Source: Phallusia mammillata
Taxonomy: Eukaryota
Direction of reading: 5' to 3'
Assembly (NCBI GenBank): GCA_965637545.1
Contig: OZ281494.1
Span: 2,108,001-2,172,000, forward strand
Length of the DNA stretch: 64,000 nucleotides
Shown: piece by piece, positions 1 through 64,000 of the stretch
Position numbering within the stretch: position 1 is the first letter of the stretch
How the letters are laid out: every line of letters begins with the position of its first letter
Translations under genes and position numbers: made by a program
Notes under the pieces: model-generated
The model's input: only the letters and a program-made list of their open reading frames with translations
Databases searched by the model: none
Told to the model about the DNA's origin: nothing

Positions 1-321
1 TAAAACTTGTCACCTTTTGTTCTTACTGGCCTTTATCTTTTATACTCCAGGGCGGTGATTCTTGAACTGTGTGCCAATAGATTTATGAAATATCAACAAT
101 GATAACATTTGTTTTAACTATTTTGTGTTTTTAACCTTCTAAATGTGCTGCAGAAAATTATTTTACTGTGCACAAGTATTTCTGTTGTTATCAGTTTGTG
201 CAAGCTTTAAAAGTTAAAGAAACACTGCTCTAAGCAATGGGGCAAATATACAATAAACATTGTATATATATGTAATAGTTCCACAGTGTTTGAAGTTGAT
301 CATTGTGTTTTCACTTTTCAG

Positions 322-3300
322 GGAGATGGGAAACCAACATATTCCATGCCAGGAATTCTCCACTTCATTCAGCATGAATGGTCGCGATTTGAGATGGAAA
401 GAGCTCAATGGGACGTAGAGCGAGCTGAACTGCAGGTGGGTATTTATTTATGTATTTGTATGTTTGTTTCTGACAAGATTAATCCTCTATGTATTGTTTA
501 GAAGTGATAAGCTCAAATTGCTTAGATTGGAATAGCAGGTTTGGGACAGGGGTGCCAAACTGCCAAGTCCATTCAGATTTTTAAAAACTGGCATATGTCC
601 AAACACTAATAGACGCATACATATATATAGTTTCATATCATTTCAAATTTGGTCCCATTTAAAGAGCTGCAGATTTTCTTATTTCTAAGGAGACTATTTG
701 TTTGCAATGCAACTTATACAAATAAGCTGTTGCTGCCAGGAATAATCTATAAACAACACTTCCATCAGTTTTCGATTTTTGACATCCCATAAATCAAGAG
801 TATATTACTTTTTTATGTACAATTTCACAAACAAATGGCTCTTCTAGCTTTAAAGATTGACGTCTTCTGGGTTAGGGGATAGTTGTTACACATACAGTTA
901 ACATAATGGGGTCAAATTACAACAGTTAGCTTTGTTTGTTTGGGAGGCATTCATTTCTCAGCAGTTTATGTGGTAGAGCAAGAACTAAACCTGCCAGCTG
1001 TGATTATTAATCATGTCACATACAAATTTGTAACATTGAAAAGATATATATATATATAAAGTGAAACTACAGTTGACCTTGATTCATACTCATCTACTCT
1101 ATTGGTTTTATTTTAATATTTAAATGCACCTAAGGTTATTTGAAAGTTCATGACCTGAGTAATATCAATTGAGTGTCAATACAAATACATCACCAACATA
1201 TATATATGCAGTTACATAAATCTAATGCATTATATATATATATATACATTTAAAGACACATATACAAATTAATGTAAGGATTATTTTCATACAAACTGAA
1301 AAATTTGTAAGCTTTGGTACTAACATTCAAGTATATATAATACATTGTTTCAATGTTTCTGAACAGTTTTTAAAAAGTTTATTTTGATTTTGACTAAAGT
1401 GTTTTGAACATGTTACACCATTAGGTTGTAGATTCCAAGCTTTTTTTGTGTTATTTTCAAAGCAGCCACTGTGACTTGCTTGCTACAACCTTAAAACAAG
1501 CCATAAGACTAAAATGCTTAATTCTAATTTAGATAAATGAGTAGGTCATGCATGACTAATCCGTCAATATTTATCCTATGTCTGTTAAATTAAGATGTGC
1601 ACATGTATAACCCAGTTTAAAGCATATTAGCATTTGTGTTTTGAATATGGTTTTTGTTTTTCACCACAATGTCCCTCTATTTTCCTCCTTTACCGCTGGT
1701 TTGCAGTGAGTGGTTTTTGGCCACATGTTGCGTGACACATAATTTATTAATGGACTTGTGTCCCAGGCAATAACAGGGAGACATAAATTGCTTAGAAGTA
1801 ATAGAGTCTGTTGGCCAGTTCCATTCCCTAATGTTTACAATATAATCACCTTTTCCCAAACTTTCAATTTGTTTTAGCAATGCCTTTATTAAAATTTCAT
1901 GATCTGTAAAAATAAGTTTTGGAAATATTGCTACAAAACATTATAAAGTTTTTAAAATGAACTCTAAAATATATTAACTTTAAATGTGTTTTTTTTGTAA
2001 TTTATATAAAGCTTTAAATACAATTTTGAAAACAAATGTCATTTATTAAACTCAAGTTGATTAAACTGTTTAAATCCTTGAAAAAGATTTTGGATAAAAA
2101 CAAAAAAAATTTCATGTACATTCGAAATCAAGGATTTTTTGTTTTTTGCTTCATGATGTAAATTTAACTTTTCATCGTCAATGTCACCTTAATCAATTGT
2201 TTGTATACTTGCTCCACAGGCTAGAATTGCTTTCCTGCAAGGAGAGAGAAAGGGACAAGAAAATTTGAAACGAGATCTAATCAGAAGAATAAAGATGTTA
2301 GAATTTGCACTGAAACAAGAACGGTAAATTAAAAATGGATAAATTAATCAAAACATTGCTTCTCAATTGATATATGTTTGTCATTTCAGAGCCAAAGTCC
2401 ACAAGTTGAGATTTGGAAATGAAATGAGCATGGACCAAATAATTAACGACGCTAATGGTAAGTTTCAAATATTACCGAATATTTTTTCACTCTAATAAAC
2501 AGGGTTGCCATCGGCATGAAGCCAAAAATAAGGACAACCGAAAAAATAAAAATTTTCATACGAAACGAAACAAACATTTTCGAATACATCTTTGCATTTA
2601 TATGAGCCTTGATATATCATATGTCATATTTTTTTGCCAGAAACAATCTGTTTCAGAAACCCCTTGGTGGTAGAAAATGCTTGTGCACTTCACAACATGC
2701 CAGGTCTAGGTTTACTTATACTTGTAGCAGGGATTTGTAATTGTTGAAAATAAGGATGCAAGTCAAAAAGAAGGACATTTCGTAGAAAGAAGGACAATAC
2801 ATTTTTCTAAGACATTGCCCTTTAAAATAAGGACAAATCTTAGAAATTAGGACAGTATGGCAACCCTGTTTATAAAACTCTTCTGGCAAATGTATTTTTT
2901 TACCCTGATGAACCTGACGTCAAAATAGGACGTCAAAATGCCAGATCATTACTGGCCAATATTATTGTAAAGGCAGTCACAATATTTAACATTTTCACCA
3001 CCTTTCTATTTCTCAAATTATATTCGATTAAATAACTCATTTCTAAGTGTTTGTCATGGCTGTATAATGTTTGTGTAGAAATGCAATGTTTTCTTCTTCT
3101 TGATATAATTTATACAGTGCACAATGCTTTGGTTCTCTACCAAACATTCAAAATTTTTCAGATGACTCCAAAACCACTGAAATTCCAACTGCAAATGCCA
3201 ACATGTCATGGAGACATGGAAGACAATTGCTTCGTCAGTAAGTAGATGTACATTAATATATTCCGAAAACAGTGAATAACGTGACTAGGATAATCCAATT

Positions 3301-6300
3301 TTGTGTTTACTTTTCACACAGACAGACTTGTTTCAAATTGCAGACTTACAAAATTTGACTCAAGCTTAAATGAATCCTTTAGATCAGTGTAAATTTTACT
3401 TGGTTGACTTGCTGCTTAGGTTTTACACTTCATTTAAGAATGACATAAGGATTGTGGTAATGTCAATATATATGTGCAGTGTTTTTTTAAGGTGTTTTGG
3501 GGGACCGAAACGGTTTATGGCTATTTTTTGCAAATATGGCTATTTTTGGTATTTAAATGAAACACTTGCGGTCTCTTAAAACTACTTAGCGGTCACCCAA
3601 ACCAAACCTTAAAAAAACCTGTATATGTGTGTATGTAATCTATAACATGTGAGTAAAAACACTTATTGGCTGGAAAGCATGAATGATTTTGTGCTATTGA
3701 TTGACAGAATCACGTTTTTTCACATGTTTCAGTATTTACCTTTGTGCCCACCCCAAGCCACTCAAGTCAGTTTAATTCCCCAACATAAAACATATAAATA
3801 ATTGAAACAGTGTCATTCAATATCTGTTGTTACATTACAAGATCCATACAGTCCTAGCGACACTGTGTTAGAACTATTTGAAAATCTGTCCTACTTTAGC
3901 CATTGTCATAACATGCGACACCCTTTCCTGTTTCTGCTTTTGCACAACTTTCCTACCTAATTGGGGTAAATGGAGTTATGCAAAAGAAGCTATCCTTGGG
4001 TCGGTCACTAAAATTTCAAACCTTTTACTATAAGCATTTGTGCATCTAGTTTCTCATCTGATATCAGTGCTAAGTACATAACACACTGCTGGTGAATGCA
4101 ATGCAAACAGAAAAGAGATAACACTGTTGTGTCAATTTGCACACCAGATAAATTCAATATCATGTCTTTGTCACATTAAAATTTTCTTGTACATTTAAGT
4201 CAACTTGTAACTTGTCTGCAAATAGCAGAACATGTGTTTAAAGTTTTGGGCATGTATACATTTCACAGTTTGGTTCTTCTTTCTCAATTTAATCATGCAA
4301 CCAGAAATTGTAAATGGCAAAGCAATAAACAGTCTTTTGAAACACAACCTACTTTTCATTCAATCAATATTTTAAGCTTTAACGTCTACAAGATGCCTTG
4401 GCATTGTGATTGTGAACAAATTTTATTTTATGTTTTTTCAGATATTTGCAGGAGGTTGGATATAGTGACACAATACTCGATGTGAGGTCACAAAGAGTGA
4501 AGGCTCTGCTTGGAAACAATTATGACATGAACAAACCAGTGGAAAACGACAACAAAATGGTGAATGGTGACATGTCAGATGAAGAGAAAGCAAAAAACAA
4601 GTGAGTTTCAACTGAATGATATAGGTGCACACCAATCTGAATTATCACATATCCAATTTGACAACCTTTTTTGTATGCAAATAGCCAAATTATACATTCA
4701 ATTGACTGGATTTGTATGTGTTCTCAAGATATGTGTTCGTACAGTCACAAGATTCAATGTAAAAAATAAACCATAATCACCCTTCCACTACTGCAGGGAT
4801 TGCTAATGCAACCATGGTGTCAGGTGTGGGCTGAGATTAGTTTCGCCATAAAAATGCTGTTAGTATTTGTTGATGCTGGTTTTGCTCTCTGGTTTCCCGT
4901 AATGACCGAATGCATCAGTGTGGCAGCTTTCTAATAAATCTCTGTAACACTGGAATAGTAACACTTGACTTTTCTAGCACAATGGGTTTGTTTCAAGTAG
5001 GTTTTAGATGTAAATGACACAGCTGAGCAAAATCTAAAATTAGTTAATATTTTGTATGTTAGAAAAATAAAAATTTTTTTTTATAGTGGCCCGAAAATCA
5101 GGGTTGCCAACTTAAAAATTAGAATTATCAGTGTTGCCAAATCTTTGTCACAAAGATCGTTGCTGTAAAGTGGCCTGGATTTTTGACTGGCCTGTAGGCA
5201 CGGTCCTACTTTGCCTAATGGTTAATCCAGCACTGATGGGGCGGAAAGTTAAACATTAGGTTTCAATTTACATTCACATATATCTGTCAAAAAACATCCT
5301 CCTCAAGCATTGGTCAATCAAAATGCTTGGTGGAAAATGCTTTTGGGAACCCCTGCTGTAAACTTGTGTCTCTTATTCAGATCTGGAAGTTTCAATATCC
5401 CGATTGTCAACGACCAAGCAGACAGTGAAGTATTACATGACTTTGATTTCCTCAACACCGCTGATAATGATGATGATGACGTCCAGATGCAAGACGAAGA
5501 TGTCATTACATCCGGGGATCACCAGAGAAAAGCGAGAGCTAACAAGGTAAAGTATCTGCGTCATTGACTATTTTTTTTTTCATTGTTTCAGATCATATTT
5601 TTTTTTTTTTTTTTTATGGTTTTCTTCCAAATTTAGTCTTGGTTTGTTTTAAAATGTTTTCTTTACGTTTCTGTGTAAACCCTTTCATATATATTTAGTC
5701 TGCTAAGAACAAAAAATATTCCAATCTGTCAGCAATATATAAGGCGGATTAATCTCCATCTTAGCGCCATGAAACATAAACCCAATCCAGAAAAAGTTTA
5801 TAAACTGTCGCTTTAATCATTGTACAGGCTTGGCAATGTGGAATATTGTTTCTGTAAATAAGTTTATCTTTTATCATAATAGGCTAATCCAGTGGTTCTC
5901 AACCAGCGCCCAGGGCCACCAAGGGGGGCCACGAACTGTGTTCCGGAGGGCCATGGGTGTAGATTCACCAGAAACACCCACTAAAAGCCATTTTCGTTTT
6001 AACTTTATTCCCTAATTTAATCGGCTATTTCACATACTATTTGTCTATATTTAGGTTTATCACGATTACGGATTCTTGTTTAATCTATGCGACCAGTTTA
6101 AAGCCGAAATTGGTACCGAATTCCAATACGAGATTGCCATTTACATTTTTTAAGGGGGCCACAGGTCCTACAGGGTTACTTGAAGGAGGCCACAAGGTCA
6201 AAAAGTGGCTTTTGGGAGGCCATGGTCCACGAAAAGTTGCTACTGGGCTAATCTATATTACTCACACTAACAGCTATTGTTTTAACTTTTTGTGAAACAT

Positions 6301-9300
6301 TGTTAGTGTATATTTGAAGGCCTGAGCATCACTAAATTGATGAACAGATTTCAGTGTATAGAGTTCTTATGTAAAACCTGTATTTACTTTGCAGGATGAG
6401 GTGGATGGGATGAGTGTTGAAACTGCTACAGCCATCGCAGAGTTTGATTTCTTGAACCCAGATGCTGAAGAACCAGGTCAGTTTGTTGGAAAAACGATAG
6501 ACACAAGTCAAAAAGTCAAAACTAACATGAACTATGTCCTTGATGCTAAGCCATACACTGAAGGTTTTTTATGTAGATGTCTGTTGATTTTGTTTGCTTA
6601 ACTTAATTTGTTTGACAAACAATTAAACTTGCAGTGGGTAAAACTTGCTTTTTGTGGCTGTTGAAAATTTCACTTCACAATACAAAGTGTTGACAACCTT
6701 CACTTTTACAGACGATACGAAAGCCACTGATTGGACGATTGACCCGAACAAACTGAATGCAATGAAACAACAATTTCTACTCGAGAAAAAGCAACAGAAA
6801 AAGAAAGGAATGAAAAGTGAGTTAACTGTTTTTCCCCAAATTTGGTGACTTTTTGACAAGAAAAACTGCATTAAACATGAATTACAAACTTTGAAAACAT
6901 ATGGTTGGTATACCATTGCACTAATGTACTGAACATGCAACTAGTGTATTGTCTGTTTCCATAAGCGTTTCATTTTGAGCTCCCATGAAGCAATAGCTTT
7001 TCTCTCAAACACCACCACAAGATATGTTATAAGTTATAACGTGTAGACTTTTTTTGACTTAACTTTCTTTATCCCATATTATCTCACAGGACCAGCAAAG
7101 AAGCATTTGCAAGATATGCTTCAGACATTTCAAGGAGCCGAGATGCAAAAAACAAATGATGACATTGATATCCATATACCCGAAGAAGGTTAGTTGGTTG
7201 TTAATATTAAAGCCGACATAAGTATATCTGATAAGTACCGAATAGCCATGGATTCAAATCCCATCACCCATCACAGAGGGATATGGCCCGGATTAGGTGA
7301 TGATCCAGATTAACCAAATACGATTTAACCGAAGTAACTTTCTGCCGTGTGGTGGAAAGATTGAACAGTATTTATATGTAATGAATTGCACATTCTATGC
7401 TGATTTGACTGATTAAACGAAAGCTTTGGTACATCACTAGTTGCACACAGGATTGATTCTAAAACGCAGCGTACACATGGTGCGATCAGATTTGTCGGTC
7501 ACTACCCTGTTACACAGGCTGATTCATGCAGTCTGTTCTAACATTATACTTACATTACAGGTACTTTATGTTTGTGAATGGATATTTATATGATGTTTTA
7601 CTTTATAGAGAACCTCCCATTCACCGTCGGAGGGGGTCAGACCGGCGACGAATCAATCGAGACTGCACTTGGACTTGGAGCTTTAGCCGGACTTACTGTG
7701 GCCAATGAAGCGGATCCACTTGCTTACGATGTATGAACTTAATTAAATGAGTTTCGTTTTCGTGTTAACATAGCTTGTTGTAATAGAACTTTTCCTCTTA
7801 AATGGGATAAAAGTGTTGATGCAATAAATGATGTAACAATTGTTTACTTGTGTTATGACATACATTTGATTGTTACGATATACTTATGATGTCAGAGCAT
7901 GTCCGGAGCAAAGAATGCTTGGTTTTTCAACACGAAAAATTCTTTAAATTGATGGTTGATTCTCCAACCTTTTCAAATTACTGTTGTTTTGTGTTTAATT
8001 CCATTTCAAGATGCTACTTAAGCTATTGCTCCCAGGCATAACATCAAGTATATAAACTTGATGCTACTTAAGCTTGAAATAATGTTTTTAAAACGAACCT
8101 TACACGACAGATGTCAGCTACTAAGGAGACTTTCCGAAAAACCTGGAGCCCGAAATTCACGCTCCGGAGCCACTTTGACGGGATCCGGGCGATCCGGTTC
8201 CTTCCCACCGAGTCAGCGGTTCTAACTGCGTCCGAAGACAACACGATGAAATTGTGGAATTTAAACAAACCTCTTCCGAATAAGAAGAGTCAAGCTTTGG
8301 ATGTTGAGCCGATCTACAGTTTCCGTGGACACGTGTAAGGAAATTGAAAACTTATGAATATGTTTGTTTAGTCAAGTCAAATTTTATTTGCATTTTCACT
8401 TTATCATCACAGTTCCATTGTTGAACGGTTAAGTAAACAGCAAGGACACCGAAAAAAACATGGGTTGTCGAGTCAAGTTTTACACCAAATACGTATTTAA
8501 ATTTATTGACGAATTCAACTTATGATAAAACCTGTAGTTTGTTGCTTATTACAGTATTTGTAATAACATCATGCGAAAAAACGGCACTGATATTTACATG
8601 TTCACATAATCTCAGTGACCATGCTTTGCAATTTGCATGTGACAATGCTTGCGCACGGCTTATCTCGGTATGACGCCTTTTGCAGTTCATCAGGCGTTTG
8701 TGATTTAACCAAAAACATATCGTAATACGCTGTTCAATGACGCCTTCAACGGGCCAGGCGTACTATGATTTATATATGAGTGTGCCGTGATCGCTGGTCT
8801 GAATAGACGCTTCAGGGCTGATACCAGTTGTGATTTAATGTTCATCTTAACTAAAAAGCATATATTTTTGTATTTTCGTACTATACACTATGTATACAAT
8901 TCAATTTGCAAGTTTTGCCCATTAGACCAAGTACGACCTGGTTGTCCTTAGTGTTTTCTGTAATTTAGACCGTAGACCGAAAATGTTTCGTCTTGTAATT
9001 GCAACGACGATTACTGCTGAAGATCTATTTCCGCGCCAGCTAAAGTTTTTTTTCAGTTTCATGTTTTAAAAACTTTCTTAAATCTTTGCAGAGGAGCAGT
9101 TTTGTGTCTGGATGTGAGCGCTGATGGGGTTTTCTGCTTCAGTGGAGGAATCGACTCATCTGTAAGATGTTGGGCTCTTCCTAATATCAACATTGATGCG
9201 TACGACACATACGGTAAGGAGAATTGCTCTTTTCATTATCCAATAACCAAACTTATTACCTCACTAAAATTCAGTTAAAAATTGATTGTATTAAAAGTCT

Positions 9301-11982
9301 ATTTTATCATTATAATTACGTCAGTATTTAACTATTTGGATATAACGTCATTATTTGACGTTCATGGAAGACATGTATTGTGAAGTTTTATTCATTACGT
9401 AAGAAGTGCGTAAAAAGTCCTTGTGTCTACAACCATCTTTTATGACGTCACGTTACGTTTAGACGTGACGTAATTTGCTACTTTTGTTGTTTGTTCTGTA
9501 AACTATCTCCCTAATTGTGTAAAGTTGACTGTTTCATATTGTTCAACAAAAATGTTTGGAATTTCATGGGCAGATTCTTCACTGGCCGGAGAGATATTGG
9601 TCGGACACACAGACGCTGTTTGGTCGCTCTCGTATTCCAACACTCGTCAACAGCTCCTATCTGCTTCAGCTGATAATTCCATCAAATTATGGAGGCCGAC
9701 TTCAAATGATCCGCTTGTACAGACTTACACTGTTGACGGTGAGTTGAGTTTACATGCGACGGCAACTGTTTTGTTCTTGGGTTGTGTGACTAAATATTAC
9801 ACTGTGGTTGGTAAGTGGAGTTTAGCAAAACTAAGAAATTGTTTACACTCGGTTTTAAGTCATTCCACAACCTTATAAAGTGTATATATTGTAATTAAGT
9901 TGTCATGCACCATCCGTATCTAACAACAACGGGCATTACATGCATGGTAAAAAGCAAGATCGATATCAGAGTTAGGCTGGTGAAATTAATACACAACAAA
10001 AGGTTGATGTGACCTTCAGTTGCTTAGTACGTGTGACGTAAAGGTGTGTTTTATAATCATTGACATGACGTTGGCCAGGTTTTTAGTATGAACACGCAGG
10101 TTTACCACAAATACAAATGTTGTCTCTATTTTGCAAATTGGAGAAAGCGAAAGTTTTTGTCGATTTTTATAGAATTTTCCTGTCATGGTTACAAAAGAGG
10201 TCAACACGCAAATTACCCTTGGGAGCAAATTCATGTGATATCATCCTTGTTCCTACCATTGTTGATTGAACCTTCGTATTAACCGATGTATTTGAAATAC
10301 TCACAAATGTACTGCAGGAATACAACTAATGTAATCTCTATTCAACTCTATTCAAACTCAGATTGATGAAGAAAATGCTATTAAAACAGAAAACAACTTA
10401 GTTAACATTGACTGACCAAACTGTGAAATTGCATTGTTAACCTTGCACAATTATCCTACCACACATCTCATGTACGAAATTGCCTCAAGCTGAATAATTG
10501 ATGTTTTTCTGCAGGACCTTCAACGCCCACTTGTGTTGAGTTTGTACAATGTGATTCCAACCACGCGGTGGTGTCGCATACCGACGGAAAAGTTGTCTTG
10601 TATGATCTCGAAACAGGGAAAACACCTGTTATTCTCTCTGAAAACGACACAGGTAAAATCGATTTAGAATCTGCTATGTCGTTTAACTATGAATATTTGT
10701 GCTTTTGTACTACAATATTGACATGAATTGATTGCATTGATTCTGTTTAGAATACTTCCTAATTTACCGATTTTTTTGCATTATTTCTCTCTGATTATCG
10801 ATATGCATTCTAATTCTTTTGTTTTTGGTGCGATACGTTACTGTTTAATTTTGAAATAATGACAAATATGCTTTGGTTACTAAATTTGGCTCGCTAGAAT
10901 ATAAACTAAATTACAACTTTGCAGAATTTATTTTGTTTGGAGATTTGACAGCAAATTAACCTAAATACATCACGTGACAAATATTTTAATCTCAGGTCGA
11001 GTAAATGCAGTCGCAACTCACCCAACCATGCCTATCACCATGACAGCACACGACGATCGTCACATCAAGTTCTTTGACAATTCCTCAGGTAAAAAAAACT
11101 GCTGGTCGGGTTACCTCGTCTGATGTTGATCACAACGGTCGTAGGTTCACTTAAAGAGCTTGTGTGTATGTATGTACAGACACATAAAAATCTATGCTAC
11201 ACATAAACTGATGTGTGGCCACAGTGTGCACATCTAATGATGCTCACAATGGTCCTCAGTGCACTAAGTGAGCTTGTGTGCCTGCCCAGACACATGAAAA
11301 TGCATGCTGCGCATAAACTAGTGTGTGGCCACAGCGTGCATTCAAAGTTGCTCACATTAGTCTTTATACAAATTCGCATGTTAATTGTTTTCAACTAATG
11401 TTAGCTATTTCTTGTAGTCATATTACGGTGTTTCGGGTTCATATGTTGAACTGTTTCATTCCAGGAAAGTTGATCCATTCTATGGTTGCCCATCTTGATT
11501 CGGTGACGAGTCTCTCCGTTGATCCAAACGGTCTCTACCTTCTTTCAGGAAGTAAGTACACGAAAACGGAAATTAACTCTTTAAAACGTCAACATCTTTA
11601 CTAGACTCGCTCTTGACACACGTTTAGTTTACGAAAAGCCTGAAGTTACTCGGTTTAATTGATGTTTTTGAGTTGTAAATATATGTGGCCCTTTTACAGA
11701 AAAAAAATAACAAAATTTGCACTGCATATCGCGTGTAGTGTACAAATGAGGTATAACTTGAAGTAATTTTAATTCGTAAATCTACCACCAACCGTCCAAT
11801 CTCCCCCTGCAGGTCACGATTCCTCAATTCGACTGTGGAATCTCGACAGCAAAACCTGCATACAAGAGTTGACGTCACATCGCAAGAAGTTCGACGAATC
11901 AATTTATTCTGTTGCTTTTCATCCGAGCGCAACTTACATCGCAAGTGCAGGGGCCGACGCCCTCGCTAAGGTCTTCGTATGA
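322..11982 (+). CDS. STRN: Striatin (STRIPAK scaffold, PP2A B''' subunit), 5'-partial; 17 coding exons in window
   Basis: Exons with AG/GT ends and consistent phases: 322-435, 2220-2323, 2390-2457, 3162-3237, 4442-4600, 5381-5546, 6395-6476, 6712-6816, 7090-7188, 7609-7730, 8111-8334, 9092-9213, 9574-9738, 10515-10652, 10996-11088, 11465-11551, 11813-11982 (2094 nt, 697 aa + TGA). Hallmarks: YSMPGILHFIQHEWSRFEMERAQWDVERAELQARIAFLQGERKGQENLKRDLIRRIKMLEFALKQER (N-terminal coiled coil), WRHGRQLLRQYLQEVGYSDTILDVRS (CaM-binding region), WD40 repeats ending SAGADALAKVFV*. Start exon lies upstream of the window. Confidence 0.97.
2500..2868. mobile_element. Non-autonomous hAT-like MITE in striatin intron
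   Basis: Terminal inverted repeats CAGGGTTGCCA...TGGCAACCCTG, internal repeated AAATAAGGAC motifs, imperfect 8-bp flanks (CTAATAAA / TTTATAAA). Confidence 0.65.
5100..5232 (-). mobile_element. Fragment of the MITE family seen at 50819-51003 (inverted)
   Basis: Reverse complement matches 50819-50945 (CAGTGCTGGATTAACCATTAGGCAAAGTAGG...GTGCCTACAGGCCAGTCAAAAATCCAGGCCAC...). Confidence 0.7.
5890..6245. mobile_element. hAT (Charlie-type) MITE
   Basis: Left end CAGTGGTTCTCAACC, degenerate right end ...AAAAGTTGCTACTG, perfect 8-bp target-site duplication GGCTAATC (5882-5889, 6246-6253). Confidence 0.8.
11150..11370. repeat. ~105-bp tandem repeat (minisatellite family), about 2 units
   Basis: Unit ...CATAAACT(G/A)(A/G)TGTGTGGCCACAG(T/C)GTGCA... 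repeated; same family at about 21585-21880, 27240-27540 and one unit at 58225-58320. Confidence 0.75.
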
Positions 11983-12243
11983 ACGCGTCACAATACGACG
12001 CGTGTGACGTCATAGTCCACTTGTAATAGGCTATTTGTGACGTCACGATACCGTAAAGTGACGTAGAAACCCTGCGGCACGTCTGACGTCATAGGATATC
12101 GCTATTATGACGTCATAGGTCAGCCTTGTGACGACATCGTGCAGTTGCTTACTCCATTTTAGTGGTCTTGTTGATTCCAGTTACGTCACTGCCCAATCAA
12201 GTGCTTTTGGTCCGTCGTTTATGAGACCAGCTCTGTGACGTCA
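11870..12243. promoter_or_regulatory. Cluster of TGACGTCA (CRE/ATF-type) palindromes at the striatin 3' end
   Basis: Perfect TGACGTCA at 11870, 12005, 12038, 12084, 12108, 12236 plus near matches; function not demonstrated. Confidence 0.4.
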
Positions 12244-15200
12244 TTTATAGCTGTTGTTTCGTGTCGCATGCCTCGATGACGCGTAACTTTGAAAAGAAAA
12301 TGTTGTAAGCTTGATTATTTATCGCGCTCCGTACGGTCGCCGCTTTTGTTACGTCATAATGCGTTGTGTAGAAATGCTCGTTCGCATTGCTCAAGTATTT
12401 TCTTGTCGCGCTTGATTCGGTTTGGTCACGTGGTTTCGTACCTCTGCCTTCGCCCAACGAAATCTAAAGTTCAAACTCTATTGGACACAATTCTATGGAA
12501 GTCCAGAAACTGCGCCTCTAGTGGTTACATTTATATTCGTACGGCACCGTCAGAGGGCGCTGCAGGGTTCGGTGCTTTTCTGGTGCAAAGTTTCATTCTG
12601 CATCTCATCACTTCATCATTGAGGTATCCTCCAGGGCTGCTTTGACCCGAAACACTTCTTATCCTACTTGGTGATCTTCACACCGATTCGTGCGATTCCC
12701 GTTTTAATTCAGCACATGTACTCAAGTTGCTTCCGCACCAATCAGTGTCAATTTGCCCTGTTTTTCTGTGTTTCCCATTTGTAGAAAATAGTTACTCGCT
12801 GAAACGAGCGGTTCTCGGAGCTGATTGGCTGTATCAGTCACGTGGAAAACCGGCTGTGTTGTTTCATTTTAGCAAACCGGTCCAGTTTATATTGTAAGAT
12901 GTAGAATCTTTCAAAACCCGGCAAAGCTCATTGCTTTTCAGTTTCCTTGAGCGATAAATATCCCCAATACATAATATGAACGTCGCTTGCGTTTGTGTTT
13001 TGCCGCCCGGGCAAATGTATTTCATCTACCTGAAAAATCTCTTTGCTGCGCTGTATCTTCTGTATGCGACTGAAAATGGGACCTTGGACAAAAAATTATT
13101 TCAACACCGATGAATAGGACGGTTTCCCTCATTCTATATGTTTACATAAACGCGAGTGTTTGTTAGAGATTTTCTATTGGGAAGTTCTCCAAATCGCCCT
13201 AAAAATGCGGCCACACGTTGAAAAACTTTAGACATCTCAGCGCTAAACCGTAATCAGTTCATGTTGATTTTGAAATTAGTTCATGTGGACGTTCTTCTAA
13301 GAGCAATTTGATTTTATACCAAAACAAATATTTGCGTGATTGATCCTTTACACAAAATTCTTATCATTTACCATCTTCTTATCTGCAACAGTTTTGTAAA
13401 AGCAAATTGACTTTGATTCGTGTTTCGACGCGACATTGACTTTGCAACACATATCTCCAGTTTTTTCCCTATCTTGTGCTTGTGAAGCTTGACCCTCTGA
13501 AAAACGGCAGTCGTATTTTTATCGACACACGATGTCGCCTTGTGCTGCGTGACGTGTTGTCACAATTTCAATAGATAACTAGCTTTGTTCATAATTTTGT
13601 GTGGTGTATTGATTAGGCTTATTCAGGTTTGGAGTAAAAACAAGCAGACTTAGGGATTATAAGTGCGATCAGTTTAGGGGTCGATATGTTCTTCAGAAGT
13701 CTAAATTAGCTAAGATCTTAACGTGCGAGTAATTGCCACCAATGAGTAAATTGATATTTTTTCTGGGGGTAAATACATTTTTTTCCTTTGACATCCTTCT
13801 GTGACATCATTTTTGGTGATCTGGATGTCCTTATGAGGAAACAACGGTTAAGAATCACCGACCACTAAACCGAATGTGGTTAATCGCATTGCCAGTATGG
13901 CATGCTTTTCTATGCGATTAGGCGGACGATTTTCTTAACAAACGTAAGACTGAGTTTGGATTACAATACCTTTGTAATTAAACGGTGTACTTGATTAACC
14001 GGTTTCGTATGCAGAAAGAGGTGGATCTCCCACGTAAATGTTTTGTTGTGTTTTTGTCCATTTGGGTTCTGGTCAGCAAACTATCACATTGTTTTTCAGC
14101 CACGTTAAACCGACAGATATACTCCTTTTGCCACAAGAGAAATCGGTTAAAAATATTTTTCTTATTGTGAGATCATTTGTGATAAAAAGCAATTTCATCC
14201 GTCGCATTTTAGTTGCAAGTGTTTTAGACTGGAACGTTAGTCTGTCATAAGCTCACCCCTAACTTACTGCGGGACTAACTGATTTCAAGAGGAGCGTAAG
14301 TATTAAACTACATTGTGTAATTTTGAAAAAAGTGTACAAAACCGTAAGTCAAACAAAATCAATCGATCTAGACACGAGGTTTGTGAAGAATATTTTACCA
14401 AAGTTTTTTGGTATAATCAATTCCTGTAAACGAGTAAAACCTAAACTTATTCAAAATGAATCGCCCTGTTTAGCTTAGAACAATGATCACTCAGAAACTG
14501 CGTCTGTAACCAGTTCATTTTACTACAAACTCTGCTTTATTACTAAACTGTGTACTGAATGTTCCCATGCAAATGGTTTGCGAAAAATACCTGAGGAAAC
14601 AACATTAAACACGAAACCCTAAACATTGCTGCTTATCCCTCATTGGTAACCTTGTCACTTGCCTATTGCATGCACAACTAAGTCCGCTTATTTTCTATAT
14701 TTACAAAGCCTTGCAGTATATGATCCACGCTTCAAGATTGGCTGAAAAAAAAAAACGTTCAAGCCCTGGCTAAACTTGCCTTCTCAGCGCACCACGTAGT
14801 GACTCGATGTCACAATAACTTTACTCGAGAGTAATGAAAATTATTTATTATTTAATTACAAGTGTGTTGGGTGATTTCAGATAATCTCGGACCTTCACTT
14901 TGAGCATTAACCTCCAAGTATGGTGGTGACACAATCACAAATGCCGTAAGTAATCTCATAACATTCTGGGCACTTTGCCTTGCAAAAGCATAATCCAACC
15001 AGCAGAAGAAAAATACCCAACTGCAAAAAAAAACAATACAAAACATAACTGATAATTATGGATTGAAGGAAAGTTTTAAGCCGGTCTTGCCGATACGCAA
15101 ACTATGACCACCGCCGACATTTGGATAATTTTCGAATTGTCTTTTGTCTGAAATATTGTTTTTCTTTTGTTGGTGGTCGATGTAACGTCATTGCAGCCGA

Positions 15201-16831
15201 TCAGACTTGCACTTAAATTAAAGCTTTAACCTGAGTGGTTGCTTCACTTATGAACGTTTTGTAAAATTACACATTCTCGTCTTACAACGCATTGTAGACC
15301 TTATTATCTTTGGTGCATTTCAACATAAACAAGTAAGAATTAACCCAGCATACGAAACCACATACAAACTATAAAGCACTTTCGCTTTGGTTTAACTGTT
15401 TGTGTTTTGGTGGCATGTTAAAAGACTTCTCCGAAATAAGAAAATTATTAGCTATTATGGTAAGTCATTGCCAGAGTCGGGTTATGCACTCTTTACAAGT
15501 GGCTTAAAATCAGTTCGGTCTTTTTCCCCAGATATAGATGGCGCAAATGTTGAAGAGGGACTTATTTCAAAGTTGCATGAATATTTTTTGTTGATGAAGA
15601 AACAACAAAATGTAAGGCACAATGACGTGACGATACGCAACTATACGATGACTTGCCCTCTATTTAAAACCCTTTTTCGATATAACATGCTTTTACATTT
15701 GTGCAATAATTATAGTTTCTTTACATAACACGACCCTTCAGCAATTATCACAAACGGCAATCTCCAGAAAAGAAAAGAAAAACGGTGTGGTGGTTCATTT
15801 ATGTGCTGAGGTGCCATGAATATTTAGCACCGAAAAATTTCAGATACGCATCCTTAATGCCCTTCTAAGTAAAAATGTATCCAACATTCGGTTTGCCGAA
15901 TCGTTTCAGCGGAATCGGCCATTATTGCAAAGATTCGGTTTCGGCCGAATAATTTGTTACGTTTCGGCCGAAACCTGGTCTTTTACGAACACAGATTAGT
16001 AAAGTACCACGCAATCTTTTAACCTACACCACAACTAAAATCGCGTAAATTGTTATAATTTTAAAACATTATCTATTTCAACTATTCTGCACTAATTGCC
16101 TGGTAGACAAACTTATGTTCTTACGTCATAAACAATTCGGTTGATTCGGCCGAGTTTATGCGACAAAACTGTCAAATATTCGGTATCGGTCGAACCGAAA
16201 TATAACCGATTCGGTACATCACTACTTCTAAGCACGCTTACACAGCTTAGTGCTTAGTCTAGCCCTGGCCATTATTTGTAAATAAAGTTTTTGTCATTTT
16301 ACATTTCGATTGGTGATTTACATATAAATGTGACATTTTAAAGGCAGCGATAATTTTCCACATGCTTAAACAAGACATTCTATCCATTACAAAGCAGTCC
16401 AGCACGCTATTGATGTAACCTCTGTTTTCTTGTAATAAAACGGGAAAGGCGCTGCTCGTACTACGTCACACGGTTTCATCGGGTTCAAATCATCTTTTTT
16501 TGTTTGTTACACATACAGCCACTGTATTAGTAAGTGAATTTAGGTTTGGGTCTAGTACTGAATATAAACTGGATAATTCAAGTCCAGAGATAAGCCATGA
16601 AACTGGCTATAGGTTTGGCTCAAAGCTTATGAATTGTTTGTGGTTTTGTCCCAGTTGAAAATATTTGTAATCATTTATCAGACATCTTCATTTTTTTCTG
16701 CAGGATTAATAAGGATGACTGTAACGAGGAAAAGTTTGCATCATTTGAAAAAGATTGTGATTGAAAACTGAGCAGTTACAACGTGTTTAGCATGTTTGTG
16801 CAAAACAGAAAATAACAACATTAACAAAATT

Positions 16832-19800
16832 ATGACAGGCAAATACAGCATAGTGGCGTTGTGTGTTTTGCTTCTGTTAGTGAACGTTGTCCAAGGTACG
16901 CAATCGCTTGTTAAAAGTAACACACTGTAAACCAATTTGGGTAAAAACAACCCAAAAGCGTTGGGTATCTTGGTGGGGAAACCCATTTTTTTAGGTAGTT
17001 TGAACCCAAAATTGGTTGGGTTAAATACAGTTTTGCCCTATTGATTTACCCAAAAATGTCCAAAATTGATTGAACGTTGTTTTACACAAAAATCATACAG
17101 ATTTCATGTTTTATTTTTAGAAGAAACACACTTTTTTCCAAACTAGCTACAGAAGAAAAAACACGAAAAAACTAATTACAACATACAACACAATTATTCA
17201 TACATTGACAAGTCTGGAATATCAAAATGATACTTGCAAAAATTGTAAAACTTTATCAACATGCAGACAGTATTCATAGTAAAGTACACAATACAATGTA
17301 AATACGGCTTTGATGCCTTTGATGATACCATTCACTTTCAGTATACAGGGTTTTGCTCAGAAAACAAGGTTATTTTTGTGAGCGAATGAAATCTCTCCAT
17401 GTACAACCCAGAAGGGTTGCTGACGATCACCCAATGCTGCTCCCGAACCTTCAAATGGTGTGTTTGCCTGAATATTTAAATATTACCAGCAAACAAACAA
17501 AAACAACATAGTAATTTACCAAATCTAGACAAATACAAACCATATGCTATCCCATACGCAAAATTTAACAAAACATAGGGCTACCAAAAAAATCTCTTTT
17601 CAACCATAAACGCCATTAATAATTAATGTGAAACTTACTTCCAAGTATCAATCTATTTCTGTGGGACGTCCAAGTCACCAAACCATTGGGCAACAAAACA
17701 GTTTACCCAAAATATGTGGGTATGTTGCTGCTGTACCCAAAGTTCTCTCGATCGATTTACCCAAATTGGTTTACAGTGCAAGTAACTTAAAAGCTAAAAA
17801 AATTCAAACGATATATCAAAGCAAGTCGTAACATGGTTTCGCCCAATTTTTAAAATATATAATTCTTTATTGTACTACAGTATGTTCACAAACAACAGAC
17901 GAGTCATGCATAAACGTCAACGAGGACCGCAGAATATGCTTTGGTGAGCTAAATCAAATGTAATAAATCATTGATAATTGTTTTAACATTTTGTCTTATA
18001 GTTTGTGAAGAAAGTGAATACAAGAATCTTAGTTGTACAGACGAAGAAAAAATGCTGAACTTTCCTGTCGACTTTTGTAAAATACAAAGTAATGAGTAAG
18101 TATAGTTTTAAACAATACAGCAATTTGTTCGCGCAATGCTTGTAATTCTAAGAAGGAACAGAAACCACAACAACGTCGTTCGTTGTTTTCGCTGACAAAT
18201 TAGGAACATAAGTTCGAAATTGAAAATGTAAATGTTGAAATTGAAAATGTTACTTGTAACTTTATCGTGTTTATATGTAAAAGGCTATAAACAATTCCTA
18301 CTGGAAGTAGAAACGGCTTACGACTCAATCAAATTCTTGTGGTGTTCGTATGAACTGGGCTACCCTGTCTAAAGTCAAGGAATTTTTATTTATGTGATTT
18401 GTTGTACATCGTATTCATTCGGTTAAAATCGTTACCTTAATCAGATGTCCGTTTTGTTTCTTTTAAGGCCTTACACACCTTTTAATCAAAAATGGCCTGG
18501 TTTAGTGGTTCTCAAACTTTTTAAGTTCATGGCAAGTTTTTATTCCTGGTTTTCCTGTTACCAGCTAAAAATGTTAAAATCTATTCCCGAAGCTTCAAAT
18601 GGATAAATGAGACTGATATTAGCAACGAAAGCGAAATGGGTTGGTAGTTGGGTCCAAATTACCAGTGAGAGTAATATCGAAGAATCAGTCATTTAACTTT
18701 GTATCAAAGTAATTAAATTTTTGTTATTTTTGGGGCGCACCTAGCAACCTACCACGACAGTTTGAAATCCGCATTCAATGTTTTGTATTTCGTTGTTTTT
18801 GTGAAGAAACTGCTCTAACTACAACGTAAGTTCAAGCTGCAAAAACAGAGAGAAACATAAGGAAATGGCGCAAATGATACGAAGCACTTGTCGCAAAAAG
18901 ACTGAATGTCAAATTCCTTCAGGAGCTTGGAGAAACGGACGCTACATGTTGATAACATTCACATGCAGAGAGTGTGGTGGTAAATACCTTTGAAATTCAA
19001 AGCTCCCTTGTTCAGTCTTTTAAAATCTTATCCACTTATGTCTTCTATATATCGTATAATGTATGCCTTGTAAGTTCGATTAATGAAAATGCTTAATTGA
19101 CGATATCCTATATCACATCTGCTCATTTTTAACACTAACTTAGATTTAGCATCAGAATTGTAATGTTTAGATGTGACGTGAAAGATATTATACTACTATT
19201 GTTTTTCGTTCTTATAGCTATTGTTACCTTAAGTAACTTTTAATATTATCTCGGAAAAAATGTTTTACAGAAAGCTGTACAAAAGAAGACATAGCATTTG
19301 AAGGGGAAAGTAATTCGTATCAAGCGCTGAAAATGCTTACCGAAACATCCACGATATACCAGGATAGAAAATCTGAGGCAAGAAGGTTTGGCGGAACAAT
19401 ACCCAACTCTGGTCCGTATCTGTCGGTCGATGACGTTCATCTCAATAACATTTCCACCAGTTCCACTTCGCCTTTTGTTGCTGCTTTGTCGGTCATTAAC
19501 ATAAACTCTTCTAGCAAAGAGCTTTTCAACAACCTGACAACCGAACTGACAACTACAAGATTAACTGATGTTCTCGCAATAGACGACCTACCCTTGGTCT
19601 CTATAGTCGTCGATCAAGAAGATGATTCGGAAGATTCGGAGGATTCGAAAGATTCGGATGATTCGGAGGATTCGGAAGACTCGGAGGATTCAGAAGATTT
19701 GTTTCAAACTAAATTGGCATTTTCTTTGTCGGTTCCAGGCACCACAAACTTTAAAACAGAAATAAAGCCAAAGTTGATGAAGATAGCTGGTGGTAGAGAT

Positions 19801-22150
19801 GTTCTTGTCAAATCAGTCAATTGGATTTGCGTTTTCATTGACCCTGAAACGTATGTGTTTTCAAGGAATGGCTGCGCACTGACAACTAGTGTGAATAGAT
19901 CACAAGTTTCATGTGCTTGCAACCATACCACCATATTTAGTGTGCTTCTTGCCGTGGACGCTGTCATTTTACCAGCTTACATTAAGGTAAATCAAATGCA
20001 TAGGTATACTGACATGAACGTTAATGCAGCTATATCATCAGTGTATAAACACGTACATATTACATCTTACTTCAAACGCAAAAATGTTACTAGTTAATCA
20101 AATGTAGTTTGTACCAGTATCTTAGGAACTTGGAGTCATTGCTTAAATTGTTGAGAAAAACATGAACTTTTTATCAGATCCTGTCTTACATCACCGAAAG
20201 CACAACAGTTTTGTTTCTCATCATTACCGTCATCACAATCTTCAACGTCCGCCATGCGATGGTGAACGACCGAATCTTCGTTCAAATCAACTTGTCGCTG
20301 GCTCTCATGATCTTCCACGCACTAAATTTGACCCATGACCTCGCTATGACGTATCCACAGCTGTGTGAGGCTCTGGCGGTTGCCATGCACTACTTCCTGC
20401 TGTCTTCCGGTAATATTCTATCTCAATCACACGCAACATGACTTCTGCATAGTTGAATTAAAGGATAATCAACACACTTTAACACCAAGACATAATCGAG
20501 GTCATCACCTTTGAAAACACATGGTGTTATACTATCTAATTGACAATAAGCGTCAATTTCTAGATTGTTGGTGATTTAACTTAGGTGATTTTCTAAAGTA
20601 AAATTATTCGCATTTTTCAAGAAAATATGAATGTGCAAGTGCAAACTTTGTTTGATCAACTTTACTTGGATGGTTTTAAAAAAAATCATGATGCGAATTT
20701 GTGATAATTAAACTCTGTGTAACATTAGTTATAAATTTAAATAAACTTGGATGTAAGTTCAGATAAAAACATATAGTCGTTCATCCTTTAGTTTTAACGA
20801 TATAGATATTTAAGGCTTATTAGTCTTTATCCACCAATTTAAGCAACGGACTGGGTGATTCGAGCTTCAAGTTTTAATTGCGAGTATTGTTTGAATAAAC
20901 TTATATTGAATGTTGTTCAACAGTGTTCTGGATGTTGGTGGAGGGAATCACACTTGCCATGAAAACTTCGTCCAAGTCTCTTCAATTCAACGCGATCGAC
21001 CCGACCAAGCTGAACGTAATCAGAGCTCTCGTCGGTTGGGGAATCCCCTCAATCATTACAGCAGCAGCAGCAGTTGTTGGTTTCGTCTTCACAGAGAATT
21101 ACCTCCTTCCAAGTGCGGTGTATCAAGCAGGGTTCAACACTTCCATGTACGACAATACCCTGCGTTGTTTCCTCGACCATCAATCCCATCTCTTCTACTG
21201 GTCGGTGATTGGTCCGATCTGTCTCTGCATTCTCATCAACCTCCTCATTCTCATCCACGTGGTTGTCTTTATTTCCCGCCTAAACGCTGACCAACCGCGC
21301 CGAGGCCGCGTCCGTCGCCCAAACGCGCATGAGAAAATCACAAGGAAGGTCAAGATTCTTGTGGTGGGTGACATCGCAAAGAAGTTGCTGCTGCTCACTC
21401 CTGTCATGGGAATCCCACTAGTGCTAGGAATATTTGTAGGTAAGGCTCTTTCTGTCACTTCTGCGCGCTACTCACGAGTTCCAGTCCCTATATGCTTAAC
21501 AATAAAACAGGATGAGACCATAGTGGGCACATCTAAGTTTTCTTCCGAAAGATTAAGTGTATGCTTAAACACCCCAAAACACACAAATTGGTGTACGGCC
21601 ACAACGTGCACATCTCTTGTTACCTACAGTCGTCCTTAGTGTACTGAGAGTGTTCGTGTGTGTGCTCAAACACATGAAAAACTTTGCTGCACATAAACTG
21701 GTGTGTGGCCACAGCGCGCACATCTAATGTTGCTCACAGTGGTCCTCAGGGCACTAAGGGAGCTTGCGTGTATGCCCAGATACATGAAAAACTTTGCTCA
21801 TAAACTGGTGTAAATAGCAGCGTGGTTATTTAATGTTACTCTAAGTGATCCTCAGTGTACTCAGTGAGCTTGTGTGTGTCAAGAATCAAGTTTACATCGG
21901 TTGACTACCATAAACGTTTTGCTTCACCAGCAATTCGCAACACCAAATTCTTAAAAATACAACACATTTCCATCCTATTATTGTTGCAGGGATAGGTTCA
22001 ACTGAGAGCAACGAGTTCTTCATGTTCACCAATGTGACGGTGAACGGATTGCAAGGTTTATTCATCTTCATCATCTACTGTGTGATGCAAGAAGAAGTTA
22101 GAGAAGCTGTGAAGAGAGCTTGGTCGCGGTTCCAGTGCGGATATGGCTAG
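16832..22150 (+). CDS. Adhesion GPCR copy A (signal peptide, degenerate SUEL/RBL-like domain, GAIN/GPS, 7TM), 672 aa
   Basis: Exons 16832-16895, 17881-17943, 18002-18095, 18807-18979, 19271-19986, 20178-20409, 20924-21439, 21990-22150 (2019 nt, phases consistent). Signal MTGKYSIVALCVLLLLVNVVQ; GPS CVFID...FSRNGC...SCACNHTTIFSVLL; family-B motifs FWMLVEG, GWGIP, NGLQGLFIFIIYC. Confidence 0.92.
16923..17778. mobile_element. CACTG-terminated (CMC/EnSpm-like) non-autonomous DNA transposon in intron 1 of aGPCR A
   Basis: Perfect 23-bp TIR CACTGTAAACCAATTTGGGTAAA, 2-bp TSD CA; the paralogous intron of copy B (about 23945-23960) is the empty site. Confidence 0.85.
19618..19698 (+). repeat. Coding 9-nt tandem repeat GATTCGGA(A/G) giving (Asp-Ser-Glu)n
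   Basis: EDDSEDSEDSKDSDDSEDSEDSEDSEDL in copy A; 27 nt shorter in copy B (ENDLEDSDDSKDLDDSEDL, about 25338-25391). Confidence 0.9.
21585..21880. repeat. ~105-bp tandem repeat in aGPCR A intron 7 (also about 27240-27540 in copy B)
   Basis: About 3 recognisable units with GTGTGGCCACAGCGCGCACATCTAATG...GGTCCTCAG...CATGAAAAACTTTGCT. Confidence 0.75.
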
Positions 22151-23863
22151 AAAACTTAATTTTCCATTTGCATCACGTCGCGAAACACAATGTGTATGAT
22201 GACAAAAGTGACGGAGTTTACTTACATGCTCATTTTCAAATAAAGGATGTTTTCTAGAAATGTAAAGCAGGAATAATTACATCTCTGGAAAGAAAAACTA
22301 AACTAAACTAAAAGCTGAAAAACCTTGACTCCTTTGCTGTAAATAACCAAAACCTATTTATGCTGTTACATGGTCTCGTGTAAAAATGCACAATCTTTTG
22401 ACATTGACCACTAAAATACTGTAGCAGATATCTACACAGACTTTGCCTACAAATGCAGCCTGGATTTTTGCCAAATCCAGGCAATATTTTTGGTCCAAAC
22501 GAGTCGGGAGTAACCGAAGTTTACTGCAGCTTAGCGCAGCTGACGTATATATGTAAATATCTGATCAAAGCATGTTTATTGTGCATTTTTCATTGGTGTA
22601 TTTGATTAACAACCAGACGTTGGAAGCAAAAAAATTATTTGCACATTTGTTTTACAATCTCTTTTGCTAGTTAAACCGAAATTCGGAAAGCGCTATTTGG
22701 CGGCTACAAACTCCTAGTTACTATGCTTTCGACTCTTTCCTCTTCAGCGGGTGCACACGTGTTTCTACATTTATTCTCATAAAAATGTGACTGTTAAACT
22801 CCAGCTGCTAAACTTTGGGCATCGTGTTATAGAAGGTTCTTTTGTAATATTTGCGACACTATTTTTCTTGTGCTGTACATTTATTTACATTTAAAAACAA
22901 AACAAACATAAACAACAATTGCTCCATGATTGACATCAACTGAAGCAACATTTAACACAAATACAACAACTTATCTTTTCTAGGCCATGCTTTCTCCCAG
23001 GGCTAGAAAATTTGTACAGATGAATAAAGTAGTTTTTTTACCTCGCCGCCATTGTGCAAGAGTGCAACTTGCAAATCAAATTCTAAACTATAGAGCATAA
23101 TGACAAAGCCTTAAAGCTCTAAAACAGACACATTGATCACAAAGTGCAAAGATAGAATGTTTGGGAAACACTGGAACAAAACAACAAGTTATGAACAAGG
23201 ATTAAGTATGAAGATTCTAGTCTTTTTCTTTTTCGAACACAGCTTAGTAAAGTACCACGCATTCTTTCAAACTACATCACAACTAAAATTGCGTCAATTG
23301 TTATATTTTTTGAAACATTTTCTATTTCAATTATTCTGCGCTAATTGCCCGATAGACAAACTTATGTTTTAATGTCAGTGACGCCTTAAGATTCGGTCAA
23401 AATGACTGTCGAATATTCGATTCACGCTCTCAGGTTATCCTCTGTTTTCTTGTTATGAAACGGGAAAGTCGCTTGCTCTTACTGCGTCATACAGTTACTG
23501 CAATGGCTTCAAATCATCTGTCATTCCTATCAGCATATACAGCCACTGTATTAGTACGTGAATTCAGGTTAGCGTCTGGTACTGTATATAAACTGGATAA
23601 TTTATGTCCAGAGATAAGCCATGAAATTGCCTAGACTTGGATCAAAGCTTGTTTGTGGTAAAACGTTTTAAGCTCATTTTGTCCCAGTTTAAAATATGTT
23701 ATCATTTATAAGTCATTTTCATTTTCTACAGCATTAATAAGGAATGACTGTAAAGAGGCAATGTTTACATCATTTGAAAAGATTGTGGTTGAAATTTTGT
23801 TCCACTGAACGGTTACAATGTGTTTAGCATGTTAGTGCAGTAAAAACAATTAACAACAAAATT

Positions 23864-26800
23864 ATGACAGGCAAATACAGCAAACTGGCTTTGTGTGTTT
23901 TCTTGCTGTTAGTAAACGTCGTCCAAGGTACGTTGTCCATTGTTGAATGTAACAATAATTTAAATGCCAAAAAAATACAAACGATATATTAAAGCAAACT
24001 GTAAGAAGGTTTCGAAAAACTTCTAAAAAATTAAATCCTTTATTGTACTACAGTATGCTCTCAAACAAACTGCGCACGATATGAGGACAAAGAGGGTTAC
24101 AGAAGATGCTTTGGTGAGCTAAATCTAAAAATAATATAAATGGATTAACACTTGAATATTTTGTCCTATAGTGTGTGATGCTGATGGATACAGAAATATT
24201 AGTTCTGCAGACGGAGGAAAAATGCGGAGATTTCGTGTCGACTTTTGTAAAATAGAAAGTAATCAGTAAGTAGTTTTAAACAATACAGTTTGTTGTGCAA
24301 CGGTGATAATTCTGAGATGCAGAAATGAAACCCGCAACAACGTTGTTAGTTTGCTAGTTGAGTCCAAATTAACATTGAGAGTACTATCGAAGAATTAGTC
24401 ATTTAACTTTGTATTATATAAATTAACTTATTTGGGAACGTACCTAGCTATACCTTCCACGACAGTTTGAAATCCGCTGCTTGAAAATCACAATATTTTG
24501 CATTTCATTGTGTTCGGGAAGAAACTGCGCTAGCTACAACGTGACATCAAGCTGCATCAAACAAAAGAAACATCATCAGAGGGTGCGAATGATACGAGGC
24601 ACTTGTCGCAAAAAGACTGAATGTCAAATTCCTTCAGGAGCTTGGAGAAACGGACGCTACATGTTGATAACATTCTCATGCAAAGGATGTGGTGGTAAAT
24701 ACCTTTGAAATGCATAGCTCCCTTTTTAAGTATTTTCAAATCTTATCCACTTATATCTTCTATATATCTTATAAACAGTTGTATGCCTCGTAAGTTCGAT
24801 TAATGAAAATGTTTAATTGACGATAACCTATATCACATCCGCGTATTTTTAACACTAACCTAGATTTTGCATCGGAATTTTAATGTTTAGATGTGACGTT
24901 AAAGATATTATACTACTATTCTTTTTTGGGGCTTATAGCTATCGTTACCTTAAGTAACTTTTAATATTATCTCGGAAAAATGTTTTACAGATAGCTGTAG
25001 AAAAGAAGACATCGAATTTGAAGGGGAAATTAATTCGTATGAAGCTCTGAACATGCTCACCGAAACATCCCTGATCTACCAGGATAAAAAATCTGAGGCA
25101 AGAAGGTTTAACAAAACAACACCCAATTTTGGTCCTTATTTGTCGGTTGATGACGTTCAACTCAATAATACCTCCACCAGTTCCACTTTGCCATTCGTTG
25201 CTGCTTTGTCGGTCATCAACATCAACTCTTCTAGCAAAGAGCTTTTCAACAACCTGACGACTGAACTGACAACAAAAAGATTAACTGATGTTCTCGCAAT
25301 AGACGACCTACCCTTGGTCTCTATAGTCGTCGATGAAGAAAATGATTTGGAAGATTCGGATGATTCGAAAGATTTGGATGATTCAGAAGATTTATTTCAA
25401 ACCAAAGTGGCATTTTCTTTGTCGGTTCCAGGCACCACAAACTTTAAAACAGAAATAGAGCCAAAGTTAATGAAGAAAGCTGGTGGTAGAGATGTTCTTG
25501 TCAAATCAGTCAATTGGATTTGCGTTTTCATTGACCCTGAAACGTATGTGTTTTCAAGGAATGGCTGCGCACTGACAAGTAGTGTGAATAGATCACAAGT
25601 TTCATGTGCTTGCAATCACACCACCATATTTAGTGTGCTTCTTGCTGTGGACGCTGTCATTTTACCAGCTTACATTAAGGTAAATCAAATGCATGGGTAT
25701 ACAGACATGAACGTTGAACACGGCTATATCATCAGTGTATAAACACGTATATAATAAAGCAAACTTCAAAAGCAACATTGTTATTAGTACTTTGCTCAGT
25801 AGTTTGGGAACATTGCTTAAATTATTGGGACTTTAAAACACAAACTTTTTTATCAGATCCTGTCTTACATCACTGAAAGCACAACGGTTTTGCTTCTTAT
25901 TATTACTGTCATCACAATCTTCAACGTCCGCCATGCGATCGTGAACGACCGAATCTTTGTTCAAATCAACTTGTCACTGGCTCTCATGATCTTCCACGCA
26001 CTCAATTTAATCCATGACGTCGCTATGACGTATCCACTGCTGTGCGAGGCTCTGGCGGTTGCCATGCACTACTTCCTGCTGTCTTCCGGTAATATTCTGT
26101 CTCAATAACACGCAACAGGGTTTACCTATAGTTTAATGAAAGGATAATCAACACGTTTTAACACCAAGACATAAGCGAGGTCATCACCTTTTGAAGACAC
26201 GGCACCAGAGTGATTTTCAATACTATACAACTAATAATCCACGTCAATTTAAAAAAATAAAATTTAGGGTTATTTTCCAAAATAAAATTAAACTGTTCAC
26301 GAAAATATGAATCTAAAAGGTACAAACTTTGTTTGATCAACAGTGCTGTAATGTTTTTTTGAAAAATCATGATAATTGTGAACTCTGTGCAACACTGGTC
26401 TACAAACTAAAATAAACTTGGATGTAAGTTTAGAAAAATACATTTAGTCGTTTACGGTTTATATTAAGCTCATTAGTCTTCATCCACCAATTTAAGCACG
26501 GACTGGGTAATTCTAGCTTCAAGTTTTGATTACGAGCATTGTTTGAATAAACTTATATTGAATGTTGTTCAACAGTGTTCTGGATGTTGGTGGAGGGAAT
26601 CACACTTGCCATGAAAACTTCGTCCAAGTCTCTTCAATTCAACGCGATCAACCCGACCAAGCTGAACGTCATCAGAGCTCTCGTCGGCTGGGGAATCCCC
26701 TCAATCATTACAGCAGCAGCAGCAGCAGTGGTTGGTTTCGTCTTCACAGAGAATTACCTCCTTCCAAGTGCGGTGTATCAAGCAGGATTCAACACTTCCA

Positions 26801-27815
26801 TGTACGACAATACCCTGCGTTGTTTCCTCGACCATCAATCCCATCCCTTCTACTGGTCGGTGATTGGTCCGATCTGTCTCTGCATTCTCATCAACCTTCT
26901 CATTCTCGTCCACGTGGTTGTCTTTATTTCCCGCCTAAACGCTGACCAACCGCGCCGAGGCCGCGTCCGTCGCCCAAACGCGCATGAGAAAATCACAAGG
27001 AAGGTCAAGATTCTTGTGGTGGGTGACATCGCAAAGAAGTTGCTGCTGCTCACTCCTGTCATGGGAATCCCACTAGTGCTAGGAATATTTGTAGGTAAGG
27101 ATATTTCTGTCACTTCTGCGCGCTACTCACGAGTTCCAGTCCCTATATGCTTAACAATAAAACAGGATGAGACCATAGTGGGCACATCTAAGGTTTCTTC
27201 CGAAAGATTAAGTGTATGCTTAAACACCCAAAAACACACAAATTGGTGTACGGCCACAACGTGCACATCTCTTGTTACCTACAGTCGTCCTTAGTGTACT
27301 GAGAGTGTTCGTGTGTGTGTGCTCAAACACATGAAAAACTTTGCTGCACATAAACTGGTGTGTGGCCACAGCGCGCACATCTAATGTTGCTCACAGTGGT
27401 CCTCAGGGCACTAAGGGAGCTTGCGTGTATGCCCAGATACATGAAAAACTTTGCTCATAAACTGGTGTAAATAGCAGCGTGGTTATTTAATGTTACTCTA
27501 AGTGGTCCTCAGTGTACTCAGTGAGCTTGTGTGTGTCAAGAAACATTAAATCAAGTTTACATCGGTTGACTACCATAAACGTTTTGCTTCACCAGCAATT
27601 CGCAACACCAAATTCATAAAAATACAACACATTTCCATCCTATTATTATTGCAGGGATAGGTTCAACTGAGAGCAACGAGTTCTTCATGTTCACCAATGT
27701 GACGGTGAACGGATTGCAAGGTTTATTCATCTTCATCATCTACTGTGTGATGCAAGAAGAAGTTAGAGAAGCTGTGAAGAGAGCTTGGTCGCGGTTCCAG
27801 TGCGCATATGGCTAG
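23864..27815 (+). CDS. Adhesion GPCR copy B, 663 aa
   Basis: Exons 23864-23927, 24054-24113, 24172-24265, 24522-24694, 24991-25679, 25857-26088, 26576-27094, 27655-27815 (1992 nt, phases consistent, no stops). Same motifs as copy A. Confidence 0.92.
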
Positions 27816-28369
27816 AAAACTTAATTTACCATTTGCATCACGTCGCAAAACACAATGTGTATGATGACAAAAGTGACGGAGCTTACTTACAAGCTCATTT
27901 TCAAATAAAGGATGTTTTCTAGAAATGTAAAGCAGGAATAATTACATCTCTGGAAAGAAAAACTAAACTAAACTAAAAGCTGAAAAACCTTGACTCCTTT
28001 GCTGTAAGTAACCAAAACCTATTTATGCTGTTACATGGTCTCGTGTAAAAATGCACAATCTTTTGACATTGACCACTAAAATACTGTAGCAGATATCTTC
28101 ATAGTCATTGTTTAAGCCTACAAATGCAGCCTGGATTTTTTTTTTAATCCAGGCAATATTTTTGGTCCAAACGAGTCGGGAGTAACCGAAGTTTACTGCA
28201 GCTTAGCGCAGCTGACGTATATATGTAAATATCTGATCAAAGCATGTTTATTGTGCATTTTTCATTGGTGTATTTGATTAACAACCAGACGTTGGAAGCA
28301 AAAAAATTATTTGCACATTTGTTTTACAATCTCTTATGCTAGTTAAACCGAAATTCGGAAAGCGCTATT

Positions 28370-28584
28370 AACATGTCGGAAACTGATAGGTTGACAATGA
28401 ATATTTGAGTGCATTTATTTACACAACTATCTGTTATCCGGTTCATATATGACTTTCTGAAGGTGCTTGCAACCACTAAGATATTCCCAATCAATGCAAG
28501 GATGCCCATGATCCATATAAACGCAGTCAAAATAGGGTTGGCAATCATTTCTTTCTGATTGGAGAAAACAGTGTTACGAGAGCT
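28370..28584 (-). pseudogene. 215-bp inserted fragment of the LDLa-GPCR coding sequence (copy of 30146-30360)
   Basis: Matches the hinge-TM1-ICL1-TM2 coding segment of copy 1, flanked by a 110-bp direct duplication (28260-28369 / 28585-28694). Confidence 0.9.
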
Positions 28585-29214
28585 TTTCATTGGTGTATTT
28601 GATTAACAACCAGACGTTGGAAGCAAAAAAATTATTTGCACATTTGTTTTACAATCTCTTATGCTAGTTAAACCGAAATTCGGAAAGCGCTATTTGGCGG
28701 CTACAAACTCCTAGTTACTATGCTTTCGACTCTTTCCTCTTCAGCGGGTGCACACGTGTTTCTACATTTATTCTCATAAAAATGTGACTGTTAAACTCCA
28801 GCTGCTAAACTTTGGGCATCGTGTTATAGAAGGTTCTTTTGTAATATTTGCGACACTATTTTTCTTGTGCTGTACATTTATTTACATTTAAACACAAAAC
28901 AAACAAAAACAACAATTGCTGCATGATTGACATCAACTGAAGCAACATTTAACACAAATACAACAACTTATCTTTTCTAGGCCATGCTTTCTCCCAGGGC
29001 TAGAAAATTTGTACAGATGAATAAAGTAGTTTTTTTTTACCTCGCCGCCATTGTGCAAGAGTGCAACTTGCAAATCAAGTTCTAAACTATAGTGCATAAT
29101 GACAAAGCCTTAAAGCTCTAAAACAGACACATTGATCACAAAGTGCAAAGATAGAATGTTTGGGAAACACTGGAACAAAACAACAAGTTATGAACAAGGA
29201 TTAAGCATGAAGCT

Positions 29215-32200
29215 TCAGGTAGTAACCATTTCTGTAGTCGTCCGCACCTCAGAAACAACTCGAATTTTTTTGCATTTATCCAATGCGTTGTCAATTACAG
29301 AAGAATAAAGCAACGGATTGAGGGCGCTGTTGATCGGAAGCAAAACAGCAGCTGCAAGCACATAAACGATATCCGACAATACTACACCACCAAGCGACAG
29401 ATAACTGAGGATGCAAATCGGAATCCAGCAACAGAAATCGGTAAGAAGCAATCTGGAAATGCGCTTTTGCATTTTGGCGCTCGTATCATTGCTTTTGGAC
29501 TTGGCCATGCGATTGCTGCGTCGATAAATGAGGACATAAGCGGCAACCATGAAAATAAACATGATGAAATTCAATGTGATAATAAACAGTGAATATCCCC
29601 AAGCTGAATGGCTTTCTGAAGCAAAGAGTCTCGGCAAACACACGCTGGTTTTGGCGTAGTAACCAAACTCTCCTTTGATTGATTGCCCTGGCATGTTAAT
29701 GTCGATGACTCGTTTAGCATCAAGCCATGATAGCACGGTGCTGTTGGTGGGTGACATACGTTGTGCCAAAAGCATTGCAGCTTCAAAAGAAACAAAATCA
29801 CGTTTGTGAACAAAATTAGGAAACCAGATTGTTGTCACAAAGTAACCAGATGCAAAATTAATTGTGGGAATGATGGCAATGAACAAAGAGACACACCAAG
29901 TGAAGAAACACCCCAATATAATCCATTTAGGCCCTAGAGACATAGTAAGAAATGGGTTCCACACAGACACAAGTCGATAGACTGATATCAATGCCATGGT
30001 TAAAGCCGATGTTTGAGATGAAATGACACACAATGCACCTAGGATCGAGCATTGTGTGCTTGATCGCCACTCAGAATCAAAATAACAATAGCTTCCTGAG
30101 AACTGGGCACTTTTAGCTGCAACAGCAAGTAAATAGATTCCCATTAACATGTCGGAAACTGATAGGTTGACAATGAATATTTGAGTGCATTTATTTACAC
30201 AACTATCTGTTATCCGGTTCATATATGACTTTCTGAAGGTGCTTGCAACCACTAAGATATTCCCAATCAATGCAAGGATGCCCATGATCCATATAAACGC
30301 AGTCAAAATAGGGTTGGCAATCATTTCTTTCTGATTGGAGAAAACAGTGTTACGAGAGCTGACAGGTGGGCATTCGTCACTGCCGTCCGAGCAGTCTTTG
30401 ATTCCGTCTTCCTTTTCTGTAATGGGCACTGAGAGTGGATTCCCATTAAGACAATAAAATCTCTTATTCTTACAACGATCCTTTGCCTCATCCGATTTAT
30501 CGTCACAGTCGTAGTTTCCATCGCAAACTTTCATGACGTCAATGCTTATGAAATTTCCACTGCTGCAAATATAGCGTTTGGGACAAAGTGATTCGTTGTA
30601 ATATCCGCGATGTATACCATCACACACCCATGTGGGACTTGACATAAACTCAGGGTCATTGCAGAAAGCTGCTGGATTGGGGCAACTTTCGCACTCATCC
30701 CCTGAACCAAAACATTCAGGTCTTCCATCGCATGCTACACCATATGTAAGGCTTCCGCTGCATAAGGTCAAATCAAGTTGTGGATAGCAATATTTGGTGT
30801 TGCTCATGTTCAAGCAGTTTACATCTTGGTTGCACAGCACAGAATCTATTGGAAGGCAATCTGTTTGGTTGTAGCAGTGCATATGACCTGGTGGACAAGT
30901 TGATTGAGAATCGCCAAGGACGGCTTTGCACACCGTCTGATTCTCGCACAAACATTCATCTGACAGGTCGTAGCAGTCAATTACACCATCGCACACCTGA
31001 TTCTTTGAGATAACTAGTCTCTTGTCCAGGCAAAGGAAGCATCGAAATTCTCCGTTGACGAAACACAGATCTGATTTGTCAGCGCACTGGGCATCTTGAT
31101 CGTAGAGATTGATTTGGGGCAAGTTACATGGAAATGTAAACCAATATCCAAGACATTTGAAACTCGGGTGTGTTTGGATGTGGTTATCCCATGAAAATAT
31201 TGAGAAACAGAAGAAAAACATAGCGTTCATAATTTTGTTGTTATAATCCCGATAAAAAACCGGAGGTGCTGTCAGTACCCCGTCAAGAGGTTGGCATTGA
31301 GGAATGCTGCACATCCAGTAATCATCAGTACAAACTTGATCCTTGTGTCCTTGACACGGCCTGTGATGCTGAATGCAGTGTGAAGAATTGTTTGCTTGAT
31401 ACATCATAAATCTCTCCATCGATTTTTTACTGGTGCAATTAAATAAATAATGTCCGCAGTTTATGTCGTAAAGATCGGCCCACAACAGACAAGGTTCATC
31501 GCTTTGATCAATGCAGTCCGGTATACCATCGGCCACCGTTGTGTTAGGTATGCATTGCCCAGTAGTCGGACATATCTGTTCACCATAGATGCATCCACAC
31601 ATTACTTGATCACCACTACATGTGCAATTGGTTTCGTCGCTGCTGTCATCGCAGTCCAACTTCCTGTTGCATTTTAAAGATAAAGGAATGCATTTAGAAT
31701 CGCACTCAAATTCATGTTCCCAGCAAGGGCAGTTGGAAAGGACTTCATCGCTGTAATCTTTACAATCATCGATCCTGTCACATACCTTCGAGCTTGGCAA
31801 ACAGCCACTCAATCCAGCACATGTGTTACTTTCATAACATGCACATTGAAACTCATCAACTGGGCAAGTGCAATTCACTTCGTCTGTTCCATCTAAGCAG
31901 TCGTAGACTCCATCACATATTTGTGTCTTTTCATAACATCCCAATCCATATGTGCAATTACTGTCTCTTGGAAAACAGCCGCATTGGTATTGGTTTGCGT
32001 TACACGCTGTTTTGTTGAATGCATCACACAAGTCGACAGGAAAACAATGATACGAATCAACTGTAGATGAACTGTTGTCTGAGTTTGTTGGTGGGCATCC
32101 ACAAATCGCTTTGGGTTAGCAATATTGGTGCCAAAGGCGACATTGTTCTAAAAAAGAAAATCGTTGCAGTTACACGCGCTGCTAAAATTTGATAACCATA

Positions 32201-32615
32201 ATTTAGTTTCAACAGTATACAAAAAAAGCAACCATTTCCATGCTACACTGCAGAACAAATGGAACTTAGTAAACAATTGCAGACATCATTATCATCAATA
32301 CATCTTAGACTTTCTGTGGCAATATCTTAGACATGATTGGCTGGTCTTTGACACAAGTGAATTAGCTTGGGCCTTAGGGTATTAAAGTAAAAGTATAAAT
32401 CGTTGATCTAATTATGCAATGTAATGCGCCCAATTTGCTATTGCAAAGGCCTATAGAAAGGCGCTGGCAGCTATTGCGAAATAATGACTTATTTCAACTA
32501 CTAATCAAAGACTACATACATAACTTAATATTTACTTACCGTAAGTTTCAAGCCCGTCCGATGGGAACTTTTTAATCAACAGAACCAAAGAAAACAACAC
32601 AACAGTCCTAATCAT
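29215..32615 (-). pseudogene. LDLa-repeat GPCR copy 1, nonsense codon early in exon 2
   Basis: Signal exon 32615-32540 (MIRTVVLFSLVLLIKKFPSDGLETY, donor GTAAGT), exon 2 32147-29215 after TTTTTTAG acceptor; in-frame TAA at 32118-32116 where copies 2 and 3 have TAC (QYC-Y-P). The rest of the frame is open. Confidence 0.72.
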
Positions 32616-35002
32616 TTTATTCATTGATCTGAAGCACAAAAGAAGACACAGTTTTTTTAAGCAGAGCAAAGTTTGCGTAAAAGTGTTTTCAAAAATATTT
32701 CTTATTTTTTTTTTATTTTTACGATTTTTTTTAAACCTTATAATTACTTGCTCAAAAACAGTCCCGACAAATTTCGCCTAACTGGCCTAAACCGATCAGC
32801 GAGGCTTTGTTACAGCATATGCGGAAACAATTCGTACTTAAGCTTGACATATCTGACACAATATGAGCGTCATGAACACTGTTACGCGTAGATGTTAATA
32901 CCTACAAAACAACAACGCCCTTTTTGACTAAAATAGCGTCATAGTGGTTGATTGTTGCACGTACTGAATATTTCATTTTATATCGGTTTACGTTTTATTA
33001 GTCACATGCTTTTCATTTAATTTGATGTGATTGTTTCATTTCGTCACATATTAATGAATGAATCACATTGTGTATGTTGAGTAATGATGTTTTTTGCATG
33101 TACTGTACATTTTATTAAAAGCTAGTTTGTAAAAGCTTCCTATTATTTGTCATCAAGGCCAAAAGGTTGAACTCTATTTTACTTTGCTTTGCTGTTTTGT
33201 TCGATTTCTGGTTAAAACTAAGGGATTACTTTGCAAACTTCGACTCAACAAACGCCAACAATCAATGATAAGTAATAAAACTGCAATATTTATCAATCTT
33301 TGCGTATTTTTAAATAGTAAATAATAATAGCTGCAAACAGCAATACTTTTTTTGTATTTAACGTTTTTTTGGCTTTTATGTTTTCTTTTATTGTTGTTTT
33401 CTTTAGGACGAAAACTGATTTAACTGATGCTGAAGACGGATCCGTCGGTCACTGCTCTGTTACACAGGCTAATTCTGTAATATGTTAATACATATTACAC
33501 TTAGTAATTATCTGAGTTAAAGCAACAATCTTAAATGATTGTAAGCATCATTGCTATCGATCTGGGACAAGACGTAAGGACGATTGGACACAGGTCGCGA
33601 TTATTTTTAGCAACTTTTTACAAGCGAACCTAACCAAATGTCAATTGATGCAACTGATGTCATTTAGTTTATTATGAAGCTGTTGGCAGATGATAAACAT
33701 TTATTATTCTTATCCTCCAACACGTTGTTTATTTTAGAAAGATTCTTGCAGTTAGTGTAAAATTTTAACACAAAATTTTTCTTTTTTTCAAGGACTGATG
33801 GTTTCATGAAAAAATAAAACTACTTTAAATAAACTAACGGAGAGAATTTTTGCATAACTTTCCACCAGTTTTAAAAAATATGTAAAAATGATCCGAAATA
33901 ATTTGTCCCGCTAATAAATCTGCTTTAACATAATCTTATTATGGCGTAAACCCATGCTAAAATGTATTTTGGTGGCTATGTTCTTAAGAAGCAATGCATT
34001 ACTTACTTTTAGATTTTAGTTATTCAATTCAAATGAAATTTCTGTGTACAAATTTTGTGTTTCTGTTCTATAACTTCTTATGTAAGAACACTGTAAAATC
34101 CATATATCCTGTTTACAACGCTAATAGTAAAATATCTTTCCACTCTTACACCAGTATGTTATGTAAAAATAAGAGCTTGATATGCATGTTGGTTCGTAAA
34201 GAGAAAGTTTTATCGTAGAAATGAATCATTGTAACATATGTACAAAAGAAATAAAACGGCGTTGACTAATCAGATTGCGCAATTACATCTGGTCTACATG
34301 AATATATGACGTACACGATGAGTTTGTATGTATTATTCAATTCAGCCCACAAAACTAATTAGGTTTAAACCTTTGACGCATGTTTTGCAATGTTACGCCC
34401 AGTGTCAAGCTTTGTTTCAAATTGGGTGAGTCATCACAAACACTTTATACCGTGCAATTTAGAAGCAGAAGTGTAGTACATTGACATTATGCATTAATTG
34501 CTCGCGCACACCCGACTGACGAGCACGTTCCCAAAAGTTGACGTTTTCAAATTCCCACATTAGTGTTAAAAGACGCACAACACGCTTCTAAACATCCCAT
34601 CAAGGAACTTTCAATGTTGAATATGCTTGTATTTTAAAAAGTGTTTAATTTTTAACAACAACGCTTTTTGAAGATAGATCATGGTAGGACAGCCTTAATG
34701 AATGATTACACTAATTTAAACCGACCTCTTAAGTATTACCATACAAGTGTCCCTTGTCAAAGATAGATTGGCAGCGTTGTTTACTAGAACCAAACAGGAT
34801 ATATTTGTTCGGTTCTCACGCATATCAGTGTTGGTCACTCACTACATTTGAGAATTAAAACTGTCATAATGCATTGGTAACTGCCATCTTCAACACAGGA
34901 AATTTGAGAACGAAATTATTACAGCTCAAAAGGGTCTAAAAACGTTTTTACAAGCTAGTGTTTTTTAAACAAGTAAAGATAAATCATGCATCCAAATTGT
35001 AC

Positions 35003-35098
35003 GGTTTATTCATCTTCATCATCTACTGTGTGATGCAAGAAGAAGTGAGAGAAGCTGTGAAGAGAGCTTGGTCGCGGTTCCAGTGCGGATATGGCTAG
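35003..35098 (+). pseudogene. Orphan 3' part of the aGPCR last exon (GLFIFIIYCVMQEEVREAVKRAWSRFQCGYG*)
   Basis: Near-identical to 22055-22150; lacks the acceptor, fused out of frame to the pentraxin ATG at 34986. Confidence 0.88.
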
Positions 35099-36186
35099 AA
35101 AACTTAATTTTCCATTTCAATCACGTCGCGAAACACAATGTGTGTGATGACGAAAAGTGACTGGGAGCTTACTTACAAGCACATTGTCAAATAAAGAATG
35201 TTTTCTACAAATGTGAGGCCGGAAAAAATTACATCTCTGGAAAGAAAAGCAAAACTAAACTAAAAGCTGAAAATCCTTGACTCCTTTGCTGTAACTAACC
35301 AAAACCTATTTATGCTGTTACATGGTCTCGTGTAAAAATGCACAATCTTTTGACATTGACCACTCAAATACTGTAGCAGATATCTTCATGGACTTTGTAT
35401 CAGCCTACAAATGCACCCTGGTTTTTTGCCAAATCCAGGCAATATTTTTGGTCCAAACGAGTCGGGAGTAACCGAAGTTTACTGCAGCTTAGCGCAGCTG
35501 ACGTATATATGTAAATATCTGATCAAAGCATGTTTATTGTGCATTTTTCATTGGTGTATTTGATTAACAACTAGACGTTGGAAGCAAAAAAGGCCGAATA
35601 GTTGCAGAATTATTTGCACATTTGTTTTACAATCTCTTTTCTCAGTTAAACCAAAATTCGGAAAGCGCTATTTGGCGGCTACAAACTCCTAGTTACTATG
35701 CTTTTGACTCTTTCCTCTTCAGCGGGTGCACACGTGTTTCTACATTTATTCTCATAAGAATGTGACTGTTAAACTCAAACTGCTAAACTTTGGGCTTCGT
35801 GTTATCGAAGGTTCTTTTGTAATATTTGCGACATATTTTTTTACGATGTACATTTATTTACATTTACACACAAAACAAACCTAAACAACAATTGCTGCAT
35901 GATTGACATCTACTGAAGCAACATTTAACACAAATACAACAACTTATCTTTTCTAGGCCATGCTTTCTCCCAGGGCTAGAAAATTTGTACAGATGAATCA
36001 AGTAGTTTTTTTACCTCGCCGCCATTGTGCAAGAGTGCAACTTGCAAATCAAGTTCTAGACTAGAGCATAATGACAAAGCCTTAAAGCTCTAAAACAGAC
36101 ACATTGATCACAAAGTGCAAAGATAGAATGTTTGGGAAACACTGGAACAAAACAACAAGTTATGAACAAGGATTAAGTATGAAGCT

Positions 36187-39100
36187 TCAGGTAGTAACCA
36201 TTTCTGTAGTCGTCCGCACCTCAGAAACAACTCGAACTTTCCTACATTTTTCCAATGCGTTGTCAATCACAGAAGAATAAAGCAACGGATTGAGGGCGCT
36301 GTTGATCGGAAGCAAAACCGCAGCTGCAAGCACATAAACGATATCAGACAATACTACACCACCAAGCGACAGATAACTGAGGATGCAAATCGGAATCCAG
36401 CAACAGAAATCGGTAAGAAGCAATCTGGAAATGCGCTTTTGCATTTTGGCGCTCGTATCATTGCTTTTGGACTTGGCCATGCGATTGCTGCGTCGATAAA
36501 TGAGGACATAAGCGGCAACCATGAAAATAAACATGATGAAATTCAATGTGATAATAAACAGTGAATATCCCCAAGCTGAATGGCTTTCTGAAGCAAAGAG
36601 TCTCGGCAAACACACGCTGGTTTTGGCGTAGTAACCAAACTCTCCTTTGATTGATTGCCCTGGCATGTTGATGTCGATGACTCGTTTAGCGTCGTGCCAT
36701 GATAACACGGTGCTGTTGGTGGGTGATATACGTTGTGCCAAAAGCATTGCAGCTTCAAAAGAAACAAAATCACGTTTGTGAACAAAATTAGGAAACCAGA
36801 TTGTTGTTACAAAGTAACCAGATGTAAAATTAATTGTGGGAACGATGGCAATGACCAAAGCAACACACCAAGTGAAGAAACACCCCAATATAATCCATTT
36901 AGGCCCTAGAGACATAGTAAGAAATGGGTTCCACACAGACACAAGTCGATAGACTGATATCAATGCCATGGTTAAAGCCGATGTTTGAGATGAAATGACG
37001 CACAATGCACCTAGGATCGAGCATTGTGTGCTCGAACGCCATTCAGCATCAAAATAACAATAACTTCCTGAAAACTGGGCACTTTTAGCTGCAACAGCAA
37101 GTAAATAGATTCCCATTAACATGTCGGAAACTGATAGATTAACAATGCAAATTTGAGTGCATTTATTTACACAACTATCTGTTATCCGGTTCATATATGA
37201 CTTTCTGAAGGTGCTTGCAACCACTAGGATATTCCCAATCAATGCAAGGATGCCCATGATCCATATAAACGCAGTCAAAATAGGGTTGGCAATCATTTCT
37301 TTCTGATTGGAGAAAACAGTGTTACGAGAGCTGACAGGTGGGCATTCGTCACTGCCGTCCGAGCAGTCTTTGATTCCGTCTTCCTTTTCTGTAATGGGCA
37401 CTGAGAGTGGATTCCCATTAAGACAATAAAATCTCTTATTCTCACAACGATCCTTTGCCTCATCCGATTTATCGTCACAGTCGTAGTTTCCATCGCAAAC
37501 TTTCATGACGTCAATGCTTATGAAATTTCCACTGCTGCAAATATAGCGTTTGGGACAAAGTGATTCGTTGTAATATCCGCGATGTATACCATCGCACACC
37601 CATGTGGGACTTGACATAAACTCAGGGTCATTGCAGAAAGCTGCTGGATTGGGGCAACTTTCGCACTCATCCCCTGAACCAAAACATTCAGGTCTTCCAT
37701 CGCATGCTACACCATATGTAAGGCTCCCGCTGCATAAGGTCAAATCAAGTTGTGGATAGCAATATTTGGTGTTGCTCATGTTCAAGCAGTTTACATCTTG
37801 GTTGCACAGCACAGAATCTATTGGAAGGCAATCTGTTTGGTTGTAGCAGTGCATATGACCTGGTGGACAAGTTGATTGAGAATCGCCAAGGACGGCTTTG
37901 CACACCGTCTGATTCTCGCACAAACATTCATCTGACAGGTCGTAGCAGTCAATTACACCATCGCACACCTGATTCTTTGAGATAACTAGTCTCTTGTCCA
38001 GGCAAAGGAAGCATCGAAATTCTCCGTTGACGAAACACAGATCAGATTTGTCAGCGCACTGGGCATCTTGATCGTAGAGATTGATTTGGGACAAGCTACA
38101 TGGAAATGTAAACCAATATCCAAGACATTTGAAACTCGGGTGTGTTTGGATGTGGTAATCCCATGAAAATATTGAGAAACAGAAGAAAAACATAGCGTTC
38201 TTAATTTTGTTGTTATAATCCCGATAAAAAACCGGAGGTGCTGTCAGTACCCCGTCAAGAGGTTGGCATTGAGGAATGCTGCACATCCAGTAATCATCAG
38301 TACAAACTTGATCCTTGTGTCCTTGACACGGCCTGTGATGCTGAATGCAGTGTGAAGAATTGTTTGCTTGATACATCATAAATCTCTCCATCGATTTTTT
38401 ACTGGTGCAATTAAATAAATAATGTCCGCAGTTTATGTCGTAAAGATCGGCCCACAACAGACAAGGTTCATCGCTTTGATCAATGCAGTCCGGTATACCA
38501 TCGGCCACCGTTGTGTTAGGTATGCATTGCCCAATAGTCGGACATATCTGTTCACCATAGATGCATCCACACATTACTTGATCACCACTACATGTGCAAT
38601 TGGTTTCGTCGCTGCTGTCATCGCAGTCCAACTTCCCGTTGCATTTTAAAGATAAAGGAATGCATTTAGAATCGCACTCAAATTCATGTTTCCAGCAAGG
38701 ACAGTTGGAAAGGACTTCATCGCTGTAATCTTTACAATCATCGATCCTGTCACATACCTTCGAGCTTGGCAAACAGCCACTCAATCCAGCACATGTGTTA
38801 CTTTCATAACATGCACATTGAAACTCATCAACTGGGCAAGTGCAATTCACTTCGTCTGTTCCATCTAAGCAGTCGTAGACTCCATCACATATTTGTGTCT
38901 TTTCATAACATCCCAATCCATATGTGCAATTACTGTCTCTTGGAAAACAGCCGCATTGGTATTGGTTTGCGTTACACGTTGTTTTGTTGAATGCATCACA
39001 CAAGCCGACAGGAAAACAATAATACGAATCAACTGTAGATGAACTGTTGTCTGAGTTGGTTGGTGGGCATCCACAAATCGCTTTGGGGTAGCAATATTGG

Positions 39101-39587
39101 TGCCAAAGGCGACATTGTTCTAAAAAAGAAAATCGTTGCAGTTACACACGCTGCTAAAATTTGAATACCATAATTTAGTTTCAACAGTACTCAAAAAAAG
39201 CAACCATTTCCATGCTACACTGCAGAACAAATGGAACTTAGTAAACAATTGCAGACATCATTATCATCAATACATCTTAGACTTTCTGTGGCAATATCTT
39301 AGACATGATTGGCTGGTCTTTGACACAAGTGAATTAGCTTGGGCCTTAGGGTATTAAAGTAAAAGTATAAATCGTTGATCTAATTATGCAATGTAATGCG
39401 CCCAATTTGCTATTGCAAAGGCCTATAGAAAGGCGCTGGCAGCTATTGCGAAATAATGACTTATTTATACTACTAATCAAAGACTACACACATAACTTAA
39501 TATTTACTTACCGTAAGTTTCAAGCCCGTCCGATGGGAACTTTTTAATCAACAGAACCAAAGAAAACAACACAACAGTCCTAATCAT
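36187..39587 (-). CDS. LDLa-repeat GPCR copy 2 (GRL101/RXFP-like 7TM, no LRR), about 1002 aa
   Basis: Signal exon 39587-39512 joined in phase 1 to exon 39119-36187. About 10 LDLa-like modules (e.g. CDGVYDCLDGTDEVNC, CDGNYDCDDKSDE); 7TM motifs IGNILVV, NLSVSDMLMGIYL, YYAKTSVCLP, TDFCCWIP, PINSALNPLLY. Confidence 0.93.
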
Positions 39588-41962
39588 TTTATTCATTGAT
39601 CTGAAGCACAAAAGAAGACACAGTTTTTTTAAGCAGAGCAAAGTTTGCGTAAAAGTGTTTTCAAAAATATTTCTTATTTTTTTTTTATTTTTACGATTTT
39701 TTTTAAACCTTATAATTACTTGCTCAAAAACAGTCCCGACAAATTTCGCCTAACTGGCCTAAACCGATCAGCGAGGCTTTGTTACAGCATATGCGGAAAC
39801 AATTCGTACTTAAGCTTGACATATCTGACACAATATGAGCGTCATGAACACTGTTACGCGTAGATGTTAATACCTACAAAACAACAACGCCCTTTTTGAC
39901 TAAAATAGCGTCATAGTGGTTGATTGTTGCACGTACTGAATATTTCATTTTATATCGGTTTACGTTTTATTAGTCACATGCTTTTCATTTAATTTGATGT
40001 GATTGTTTCATTTCGTCACATATTAATGAATGAATCACATTGTGTATGTTGAGTAATGATGTTTTTTGCATGTACTGTACATTTTATTAAAAGCTAGTTT
40101 GTAAAAGCTTCCTATTATTTGTCATCAAGGCCAAAAGGTTGAACTCTATTTTACTTTGCTTTGCTGTTTTGTTCGATTTCTGGTTAAAACTAAGGGATTA
40201 CTTTGCAAACTTCGACTCAACAAACGCCAACAATCAATGATAAGTAATAAAACTGCAATATTTATCAATCTTTGCGTATTTTTAAATAGTAAATAATAAT
40301 AGCTGCAAACAGCAATACTTTTTTTGTATTTAACGTTTTTTTGGCTTTTATGTTTTCTTTTATTGTTGTTTTCTTTAGGACAAAAACTGATTTAACTGAT
40401 GCTGAAGACAGATCCGTCGGTCACTGCTCTGTTACACAGGCTAATTCTGTAATATGTTAATACATATTACACTTAGTAATTATCTGAGTTAAAGCAACAA
40501 TCTTAAATGATTGTAAGCATCATTGCTATCGATCTGGGACAAGACGTAAGGACGATTGGACACAGGTCGCGATTATTTTTAGCAACTTTTTACAAGCGAA
40601 CCTAACCAAATGTCAATTGATGCAACTGATGTCATATAGTTTATTATGAAGCTGTTGGCAGATGATAAACATTTATTATTCTTATCCTCCAACACGTTGC
40701 TTATTTTAGAAAGATTCTTGCAGTTAGAGTAAAATTTTAACACAAAATTTTTCTTTTTTTCAAGGACTGATGGTTTCATGAAAAAATAAAACTACTTTAA
40801 ATAAACTAACGGAGAGAATTTTTGCATAACTTTCCACCAGTTTTAAAAAATATGTAAAAATGATCCGAAATAATTTGTCCCGCTAATAAATCTGCTTTAA
40901 CATAATCTTATTATGGCGTAAACCCATGCTAAAATGTATTTTGGTGGCTATGTTCTTAAGAAGCAATGCATTACTTACTTTTAGATTTTAGTTATTGAAT
41001 TCAAATGAAATTTCTGTGTACAAATTTTGTGTTTCTGTTCTATAACTTCTTATGTAAGAACACTGTAAAATCTATATAACCTGTTTACAACGCTAATAGT
41101 AAAATATCTTTCCACTCTTACACCAGTATGTTATGTAAAAATAAGAGCTTGATATGCATGTTGGTTCGTGAAGAGAAAGTTTTATCGTAGAAATGAATCA
41201 TTGTAACATATGTACAAAAGAAATAAAACGGCGTTGACTAATCAGATTGCGCAATTACATCTGGTCTACATGAATATATGAGTTTGTATGTATTATTCAA
41301 TTCAGCCCACAAAACTAATTAGGTTTAAACCTTTGACGCATGTTTTGCAATGTTACGCCCAGTGTCAAGCTTTGTTTCAAATTGGGTGAGTCATCACAAA
41401 CACTTTATACCGTGCAATTTAGAAGCAGAAGTGTAGTACATTGACATTATGCATTAATTGCTCGCGAACACCCGACTGACGAGCACGTTCCCAAAAGTTG
41501 ACGTTTTCAAATTCCCACATTAGTGTTAAAAGACGCACAACACGCTTCTAAACATCCCATCAAGGAACTTTCAATGTTGAATATGCTTGCATTTTAAAAA
41601 GTGTTTAATTTTTAACAACAACGCTTTTTGAAGATAGATCATGGTAGGACAGCCTTAATGAATGATTACACTAATTTAAACCGACCTCTTAAGTATTACC
41701 ATACAAGTGTCCCTTGTCAAAGATAGATTGGCAGCGTTGTTTACTAGAACCAAACAGGACATATTTGTTCGGTTCTCACGCATATCAGTGTTGGTCACTC
41801 ACTACATTTGAGAATTAAAACTGTCATAATGCATTGGTAACTGCCATCTTCAACACAGGAAATTTGAGAACGAAATTATTACAGCTCAAAAGGGTCTAAA
41901 AACGTTTTTACAAGCTAGTGTTTTTTAAACAAGTAAAGATAAATCATGCATCCAAATTGTAC

Positions 41963-42058
41963 GGTTTATTCATCTTCATCATCTACTGTGTGATGCAAGA
42001 AGAAGTGAGAGAAGCTGTGAAGAGAGCTTGGTCGCGGTTCCAGTGCGGATATGGCTAG
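41963..42058 (+). pseudogene. Second orphan aGPCR last-exon tail
   Basis: Same junction and sequence as 35003-35098. Confidence 0.88.
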
Positions 42059-43129
42059 AAAACTTAATTTTCCATTTCAATCACGTCGCGAAACACAATG
42101 TGTGTGATGACAAAAAGTGACTGGGAGCTTACTTACAAGCACATTGTCAAATAAAGGATGTTTTCTACAAATGTGAGGCCGGAAAAAATTACATCTCTGG
42201 AAAGAAAAGCAAAACTAAACTAAAAGCTGAAAATCCTTGACTCCTTTGCTGTAACTAACCAAAACCTATTTATGCTGTTACATGGTCTCGTGTAAAAATG
42301 CACAATCTTTTGACATTGACCACTAAAATACTGTAGCAGATATCTACATAGACTTTGTTTAAGCCTACAAATGCAGCCTGGATTTTTGCCAAATCCAGGC
42401 AATATTTTTGGTCCAAACGAGTCGGGAGTAACCAAAGTTTACTGCAGCTTAGCGCAGCTGACGTATATATGTAAATATCTGATCAAAGCATGTTTATTGT
42501 GCATTTTTCATTGGTGTATTTGATTAACAACCAGACGTTGGAAGCAAAAAAATTATTTGCACATTTGTTTTACAATCTCTTTTGCTAGTTAAACCGAAAT
42601 TCGGAAAGCGCTATTTGGCGGCTACAAACTCCTAGTTACTTTGCTTTTGACTCTTTCCTCTTCAGCGGGTGCACACGTGTTTCTACATTTATTCTCATAA
42701 AAATGTGACTGTTAAACTCAAACAGCTAAACTTTGAGCTTCGTGTTATCGAAGGTTCTTTTGTAATATTTGCGACATATTTTTTTACGCTGTACATTTAT
42801 TTACATTTAAACACAAAACAAACATAAACAACAATTGCTCCATGATTGACATCTACTGAAGCAACATTTAACACAAATACAACAACTTATCTTTTCTAGG
42901 CCATGCTTTCTCCCAGGGCTAGAAAATTTGTACAGATGAATCAAGTAGTTTTTTTACCTCGCCGCCATTGTGCAAGAGTGCAACTTGCAAATCAAGTTCT
43001 AGACTAGAGCATAATGACAAAGCCTTAAAGCTCTAAAACAGACACATTGATCACAAAGTGCATAGATAGAATGTTTGGGAAACACTGGAACAAAACAACA
43101 AGTTATGAACAAGGATTAAGTATGAAGCT

Positions 43130-46100
43130 TCAGGTAGTAACCATTTCTGTAGTCGTCCGCCCCTCAGAAACAACTCGAACTTTCCTACATTTTTCCAATG
43201 CGTTGTCAATCACAGAAGAATAAAGCAACGGATTGAGGGCGCTGTTGATCGGAAGCAAAACCGCAGCTGCAAGCACATAAACGATATCCGACAATACTAC
43301 ACCACCAAGCGACAGATAACTGAGGATGCAAATCGGAATCCAGCAACAGAAATCGGTAAGAAGCAATCTGGAAATGCGCTTTTGCATTTTGGCGCTGGTA
43401 TCATTGCTTTTGGACTTGGCCATGCGATTGCTGCGTCGATAAATGAGGACATAAGCGGCAACCATGAAAATAAACATGATGAAATTCAATGTGATAATAA
43501 ACAGTGAATATCCCCAAGCTGAATGGCTTTCTGAAGCAAAGAGTCTCGGCAAACACACGCTGGTTTTGGCGTAGTAACCAAACTCTCCTTTGATTGATTG
43601 CCCTGGCATGTTAATGTCGATGACTCGTTTAGCGTCATGCCATGATAACACGGTGCTGTTGGTGGGTGATATACGTTGTGCCAAAAGCATTGCAGCTTCA
43701 AAAGAAACAAAATCACGTTTGTGAACAAAATTAGGAAACCAGATTGTTGTTACAAAGTAACCAGATGCAAAATTAATTGTGGGAATGATGGCAATGACCA
43801 AAGCAACACACCAAGTGAAGAAACACCCCAATAAAATCCATTTAGGCCCCAGAGACATAGTAAGAAATGGGTTCCACACAGACACAAGTCGATAGACTGA
43901 TATCAATGCCATGGTTAAAGCCGATGTTTGAGATGAAATGACGCACAATGCACCTAGGATCGAGCATTGTGTGCTTGAACGCCATTCAGAATCAAAATAA
44001 CAATAACTTCCTGAAAACTGGGCACTTTTAGCTGCAATAGCAAGTAAATAGATTCCCATTAACATGTCGGAAACTGATAGGTTGACAATGCAAATTTGAG
44101 TGCCTTTGTTTACACTGTTATTAAGATTCCAGGTTCGGTATGACTTTCTGACGGTGGTTGCAACCACTAGGATATTCCCAATCAATGCAAGGATACCCAT
44201 GATCCATATAAACGCAGTCAAAATAGGGTTGGCAATCATTTCTTTCTGATTGGAGAAAACAGTGTTACGAGAGCTGACAGGTGGACATTCGTCACTGCCG
44301 TCCGAGCAGTCTTTGATTCCGTCTTCCTTTTCTGCAATGGGCACTGAGAGTGGATTCCCATTAAGACAATAAAATCTCTTATTCTTACAACGATCCTTTG
44401 CCTCATCCGATTTATCGTCACAGTCGTAGTTTCCATCGCAAACTTTCATGACGTCAATGCTTATGAAGTTTCCACTGCTGCAAATATAGCGTTTGGGACA
44501 AAGTGATTCGTTGTAGGAGCCACGCTGTATCCCATCGCACACAAATGTTGTACTTGCCATAAACTCAGTGTCATTGCAGAAAGGTGCTGGATTGGGGCAA
44601 TTGTCGCACTCATCCCCTAAACCAACACATTCAGGTCTTCCGTCGCATGCTACGACATACGTTGATCTGCATAAGGTCAAGTCAAGTTGTGGATAACAAT
44701 ATTTGGTGTTATTAATGTCCAAGCAATTCATCGATTGGTTGCACAACACAGAATCTATTGGAAGACAATCTGTTTGGTTGTAGCAGTGCATATGACCTAG
44801 TGGACAAGTGGATTGGGAATCGCCAAGGACAGCTTTGCACACCGTCTGATTCTCGCACAAGCATTCATCTGACAGGTCGTAGCAGTCAATCACTCCATCG
44901 CACACCTGATTCTTTGAGATAACCAGTCTCTTGTCCAAGCAAAGGAAGCATCGGAATTCGCCGTTGACGAAACACAGATCGGATTTGTCAGCGCACTGGG
45001 CGTCTTGATCGTAGAGATTGATTTGGGGCAAGCTACATCGATATGTTAACCAATATCCAAGACATTTGAAACTTGGGTGTGCATGGATATGGTAGTCCCA
45101 TGAAAATATTGAGGGACAGAAATGAAACATTGCGCTCAGAATTTTTTTGTTATGATTCTGATAAAAAACCGGTGGTGCTGGCAGTACCCCGCCAAGGGGT
45201 TGGCATTTAGGAATGCTGCATATCCAGTAATCATCAGTACAAACTTCATCCTTCTGGCCTTGACACGGTCTGTGATGCTGAATGCAATGCGAAGAATTCA
45301 TTTCTTTGTACTTCAAAAATCTCTCCATCGATTTTTTACTGGTGCAGTTAAATAAATTATGTCTGCAGTTTATGCCGTAAAGTTCACCCAACGACTGACA
45401 AGGCTCATCGCTTTGATCAATGCAGTTTAGTGTACCATCGGCCACCAATGTGTTAGTTAGGCATTGTCCAGTAGCAGGACATATCTGTTCACCATAAATG
45501 CATCCGCACATTACTTGATCACCACTACATGTGCAATTAGTTTCGTCACTGGTGTCTTCGCAGTCGAAATTCTCGTTACATTTTAAAGATAAAGGAATGC
45601 ATTTAGAATCGCACTCAAATTCATGTTCCCAGCAAGGGCAGTTGGAAAGGACTTCATCGCTGTAATCTTTACAATCATCGACCCTGTCACATACCTTCGA
45701 GCTTGGCAAACAGCCACTCAATCCAGCACATGTGTTACTTTCATAACATGCACATTGAAACTCATCAACTGGGCAAGTGCAATTCACTTCGTCCGTTCCA
45801 TCTAAGCAGTCGTAGATTCCATCACATATTTGTGTCTTTTCATAACATCCCAATCCATATGTGCAATTATTGTCTCTTGGAAAACAGCCGCATTGGTATT
45901 GGTTTGCATTGCACGCTGTTTTGTTGAACATATCACACCATTCGAAAGGAAAACAATAATACGAATGAAATGTAGATGAACTATTGTCCGGCCTTGTTGG
46001 TGGACAACCACACACCACAAGCTCTTCGGGGTAACAATACTGCTGCTCAAGCCGACATTGTTCTGCAAAACATCGTTTCAGTTACAAACTTTGAAAAATG

Positions 46101-46448
46101 ATACCGTAATTTATCTTCGAAATTAATCAAAAACTTGCAGCAAAAATAAAAGCAACCATGTTGATTGTAAAAAGGGCACTTCATAAAATAAACTCATCAT
46201 CGTCATCAGTACATCTTAGACTTTCTCTGACAATATCAATGACATTAATGACTGGTCTTTGACACAAGTGAATCAGCTTAGGCCTTAGGGTATTAAGTTA
46301 AAAAACTATAAATCATAATGACTTATTTCAACTACTAATCAAAGACTACACATACAACTTAAATTTACTTACCGTAAGTTACAAGCCCGTCCGATGGGAA
46401 ATTGTTGATCAACCGAACCACAGAAAACAATATCAGGGTCCTAATCAT
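43130..46448 (-). CDS. LDLa-repeat GPCR copy 3 (diverged ectodomain), about 1002 aa
   Basis: Signal exon 46448-46373 (MIRTLILFSVVRLINNFPSDGLVTY) joined to exon 46062-43130 after TGTTTTGCAG acceptor; open frame with same motifs as copy 2. Confidence 0.93.
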
Positions 46449-49311
46449 TTTAATTATTTATCTAAAGCACAAAGAAGACACAAACGGGCAAAATTTGCAA
46501 AGGTGTTTCTAAAATAATTTTCAATATTTATATTTAATTAAATGTTTGCTGATGAATATATTCTCAAACACGGTCTCAACAAATATCGCTTGCCTGACTT
46601 CAACCGATGAGTAAGGATTTGTTGCAGCGGAAACAATACGTTACGTAGGATTCAAAATATGTGACACAATATGGGCGTCATTGACAACTATTACTCGTTG
46701 ATGGTAACATCAAAAAGCTAGAAAACAACTACTTATTTTGACCAAATCAGCGCTATGGTGATGTAATGATGATTGTATAACATGCACTGAATATTTCATT
46801 TCATATCGGTTTGCTTTTATTTAGTCACATGCTAATTTTTTTCATTTAGTGTCATGGTGATTTATTCATTTCGTCACATGTGATGCAATAATCACATCGT
46901 ATATGTTTAGTAATGGTGATTTTTGCATTTTTAATTGAAAGCTGGTTTGTAATATCTTGTTTGTATATCCAGGACGAAATGTTGAACGATTACCAATTTA
47001 AATTTTACGCTGTATTGTTTCGGGGTAAAACTAGCGCATTATTTTACAAAAATTAATTCAACATAAGCTGTCAATCAATAAAAAAAATAAAAAACTAACT
47101 TACAACATTTATCAATCTTCGCGTATTTTTAAAGAACAAATAGCAACATGTGGAAATACCAAAACATTTTAGTATTTTACGTTATAGCTTTTCCGTTTCA
47201 TTTTATTGTTGTTTTCTTTTGGACGAAAATTGACGATGCCTTCCAAATAGGCGAAATTAATATTTCTGTTTCGTGACTAAACGATTTAACTAACGCTGAT
47301 AAACGATTTAACTAACGCTAATCATCTGAAAACATTGTAAGCATCACTGCCATCGATCAGGGGACAAGACGTAAGGACGATGGGAAACCGATCGCGATTA
47401 TTTTCAATTTTCAACGTTTTTTCGAGCAACTTCACCGAATTTTCGGGGTAATATTTCAATTGATGCAACTGATGTCATATAGTTTATAAAGAAGCAGCGG
47501 GCAGATGTCAAACATTTATTATGCTTATCCACCACGTTGCATATTTAAGAAAGATTCTTGCAGTTAATAAAGTTTTACAACATAATGTTTTCTTAATTTA
47601 AAGAACCTATGGTTTCATGAAAAATTAAAACTACTTTAAAAAGAGAAATTTTTTTGCATAACGTTTACCAGTTTAAGATCCAAAAATATTGGTTCTGCTA
47701 ATAAATCTGCTTTAACATAATCTTATTAAGGCGTAAACGCATGCTATAATGTATTTCGGTGTCTAAGTTCTTTAACTGAGAACCAATGCTTTGCTTACTT
47801 TTTTGAGTTTTTGAGTTTTGAGTTTTTCAGATTTTTAGAAAAACTTTCGGTGGAGACTTGTGTTTCTGTTTAATTATTTTTACTATCATTTTTGCCATGA
47901 GAAGTTATAGAGCAGAAACCTATTTTTTTAACTCTTATGTTGAGCTCAGTTTATTTCGCTTGGTGAAAAAAAAACATAGTGACACAATTGCACTAAAACA
48001 GTCACCAAACCGGAAATAGCTGCGCAACGTTAAAACGTTATTAAGCGCAAAACAGTAAAGGGCACAGTTGGTGGATGATACCAAAACGCGCTGCAGCTAC
48101 ACCGTATTATAAAGCGAAACCCTGTCGGATAGTTTCAATGTTATGTAGAAATAAGAGGTTGCTATACATGTTGGTTTGCGAAGAGAAAGTTTTATAGCAG
48201 GAATTAATCATTGCAGCATGACAAATCACTGCAACATATTACAAGGTAAATAAAAGACGGTGACGAATTGCATTGCGCAATTACTGCTGACTCACCACAA
48301 AAATGCTACAAATCAACATAATTATATTTTTTAACAAATGAATAGTTCAGCGAATCAACTATTTTTGGTATTTCTTAGTCTACATGAATATATGACGTAC
48401 ACGATCGTTTTGTATGTACTATTTTAGTCAACAAAACCAAACCAATGATGTCTTTTTTAAAATTTTACGCGCGATGTCGTAGATTCATTAAAATTAGGTG
48501 AGTTATCACAAACACCTTTTTATTGTACAACTTAGAAGCAGGAGTGTAGTACATTGACATTATGCATTAATTGCACGCGCACACGCGACTAACGAGCACG
48601 TTCCCAAAAGTTTTAAAATTCCCACATTAGTGTTAAAAGACGCACAACACGCTTCTGAACATTCCCATCAAGGAACTTTCAATGTTGAAATTGCTTGCAT
48701 TTTTATAGGTGTTTAATATTTAACAATAACACTTTTTGAAGACAAACTATGGAAAGCCTGGCAAAATAAATGATTATTCCAATTTATGCCTGCCTGCTGC
48801 CTCTCAAGTATTGCCATACAAGTGTCACTTGTCAAAGATAAATTGGCTGCGTTGTTTACTAGAGCCAAACAGGACAGATTTGTTCGGTTCTCACCCATAT
48901 CAGTAAACTCCACATGAGTGGGGTTACTTTGAGTTAAGCACTTTCGAATTAAATGAACATACAAACGCAATGTTTGTTAAGGTGACTCGTCTATAGTTCA
49001 GGTAAATACTGATAAGGAGGAGCAAGAAACCCTCGAAATTCGCAGCACTCGGCGCTTATTCAAGTGTGGAAACACGTTTAGGCAAACATGCTTCTGTTTG
49101 TGAGTAAACTAAAAAAGCATTTACAAGGGTTTCCAAACAAAACACTTTTTTTTAAAGTTGATCACTCACTACATTTGAGAATTAAAACTGTCATAGTGCA
49201 TTGGTTACCGCCAACTTCAACACAGGACATTTGAGACCGAAATTATCGCAGCTTAAAAGGGTCCGAAAACGTTTTTACAAGCTAGTGGTTTACATAAAGT
49301 CAAGGTAAATC

Positions 49312-50786
49312 ATGCATCCAACTTATACCCTGCTTATTTTGCTTGCTTTTGTTTCCTTCAGTGCTGGTGAAGTGGGAGAAAATTGCACAAGTAAGTTGTA
49401 CTGGAATAACAAGTTTATAAGTTACATAACCTTGCAGTAAAATTATTACCAGTTTTCATTTTCTGGTATTACGTTTTAAGTTATTTACAGGTGAAATTCT
49501 GCAACTTCAGCAGAAAGTAACTAAACTCAACAAACAAGTTTCATTGGCGTATTCCAAACCAACTGTACCAACAACAAGTAAGTTGTATAAACAACAGAAC
49601 ATTTGCTCGAAATATGTTGTTTCAAAATAAGTATCATGGCTGTTGCACAGTTTGCAATGGTCCACTCATTAATAAACTATTGTAGAATAAATATTCATAG
49701 ACTGAAAAGTATGAATGGACATCAATGTATATTTTATGCAGCGCATCTCCACAGCATTACGAAAATCATATTACAGATTGTACCTTGACTCACTTTGAGT
49801 TTCCACGTCAGCAGCAAAACGAAGATTTCGTCTGGTACAGAATGCACTTTCCCAGACTAACGAGCGCCACCATGTGTGCATGGGTCAAAATAGCTCCGAC
49901 GTTTGATCTCAGTTTCATGAGTTATGCAACTAACAAATATAGCAACGAGTTTTTAATTTTCTTTGACAATCCAACCACACTTCAAGTTTACATACAAGAT
50001 AGTGTAGTCGAGTTTAAATTTCCTGATGCAGAAAAAATGGTAAGTTTGTAAGGATTTTTTCCCGGATTTGGTTCCTGAGCGCGCAGACTGATTGACTTTT
50101 GTTTGTCACGTGGATTTGACTAGAGGCACAACTTGTATGTAATATTTGCTAGACTATCCGACAACAAAATAACAAATACGAGCCTTTACCTGTTTTGCTC
50201 CATTGCACAATACGCTATACTACTAAATTGAGCACCTTTTAATTTTCATAACAACTCAAAAAGTTTTTGATGTTAGATTTCTCTCTTCATAGATGATATA
50301 TGAATTAAAATATAATCGCTTTAATTTGTCGGAAATTTGTCAAACCATCACCATCCTTTCATGTATCTCGACTTACCGGCTGTCACTTCAAATGTCATCA
50401 GTCCCTTCCAAAAGACTGTAAGTTGTTCGTGACAACGAAAGACTTAGATTTGTTATGTTAAGGTGACGATCGGTAAAAAAAGATCGTTAGGTTTACTCCT
50501 CCTTTACGAATGACATACGGATTGTCAAAACGTCATGTTTAAACGAATAAATTGATTGTGTGTGTTTTGGCAAATTGTATGTTGATGCCGGAAAAAAGGA
50601 AATGCGACATAACGAGTTGAGTGAATAACAACAAGTGCCTTGCAGATTCATGTATGCGTCTGGTTCGATTCCAAACGAGCTGTGATTGGAGCTTTTGGCA
50701 ATGGTGAAGAAATTCCCTCACAAGGTTATCCTGGATATGTTGTCAATGGAGGAAGAAGTTTAATCCTTGGACAAGATCAGGACGCG
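49312..50786 (+). CDS. Secreted pentraxin-domain protein, apparently lacking its final exon(s)
   Basis: Exons 49312-49390 (signal MHPTYTLLILLAFVSFSAG), 49491-49577 (short coiled coil EILQLQQKVTKLNKQVS), 49777-50039 (FEFPRQ...LTSATMCAWVK...FMSYATNKYSNEFLIF), 50646-50786 (IHVCVWFDS...GGRSLILGQDQDA). Pentraxin motifs HxCxxW and LGQ(D/E)QD are present; the C-terminal ~45 aa was not found before 52724. Confidence 0.85.
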
Positions 50787-50818
50787 GTTACGGTTACGCA
50801 CATGAGTGTTAATAAATG

Positions 50819-51003
50819 CAGTGCTGGATTAACCATTAGGCAAAGTAGGCACGTGCCTACAGGCCAGTCAAAAATCCAGGCCACTTTTCTTTGTGACAAT
50901 GATTTGGCAACACTGATAATTCTAACATTTTAGTTGGCAACTCTGATTTTCAGGGCACTTATAAAATGTGCCTACAGGCCAGCAGACCCTTAATCCGGCA
51001 CTG
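50819..51003. mobile_element. hAT-like MITE
   Basis: TIR CAGTGCTGGATTA / TAATCCGGCACTG, 8-bp flanks AATAAATG / AACAAATG (7/8). Confidence 0.75.
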
Positions 51004-52894
51004 AACAAATGATTATCATAATTTTAAGAAATTCTGCTTTGAAATGCATTTTCTCATAGTAATATTGGTTTTACACAACAACAAACAATCTTTAACCTAC
51101 ACTAAACGATTTAAATTGGATATCTGACGAAACAAATGGTATAATTAATGAGGACAAATCTGACAATGAAACGGACAAGTCGTAATAGCACTCCAGGTTC
51201 ACCGCACTTTAGCTGAAAATTAATGTAATAAAATTGAATCAAGGTGGCTGGTTACCATATGAGTCACAAACAAGTTGGCCCGCTTATTTGGGGCAGTTGG
51301 CAAACTCATGACAATAGGTGCAATAAATCACATTTATCGTTGTTATCCACGGCTCGAATTTATCGTTGTTATTCACGTGAGATTTGGCTGTTAACTATAG
51401 AGGGAAGTTGCAAAACAAATCCGCCCGAATGGAAAGTAAAGCGGGCGGTTTTGTACAGCTCGTTTTATAATAAATACTTTTGTATGTTTTGCAGGTTAGT
51501 AATTGTTTTGTTTTTGTCCAGATGAACTTTGTCAACACGTATCCAATTTGTGATCTGTCTGTTTTCCATTATTGCTAGTGACAAGAAAGAAATCTGCACT
51601 TAAATTTGATTCTTAACAGTAAAATTTTCCACAAAGTTAATCCGCCGTCATTAACAAGTTTAAAGTAGCCCTTTTTTTAAAAAATTTCCATGATAGTTGC
51701 AGTAAAGTTGATGTTGGTGGCCTTGGTTTGCAAGTCATGGTCAATAATTATATAAATGCACTGCAGCATTGAAAGTCTCCTTTTTTAAATATACTTGAGG
51801 TGCTCATATTAAACGCTCGTCATTGGCCAGTCGCCCGCGTCGTGATCCTAAGGAGGAATTTTCCCTCAACTGAGTTCTTCGAGTAAATACATTTATTCTT
51901 TACAAACACCGTTAGAATTGTAAAAGTTTAGAACGTAGTAATAAAGTTTTAATACTTGAAATATTTGCAGTCTTGATTCCTGGTTTAGGAAAGCACCAAC
52001 TAAACCGATTTATCGAAACAAAATAGCAGCGTCTTGCCTGGAAATATGGCAATAAATGATCTGAACAGACATGTCTCAAATCACAATCTAACCAGGAGTC
52101 AATTTTATGCCTGATTTAATTGACGTTTGGGAGCCCATTAAGTTAGATGTGTAAATTAACAAAACGGTATACTACATTTACAAAAAAATTTGCTGATCTC
52201 TTTAAAACGTCCAAATTGCAGACATAGAGTGAGTATTGACGTCAAAAGCTCCATAAAAAGTCGTCAGCAGTTTTAAATTCGGTGCTCATGTTTGATATTT
52301 GGCTGCAAAAATTTACCCCGTAAAACTCTTTACAACTTGGTGTGGGGTTATAAAAGCATGAAGCGTCTTGCGGTTTAGCAGAAGCGTTTACTGCAGCCAT
52401 TGTGTAAGACGTTTGTTCACATATATTTTGTTATTTATCGAAAATTTGTGCTTGCAGTCTTGTGTTTTTGAACACTGTTACTTCCTTCTGTAGGGAAAGT
52501 ATGCATCCAAAATTTGCTGTAGCAAAGGTTATTGTCCTAGGGTTAAAGACCGCCACCAAGTGACGGTTTCTCTTTTCGATGAAAATGTGATAAAATGGGC
52601 AATTTCAACAATAGTTTGGTTTTTGTATTAGATTACCATCTAAAGGAGTTTCAATGCAGTGGGTATTAAATTTTGAGTAGCATTAACACCTCAATGATGC
52701 TGTTGTTACTGTGTCACGAACTGTCTATATTACTCACACTAACAACATAAACATTTCGGCGCACAAATTCTGCTATTGTTTTAACTTTTTGTGAAACATT
52801 GTTAGTGTATATTTGAAGGCCTGAGCATCACTAAATTGATGAACAGATTTCAGTGTATAGAGTTCTTATGTTTTAAACCTGTATTTATTTACAG

Positions 52895-55800
52895 GATGAA
52901 GTGGAAGGAATGAGTGTTGAAACTGCTACAGCCATCGCAGAGTTTGATTTCTTGAACCCAGATGCTGAAGAACCAGGTCAGTTTGTTAGAAAAACAATAG
53001 ACACAAGTCAAAAAGTCAAAATCAACATGAACTATAGCCTTGATGCTAAGCCAGTGGTTCTCAAACTTTTTTGAGCGTGACCCAAATCTGAGTTTCATAA
53101 ACACCTCACGAACCAAGCCTCAAACAACAAAAAATGTATTTTATTTCCTTGTACGAATACTTACTCATACTCTAACGCTAACTGTCACATGGCCAAGTTC
53201 AGTTAACGCAAGATTCCTATTATTTCCCGTGCTATGACGTTACAATCGCCATGTGCGACACATTATAGTGGGAAGGCTGTTGTGTGCGCGACCCATTTTT
53301 TTACCCTGTGCGACCCATGTTTGGGTCGCAACCCATACTTTGAGAACCACTGTGCTAAGCCATATACTAAAATTATGGTTTCTTATGAGGATGTCAATTG
53401 ATTCTATCAGTTTCTTCCCCTTTGCCTAACTTAATTTGTTTGACACACAATAAAAGTAGGTAAAGCTTGCTTTTGTGGTTGTCAATTTTTTCACTCCACA
53501 ATACAAACTGTTGGTAACCTTCACTTTACAGACGATACTAAAGCCACAGATTGGACGATTGACCCAAACAAACTGAACGCAATGAAACAACAATTCCTAC
53601 TTGAGAAAAAGCAACAGAAAAAGAAAGGAATGAAAAGTAAGACAACATTTTTGTCCCTAAATTTGGTGATTTTTGGACCTAAAAAAACTGCATTAAACAT
53701 TAATTATTGAACAAATTTGGAAAAATATGGTTAATAGACCATTGCACTAATATACTGAACATGCAACTAGTGTGTTGTCTGTTTCTTAAAACGTTTCTTT
53801 TTGAGCTCCCATGAAGCAATAGCTTTTCTGTCAAACACCACAAGATATGTTTTTCTGTGTAGCCTTTTTTTGACTAAACTTCCCAATCTCATAGGACCAG
53901 CAAAGAAACATTTGCAAGACATGCTTCAGACATTTCAAGGAGCCGAGATGCAAAAAGCAAACGACGACATTGATATCCATATACCCGAGGAAGGTTAGTT
54001 GGTTGTGAATATAAATGTAGACATACACATTAGGGATGTGCCAAAACTGCAAATCAAAAACAGCGATGCTCGGTACCGGATACTCGGGTTCTGGCTCGGC
54101 TCGGCCCATCCATATTACACATATGTTTAATAAGTACCTGATAGGTATGGATTCAAATCCCGTTACAGGGTTTTTAGCATACATTCTGTCGTGTTCGGGA
54201 CAACTGGATTCAATAGTTTTTATATGCATGTAATGAAATGATTTCATGCTGGTTTGGCAAATAAATAAGACTAAGTCCTAAGTACATCACTAGTTGTAGT
54301 CAGGTTTCGTTCTAACACGCAGCATTTCTTATTTTTATTCAGTACAGACACTCTGATAACTGACGCTGATCGTGTGCCGCTCTTCTTAAGTAATTTGTAT
54401 AGTTGATAAGTGAAGGCAGATCGGTCGGTTACCACCTTGTTAAACAAGCTGAAGTTTGTTATGACATTATACTTACAGTACAGCTACTTTATAGTTTTGG
54501 ATATTTATATGGTGTTTTGCTTTATAGAGAACCTCCCATTCACCGTCGGAGGGGGTCAAACCGGCGACGAATCAATCGAAACTGCACTTGGACTTGGAGC
54601 TTTAGCCGGACTTACTGTGGCCAACGAAGCGGATCCACTCGCTTACGATGTATGAGCTTAACTGAATGAGTTTCGTTTTCGTGTTAACACAGCTTGTTCT
54701 AATAGAACCTTTAATTTTCTATTAAATTAGATAAAAGTGTTTATGCAATAAATAATGTAACAATTGCTCAGTTGTATTACGACATACATTTGTAGGTTAC
54801 CATTACTTCTGACTTGATTTTACCCAGAACATGCCGAGAGTATCAGACGCTTGGTATTTGGCAAAATAAAGTTATTTTTTTATTGAACTGCTTAACATTT
54901 GATTGTTTATTCGCAAAAATCATTGTAAATTTCGTTTTCATTCATTTAATTTTATGTCCAACATGCGATGATTTTGGCCTAAAATAATGTTTTCAAAACG
55001 AACTTTATGCAACAGATGTCAGCCACTAAGGAGACTTTCCGAAAAACCTGGAGCCCGAAATTCACGCTCCGGAGCCACTTTGACGGGATCCGGGCGATCC
55101 GGTTCCTTCCCACCGAGTCAGCGGTTCTAACTGCGTCCGAAGATAACACGATGAAATTGTGGAATTTAAACAAACCTCTTCCCAATAAGAAGAGTCAAGC
55201 TTTGGACGTTGAGCCGATCTACAGTTTCCGTGGACACGTGTAAGGAAATTGAAAACTTATTAATATGTTTGTTTGGTCAAGTCAAATTTTATTTGCATTG
55301 TCATTTCATCACCACAGTTATATTGTTAAACAGTTACATAAACAGCAAGGACATCGAAAAAAACATAGGTTATCGTAATAAGTTTTACACCAAATACTTA
55401 TTTATATTTATTGACGAATTTAACTTATGATAAAACCTGTAGATTGGTGCTTCATACAGTATTTGTAATAACATCATGCGAAAAAACGGCACTGATATTT
55501 TCATGTACATATAATCTCAGTGACTATGCATACATATGACAATGCTTGAGTTTGACTTGACTCGGTATAACGTCTTTTGCAGTTCATTAGGCTTTTGTGA
55601 TTTAACCAACACCATATCGTAATACGCCGTTCAATGACGATCGGCCCGACTAATTGTGATTTATATATGAGTGTTCCGTGATCGCTGGTTTGTACGAAGG
55701 CCTTACAGTTAGTCCCCATTAATAAATTTATGTTTATCTTAACTTATATTTAGTATTTGTGTACTATATATATAGGAACTCAACCCTCAAAATTAGAATC

Positions 55801-58800
55801 GCAAATTTTTTACCCTTTGGGTCAAATACAATCCGTTTGTTCTCATTGTTTTCACAAAATTAAACTCTAGAGCGAAAATATTCCTCTGGACTTGTAATTA
55901 ATTACAACTAAAGACTATTGCTGAAGATCTATTTTCGCGCCAGTTAAAATTTCAAACCTCCGAAATTCATATTTCAAAAACTTTCTTAAATCTCTGCAGA
56001 GGAGCAGTTTTATGTCTGGATGTGAGCGCTGATGGAGTTTTCTGCTTCAGTGGAGGAATCGACTCATCTGTGAGATGTTGGGCTCTTCCTAATATCAACA
56101 TTGATGCGTACGACACATACGGTAAGGAGAATTGCTCTCTTCATATTCCAGTGACCAAACCTCACTAAAATTCAGTTAAAAATTGATTGTATTAAAAGTC
56201 TAATTTTTCATTATAATTACGTCAGTATTTAACTATTTGCATATGACGTCATTATGTGACGTTCATGGAAGACATGTATTGTGAAGTTTTATTCACTACG
56301 TAAGAAGTGCGCAAAAAGTCCTTGTGTCTACAACCATCTGTCATGACGTCACGTTATGTTTGGACGTGACGTCATTTGCTACTTTTGTTGTTGTTCTGTA
56401 AACCATCTCCATAATTGTCTAAAGTTGACTGTTTCATATTGTTCAAAAAATGCGTTTACAATTTCATGGACAGATTCTTCACTGGCCGGTGAGATATTGG
56501 TCGGACATACTGACGCTGTTTGGTCGCTCTCATATTCCAACACTCGTCAGCAACTCCTTTCTGCTTCAGCTGATAATTCCATCAAATTATGGAGGCCGAC
56601 CTCGAATGATCCGCTTGTACAGACTTACACTGTTGACGGTGAGTTGAGTTTACATGCAACGGGAACTGTTTTGTTCTTGGGTTGTGTGACTAAATATTAC
56701 ACTGTGGTTGGTAAGTGGAGTTTAGCAAAACTAAGAAATTGTTTACACTCGGTTTTAAGTCATTCCACAACCTTTATAAAGTGTATATATTGTAATTAAG
56801 TTGTCATGCACCATCCGTACCTAACAAGGAGCATTACATGCATGGTAAAATGCAAGTTCGATAATAGAGTAAGGCTTGTGAAATTATTACACAACAAAAG
56901 GTTGATGTGACGTTCAGTTGCTTAGTACGTGTGACGTAAAGGTGTGTTTTATAATCATTGACATGACGTTGGCCAGGTTTTTAGTATGTACACGCACGTT
57001 TGCCACAAATAAAAATATCGTTTTTATTCTGCAAATTGGAAAAAGCGAAAGTTTTATCGGGTTTTATGGAATTGCTTGTCATGGTTACAAAAGAGGTCAA
57101 CACGCAAATTATCCTTCGGAGCAAATTCTTTTAATATCATCCTTGTTCCTACCATTGTTGATTGAACCTTCGTACTGGCCGATGTATTTGAAATACTTAC
57201 AAATGTAGGCCTACTGCATGAATGGATTAAAAGCCATGGACGATAAAATCCTTGGTAAAACAGAATCGGTCGGTTTTGTTTTACCAAGGATTTTATCGTC
57301 CATTGGTTTTACTCTACTCTAGTTAAAAAGGCAAACAGTGATCGTCAGGTTAAGCCATGCTGTTGATGGTTTTGGACCAATTACTAAAGCTGATATTTTG
57401 ATTACTGCATGAATACAACTACTGTAATCTCTATTCAAACACAGATTCATGAAAAAAATGCTATTGAAACTTCAACTTAGTTAACATTGACTGACCAAAC
57501 TGTGAAATTACATTGTTAGCCTTGCACAATTATCCCACCACACATCTTATGTACGAAATTGCCCCGAGCTGAATAATTGATGTTTTTCTGCAGGACCTTC
57601 AACGCCCACTTGTGTTGAGTTTGTACAATGTGATTCCAACTACGCGGTGGTGTCCCATACCGACGGAAAAGTTGTCTTGTATGATCTCGAAACAGGGAAA
57701 ACACCTGTTATTCTCTCTGAAAACGACACAGGTAAAATCGATTCAAAATCTGCTGCGTCGTTTAACTCTAAATATTTGTGCTTTTGTTCCACAGTATTGA
57801 CATGAATTGATTGCATTGATTCTGTTTAGAATACTTCCTAGTTTACGGATTTTTTGCATAATTACTCTTTGATTATCGATATGCATTATAATTCTTTTGT
57901 TTTTAATGCGATGCGTTACTGTTTAATTTTGAAATGGTGACAAATATGCATTGGTTACTAAATTCGGCTCGTTGAATATAAACTAAATTACAACTTTGCA
58001 GAATTTATTTTGTTTGGAGATTTGGCAGCAAATTAACCTAAATGCATCACGTGACAAATATTTTAATCTCAGGTCGAGTAAATGCAGTCGCAACTCACCC
58101 GACCATGCCTATCACCATGACCGCACACGACGATCGTCACATCAAGTTCTTTGACAATTCCTCAGGTAAAACTGCTGGTCGGGTTACCTCGTCTAATGTT
58201 GATTACAACGGTCGTAGGTTCACTTAGAGCTTGTGTGTATGTACAGACACATAAAAATATATGCTACACATAAACTGATGTGTGACCATAGCGTGCATTC
58301 AAAGTTGCTCATATTAGTCTTACAAATTCGCATGTTAATTGTTGTCAACTAATGTTAGCTATTTCTTATAGTCATATTACGTTGTTTCGGGTTCATATGT
58401 TGAACTGTTTCATTCTAGGAAAGTTGATCCATTCTATGGTTGCCCACCTTGATTCGGTGACGAGTCTCTCCGTTGATCCAAACGGTCTCTACCTTCTTTC
58501 AGGAAGTAAGTACACGAAAACGGAAAATAACTCTTTTACAGAAAAACGTCAACATCTTTACTAGACTCGCTCTTGACACACGTTTAGTTTACGAAAAACC
58601 TGAAGTTACTCGATTTAATTAACGTTTTTGAATTGAAAATATATGTGGCCCCTTTACAGAAAAAAATACCAAAATTTGCGCTATATTAGCACTGCATATA
58701 GCGTTTAGTGTACAAATGAGGTAACGTGAAGTAATTTTAATTTATAAATTTAATAATTTATTTTAATTCCTAAATCCACCACCGACCGTCCAATCTCCAC

Positions 58801-58976
58801 TTGCAGGTCATGACTCCTCGATTCGACTGTGGAATCTCGACAGCAAAACTTGCATACAAGAGTTGACGTCACACCGCAAGAAGTTCGACGAATCAATTTA
58901 CTCCGTTGCTTTTCATCCGAGCGCAACTTACATCGCAAGTGCGGGAGCCGACGCCCTCGCTAAGGTCTTCGTGTGA
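52895..58976 (+). CDS. STRN: 5'-truncated second striatin (last 11 exons, 468 aa, intact)
   Basis: Exons 52895-52976, 53532-53636, 53895-53993, 54528-54649, 55016-55239, 56000-56121, 56474-56638, 57594-57731, 58073-58165, 58419-58505, 58807-58976; lengths identical to copy 1, all splice sites intact, no stops. The N-terminal six exons are absent upstream. Expression unknown. Confidence 0.8.
53052..53352. mobile_element. hAT (Charlie-type) MITE specific to striatin copy 2
   Basis: 14-bp TIR CAGTGGTTCTCAAA, perfect 8-bp TSD TGCTAAGC; copy 1 has the empty site with a single TGCTAAGC at about 6544. Confidence 0.92.
54031..54292. mobile_element. Short TIR element (TAGGGATGT...ACATCACTA)
   Basis: 9-bp imperfect TIR; the right end is also present at about 7429-7439 in copy 1 and at about 16215-16223. 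Confidence 0.45.
57224..57403. mobile_element. Copy-2-specific ~180-bp insertion with a 27-bp perfect inverted repeat
   Basis: Flanked by 11-bp direct repeat ACTGCATGAAT (57213-57223, 57404-57414); absent at the equivalent site about 10310 in copy 1. Confidence 0.65.
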
Positions 58977-60753
58977 ACGCGTCACAATACGCCGCGTGTG
59001 TGACATCATAGTCCACTTGTGACGTCATAGTCCACTTGTAATAGGCTATTTGTGACGTCACGATACCGTAAAGTGACGTAGAAACCCTGCGACACGTCTG
59101 ACGTCATAGGATATTGCTCTTATGACGTCATAGGCCAGCCTTGTGACGACATCGTGCAGTTGCTTACTCCATTTTAGTGGTCTTGTTGATTCCAGTTAAC
59201 GTCACTGCCCAATCAAGTGCTTTTGGTCCGTCGTTTATGACGCAATAGAGACCAGCTCTGTGACGTCATTTATAGCTGTTGTTTCGTGTCGCATGCCTCG
59301 ATGACGCGTAACTTTGAAAAGAATAATATGTTGTAAGCTTGATTATTTATCGCGCTTCGTACGGTCGCCGCTTTTGTTACGTCATAATGCGTTGTGTACA
59401 AATGCTCGTTCGCGTTGCTCAAGTATTTTCTCGTCGCGCTTGATTCGGTTTGGTCACGTGGTTTCGTACCTCTGCCTTCGCCCAACGAAATCTAAAGTTC
59501 AATCTCTATTGGACACATTTCTTTGAAAGTCCAAAAAACTGCGCCTCTAGTGGTTACATTTATATTCGTACGACACCGTCAGAGGGCGCTGCAGGGTTCG
59601 GTGCTTTTCTGGTGCAAAGTTTCATTCTGCATCTCATCACTTCATCATTTAGGTTTCCTCCAGGGCTGCTTTGACCCGAAACACTTCTTATCCTACTTGG
59701 TGATCTTCACACCGATTCGTGCGATTCCCGTTTTAATTCAGCACATGTACTCAAGTTGCTTCCGCACCAATCAGTGTCAATTTGCCCTGTTTTTCTGTGT
59801 TTTCCATTTGTAGAAAATAGTTACTCGCTGAAACGAGCGGTTCTCGTAGCTGATTGGCTGTATCAGTCACGTGGAAAACCGGCTGTGTTGTTTCATTTTA
59901 GCAAACCGGTCCAGTTTATATTGTAAGATGTAGAATCTATCAAAACCCGGCAAAGCTCATTGCTTTTCAGTTTCTTTGAGCGATAAATATCCTCAATACA
60001 TAATATGAACGTCGCTTGCGCTTGTGTTTTGCCGCCCGGGCAAATGTATTTCATCTACCTGAAAAATCTCTTTGCTGCGCTGTATCTTCTGTATGCGACT
60101 GAAAATGGGACCTTCGACAAAAATGTATTTCAACACCGATGAATAGGACGGTTTTCCTCTTTCTATATGTTTGCATAAACGCGAGTGTTTGTTAGAGATT
60201 TTCTATTGGGAAGTTCTCCAAATCGCCCTAAAAACGCGGCCACACGTTGAAAAACTTTAGACTTCTCAGCGCTAAACCGTAATCAGTTCATGTTGATTTT
60301 AAGATTAGTTCATGCGGACGTTCTCCTAAGAGCTCTTCTATTAGCTTTTATACCAAAACAAATATTTGCGTATTTGAGCCTATATATAAAATTCTTATCA
60401 TTTACCATCCTGTTATCTGCAACAGTTTTGCAAAAGCAAATTGACTTTGACCGATGTTTCGACGCGACATTGACTTTGCAACACTTAACAACTCTAGAAG
60501 TTTGACCCTATCTTTTTGCTTGTGAAGCTTGACCCTCCGATAAACGGCAGTCGTCTTTTTATCGACACAAGATGTCGCCCTGTGCTGCGTGACGTGTTGT
60601 CACACTTTCAATAGATAACTAGCTTTGTTCATATTCTTGTGTGGTGTGTTGAAGTAGTTTTACTCAGGTTTGATGTAATAGTAGACAAACTTAAGCATTA
60701 TAAGTGCGATCAGTTAAGGGTCGACATGCCTTTCAGAAGCCTAAAGCAGCTAA

Positions 60754-61369
60754 GGCTAGATCCACACGCACGCTTGCGCGTCAGCGCATAGTTGGTTTGT
60801 TCTTTTATAGCCAGAGTTTTACCCCGGCGCGCGACGCTTTCGACTCGGCTGCAAAGCGTGAGGTTTCGCTCACAAAGCACAAAGCGCTCCTGTTTTGCCG
60901 AGCTCGCGAGCGCTGGCTGAATAAATTTGATATAGCTCACGCTGGCAAGCCAACGCAGTTTTCAAGTGTGAGCTTCTGATGTTCAGTAACTTTACTTGCT
61001 GGGCGAAATGCATGTTATGTGTGTAGTGCATAATGATTTTTGGGCATTGTTAGCAAAACACATGTTGATTTTGCCAATGCAAAATTCATTAACCATTGTT
61101 ATCAGTATACCAAACAGAACTAAATTCAAATTGTGGTAAATAATATGGATAGAAAGAATATACTTTATCTATATTAACCGATAAGGTCCAGCCAAACATT
61201 CTGGTGAAAAACACAAGTAGAAGAGATCCCAGTAAAAATGCGGCTGTGTGAGCCAGAACGCCAGCGCGCGATCTTGAGTTTTATGTCTGTGTGCATGGAC
61301 GTCACTGCGCCAGCGGGGCAGCTCGTGGGCGTACGTTAAGCTCGCGAGAAATCCTGTGTGGATCTAGCC
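60754..61369. mobile_element. PIF/Harbinger-like MITE specific to copy 2
   Basis: Perfect 14-bp TIR GGCTAGATCCACAC, 3-bp flanks TAA / AAA; copy 1 empty site TAGCTAAGATCTT at about 13707-13719. Confidence 0.82.
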
Positions 61370-62429
61370 AAAGATCTTGATAGCATCCTTCTGCGACGCC
61401 ATATTTGGTTATCTTGATGTTCTTAGAAATCAACGGTTAAAAATCATCGACCACTAACCCGAATGTGGTTAATCGCATAACCAGCATGGCAAGCTTTTCT
61501 GTGCGGACGACTTTCTTAACAAACGTTGGACTAAGTTTGGATTACAAATCCTTTTTGCAATTAAACGATAGTGTACCACATACTGGCTTGGTGTCACAAT
61601 AACTTCACTCAAGAGTAATGAAAAGATTTATTACTTAATTATTAGTTTGTTGAGTGATTTTAGAAAAGCTCGGTCCTTCATTTTGAGCATCAACTCCCAA
61701 GCATGGCGCCGACACATTCACACATTTTCTCAGTAGCGTCGCAACATTCTGGGTGCTTTATCTTGCAATAGCAAAGTCCAACGAACAGAAGAACAATACC
61801 CAACTGCAAAAAAACAAAAAAAAACATCATTGATAATTTTGACGTTAATGAAAAGCCCGTCTTACCGATACGAAAACTATTACCACTGTCGACATTTTGA
61901 TTTTGCTTGAAAATTTCTGAAAACTACTGACGGAAAACAAATTGAAGCTGCTTATAGCTCTGCTGCACAACCTTGCAACATACACTTGAAGTTACTAATT
62001 TATTAGTTTGCCGCGGTTAGAACTTTGATTGCCACATAATGGTTATCATGAGCAAACATTAACTCAGAAAGAAAGTAACTCACTCAACAAAAATCACTCA
62101 AGTTATTTTATTTTCGACATGCCTTTTCCCTGAAATATTGGACGTTGCTGTTTGCATCATTGATTCTGATCAGACTTGAACTTAAATTAAATTGGAGCTT
62201 TAACTTGAGTGGTTGCCTCACTTATGAATGTTTTGTAAAATTACTTATTCTCGTCGTACAACGCGTTATGGACCTTATTATGTTTGGGAACATTTATAAA
62301 GGCATAAACTAGTTTGTGAAAGGTAAATTGTATTTACCAAACCCAGAAACTTTGCAGAAAGTATGTAACTGTCGGTGCTAAGTAACGGTCTGCATGACAA
62401 AAAATCCAAATTCCTCATTTTGTAAGCAA

Positions 62430-62525
62430 GAACTTGGCAGAATGGTCCGGCGCGCCTGACCCATAATAAAAAACTTTGATCGGGATTCGTCTCCGGGTGT
62501 GTCCTGGGTTTGAACCCCGTGAAAC
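62430..62525 (+). mobile_element. tRNA-derived SINE head or tRNA pseudogene (Met-like)
   Basis: A-box-like TGGCAGAATGG (62435), CCCATAA loop, B-box-like GGTTTGAACCC (62507), with an extra spacer; lies in a copy-2-specific insertion. No intact cloverleaf. Confidence 0.35.
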
Positions 62526-62795
62526 TTAACTTACATTGTAACAAACACCATTCAAGGGTAAAGACATTTAGCCAGCAATAGCAATTTTTCTCGTGCCTTC
62601 TACGCCTCTTAACAGGTTGTGGCTAACTAGAAATAACCCAGCATACAAAACTACAAGCTAACTAAAGCACTTGAGCTTTGGTTTGTTTGTGTTTTGGTTG
62701 CATGTTAAACAAAGTTTCTCCGAAATAAGTAAATTATTATCTATTATATGGTAAATTATTGCCAGAGTCGGGTTAGGCACCCTTAGGTGCCTTAA

Positions 62796-64000
62796 CCCTT
62801 TAACTGCTGAATTCTTTTTGACAAAAATTATGGTTTAGACATGCTCTTGCTCTTTAAGGTTTTATGCAAAATCGATAGAAGATAGGCAAAAACTTTCTTT
62901 GGGAAAGTTGTTGGGTATAAAATTTTCTACAATTTAAAGATAAAAAAATTTTCGATGACGTCATCACTTACGAAATTACGTCATTTCAATTCTATTTTTT
63001 CATAAAATTGCAGTTTATTTATGTTTTTCGTTACAATTATTAGTTCCAAGTTGTTTTACAAACAATTCCTTAAAAAAATATTGATGTGTGTTTTTTCGAT
63101 GACGTCATTAATTAGTCCATGACGTCATAATGAACAATTTTAGTTTCTTGTTTTACTGTAGTAAAGGACAAAATTAATGTTTTTGAGGGTATAAAACTTG
63201 TTTTTAATAACAATTATTGGCAGTCTTTCCAATTTACTGACTTATTCTAATGTTTACCAAATACCTGTACACATAATGCATTCACAAGTGGTTGTACATG
63301 GGATGTTTATTATGCATCATTACACCACAACATGTAAAATTTTGAAACACAGTTCACAGAAGTTAGCAGAAAAACCACAATTCCAAGCATTCCAAAGGAA
63401 CTTTGCACTGATTCTTCTGTATTTGTTGTCAATTTATGAGGCCAAATCCTCCCAACATTTGACAAATATAAATACAGTTGATGACCAAATACAATCAAAA
63501 TATAGGTCAGCAACCATAAACTTCTCGAGTCAAAAGGCTTCTACAACAGTAGTTTTCGTGATAAATATCTGCTGTCACCACTAATAGGAGCTAAACTGAC
63601 TGATACAGCACTATATTCAAGCAAACCCAGGCAAATTCACTGTCCCCAACTACCCACTTCCAAGCCCAATTCAGCTGCACACATATCAAATTGTAAACAA
63701 AGATCGCTGCAACACGCACGCAAAGCCCTGAAATCAACTCCAAACAGCTGTCTGTGAATCAACCAAGCGTAAAATAACAAAAAACGGCTCAAAAACAAAA
63801 ATTAGGAAAAAACATGTTTTTTTCCGAATTTTTCCTTTCTCCTTACTGTAATTAATTTTTTTTAAATACTGACATATCATTTTTTTCGAATAAATTGAAT
63901 CCAATATGCATAAGCTTTCAAACGCAACCCAGTTGGAAAAAATATTCGCACTGATATGATTTTTATCGCTGTTTACAACGAGGCAGGTCTCGGGGCGCAT
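62796..64000. mobile_element. Possible piggyBac-like element, left end only
   Basis: Similarity with copy 1 stops and TTAA-CCCTTTAACTGC begins; matching right end not seen in the window; no transposase ORF. Confidence 0.3.

Follow-up and report, generated by a model that had tools for sequence, protein, structure and literature searches.

Copies A and B, two adhesion GPCR (aGPCR) genes of Phallusia mammillata, are tandem paralogues of an ascidian-specific receptor, and the amino acids of their extracellular, cysteine-rich tip (exons 2–4) change several-fold faster than those of the rest of the protein. This contrast is robust. Positive selection in the tip was not demonstrated, and the difference between the two copies is no larger than unconstrained drift gives. 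The initial annotation had described these exons as carrying a strong replacement excess and a positive-selection signature; dN/dS (omega) was not significantly above 1 by either Nei–Gojobori counting or maximum likelihood (ML), an outcome which that annotation had itself listed as refuting its reading. The explanation we prefer, to which we give roughly even credence, is that a loosely constrained, disulfide-scaffolded tip has been drifting at about the neutral rate, in which case positive selection would not be needed. Positive or diversifying selection of the tip is possible, at a probability we would place well short of even.

Locus and gene models

The window (the whole 64,000-nucleotide stretch of DNA that was analysed) is AT-rich (GC 32–42%) and contains no N runs. 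Self-comparison of the window revealed two tandem units of ~6–7 kb (15979–23217 and 23227–29216), and exon-by-exon reconstruction placed one plus-strand gene in each, copy A in the first and copy B in the second. Each copy has eight exons, 14 of the 14 introns are GT–AG, and splicing yields uninterrupted frames from ATG to stop (672 aa in copy A, 663 aa in copy B). The features are as follows.

16832–16895, + strand: copy A exon 1, coding part, with the start codon and a putative 21-aa hydrophobic signal peptide, ending in phase 1 (alignment with copy B, GT donor, omega 0.26, dS 0.34)
17881–17943, + strand: copy A exon 2 (63 nt), opening part of the cysteine-rich tip, with in-frame indels relative to copy B (AG/GT sites)
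18002–18095, + strand: copy A exon 3 (94 nt), the acidic, variable stretch within the tip (Nei–Gojobori omega 1.58; ML omega about 4, p = 0.18)
18807–18884, + strand: first half of copy A exon 4, variable, differing from copy B at 24% of nucleotides (holds the variants at 18850 and 18872–18873)
18885–18979, + strand: second half of copy A exon 4, conserved (TCRKKTECQIPSGAWRNGRYMLITF...), diverging by 4% from copy B, with which it shares 76 consecutive identical nt
19271–19986, + strand: copy A exon 5, linker rich in Ser/Thr and acidic residues that includes a 9-nt DSE repeat, then GAIN-B/GPS (CACNHT/TIFSVL, the slash marking the putative cleavage site; Pfam GPS E = 3.3e-8, omega 0.32)
20178–20409, + strand: copy A exon 6, TM1 to TM3 (Pfam 7tm_2 E = 0.014, omega 0.14)
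20924–21439, + strand: copy A exon 7, TM3 to TM6 (Pfam 7tm_2 E = 3e-16)
21990–22150, + strand: copy A exon 8, TM7, short tail and stop codon (homologous exon in the nearest relative)
23864–23927, + strand: copy B exon 1, putative signal peptide
24054–24113, + strand: copy B exon 2 (60 nt)
24172–24265, + strand: copy B exon 3 (94 nt), the basic variant, with a Ser in place of one Cys
24522–24694, + strand: copy B exon 4 (173 nt)
24991–25679, 25857–26088, 26576–27094 and 27655–27815, + strand: copy B exons 5–8, linker, GPS, 7TM and tail
20903–23155 in copy A versus 26555–29154 in copy B, not stranded: near-identical stretch (97–100% in a 100-column identity profile), including intron 7 and the 3' flank

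Introns upstream of 20903 are only 71–86% identical between the copies. We read the homogeneity of 20903–23155 as the probable trace of a recent event, either gene conversion or unequal crossover, across the 3' third of the gene. The mammalian EGF-TM7 aGPCRs (CD97/EMR2) are likewise neighbouring paralogues that undergo concerted evolution, with the ectodomain EGF repeats as the homogenised part. The resemblance lies in gene conversion homogenising one part while another diverges; in contrast to CD97/EMR2, it is the 7TM and 3' part that is homogenised in copies A and B, and the tip that diverges.

Receptor class and identity of the tip

The protein is ordered as a signal peptide, a cysteine-rich tip of ~110 aa (exons 2–4), a Ser/Thr/acid-rich linker, a GPS, a 7TM domain and a short tail. 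In both copies the putative signal peptide consists of MTGKYS and a hydrophobic stretch in exon 1. The label aGPCR given in the initial annotation is right, because Pfam matches to GPS and 7tm_2 fall in exons 5–7. The GPS motif (PF01825) scored above its gathering threshold at residues 185–225 of exon 5, just before TM1, and relatives match in the same region; 7tm_2 (PF00002) was recovered in exons 6 and 7, and TM7 is placed in exon 8 by reading of the translation, in agreement with the nearest relative. Only the GPS/GAIN-B part of the GAIN domain is recognisable, and its putative cleavage-site letters are H-T/T against the autoproteolysis consensus H-L/T (or H-L/S).

A HMMER search of 1.84 billion representatives returned 46 weak hits and no self hit. 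Identity reached 39% in the best hit (E = 2.5e-10); this one and nearly all others were limited to GAIN-B/GPS, where residues 141–243 of exon 5 match relatives. Ten of these hits were scanned with Pfam: all carried a GPS and most a 7tm_2 domain, and an N-terminal Pfam domain was found in none. Local blastp of the tip against the N-termini of the HMMER hits gave no similarity, and a word search with exon 5 for further sequences came back blank. The nearest relative found (locus L001 of P0003) has exons 5–8 in common with copies A and B and no detectable homology to the tip, as expected if the tip is weakly constrained. The pair belongs to the known ascidian-specific GPS-only aGPCRs and carries a rapidly diverging tip.

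Searches for the identity of the tip itself were negative at the level of single exons. Pfam gave nothing credible for exons 2, 3 and 4 searched singly, the Gal_Lectin profile (PF02140) matched none of the three at E ≤ 10, and exon 4 gave no significant BLASTP match to the cysteine-rich N-terminus of P0029. In PDB, the only entry returned by phmmer with exon 4 was the designed helical protein 4D2, which matched over no domain-level stretch and was judged spurious. Latrophilin (ADGRL) has a small cysteine-rich rhamnose-binding/SUEL lectin domain at its extreme N-terminus, to which the conserved end of exon 4 (C..K..C...G....Y.L..F.C..C) bears a loose likeness; with no Gal_Lectin match in single exons, a SUEL-lectin identity of the tip was reduced to a lead. 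By these single-exon searches, the tip appears to be an undescribed cysteine-rich module. 'Ligand-binding surface', as the tip was called in the initial annotation, is inference only, because neither a domain nor a ligand is assignable.

Codon changes in the tip

We compared 17881–18979 of copy A with 24054–24694 of copy B, including junction-split codons in the exon counts. Once the split codons are added, the counts first reported for this pair are exact: 15 codons are replaced and one is silent in exon 3, with 16 and one in exon 4. From the exon 2/3 junction codon through the exon 4/5 junction codon, the ratio of replaced to silent codons is 32:2 over 90 codons. Exon 2, earlier called barely alignable, is CSQTTDESCINVNEDRRICF in copy A and CSQTNCARYEDKEGYRRCF in copy B, and its alignment indeed needs in-frame indels. 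The loss of one cysteine with most retained was likewise borne out (12 in the mature tip of copy A, 11 in that of copy B, through a C to S change in exon 3), as was a charge shift, the net charge of the mature tip going from 0 in copy A to +13 in copy B. The tip is a mosaic in which exon 2, exon 3 and the first 78 nt of exon 4 are variable, and the last 95 nt of exon 4 are 96% identical.

The yardstick against which these counts had been set, about three replacement changes per silent change under neutrality, does not fit this sequence. Random stop-free substitution at the observed density over the 87 full codons gave 28–29 replaced and 5–6 silent codons, compared with 30:1 observed. The 3:1 expectation is unfit because the codons are A-rich and of low degeneracy (GAA, AAA, AAC, AGA), so that 50 of 270 sites (~19%) are synonymous, and because ~20% divergence puts two changes in many codons, a codon that combines a silent with a replacement change being scored as replaced. 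The number of replaced codons matches the null (P = 0.34–0.48), whereas silent codons fall below it (P(silent ≤ observed) = 0.009–0.025).

Rates in the tip and in the rest of the receptor

Outside the tip, omega is 0.26 in exon 1, 0.32 in exon 5, 0.14 in exon 6 and 0.19 in exon 7, and the ML estimate for exons 5 and 6 together (0.35) is significantly below 1. Nd:Sd is 35:6 in exons 3 and 4 versus 32:33 in exons 5 and 6 (Fisher p = 1.7e-4). What had been claimed for the N-terminal exons of this aGPCR holds in part: they belong to intact gene models and encode the extracellular tip, which changes far faster than the remaining receptor, but a selection signature is not shown.

The selection tests compare two sequences only (copies A and B), without an outgroup, and with these site counts a one-sided p < 0.05 is reachable only at an omega of ~2.1–2.3 or more. 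Exon by exon, Nei–Gojobori counting with split codons gave an omega of 1.58 for exon 3 (Sd 2.5 over 16.8 sites; Nd 17.5 over 79.2) and 1.04 for exon 4, none significant; for exons 3–4 together it was 1.25 (Fisher p = 0.68), and for the variable part (exon 3 and the first half of exon 4) 1.21 (p = 0.81). Pairwise ML under GY94 gave higher values, of 3.9–4.1 for exon 3 (p = 0.18–0.19), 1.9–2.0 for exons 3 and 4 (p = 0.19–0.21), 2.2–2.7 for the variable part (p = 0.13–0.22) and 1.2 for exons 2–4 (p = 0.59–0.65).

Flanking introns provide a neutral comparison. Their segments differ between the copies by p = 0.17–0.33 (pooled 0.207), and the variable part as defined above shows a replacement divergence of 0.231, indistinguishable from the pooled intron value (p = 0.55). 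Synonymous divergence nearby is 0.34 in exon 1, 0.165 in exon 5 and 0.20 in exon 6. The similarity of replacement divergence to intron divergence and to neighbouring dS indicates that the amino-acid-changing sites of the tip evolve at about the neutral rate. Exon 2 stands above the introns in nucleotide divergence (0.367 versus 0.207, p = 0.008), a value that hangs on an ambiguous alignment with indels.

Weighing the explanations

Under the drift explanation, most non-cysteine positions of the tip (exon 2, exon 3 and the first half of exon 4) would have changed at about the neutral rate after the duplication, while the duplicates retained their reading frame and splice signals, most cysteines and the final third of the tip. 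Purifying selection would have continued on the remainder of the receptor, whose 3' third was recently homogenised via gene conversion. The high ratio of replaced to silent codons would then be what a loosely constrained tip yields at ~20–25% divergence when its codons are A-rich and of low degeneracy. Gene models and rates are observed, as is the difference between the tip and the remainder of the receptor; the tip itself may be a ligand-contacting module, free to drift or to shift specificity. Constraint on coding is visible in the tip: exons 3 and 4 are free of indels and of stop codons (P = 0.12 for the latter under random substitution), and the splice flanks are conserved. Pointing against plain drift are the deficit of silent codons, omega point estimates that all exceed 1, an excess of A↔G differences, the charge shift and a clustering of replacement variants within the species. 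Diversifying or directional positive selection on a ligand-contacting tip surface would account for these by a subset of non-cysteine sites driven apart and still variable within the species, notably the acidic-to-basic switch of exon 3 and a helix-like patch of exon 4; we hold this only tentatively. Besides the silent-codon deficit and the exon 2 divergence, it draws on omega point estimates of 1.2–4 and on the net charge, which in exons 3 and 4 shifts by +9 against a null mean of +2 to +3 (SD ~3.4, P = 0.02–0.07). It also draws on the substitution spectrum: of the 41 differences, 19 are A↔G, where the intron spectrum, corrected for composition, predicts ~9 (P ≤ 0.0005). A spectrum so unlike that of the introns indicates that the accepted changes were filtered and are not a random sample of mutations. 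Selection for particular replacements fits this excess, and purifying removal of radical transversions or retained purine-rich splicing enhancers in short exons fit it equally well. Two public DNA runs of the species, compared with the window over ~2.7 kb of unique sequence, differed from it only at 18850 (G>A) and 18872–18873 (AA>GG), in the variable patch of exon 4. The resulting E15K and Q22R both move toward the copy B residue, at sites that also differ between copies A and B, and no silent or intronic variants were found in the ~2.7 kb compared (post hoc clustering probability ~8e-4 to 8e-3). A single gene-conversion tract from copy B was rejected as their source, since the intervening A/B differences are unchanged and 18873 is unlike B. 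These secondary signals are all marginal or post hoc, from tests picked after seeing the data on two sequences without an outgroup; against them, no test rejected omega = 1, dN equals intron divergence, and the exon 2 excess depends on the uncertain placement of indels. A reading in which the tip genuinely works as a hypervariable module for recognition appears improbable. Selection would then diversify one set of residues both from paralogue to paralogue and from allele to allele, namely those of E15K and Q22R in exon 4 and of the exon 3 charge reversal, and the receptor would serve self/non-self, gamete or microbe recognition, by analogy with the hypervariable region of s-Themis.

An omega near 1 could also arise by relaxation in a single lineage, with copy B losing the function of its tip and conversion from copy A preserving its 3' part. 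The C to S change of exon 3, which leaves an odd number of cysteines (11), the weaker polypyrimidine tract before exon 4 in copy B and the 97–100% identity of the 3' part to copy A are in keeping with this, but the frame, all splice sites and the other 11 cysteines of copy B are intact. Exons 3 and 4 contain no indels where 3.8 are predicted from the intron density (9 events in 632 columns, P = 0.022). Assigning the changes to one lineage would take an outgroup, and copy A's own variants move toward copy B residues; we consider decay of copy B unlikely. The codon comparison would be meaningless if exons 2–4 were unspliced or if copies A and B were assembly duplicates. The RNA-labelled runs of the species gave no contigs on the gene, and the two that were compared matched intronic repeats only. 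Yet both copies have phase-consistent GT–AG models with canonical splice sites and complete open reading frames, and the splice flanks are conserved above the intron background: around exon 2, 20 intron bases before and 12 after are the same in A and B despite the barely alignable interior. DNA-run depth over the tip exons equals the single-copy baseline, and intron insertions differ between the copies. Over exons 5–7 the depth is 2–7x, pointing to additional members of the family in the genome. In gene-model terms, as far as splice signals and frames can tell, exons 2–4 are real in both copies, and an artefact of this kind is very unlikely.

Relation to known systems and significance

In Ciona, 24 of 30 aGPCRs are 'unclassified' and 21 of 30 have a GPS domain only (Kamesh et al. 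2008, PMC2396169). Copies A and B resemble these in combining GPS and 7tm_2 without a recognised N-terminal domain and in having no clear orthologues outside the lineage in our HMMER search, and the neighbouring array of LDLa-repeat rhodopsin-type GPCR genes parallels the lineage-specific LDLRR-GPCR expansion of the same study (PMC2396169). Unlike the Ciona set, they have a best library match of 39% identity confined to the GPS region, they form a very recent tandem pair whose 3' part appears homogenised by conversion, and their cysteine-rich tip, spread over three small exons, is not described in PMC2396169. The s-Themis self-sterility sperm receptors of Ciona combine a hypervariable region with REJ, GPS and LH2 (PMC7018956). 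Like them, copies A and B are ascidian membrane receptors bearing a GPS motif and a variable N-terminal region, a likeness that may be taken as a functional analogy for the recognition reading. However, s-Themis is polycystin-1-like, multi-allelic and paired with v-Themis, whereas copies A and B are 7tm_2 receptors, no partner gene was seen, and variation lies mostly between paralogues, with two variant codons within the species.

For the analysis of short exons, the present result mainly means that per-codon counts of replaced and silent changes overstate selection where the exons are diverged and A-rich. Most ascidian aGPCRs are orphans in which a recognisable ectodomain is absent (PMC2396169), and recent duplicates that differ almost only in a small disulfide-rich tip are a natural experiment on which part of the receptor sets ligand specificity. 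Should larger samples give an omega above 1 together with allelic hypervariability, the pair would represent a new family of recognition receptors in a group known for its self/non-self systems.

The adhesion-type receptor paralogues, copies A and B, differ sharply in divergence along their length. Identity reaches 97-100% between 20903-23155 in copy A and 26555-29154 in copy B, intron and 3' flank included, whereas the upstream introns share only 71-86%. This difference between the 3' part and the upstream introns points to a recent gene conversion or unequal crossover across these intervals.

Variation within the species was found in exon 4 of copy A, which contributes to the Cys-rich N-terminal tip. 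The window has G at 18850 and AA at 18872-18873; the species' public DNA runs show A and GG at these positions, respectively, and otherwise match the window throughout the surrounding 1.1 kb. These variants alter two codons (E to K and Q to R), and both shift copy A toward the residues of copy B. Exon 5 contains a 9-nt repeat, GATTCGGAA, encoding Asp-Ser-Glu, with 8.4 copies in A (19624-19699) and 5.4 in B (25344-25392); it is an acidic linker of variable length.

Intron 7 of both copies contains a repeat of ~110 nt, which occurs in tandem pairs at the following positions:

11119-11362, ~110-nt repeat
21580-21812, ~110-nt repeat
27234-27550, ~110-nt repeat
58192-58319, ~110-nt repeat

The repeat reaches ~90-fold (run X1) to ~130-fold (run X2) the single-copy baseline depth in public DNA and is thus a short element of high copy number. 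An 800-bp segment (16946-17745) within intron 1 of copy A is missing from copy B; the DNA runs cover this segment at well over the single-copy baseline (~6-14-fold by bin), pieces of it were found in RNA-labelled contigs, and it is probably a transposable-element insertion. In intron 3 of copy A, ~457 bp (18185-18640) lack a counterpart in copy B; their depth is single-copy, and loss of this segment from B is a likelier explanation than a repeat having inserted in A.

Both GPCR arrays are flanked on either side by a large direct segmental duplication (5079-15507 versus 50966-62795, 82-95% identity), to which the initial annotation, a reading of the sequence alone, assigned putative pentraxin- and striatin-like genes. 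Downstream of the adhesion-type pair lies the second array, represented by:

29215-32031, minus strand, single-exon LDLa-repeat GPCR ORF of 938 aa (Pfam)

The ORF combines LDL-receptor class A repeats (Pfam, 6e-29) with a rhodopsin-type 7TM domain (Pfam, 1e-18). At least three tandem units, ~96% identical, recur with a period of ~6.96 kb (28584-39373 versus 35545-46314). This array fits the ascidian-specific LDLRR-GPCR expansion described in Ciona (PMC2396169).

What the first reader, a model, noticed from the sequence alone, without database searches (positions are those of the whole stretch)
16832..50786. Compact cluster of three unrelated candidate recognition proteins amplified by nested duplication
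Seen: lectin-like-domain adhesion GPCR x2 (+), LDLa-repeat GPCR x3 (-, tail-to-tail with the aGPCR), and a secreted pentraxin (+, head-to-head with the LDLa-GPCR), with ectodomains diverging and 7TM regions homogenised. Known: SUEL lectin, LDLa and pentraxin domains bind glycans, lipoprotein/complement-type ligands and microbial surfaces; tandem amplification with ectodomain diversification is typical of immune, allorecognition and chemosensory loci. Inference: a fast-evolving sensing locus, possibly a soluble pentraxin plus two GPCR classes; functional coupling is not shown by the sequence.
Basis: partly seen in the sequence, partly recalled or inferred. Interest (0 to 1): 0.72.

Follow-up and report, generated by a model that had tools for sequence, protein, structure and literature searches.

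The report
Sea-squirt receptor and pentraxin gene cluster
This stretch of a sea-squirt (Phallusia) chromosome holds recently copied genes for two kinds of orphan cell-surface receptor and one broken pentraxin gene. They lie together because a three-gene block was duplicated repeatedly, and nothing shows that the proteins work together.

Summary
The genes are real, at the stated places and orientations. There are two intact adhesion-GPCR genes (seven exons, 650 and 642 aa), three two-exon LDLa-repeat GPCR genes (1002 codons each) and one pentraxin gene.

Corrections:
- LDLa-GPCR copy 1 has an in-frame TAA at codon 36.
- The pentraxin loses homology at 50790 and has no last exon, so it is probably dead.
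- The SUEL-lectin label is not supported by Pfam or by relatives; only a weak language-model lead supports it.

Nested duplication is confirmed at base level. The LDLa-GPCR unit junction joins pentraxin codon 6 to the middle of aGPCR exon 7, so the ancestral order was aGPCR, LDLa-GPCR, pentraxin.

Homogenisation of the 3' halves is confirmed and includes non-coding DNA, which indicates gene conversion. Ectodomain divergence shows no replacement excess (omega 0.2-0.4 in the LDLa-GPCRs, about 1 and not significant in the aGPCR N-terminus).

The window is one edge of a roughly 200-kb super-cluster. The LDLa-GPCRs belong to the tunicate LDLRR-GPCR family described in Ciona in 2008. Adjacent windows of this genome were already judged the same way in this scan. 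An immune or sensory role and pentraxin-receptor coupling remain untested.

The parts
16835..22150 (+). Adhesion GPCR copy A1, 7 exons (16835-16895, 18002-18095, 18807-18979, 19271-19986, 20178-20409, 20924-21439, 21990-22150), 650 aa, intact. Order of parts: signal peptide, Cys-containing N-terminal module (exons 2-3), acidic Ser/Asp stalk, GPS, 7TM.
   Evidence: Pfam GPS and 7tm_2. Exon 7 matches TM7 of class-B and adhesion GPCRs in the PDB. All introns are AG/GT and the frame is open. Intron 1 holds a dispersed repeat at 17008-17757.
23867..27815 (+). Adhesion GPCR copy A2, 7 exons (23867-23927, 24172-24265, 24522-24694, 24991-25679, 25857-26088, 26576-27094, 27655-27815), 642 aa, intact.
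28367..28584 (.). 218-bp patch 100% identical to the LDLa-GPCR copy 1 coding sequence at 30143-30360 (TM1 region). It is flanked on both sides by a repeated 110-bp piece of the aGPCR 3' flank, so it is a complex rearrangement junction.
29215..32615 (-). LDLa-repeat GPCR copy L1: exon 1 at 32540-32615 (signal peptide) and exon 2 at 29215-32147. In-frame TAA at 32116-32118 (codon 36), so a probable recent pseudogene.
34996..35002 (.). Tandem-unit junction, repeated identically at 41956-41962. The first 17 nt of the pentraxin coding sequence are joined out of frame to the middle of aGPCR exon 7 (TM7) across a short imperfect microhomology.
36187..39587 (-). LDLa-repeat GPCR copy L2: exon 1 at 39512-39587 and exon 2 at 36187-39119, 1002 aa, intact.
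43130..46448 (-). LDLa-repeat GPCR copy L3: exon 1 at 46373-46448 and exon 2 at 43130-46062, 1002 aa, intact.
49312..50790 (+). Pentraxin gene truncated at its 3' end. Signal-peptide exon from 49312, linker exon about 49490-49597, pentaxin exons about 49768-50051 and about 50634-50790. Pfam profile positions 3-134 of 194 are present. The last exon is missing.
50819..51003 (.). Interspersed repeat of about 185 bp, 28 nt beyond the point where pentraxin homology stops. It has 623 first-look candidates genome-wide at 93-96% identity and is present in many transcripts.
211..11979 (+). Full striatin gene (Striatin N-terminal domain and WD40 repeats). Its 3' two thirds (6273-13714) are duplicated at 52772-60754.
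52772..60754 (+). Partial striatin copy without the N-terminal exons, 85-95% identical to 6273-13714. It belongs to a larger duplication that also carries a third intact aGPCR copy (A3, 645 aa) just beyond the window's end.

Best explanation
The window is the left edge of a roughly 200-kb birth-and-death multigene cluster on chromosome piece C1 of Phallusia mammillata or a very near relative.

Origin. An ancestral three-gene block lay next to the striatin gene. It comprised a GPS-only adhesion GPCR, a convergent LDLRR-type orphan GPCR (about six to eight LDLa modules and a family-specific Cys-rich spacer on a relaxin-receptor-like 7TM, no LRRs) and a divergent short pentraxin. Non-homologous or microhomology-mediated segmental duplications then amplified the block:
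- a 7.2-kb aGPCR unit was duplicated;
- a 6.96-kb unit running from the middle of aGPCR exon 7 to pentraxin codon 6 was triplicated;
- a larger segment (3' part of striatin plus an aGPCR) was copied to a position beside the pentraxin gene, which is truncated there.

Later change. Gene conversion or unequal exchange repeatedly overwrote the 3' halves of the copies, non-coding DNA included. The 5' halves kept their older divergence under moderate purifying selection. Copies are already being lost: there is a nonsense codon in L1, the pentraxin is truncated and the striatin copy lacks its 5' exons.

Function (inferred, not shown). The intact genes most likely encode working orphan receptors. L2 and L3 would signal through the conserved R3.50 and NPxxY core, as their RXFP/LGR relatives do. 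A1 and A2 would act as GAIN/GPS tethered-agonist adhesion receptors. The three families lie together because they were copied together, not because a functional pairing has been shown.
For: Domains and family:
- Pfam domains.
- The 7TM is nearest to RXFP1, TSHR, LHCGR and LGR4; the ectodomain is nearest to LRP2 and VLDLR LDLa repeats.
- The best homologues, at 35-42% identity, are Ciona, Clavelina, Styela and Phallusia LDLa+7tm_1 proteins. This family was described as LDLRR-GPCR in Ciona (PMC2396169).
- Family motifs are shared with those homologues.

Species: a UniRef Phallusia mammillata protein matches this genome at 99%.

Gene models: conserved signal-peptide exon and acceptor, intact 1002-aa frames in L2 and L3 and a TAA in L1, intact 7-exon aGPCRs.

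Duplication and loss:
- Junctions at base level.
- Mosaic site patterns and a drop in dS that includes non-coding flank.
- Pentraxin truncation.

Genome context:
- Super-cluster map and dispersed pentraxin-plus-receptor blocks.
- Large family size: 535 first-look 7TM candidates, and all 109 that were scored have E < 1e-106.
Against: - No expression evidence. Four small RNA-type contig sets covered only two repeats, so the 'intact' genes could be silent.
- Copy number and the L1 nonsense codon rest on one assembly.
- The order of the duplication events is inferred from junctions and divergence and was not tested on a rooted tree.
- Recurrent pentraxin/LDLa-GPCR proximity at three independent dispersed loci could also reflect selection to keep the pair together.
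Confidence: 0.8

Rival explanations
1. The pentraxins are secreted ligands or co-receptors of the neighbouring LDLa-GPCRs, possibly with the aGPCR as well. The genes are kept linked and co-amplified because they act as a recognition module.
For: Linkage within the genome is strongly non-random. The super-cluster holds about 10 pentraxin genes or fragments and 13 LDLa-GPCRs. Four of six dispersed LDLa-GPCR copies, representing three independent loci, have a pentraxin piece 3-7 kb away. Every triplicated LDLa-GPCR unit carries the full intergenic region up to the pentraxin start codon.
Against: - The window's own pentraxin is truncated.
- Pentraxin pieces at the dispersed loci are mostly fragments, and several of the receptors beside them carry stops.
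- Orientation and order vary: divergent, co-oriented and convergent arrangements all occur.
- The pentraxin's closest paralogue (90%) sits in a pentraxin-only array.
- No pentraxin or aGPCR lies within 10 kb of six related loci in Ciona, Clavelina and a metagenome contig.
- There are no expression or binding data.
Confidence: 0.1
2. The locus is an immune, allorecognition or chemosensory receptor array whose ligand-binding ectodomains are under diversifying selection.
For: - Tandem amplification, rapid turnover and a very large family in this genome.
- The highest dN lies in ectodomain residues 191-330 of the LDLa-GPCR.
- One exon pair of the aGPCR has omega 2.5.
- The aGPCR stalk and N-terminus have no detectable relatives among 1.84 billion representatives.
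Against: - Omega is 0.2-0.42 throughout the LDLa-GPCR ectodomain, and dS is highest where dN is highest.
- In the aGPCR N-terminal exons pN/pS is 0.55-1.35, with Fisher p of 0.52, 0.10 and 0.05; the last two lean towards constraint.
- No tissue or challenge data exist.
Confidence: 0.1
3. Some of the near-identical tandem copies, especially L1/L2 and the 98-100% identical 3' parts of A1/A2, are uncollapsed haplotypes or other assembly artefacts of a highly heterozygous genome.
For: L1 and L2 differ by only about 1% in the ectodomain. The two unit junctions are identical over the 61 nt inspected. The two DNA-type runs hold only 0.78-0.79 of the sampled words.
Against: - The window has no N or gap.
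- The copies are mosaics. L1 is closest to L2 in the 5' part and L2 is closest to L3 in the 3' part, which haplotype duplication does not predict.
- At least ten further copies of the same unit lie downstream.
- The junctions are specific chimeras of gene pieces.
Confidence: 0.05

Closest known systems
Ciona LDLRR-GPCRs (Kamesh, Aradhyam and Manoj 2008, PMC2396169)
   Same: Tandem LDLa modules lie directly on a rhodopsin-type 7TM that resembles the INSL3/relaxin receptors. There are no LRRs. The family is a lineage-specific tunicate expansion, the genes are tandemly arrayed (seen) and all are orphan.
   Different: Identity to any Ciona or Clavelina member is only 35-42%. The family appears far larger here: at least 109 full-length 7TM matches and 535 candidates, against 14-15 confirmed members and 14 unclassified LGR-like sequences reported for Ciona. 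This subfamily is embedded with pentraxins and a GPS-only aGPCR.
RXFP1/RXFP2 (LGR7/8) and Lymnaea GRL101
   Same: The 7TM core is the closest solved relative (7tmw, E 7e-23). LDLa modules lie in the ectodomain.
   Different: There is no LRR domain. There are many LDLa modules rather than one. The acidic residue of the E/DRY motif is absent across the tunicate family. No relaxin-type ligand is implied.
Ascidian 'GPS-only' unclassified adhesion GPCRs, with latrophilins (ADGRL) as the lectin-bearing comparison
   Same: GPS plus 7tm_2. Nine of ten nearest relatives scanned have no other Pfam domain, as reported for 21 of 30 Ciona aGPCRs. The weak nearest solved 7TM matches are ADGRL2, ADGRL4 and ADGRG2.
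   Different: There is no Pfam SUEL lectin, olfactomedin or HormR domain. The GPS tripeptide reads H-T-T rather than H-L-T/S. The stalk has no relatives outside this genome.
Short pentraxins (CRP/SAP type), reported from Ciona and Didemnum (PMC5465252)
   Same: A signal peptide is followed by a Pentaxin-family domain. Intact paralogues with a complete last exon lie 30-50 kb downstream.
   Different: The window's copy lacks the last third of the domain. A short heptad-like linker exon precedes the domain.
Birth-and-death receptor arrays with gene conversion (general model of multigene family evolution)
   Same: Tandem units, mosaic conversion tracts, pseudogenes and fragments.
   Different: Three unrelated families are co-amplified as one block. 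No evidence of diversifying selection was found.

Membership tests
LDLRR-GPCR (tunicate LDLa-repeat, LRR-less rhodopsin-type GPCR) | Rhodopsin-family 7TM most similar to relaxin/INSL3 and glycoprotein-hormone receptors | tested here: met
   Pfam 7tm_1. Among 7TM chains, the best PDB matches are RXFP1 at E 7e-23, then TSHR, LHCGR, FSHR and LGR4.
LDLRR-GPCR (tunicate LDLa-repeat, LRR-less rhodopsin-type GPCR) | One to many tandem LDLa modules at the N-terminus | tested here: met
   Four to five Pfam-significant Ldl_recept_a stretches. Five to six acidic-cage motifs and 73 Cys in residues 1-600.
LDLRR-GPCR (tunicate LDLa-repeat, LRR-less rhodopsin-type GPCR) | No leucine-rich repeats between the LDLa modules and the 7TM | tested here: met
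   No LRR family among the Pfam hits at E <= 0.01.
LDLRR-GPCR (tunicate LDLa-repeat, LRR-less rhodopsin-type GPCR) | Closest relatives are tunicate proteins of the same architecture | tested here: met
   The top hits are Ciona, Clavelina, Styela and Phallusia proteins with PF00057 plus PF00001. TM motifs and a long conserved ECL2 are shared.
LDLRR-GPCR (tunicate LDLa-repeat, LRR-less rhodopsin-type GPCR) | Ligand and G-protein coupling | not testable with these tools
   The whole family is orphan.
Adhesion GPCR | Secretin-type 7TM (7tm_2) with all seven helices | tested here: met
   Exon 5 covers profile positions 18-90 and exon 6 covers 93-229. Exon 7 matches TM7 of CRF1R, ADGRD1, PTH1R and others. 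The spliced frame is intact.
Adhesion GPCR | GPS motif immediately before TM1 | tested here: met
   Pfam GPS, E 3e-8.
Adhesion GPCR | Autoproteolysis consensus H-L-T/S at the GPS | tested here: inconclusive
   The sequence reads H-T-T followed by a hydrophobic Stachel-like stretch. Cleavage cannot be judged from sequence.
SUEL / rhamnose-binding lectin domain (PF02140) | Match to the family profile, or a lectin fold | tested here: not met
   - No Pfam hit at E <= 1 for the window's N-terminal exons or for two paralogues.
- None of ten relatives carries the domain.
- The AlphaFold model of a paralogue's module has pLDDT 38 and is unusable.
- Only the language-model atlas lists SUEL_Lectin clusters, at 0.87, below its 0.9 lead threshold.
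- The joined exons 2+3 were not searched.
Pentraxin | Complete pentaxin domain (about 194 profile positions) | tested here: not met
   Only profile positions 3-134 are present. The last exon found in paralogues is absent, and nucleotide homology stops at 50790.
Pentraxin | Secretion signal | tested here: inconclusive
   A hydrophobic N-terminal exon at 49312 is conserved in paralogues. No signal-peptide predictor was available.
Diversifying immune/allorecognition-type receptor locus | Replacement excess (omega > 1) in the ligand-binding region | tested here: not met
   Omega is 0.2-0.42 in the LDLa-GPCR ectodomain. pN/pS is 0.55-1.35 in the aGPCR N-terminal exons, not significantly above 1.
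Diversifying immune/allorecognition-type receptor locus | Expression in immune or sensory cells, induction by challenge, high population polymorphism | not testable with these tools
   The RNA-type runs available were small and covered only repeats.

The most novel reading that the evidence does not exclude
Intact pentraxins of the super-cluster are soluble pattern-recognition partners that dock, in a Ca2+-dependent way, on the LDLa modules of the neighbouring LDLRR-GPCRs and trigger their relaxin-receptor-like 7TM. That would be a humoral-to-cellular innate sensing pathway invented in ascidians and amplified as a gene block.
Probability: 0.06. Interest if true: 0.8.

Novelty: new member of a known kind. 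Interest (0 to 1): 0.35.

Why it matters
The case shows at base-pair resolution how a chordate receptor cluster grows. The junctions are chimeras of gene pieces, conversion tracts include non-coding DNA, and copies are lost almost as soon as they are made.

It also adds to evidence that the orphan LDLRR-GPCR family, with 14-15 confirmed members in Ciona, has at least a hundred and possibly several hundred members in Phallusia. That would make it one of the largest receptor families of this animal, with no known ligand.

The repeated proximity to pentraxins gives a concrete and cheap de-orphanisation hypothesis to test. At present the sequence evidence is explained by co-duplication alone.

Tried and rejected
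- SUEL lectin. Pfam on every N-terminal exon of A1 and A2 and on two divergent paralogues found nothing. A PDB sequence search gave only a spurious designed-repeat hit. AlphaFold on a five-sequence alignment of the module gave pLDDT 38, which is unusable, so no fold search was run. Exons 2+3 were not joined for any search tool. Spliced coding sequences were assembled only inside local scripts, to check reading frames and compute dN/dS.\n- Expression. One run search and one read-laying run were allowed. Four RNA-type contig sets covered only two interspersed repeats (47940-48116 and 50819-51004), so there is no information on the genes.\n- Pentraxin as an N-terminal domain of the LDLa-GPCR. I considered a fused gene because several blocks are co-oriented. 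I rejected it because paralogous pentraxin last exons end in a stop, each LDLa-GPCR has its own conserved signal-peptide exon, and none of 120 homologues carries PF00354.\n- Pentraxin as the N-terminus of the aGPCR, as in ADGRD or ADGRG. I rejected this on gene order and strand.\n- Synteny in relatives. Only six loci of non-orthologous homologues (35-42% identity) could be inspected. All were negative. This is weak evidence because true orthologues may not exist.\n- Large HMMER search with aGPCR exon 4. It gave 33 hits, none below 1e-10, all confined to the GPS-proximal third.
Full report
WHAT IS THERE

The window is G000:C1:2,108,001-2,172,000 of a 240-Mb tunicate assembly. A UniRef protein labelled Phallusia mammillata matches the genome at 99% over a 710-residue exon. 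The organism is therefore that species or a very near relative. The window has 32-42% G+C and no N.

The gene order from left to right is:
- A complete striatin gene on the + strand. The Striatin N-terminal domain lies at 211-498 and the WD40 exons run to 11979.
- Two adhesion-GPCR genes on the + strand, A1 and A2.
- Three LDLa-repeat GPCR genes on the - strand, L1 to L3.
- One pentraxin gene on the + strand.
- A partial striatin copy at 52772-60754.

A third aGPCR copy, A3, lies just beyond the window's end.

GENE MODELS

LDLa-GPCRs. Each LDLa-GPCR is a two-exon gene. A 76-nt exon encodes a signal peptide and ends in a consensus donor. It is conserved in L1-L3 and in paralogues that are only about 80% identical. 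The acceptor in front of the long exon is conserved in fourteen copies. The coding sequences have 1002 codons. L2 and L3 are open. L1 carries TAA at codon 36 (32116-32118), where L2 has TAC.

Pfam finds 4-5 significant LDLa modules plus 7tm_1 and no LRR. The nearest solved 7TM is RXFP1, followed by the glycoprotein-hormone receptors and LGR4. The ectodomain resembles the LDLa runs of LRP2 and VLDLR.

aGPCRs. The aGPCR has seven exons with canonical splice sites and an open frame in A1 (650 aa), A2 (642 aa) and A3 (645 aa). It matches TM7 of class-B and adhesion GPCRs in the PDB. The GPS motif is significant, but the cleavage tripeptide reads H-T-T.

Pentraxin. The gene has a signal-peptide exon at 49312, a short linker exon and two pentaxin exons covering profile positions 3-134 of 194. 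Intact paralogues 30-50 kb downstream have one more exon of about 65 residues. tblastn finds that exon in every other pentraxin of the region but not in the window.

Nucleotide homology to five paralogues stops at 50790. After 28 unrelated bases comes an abundant interspersed repeat of about 185 bp. This pentraxin is therefore truncated and probably dead, unless it is spliced to something downstream, which I could not test.

THE LECTIN LABEL

- Exons 2 and 3 of the aGPCR encode a small Cys-containing module with a pattern that recalls the C-terminal half of a SUEL domain.
- Pfam finds nothing at E <= 1 in any copy or in two divergent paralogues.
- A full HMMER search with exon 4 found only 33 weak relatives, aligned to the GPS-proximal part only. 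Nine of the ten scanned are GPS-only aGPCRs, and none has a lectin domain.
- The language-model atlas lists SUEL_Lectin clusters first, but at 0.87, which the tool itself treats as a lead only.
- A structure prediction was useless, with pLDDT 38.
Each exon was searched by reference, and spliced sequences were built only in local scripts.
- Verdict: 'lectin-like' is unproven.

DUPLICATION ARCHITECTURE

The LDLa-GPCR unit repeats with a period of 6961 bp. Its junction, identical at 34996-35002 and 41956-41962, joins the first 17 nt of the pentraxin coding sequence to the middle of aGPCR exon 7, out of frame, across a short imperfect microhomology.

The ancestral order was therefore aGPCR, LDLa-GPCR, pentraxin. 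The segment from mid-exon 7 to pentraxin codon 6 was triplicated. Each copy took along the complete intergenic region between the LDLa-GPCR and the pentraxin.

The aGPCR unit runs from 15979 to 23217, and its right end falls at the position of the LDLa-GPCR stop codon. A3's flank ends at the same point.

Between A2 and L1 sits a 218-bp patch that is 100% identical to the TM1 region of L1. It is bracketed by a duplicated 110-bp flank piece, the kind of complex junction left by template switching.

The striatin 3' part plus an aGPCR was copied as a larger block that now follows the truncated pentraxin.

HOMOGENISATION VERSUS DIVERSIFICATION

LDLa-GPCR. Along the LDLa-GPCR unit, sites where L3 differs from L1 and L2 run at 20-30 per 250 bp. 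They drop to 0-3 over the last 1.45 kb (TM3 to the stop codon, plus 640 bp of non-coding flank). There the pattern 'L2 = L3, L1 different' dominates. L2-L3 differences are 8.5% before the change point and 1.3% after it (p = 3e-16).

Synonymous divergence is 0.15-0.26 in the ectodomain and 0.06-0.10 in the 7TM. This is gene conversion or unequal exchange, not merely constraint. Omega in the ectodomain is 0.21-0.42, and it is no higher where dN peaks (residues 191-330), because dS peaks there too.

aGPCR. A1-A2 identity is 75-89% in the 5' part and 98-100% from exon 6 through intron 6, exon 7 and the 3' flank. dS falls from 0.25-0.56 in the N-terminal exon 3 and the stalk to 0.04-0.10. In the N-terminal exons pN/pS is 0.55-1.35 and never significantly above 1.

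So '7TM homogenised' is right. 'Ectodomains diverging' is right as a description. Selection for diversity is not shown.

WIDER CONTEXT

The window is one end of a super-cluster at C1:2.113-2.314 Mb. It holds five aGPCR copies, 13 LDLa-GPCR copies of this subfamily and about ten pentraxin genes or fragments, in changing orders and orientations.

Six further subfamily copies are dispersed. Four of them, representing three independent loci, have a pentraxin piece 3-7 kb away. Those pieces are mostly fragments, and several of the receptors carry stops. With 31 pentraxin exon hits in 240 Mb, this proximity is far beyond chance. It is what co-duplication of a block predicts.

The 7TM alone finds 535 first-look candidates. 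All 109 that were scored are full-length matches with E < 1e-106, and most lie in open frames of more than 1000 codons. The family is much larger here than the 14-15 confirmed members plus 14 unclassified LGR-like sequences described in Ciona.

In Ciona, Clavelina and one metagenome contig, six loci of the nearest homologues (35-42% identity) show tandem LDLa-GPCRs. They show no pentraxin or aGPCR within 10 kb, either by annotation or by tblastn.

EXPRESSION

Four RNA-type contig sets of the same species label covered only two short interspersed repeats. This says nothing about the genes.

COMPARISON WITH WHAT IS KNOWN

- The LDLa-GPCRs meet every testable defining feature of the LDLRR-GPCR family of Kamesh et al. 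2008 (PMC2396169).
- The aGPCR is of the ascidian GPS-only kind noted in the same paper.
- Pentraxins are known from Ciona and Didemnum (PMC5465252).
- Earlier notes of this scan on adjacent windows (s1-368997, s1-399072, s1-399095) reached the same reading independently of my work. I checked their main claims on this window.

VERDICT

The cluster is real and well resolved, but ordinary in kind. It consists of new members of known families in a birth-and-death cluster. Functional coupling and an immune or sensory role remain open hypotheses with low prior probability.

Noticed in passing
window 32116-32118: L1 carries an in-frame TAA at codon 36, where L2 has TAC. The rest of the 1002-codon frame is open, so this is either a very recent pseudogene or a segregating null allele.
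   Followed up: yes
window 28367-28584: A 218-bp patch copied without any change from the TM1 region of L1 (30143-30360). It lies between two copies of a 110-bp flank piece, which looks like a template-switch junction.
   Followed up: partly
window 34940-35095 and 41900-42055: Each extra LDLa-GPCR unit carries a relic: the pentraxin start codon plus 14 nt fused out of frame to the second half of aGPCR exon 7 (TM7 and tail).
   Followed up: yes
window 50819-51003, also 47940-48116 and 5079-5235 (-): Short interspersed repeats. The repeat at 50819-51003 is about 185 bp, with 623 first-look candidates at 93-96% identity on all large contigs. A related copy lies at 5079-5235 (-). Contigs from many different transcripts in the RNA-type runs cover the patches at 50819-51003 and 47940-48116.
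   Followed up: partly
window 17008-17757: A dispersed repeat of about 630-750 bp, with at least ten copies at 88-92% identity, is inserted in intron 1 of A1 only.
   Followed up: partly
window 211-11979 and 52772-60754: There is a complete striatin gene and a copy without the N-terminal exons, 85-95% identical. The copy keeps open WD40 exons. Other notes of the scan deal with it.
   Followed up: partly
whole genome (G000): The LDLRR-GPCR family seems to have at least a hundred and possibly several hundred members in this genome, mostly intact single long exons on C3, C5, C6 and C1. The GPS/7tm_2 aGPCR family is also large: 155 candidates, with dense arrays at C1:5.3-5.8 and 6.4-6.9 Mb.
   Followed up: partly
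G000:C1:5483001-5501000 and 5662001-5680000 (L009/L023, L010/L024): Two dispersed blocks give identical hit patterns: an LDLa-GPCR with a stop, a fused pentraxin fragment and a distant aGPCR. They are a segmental duplication of each other, 180 kb apart.
   Followed up: no
window 19570-19700 (A1 exon 4): The acidic stalk is a run of Asp/Glu-Ser repeats whose length differs between A1, A2 and A3 by in-frame indels of about 6-9 residues.
   Followed up: no
window numbering 70477 (G000:C1:2178477), beyond the window: A3's 3' flank loses homology at exactly the point that corresponds to the LDLa-GPCR stop codon, as A1's does at 23217.
   Followed up: no
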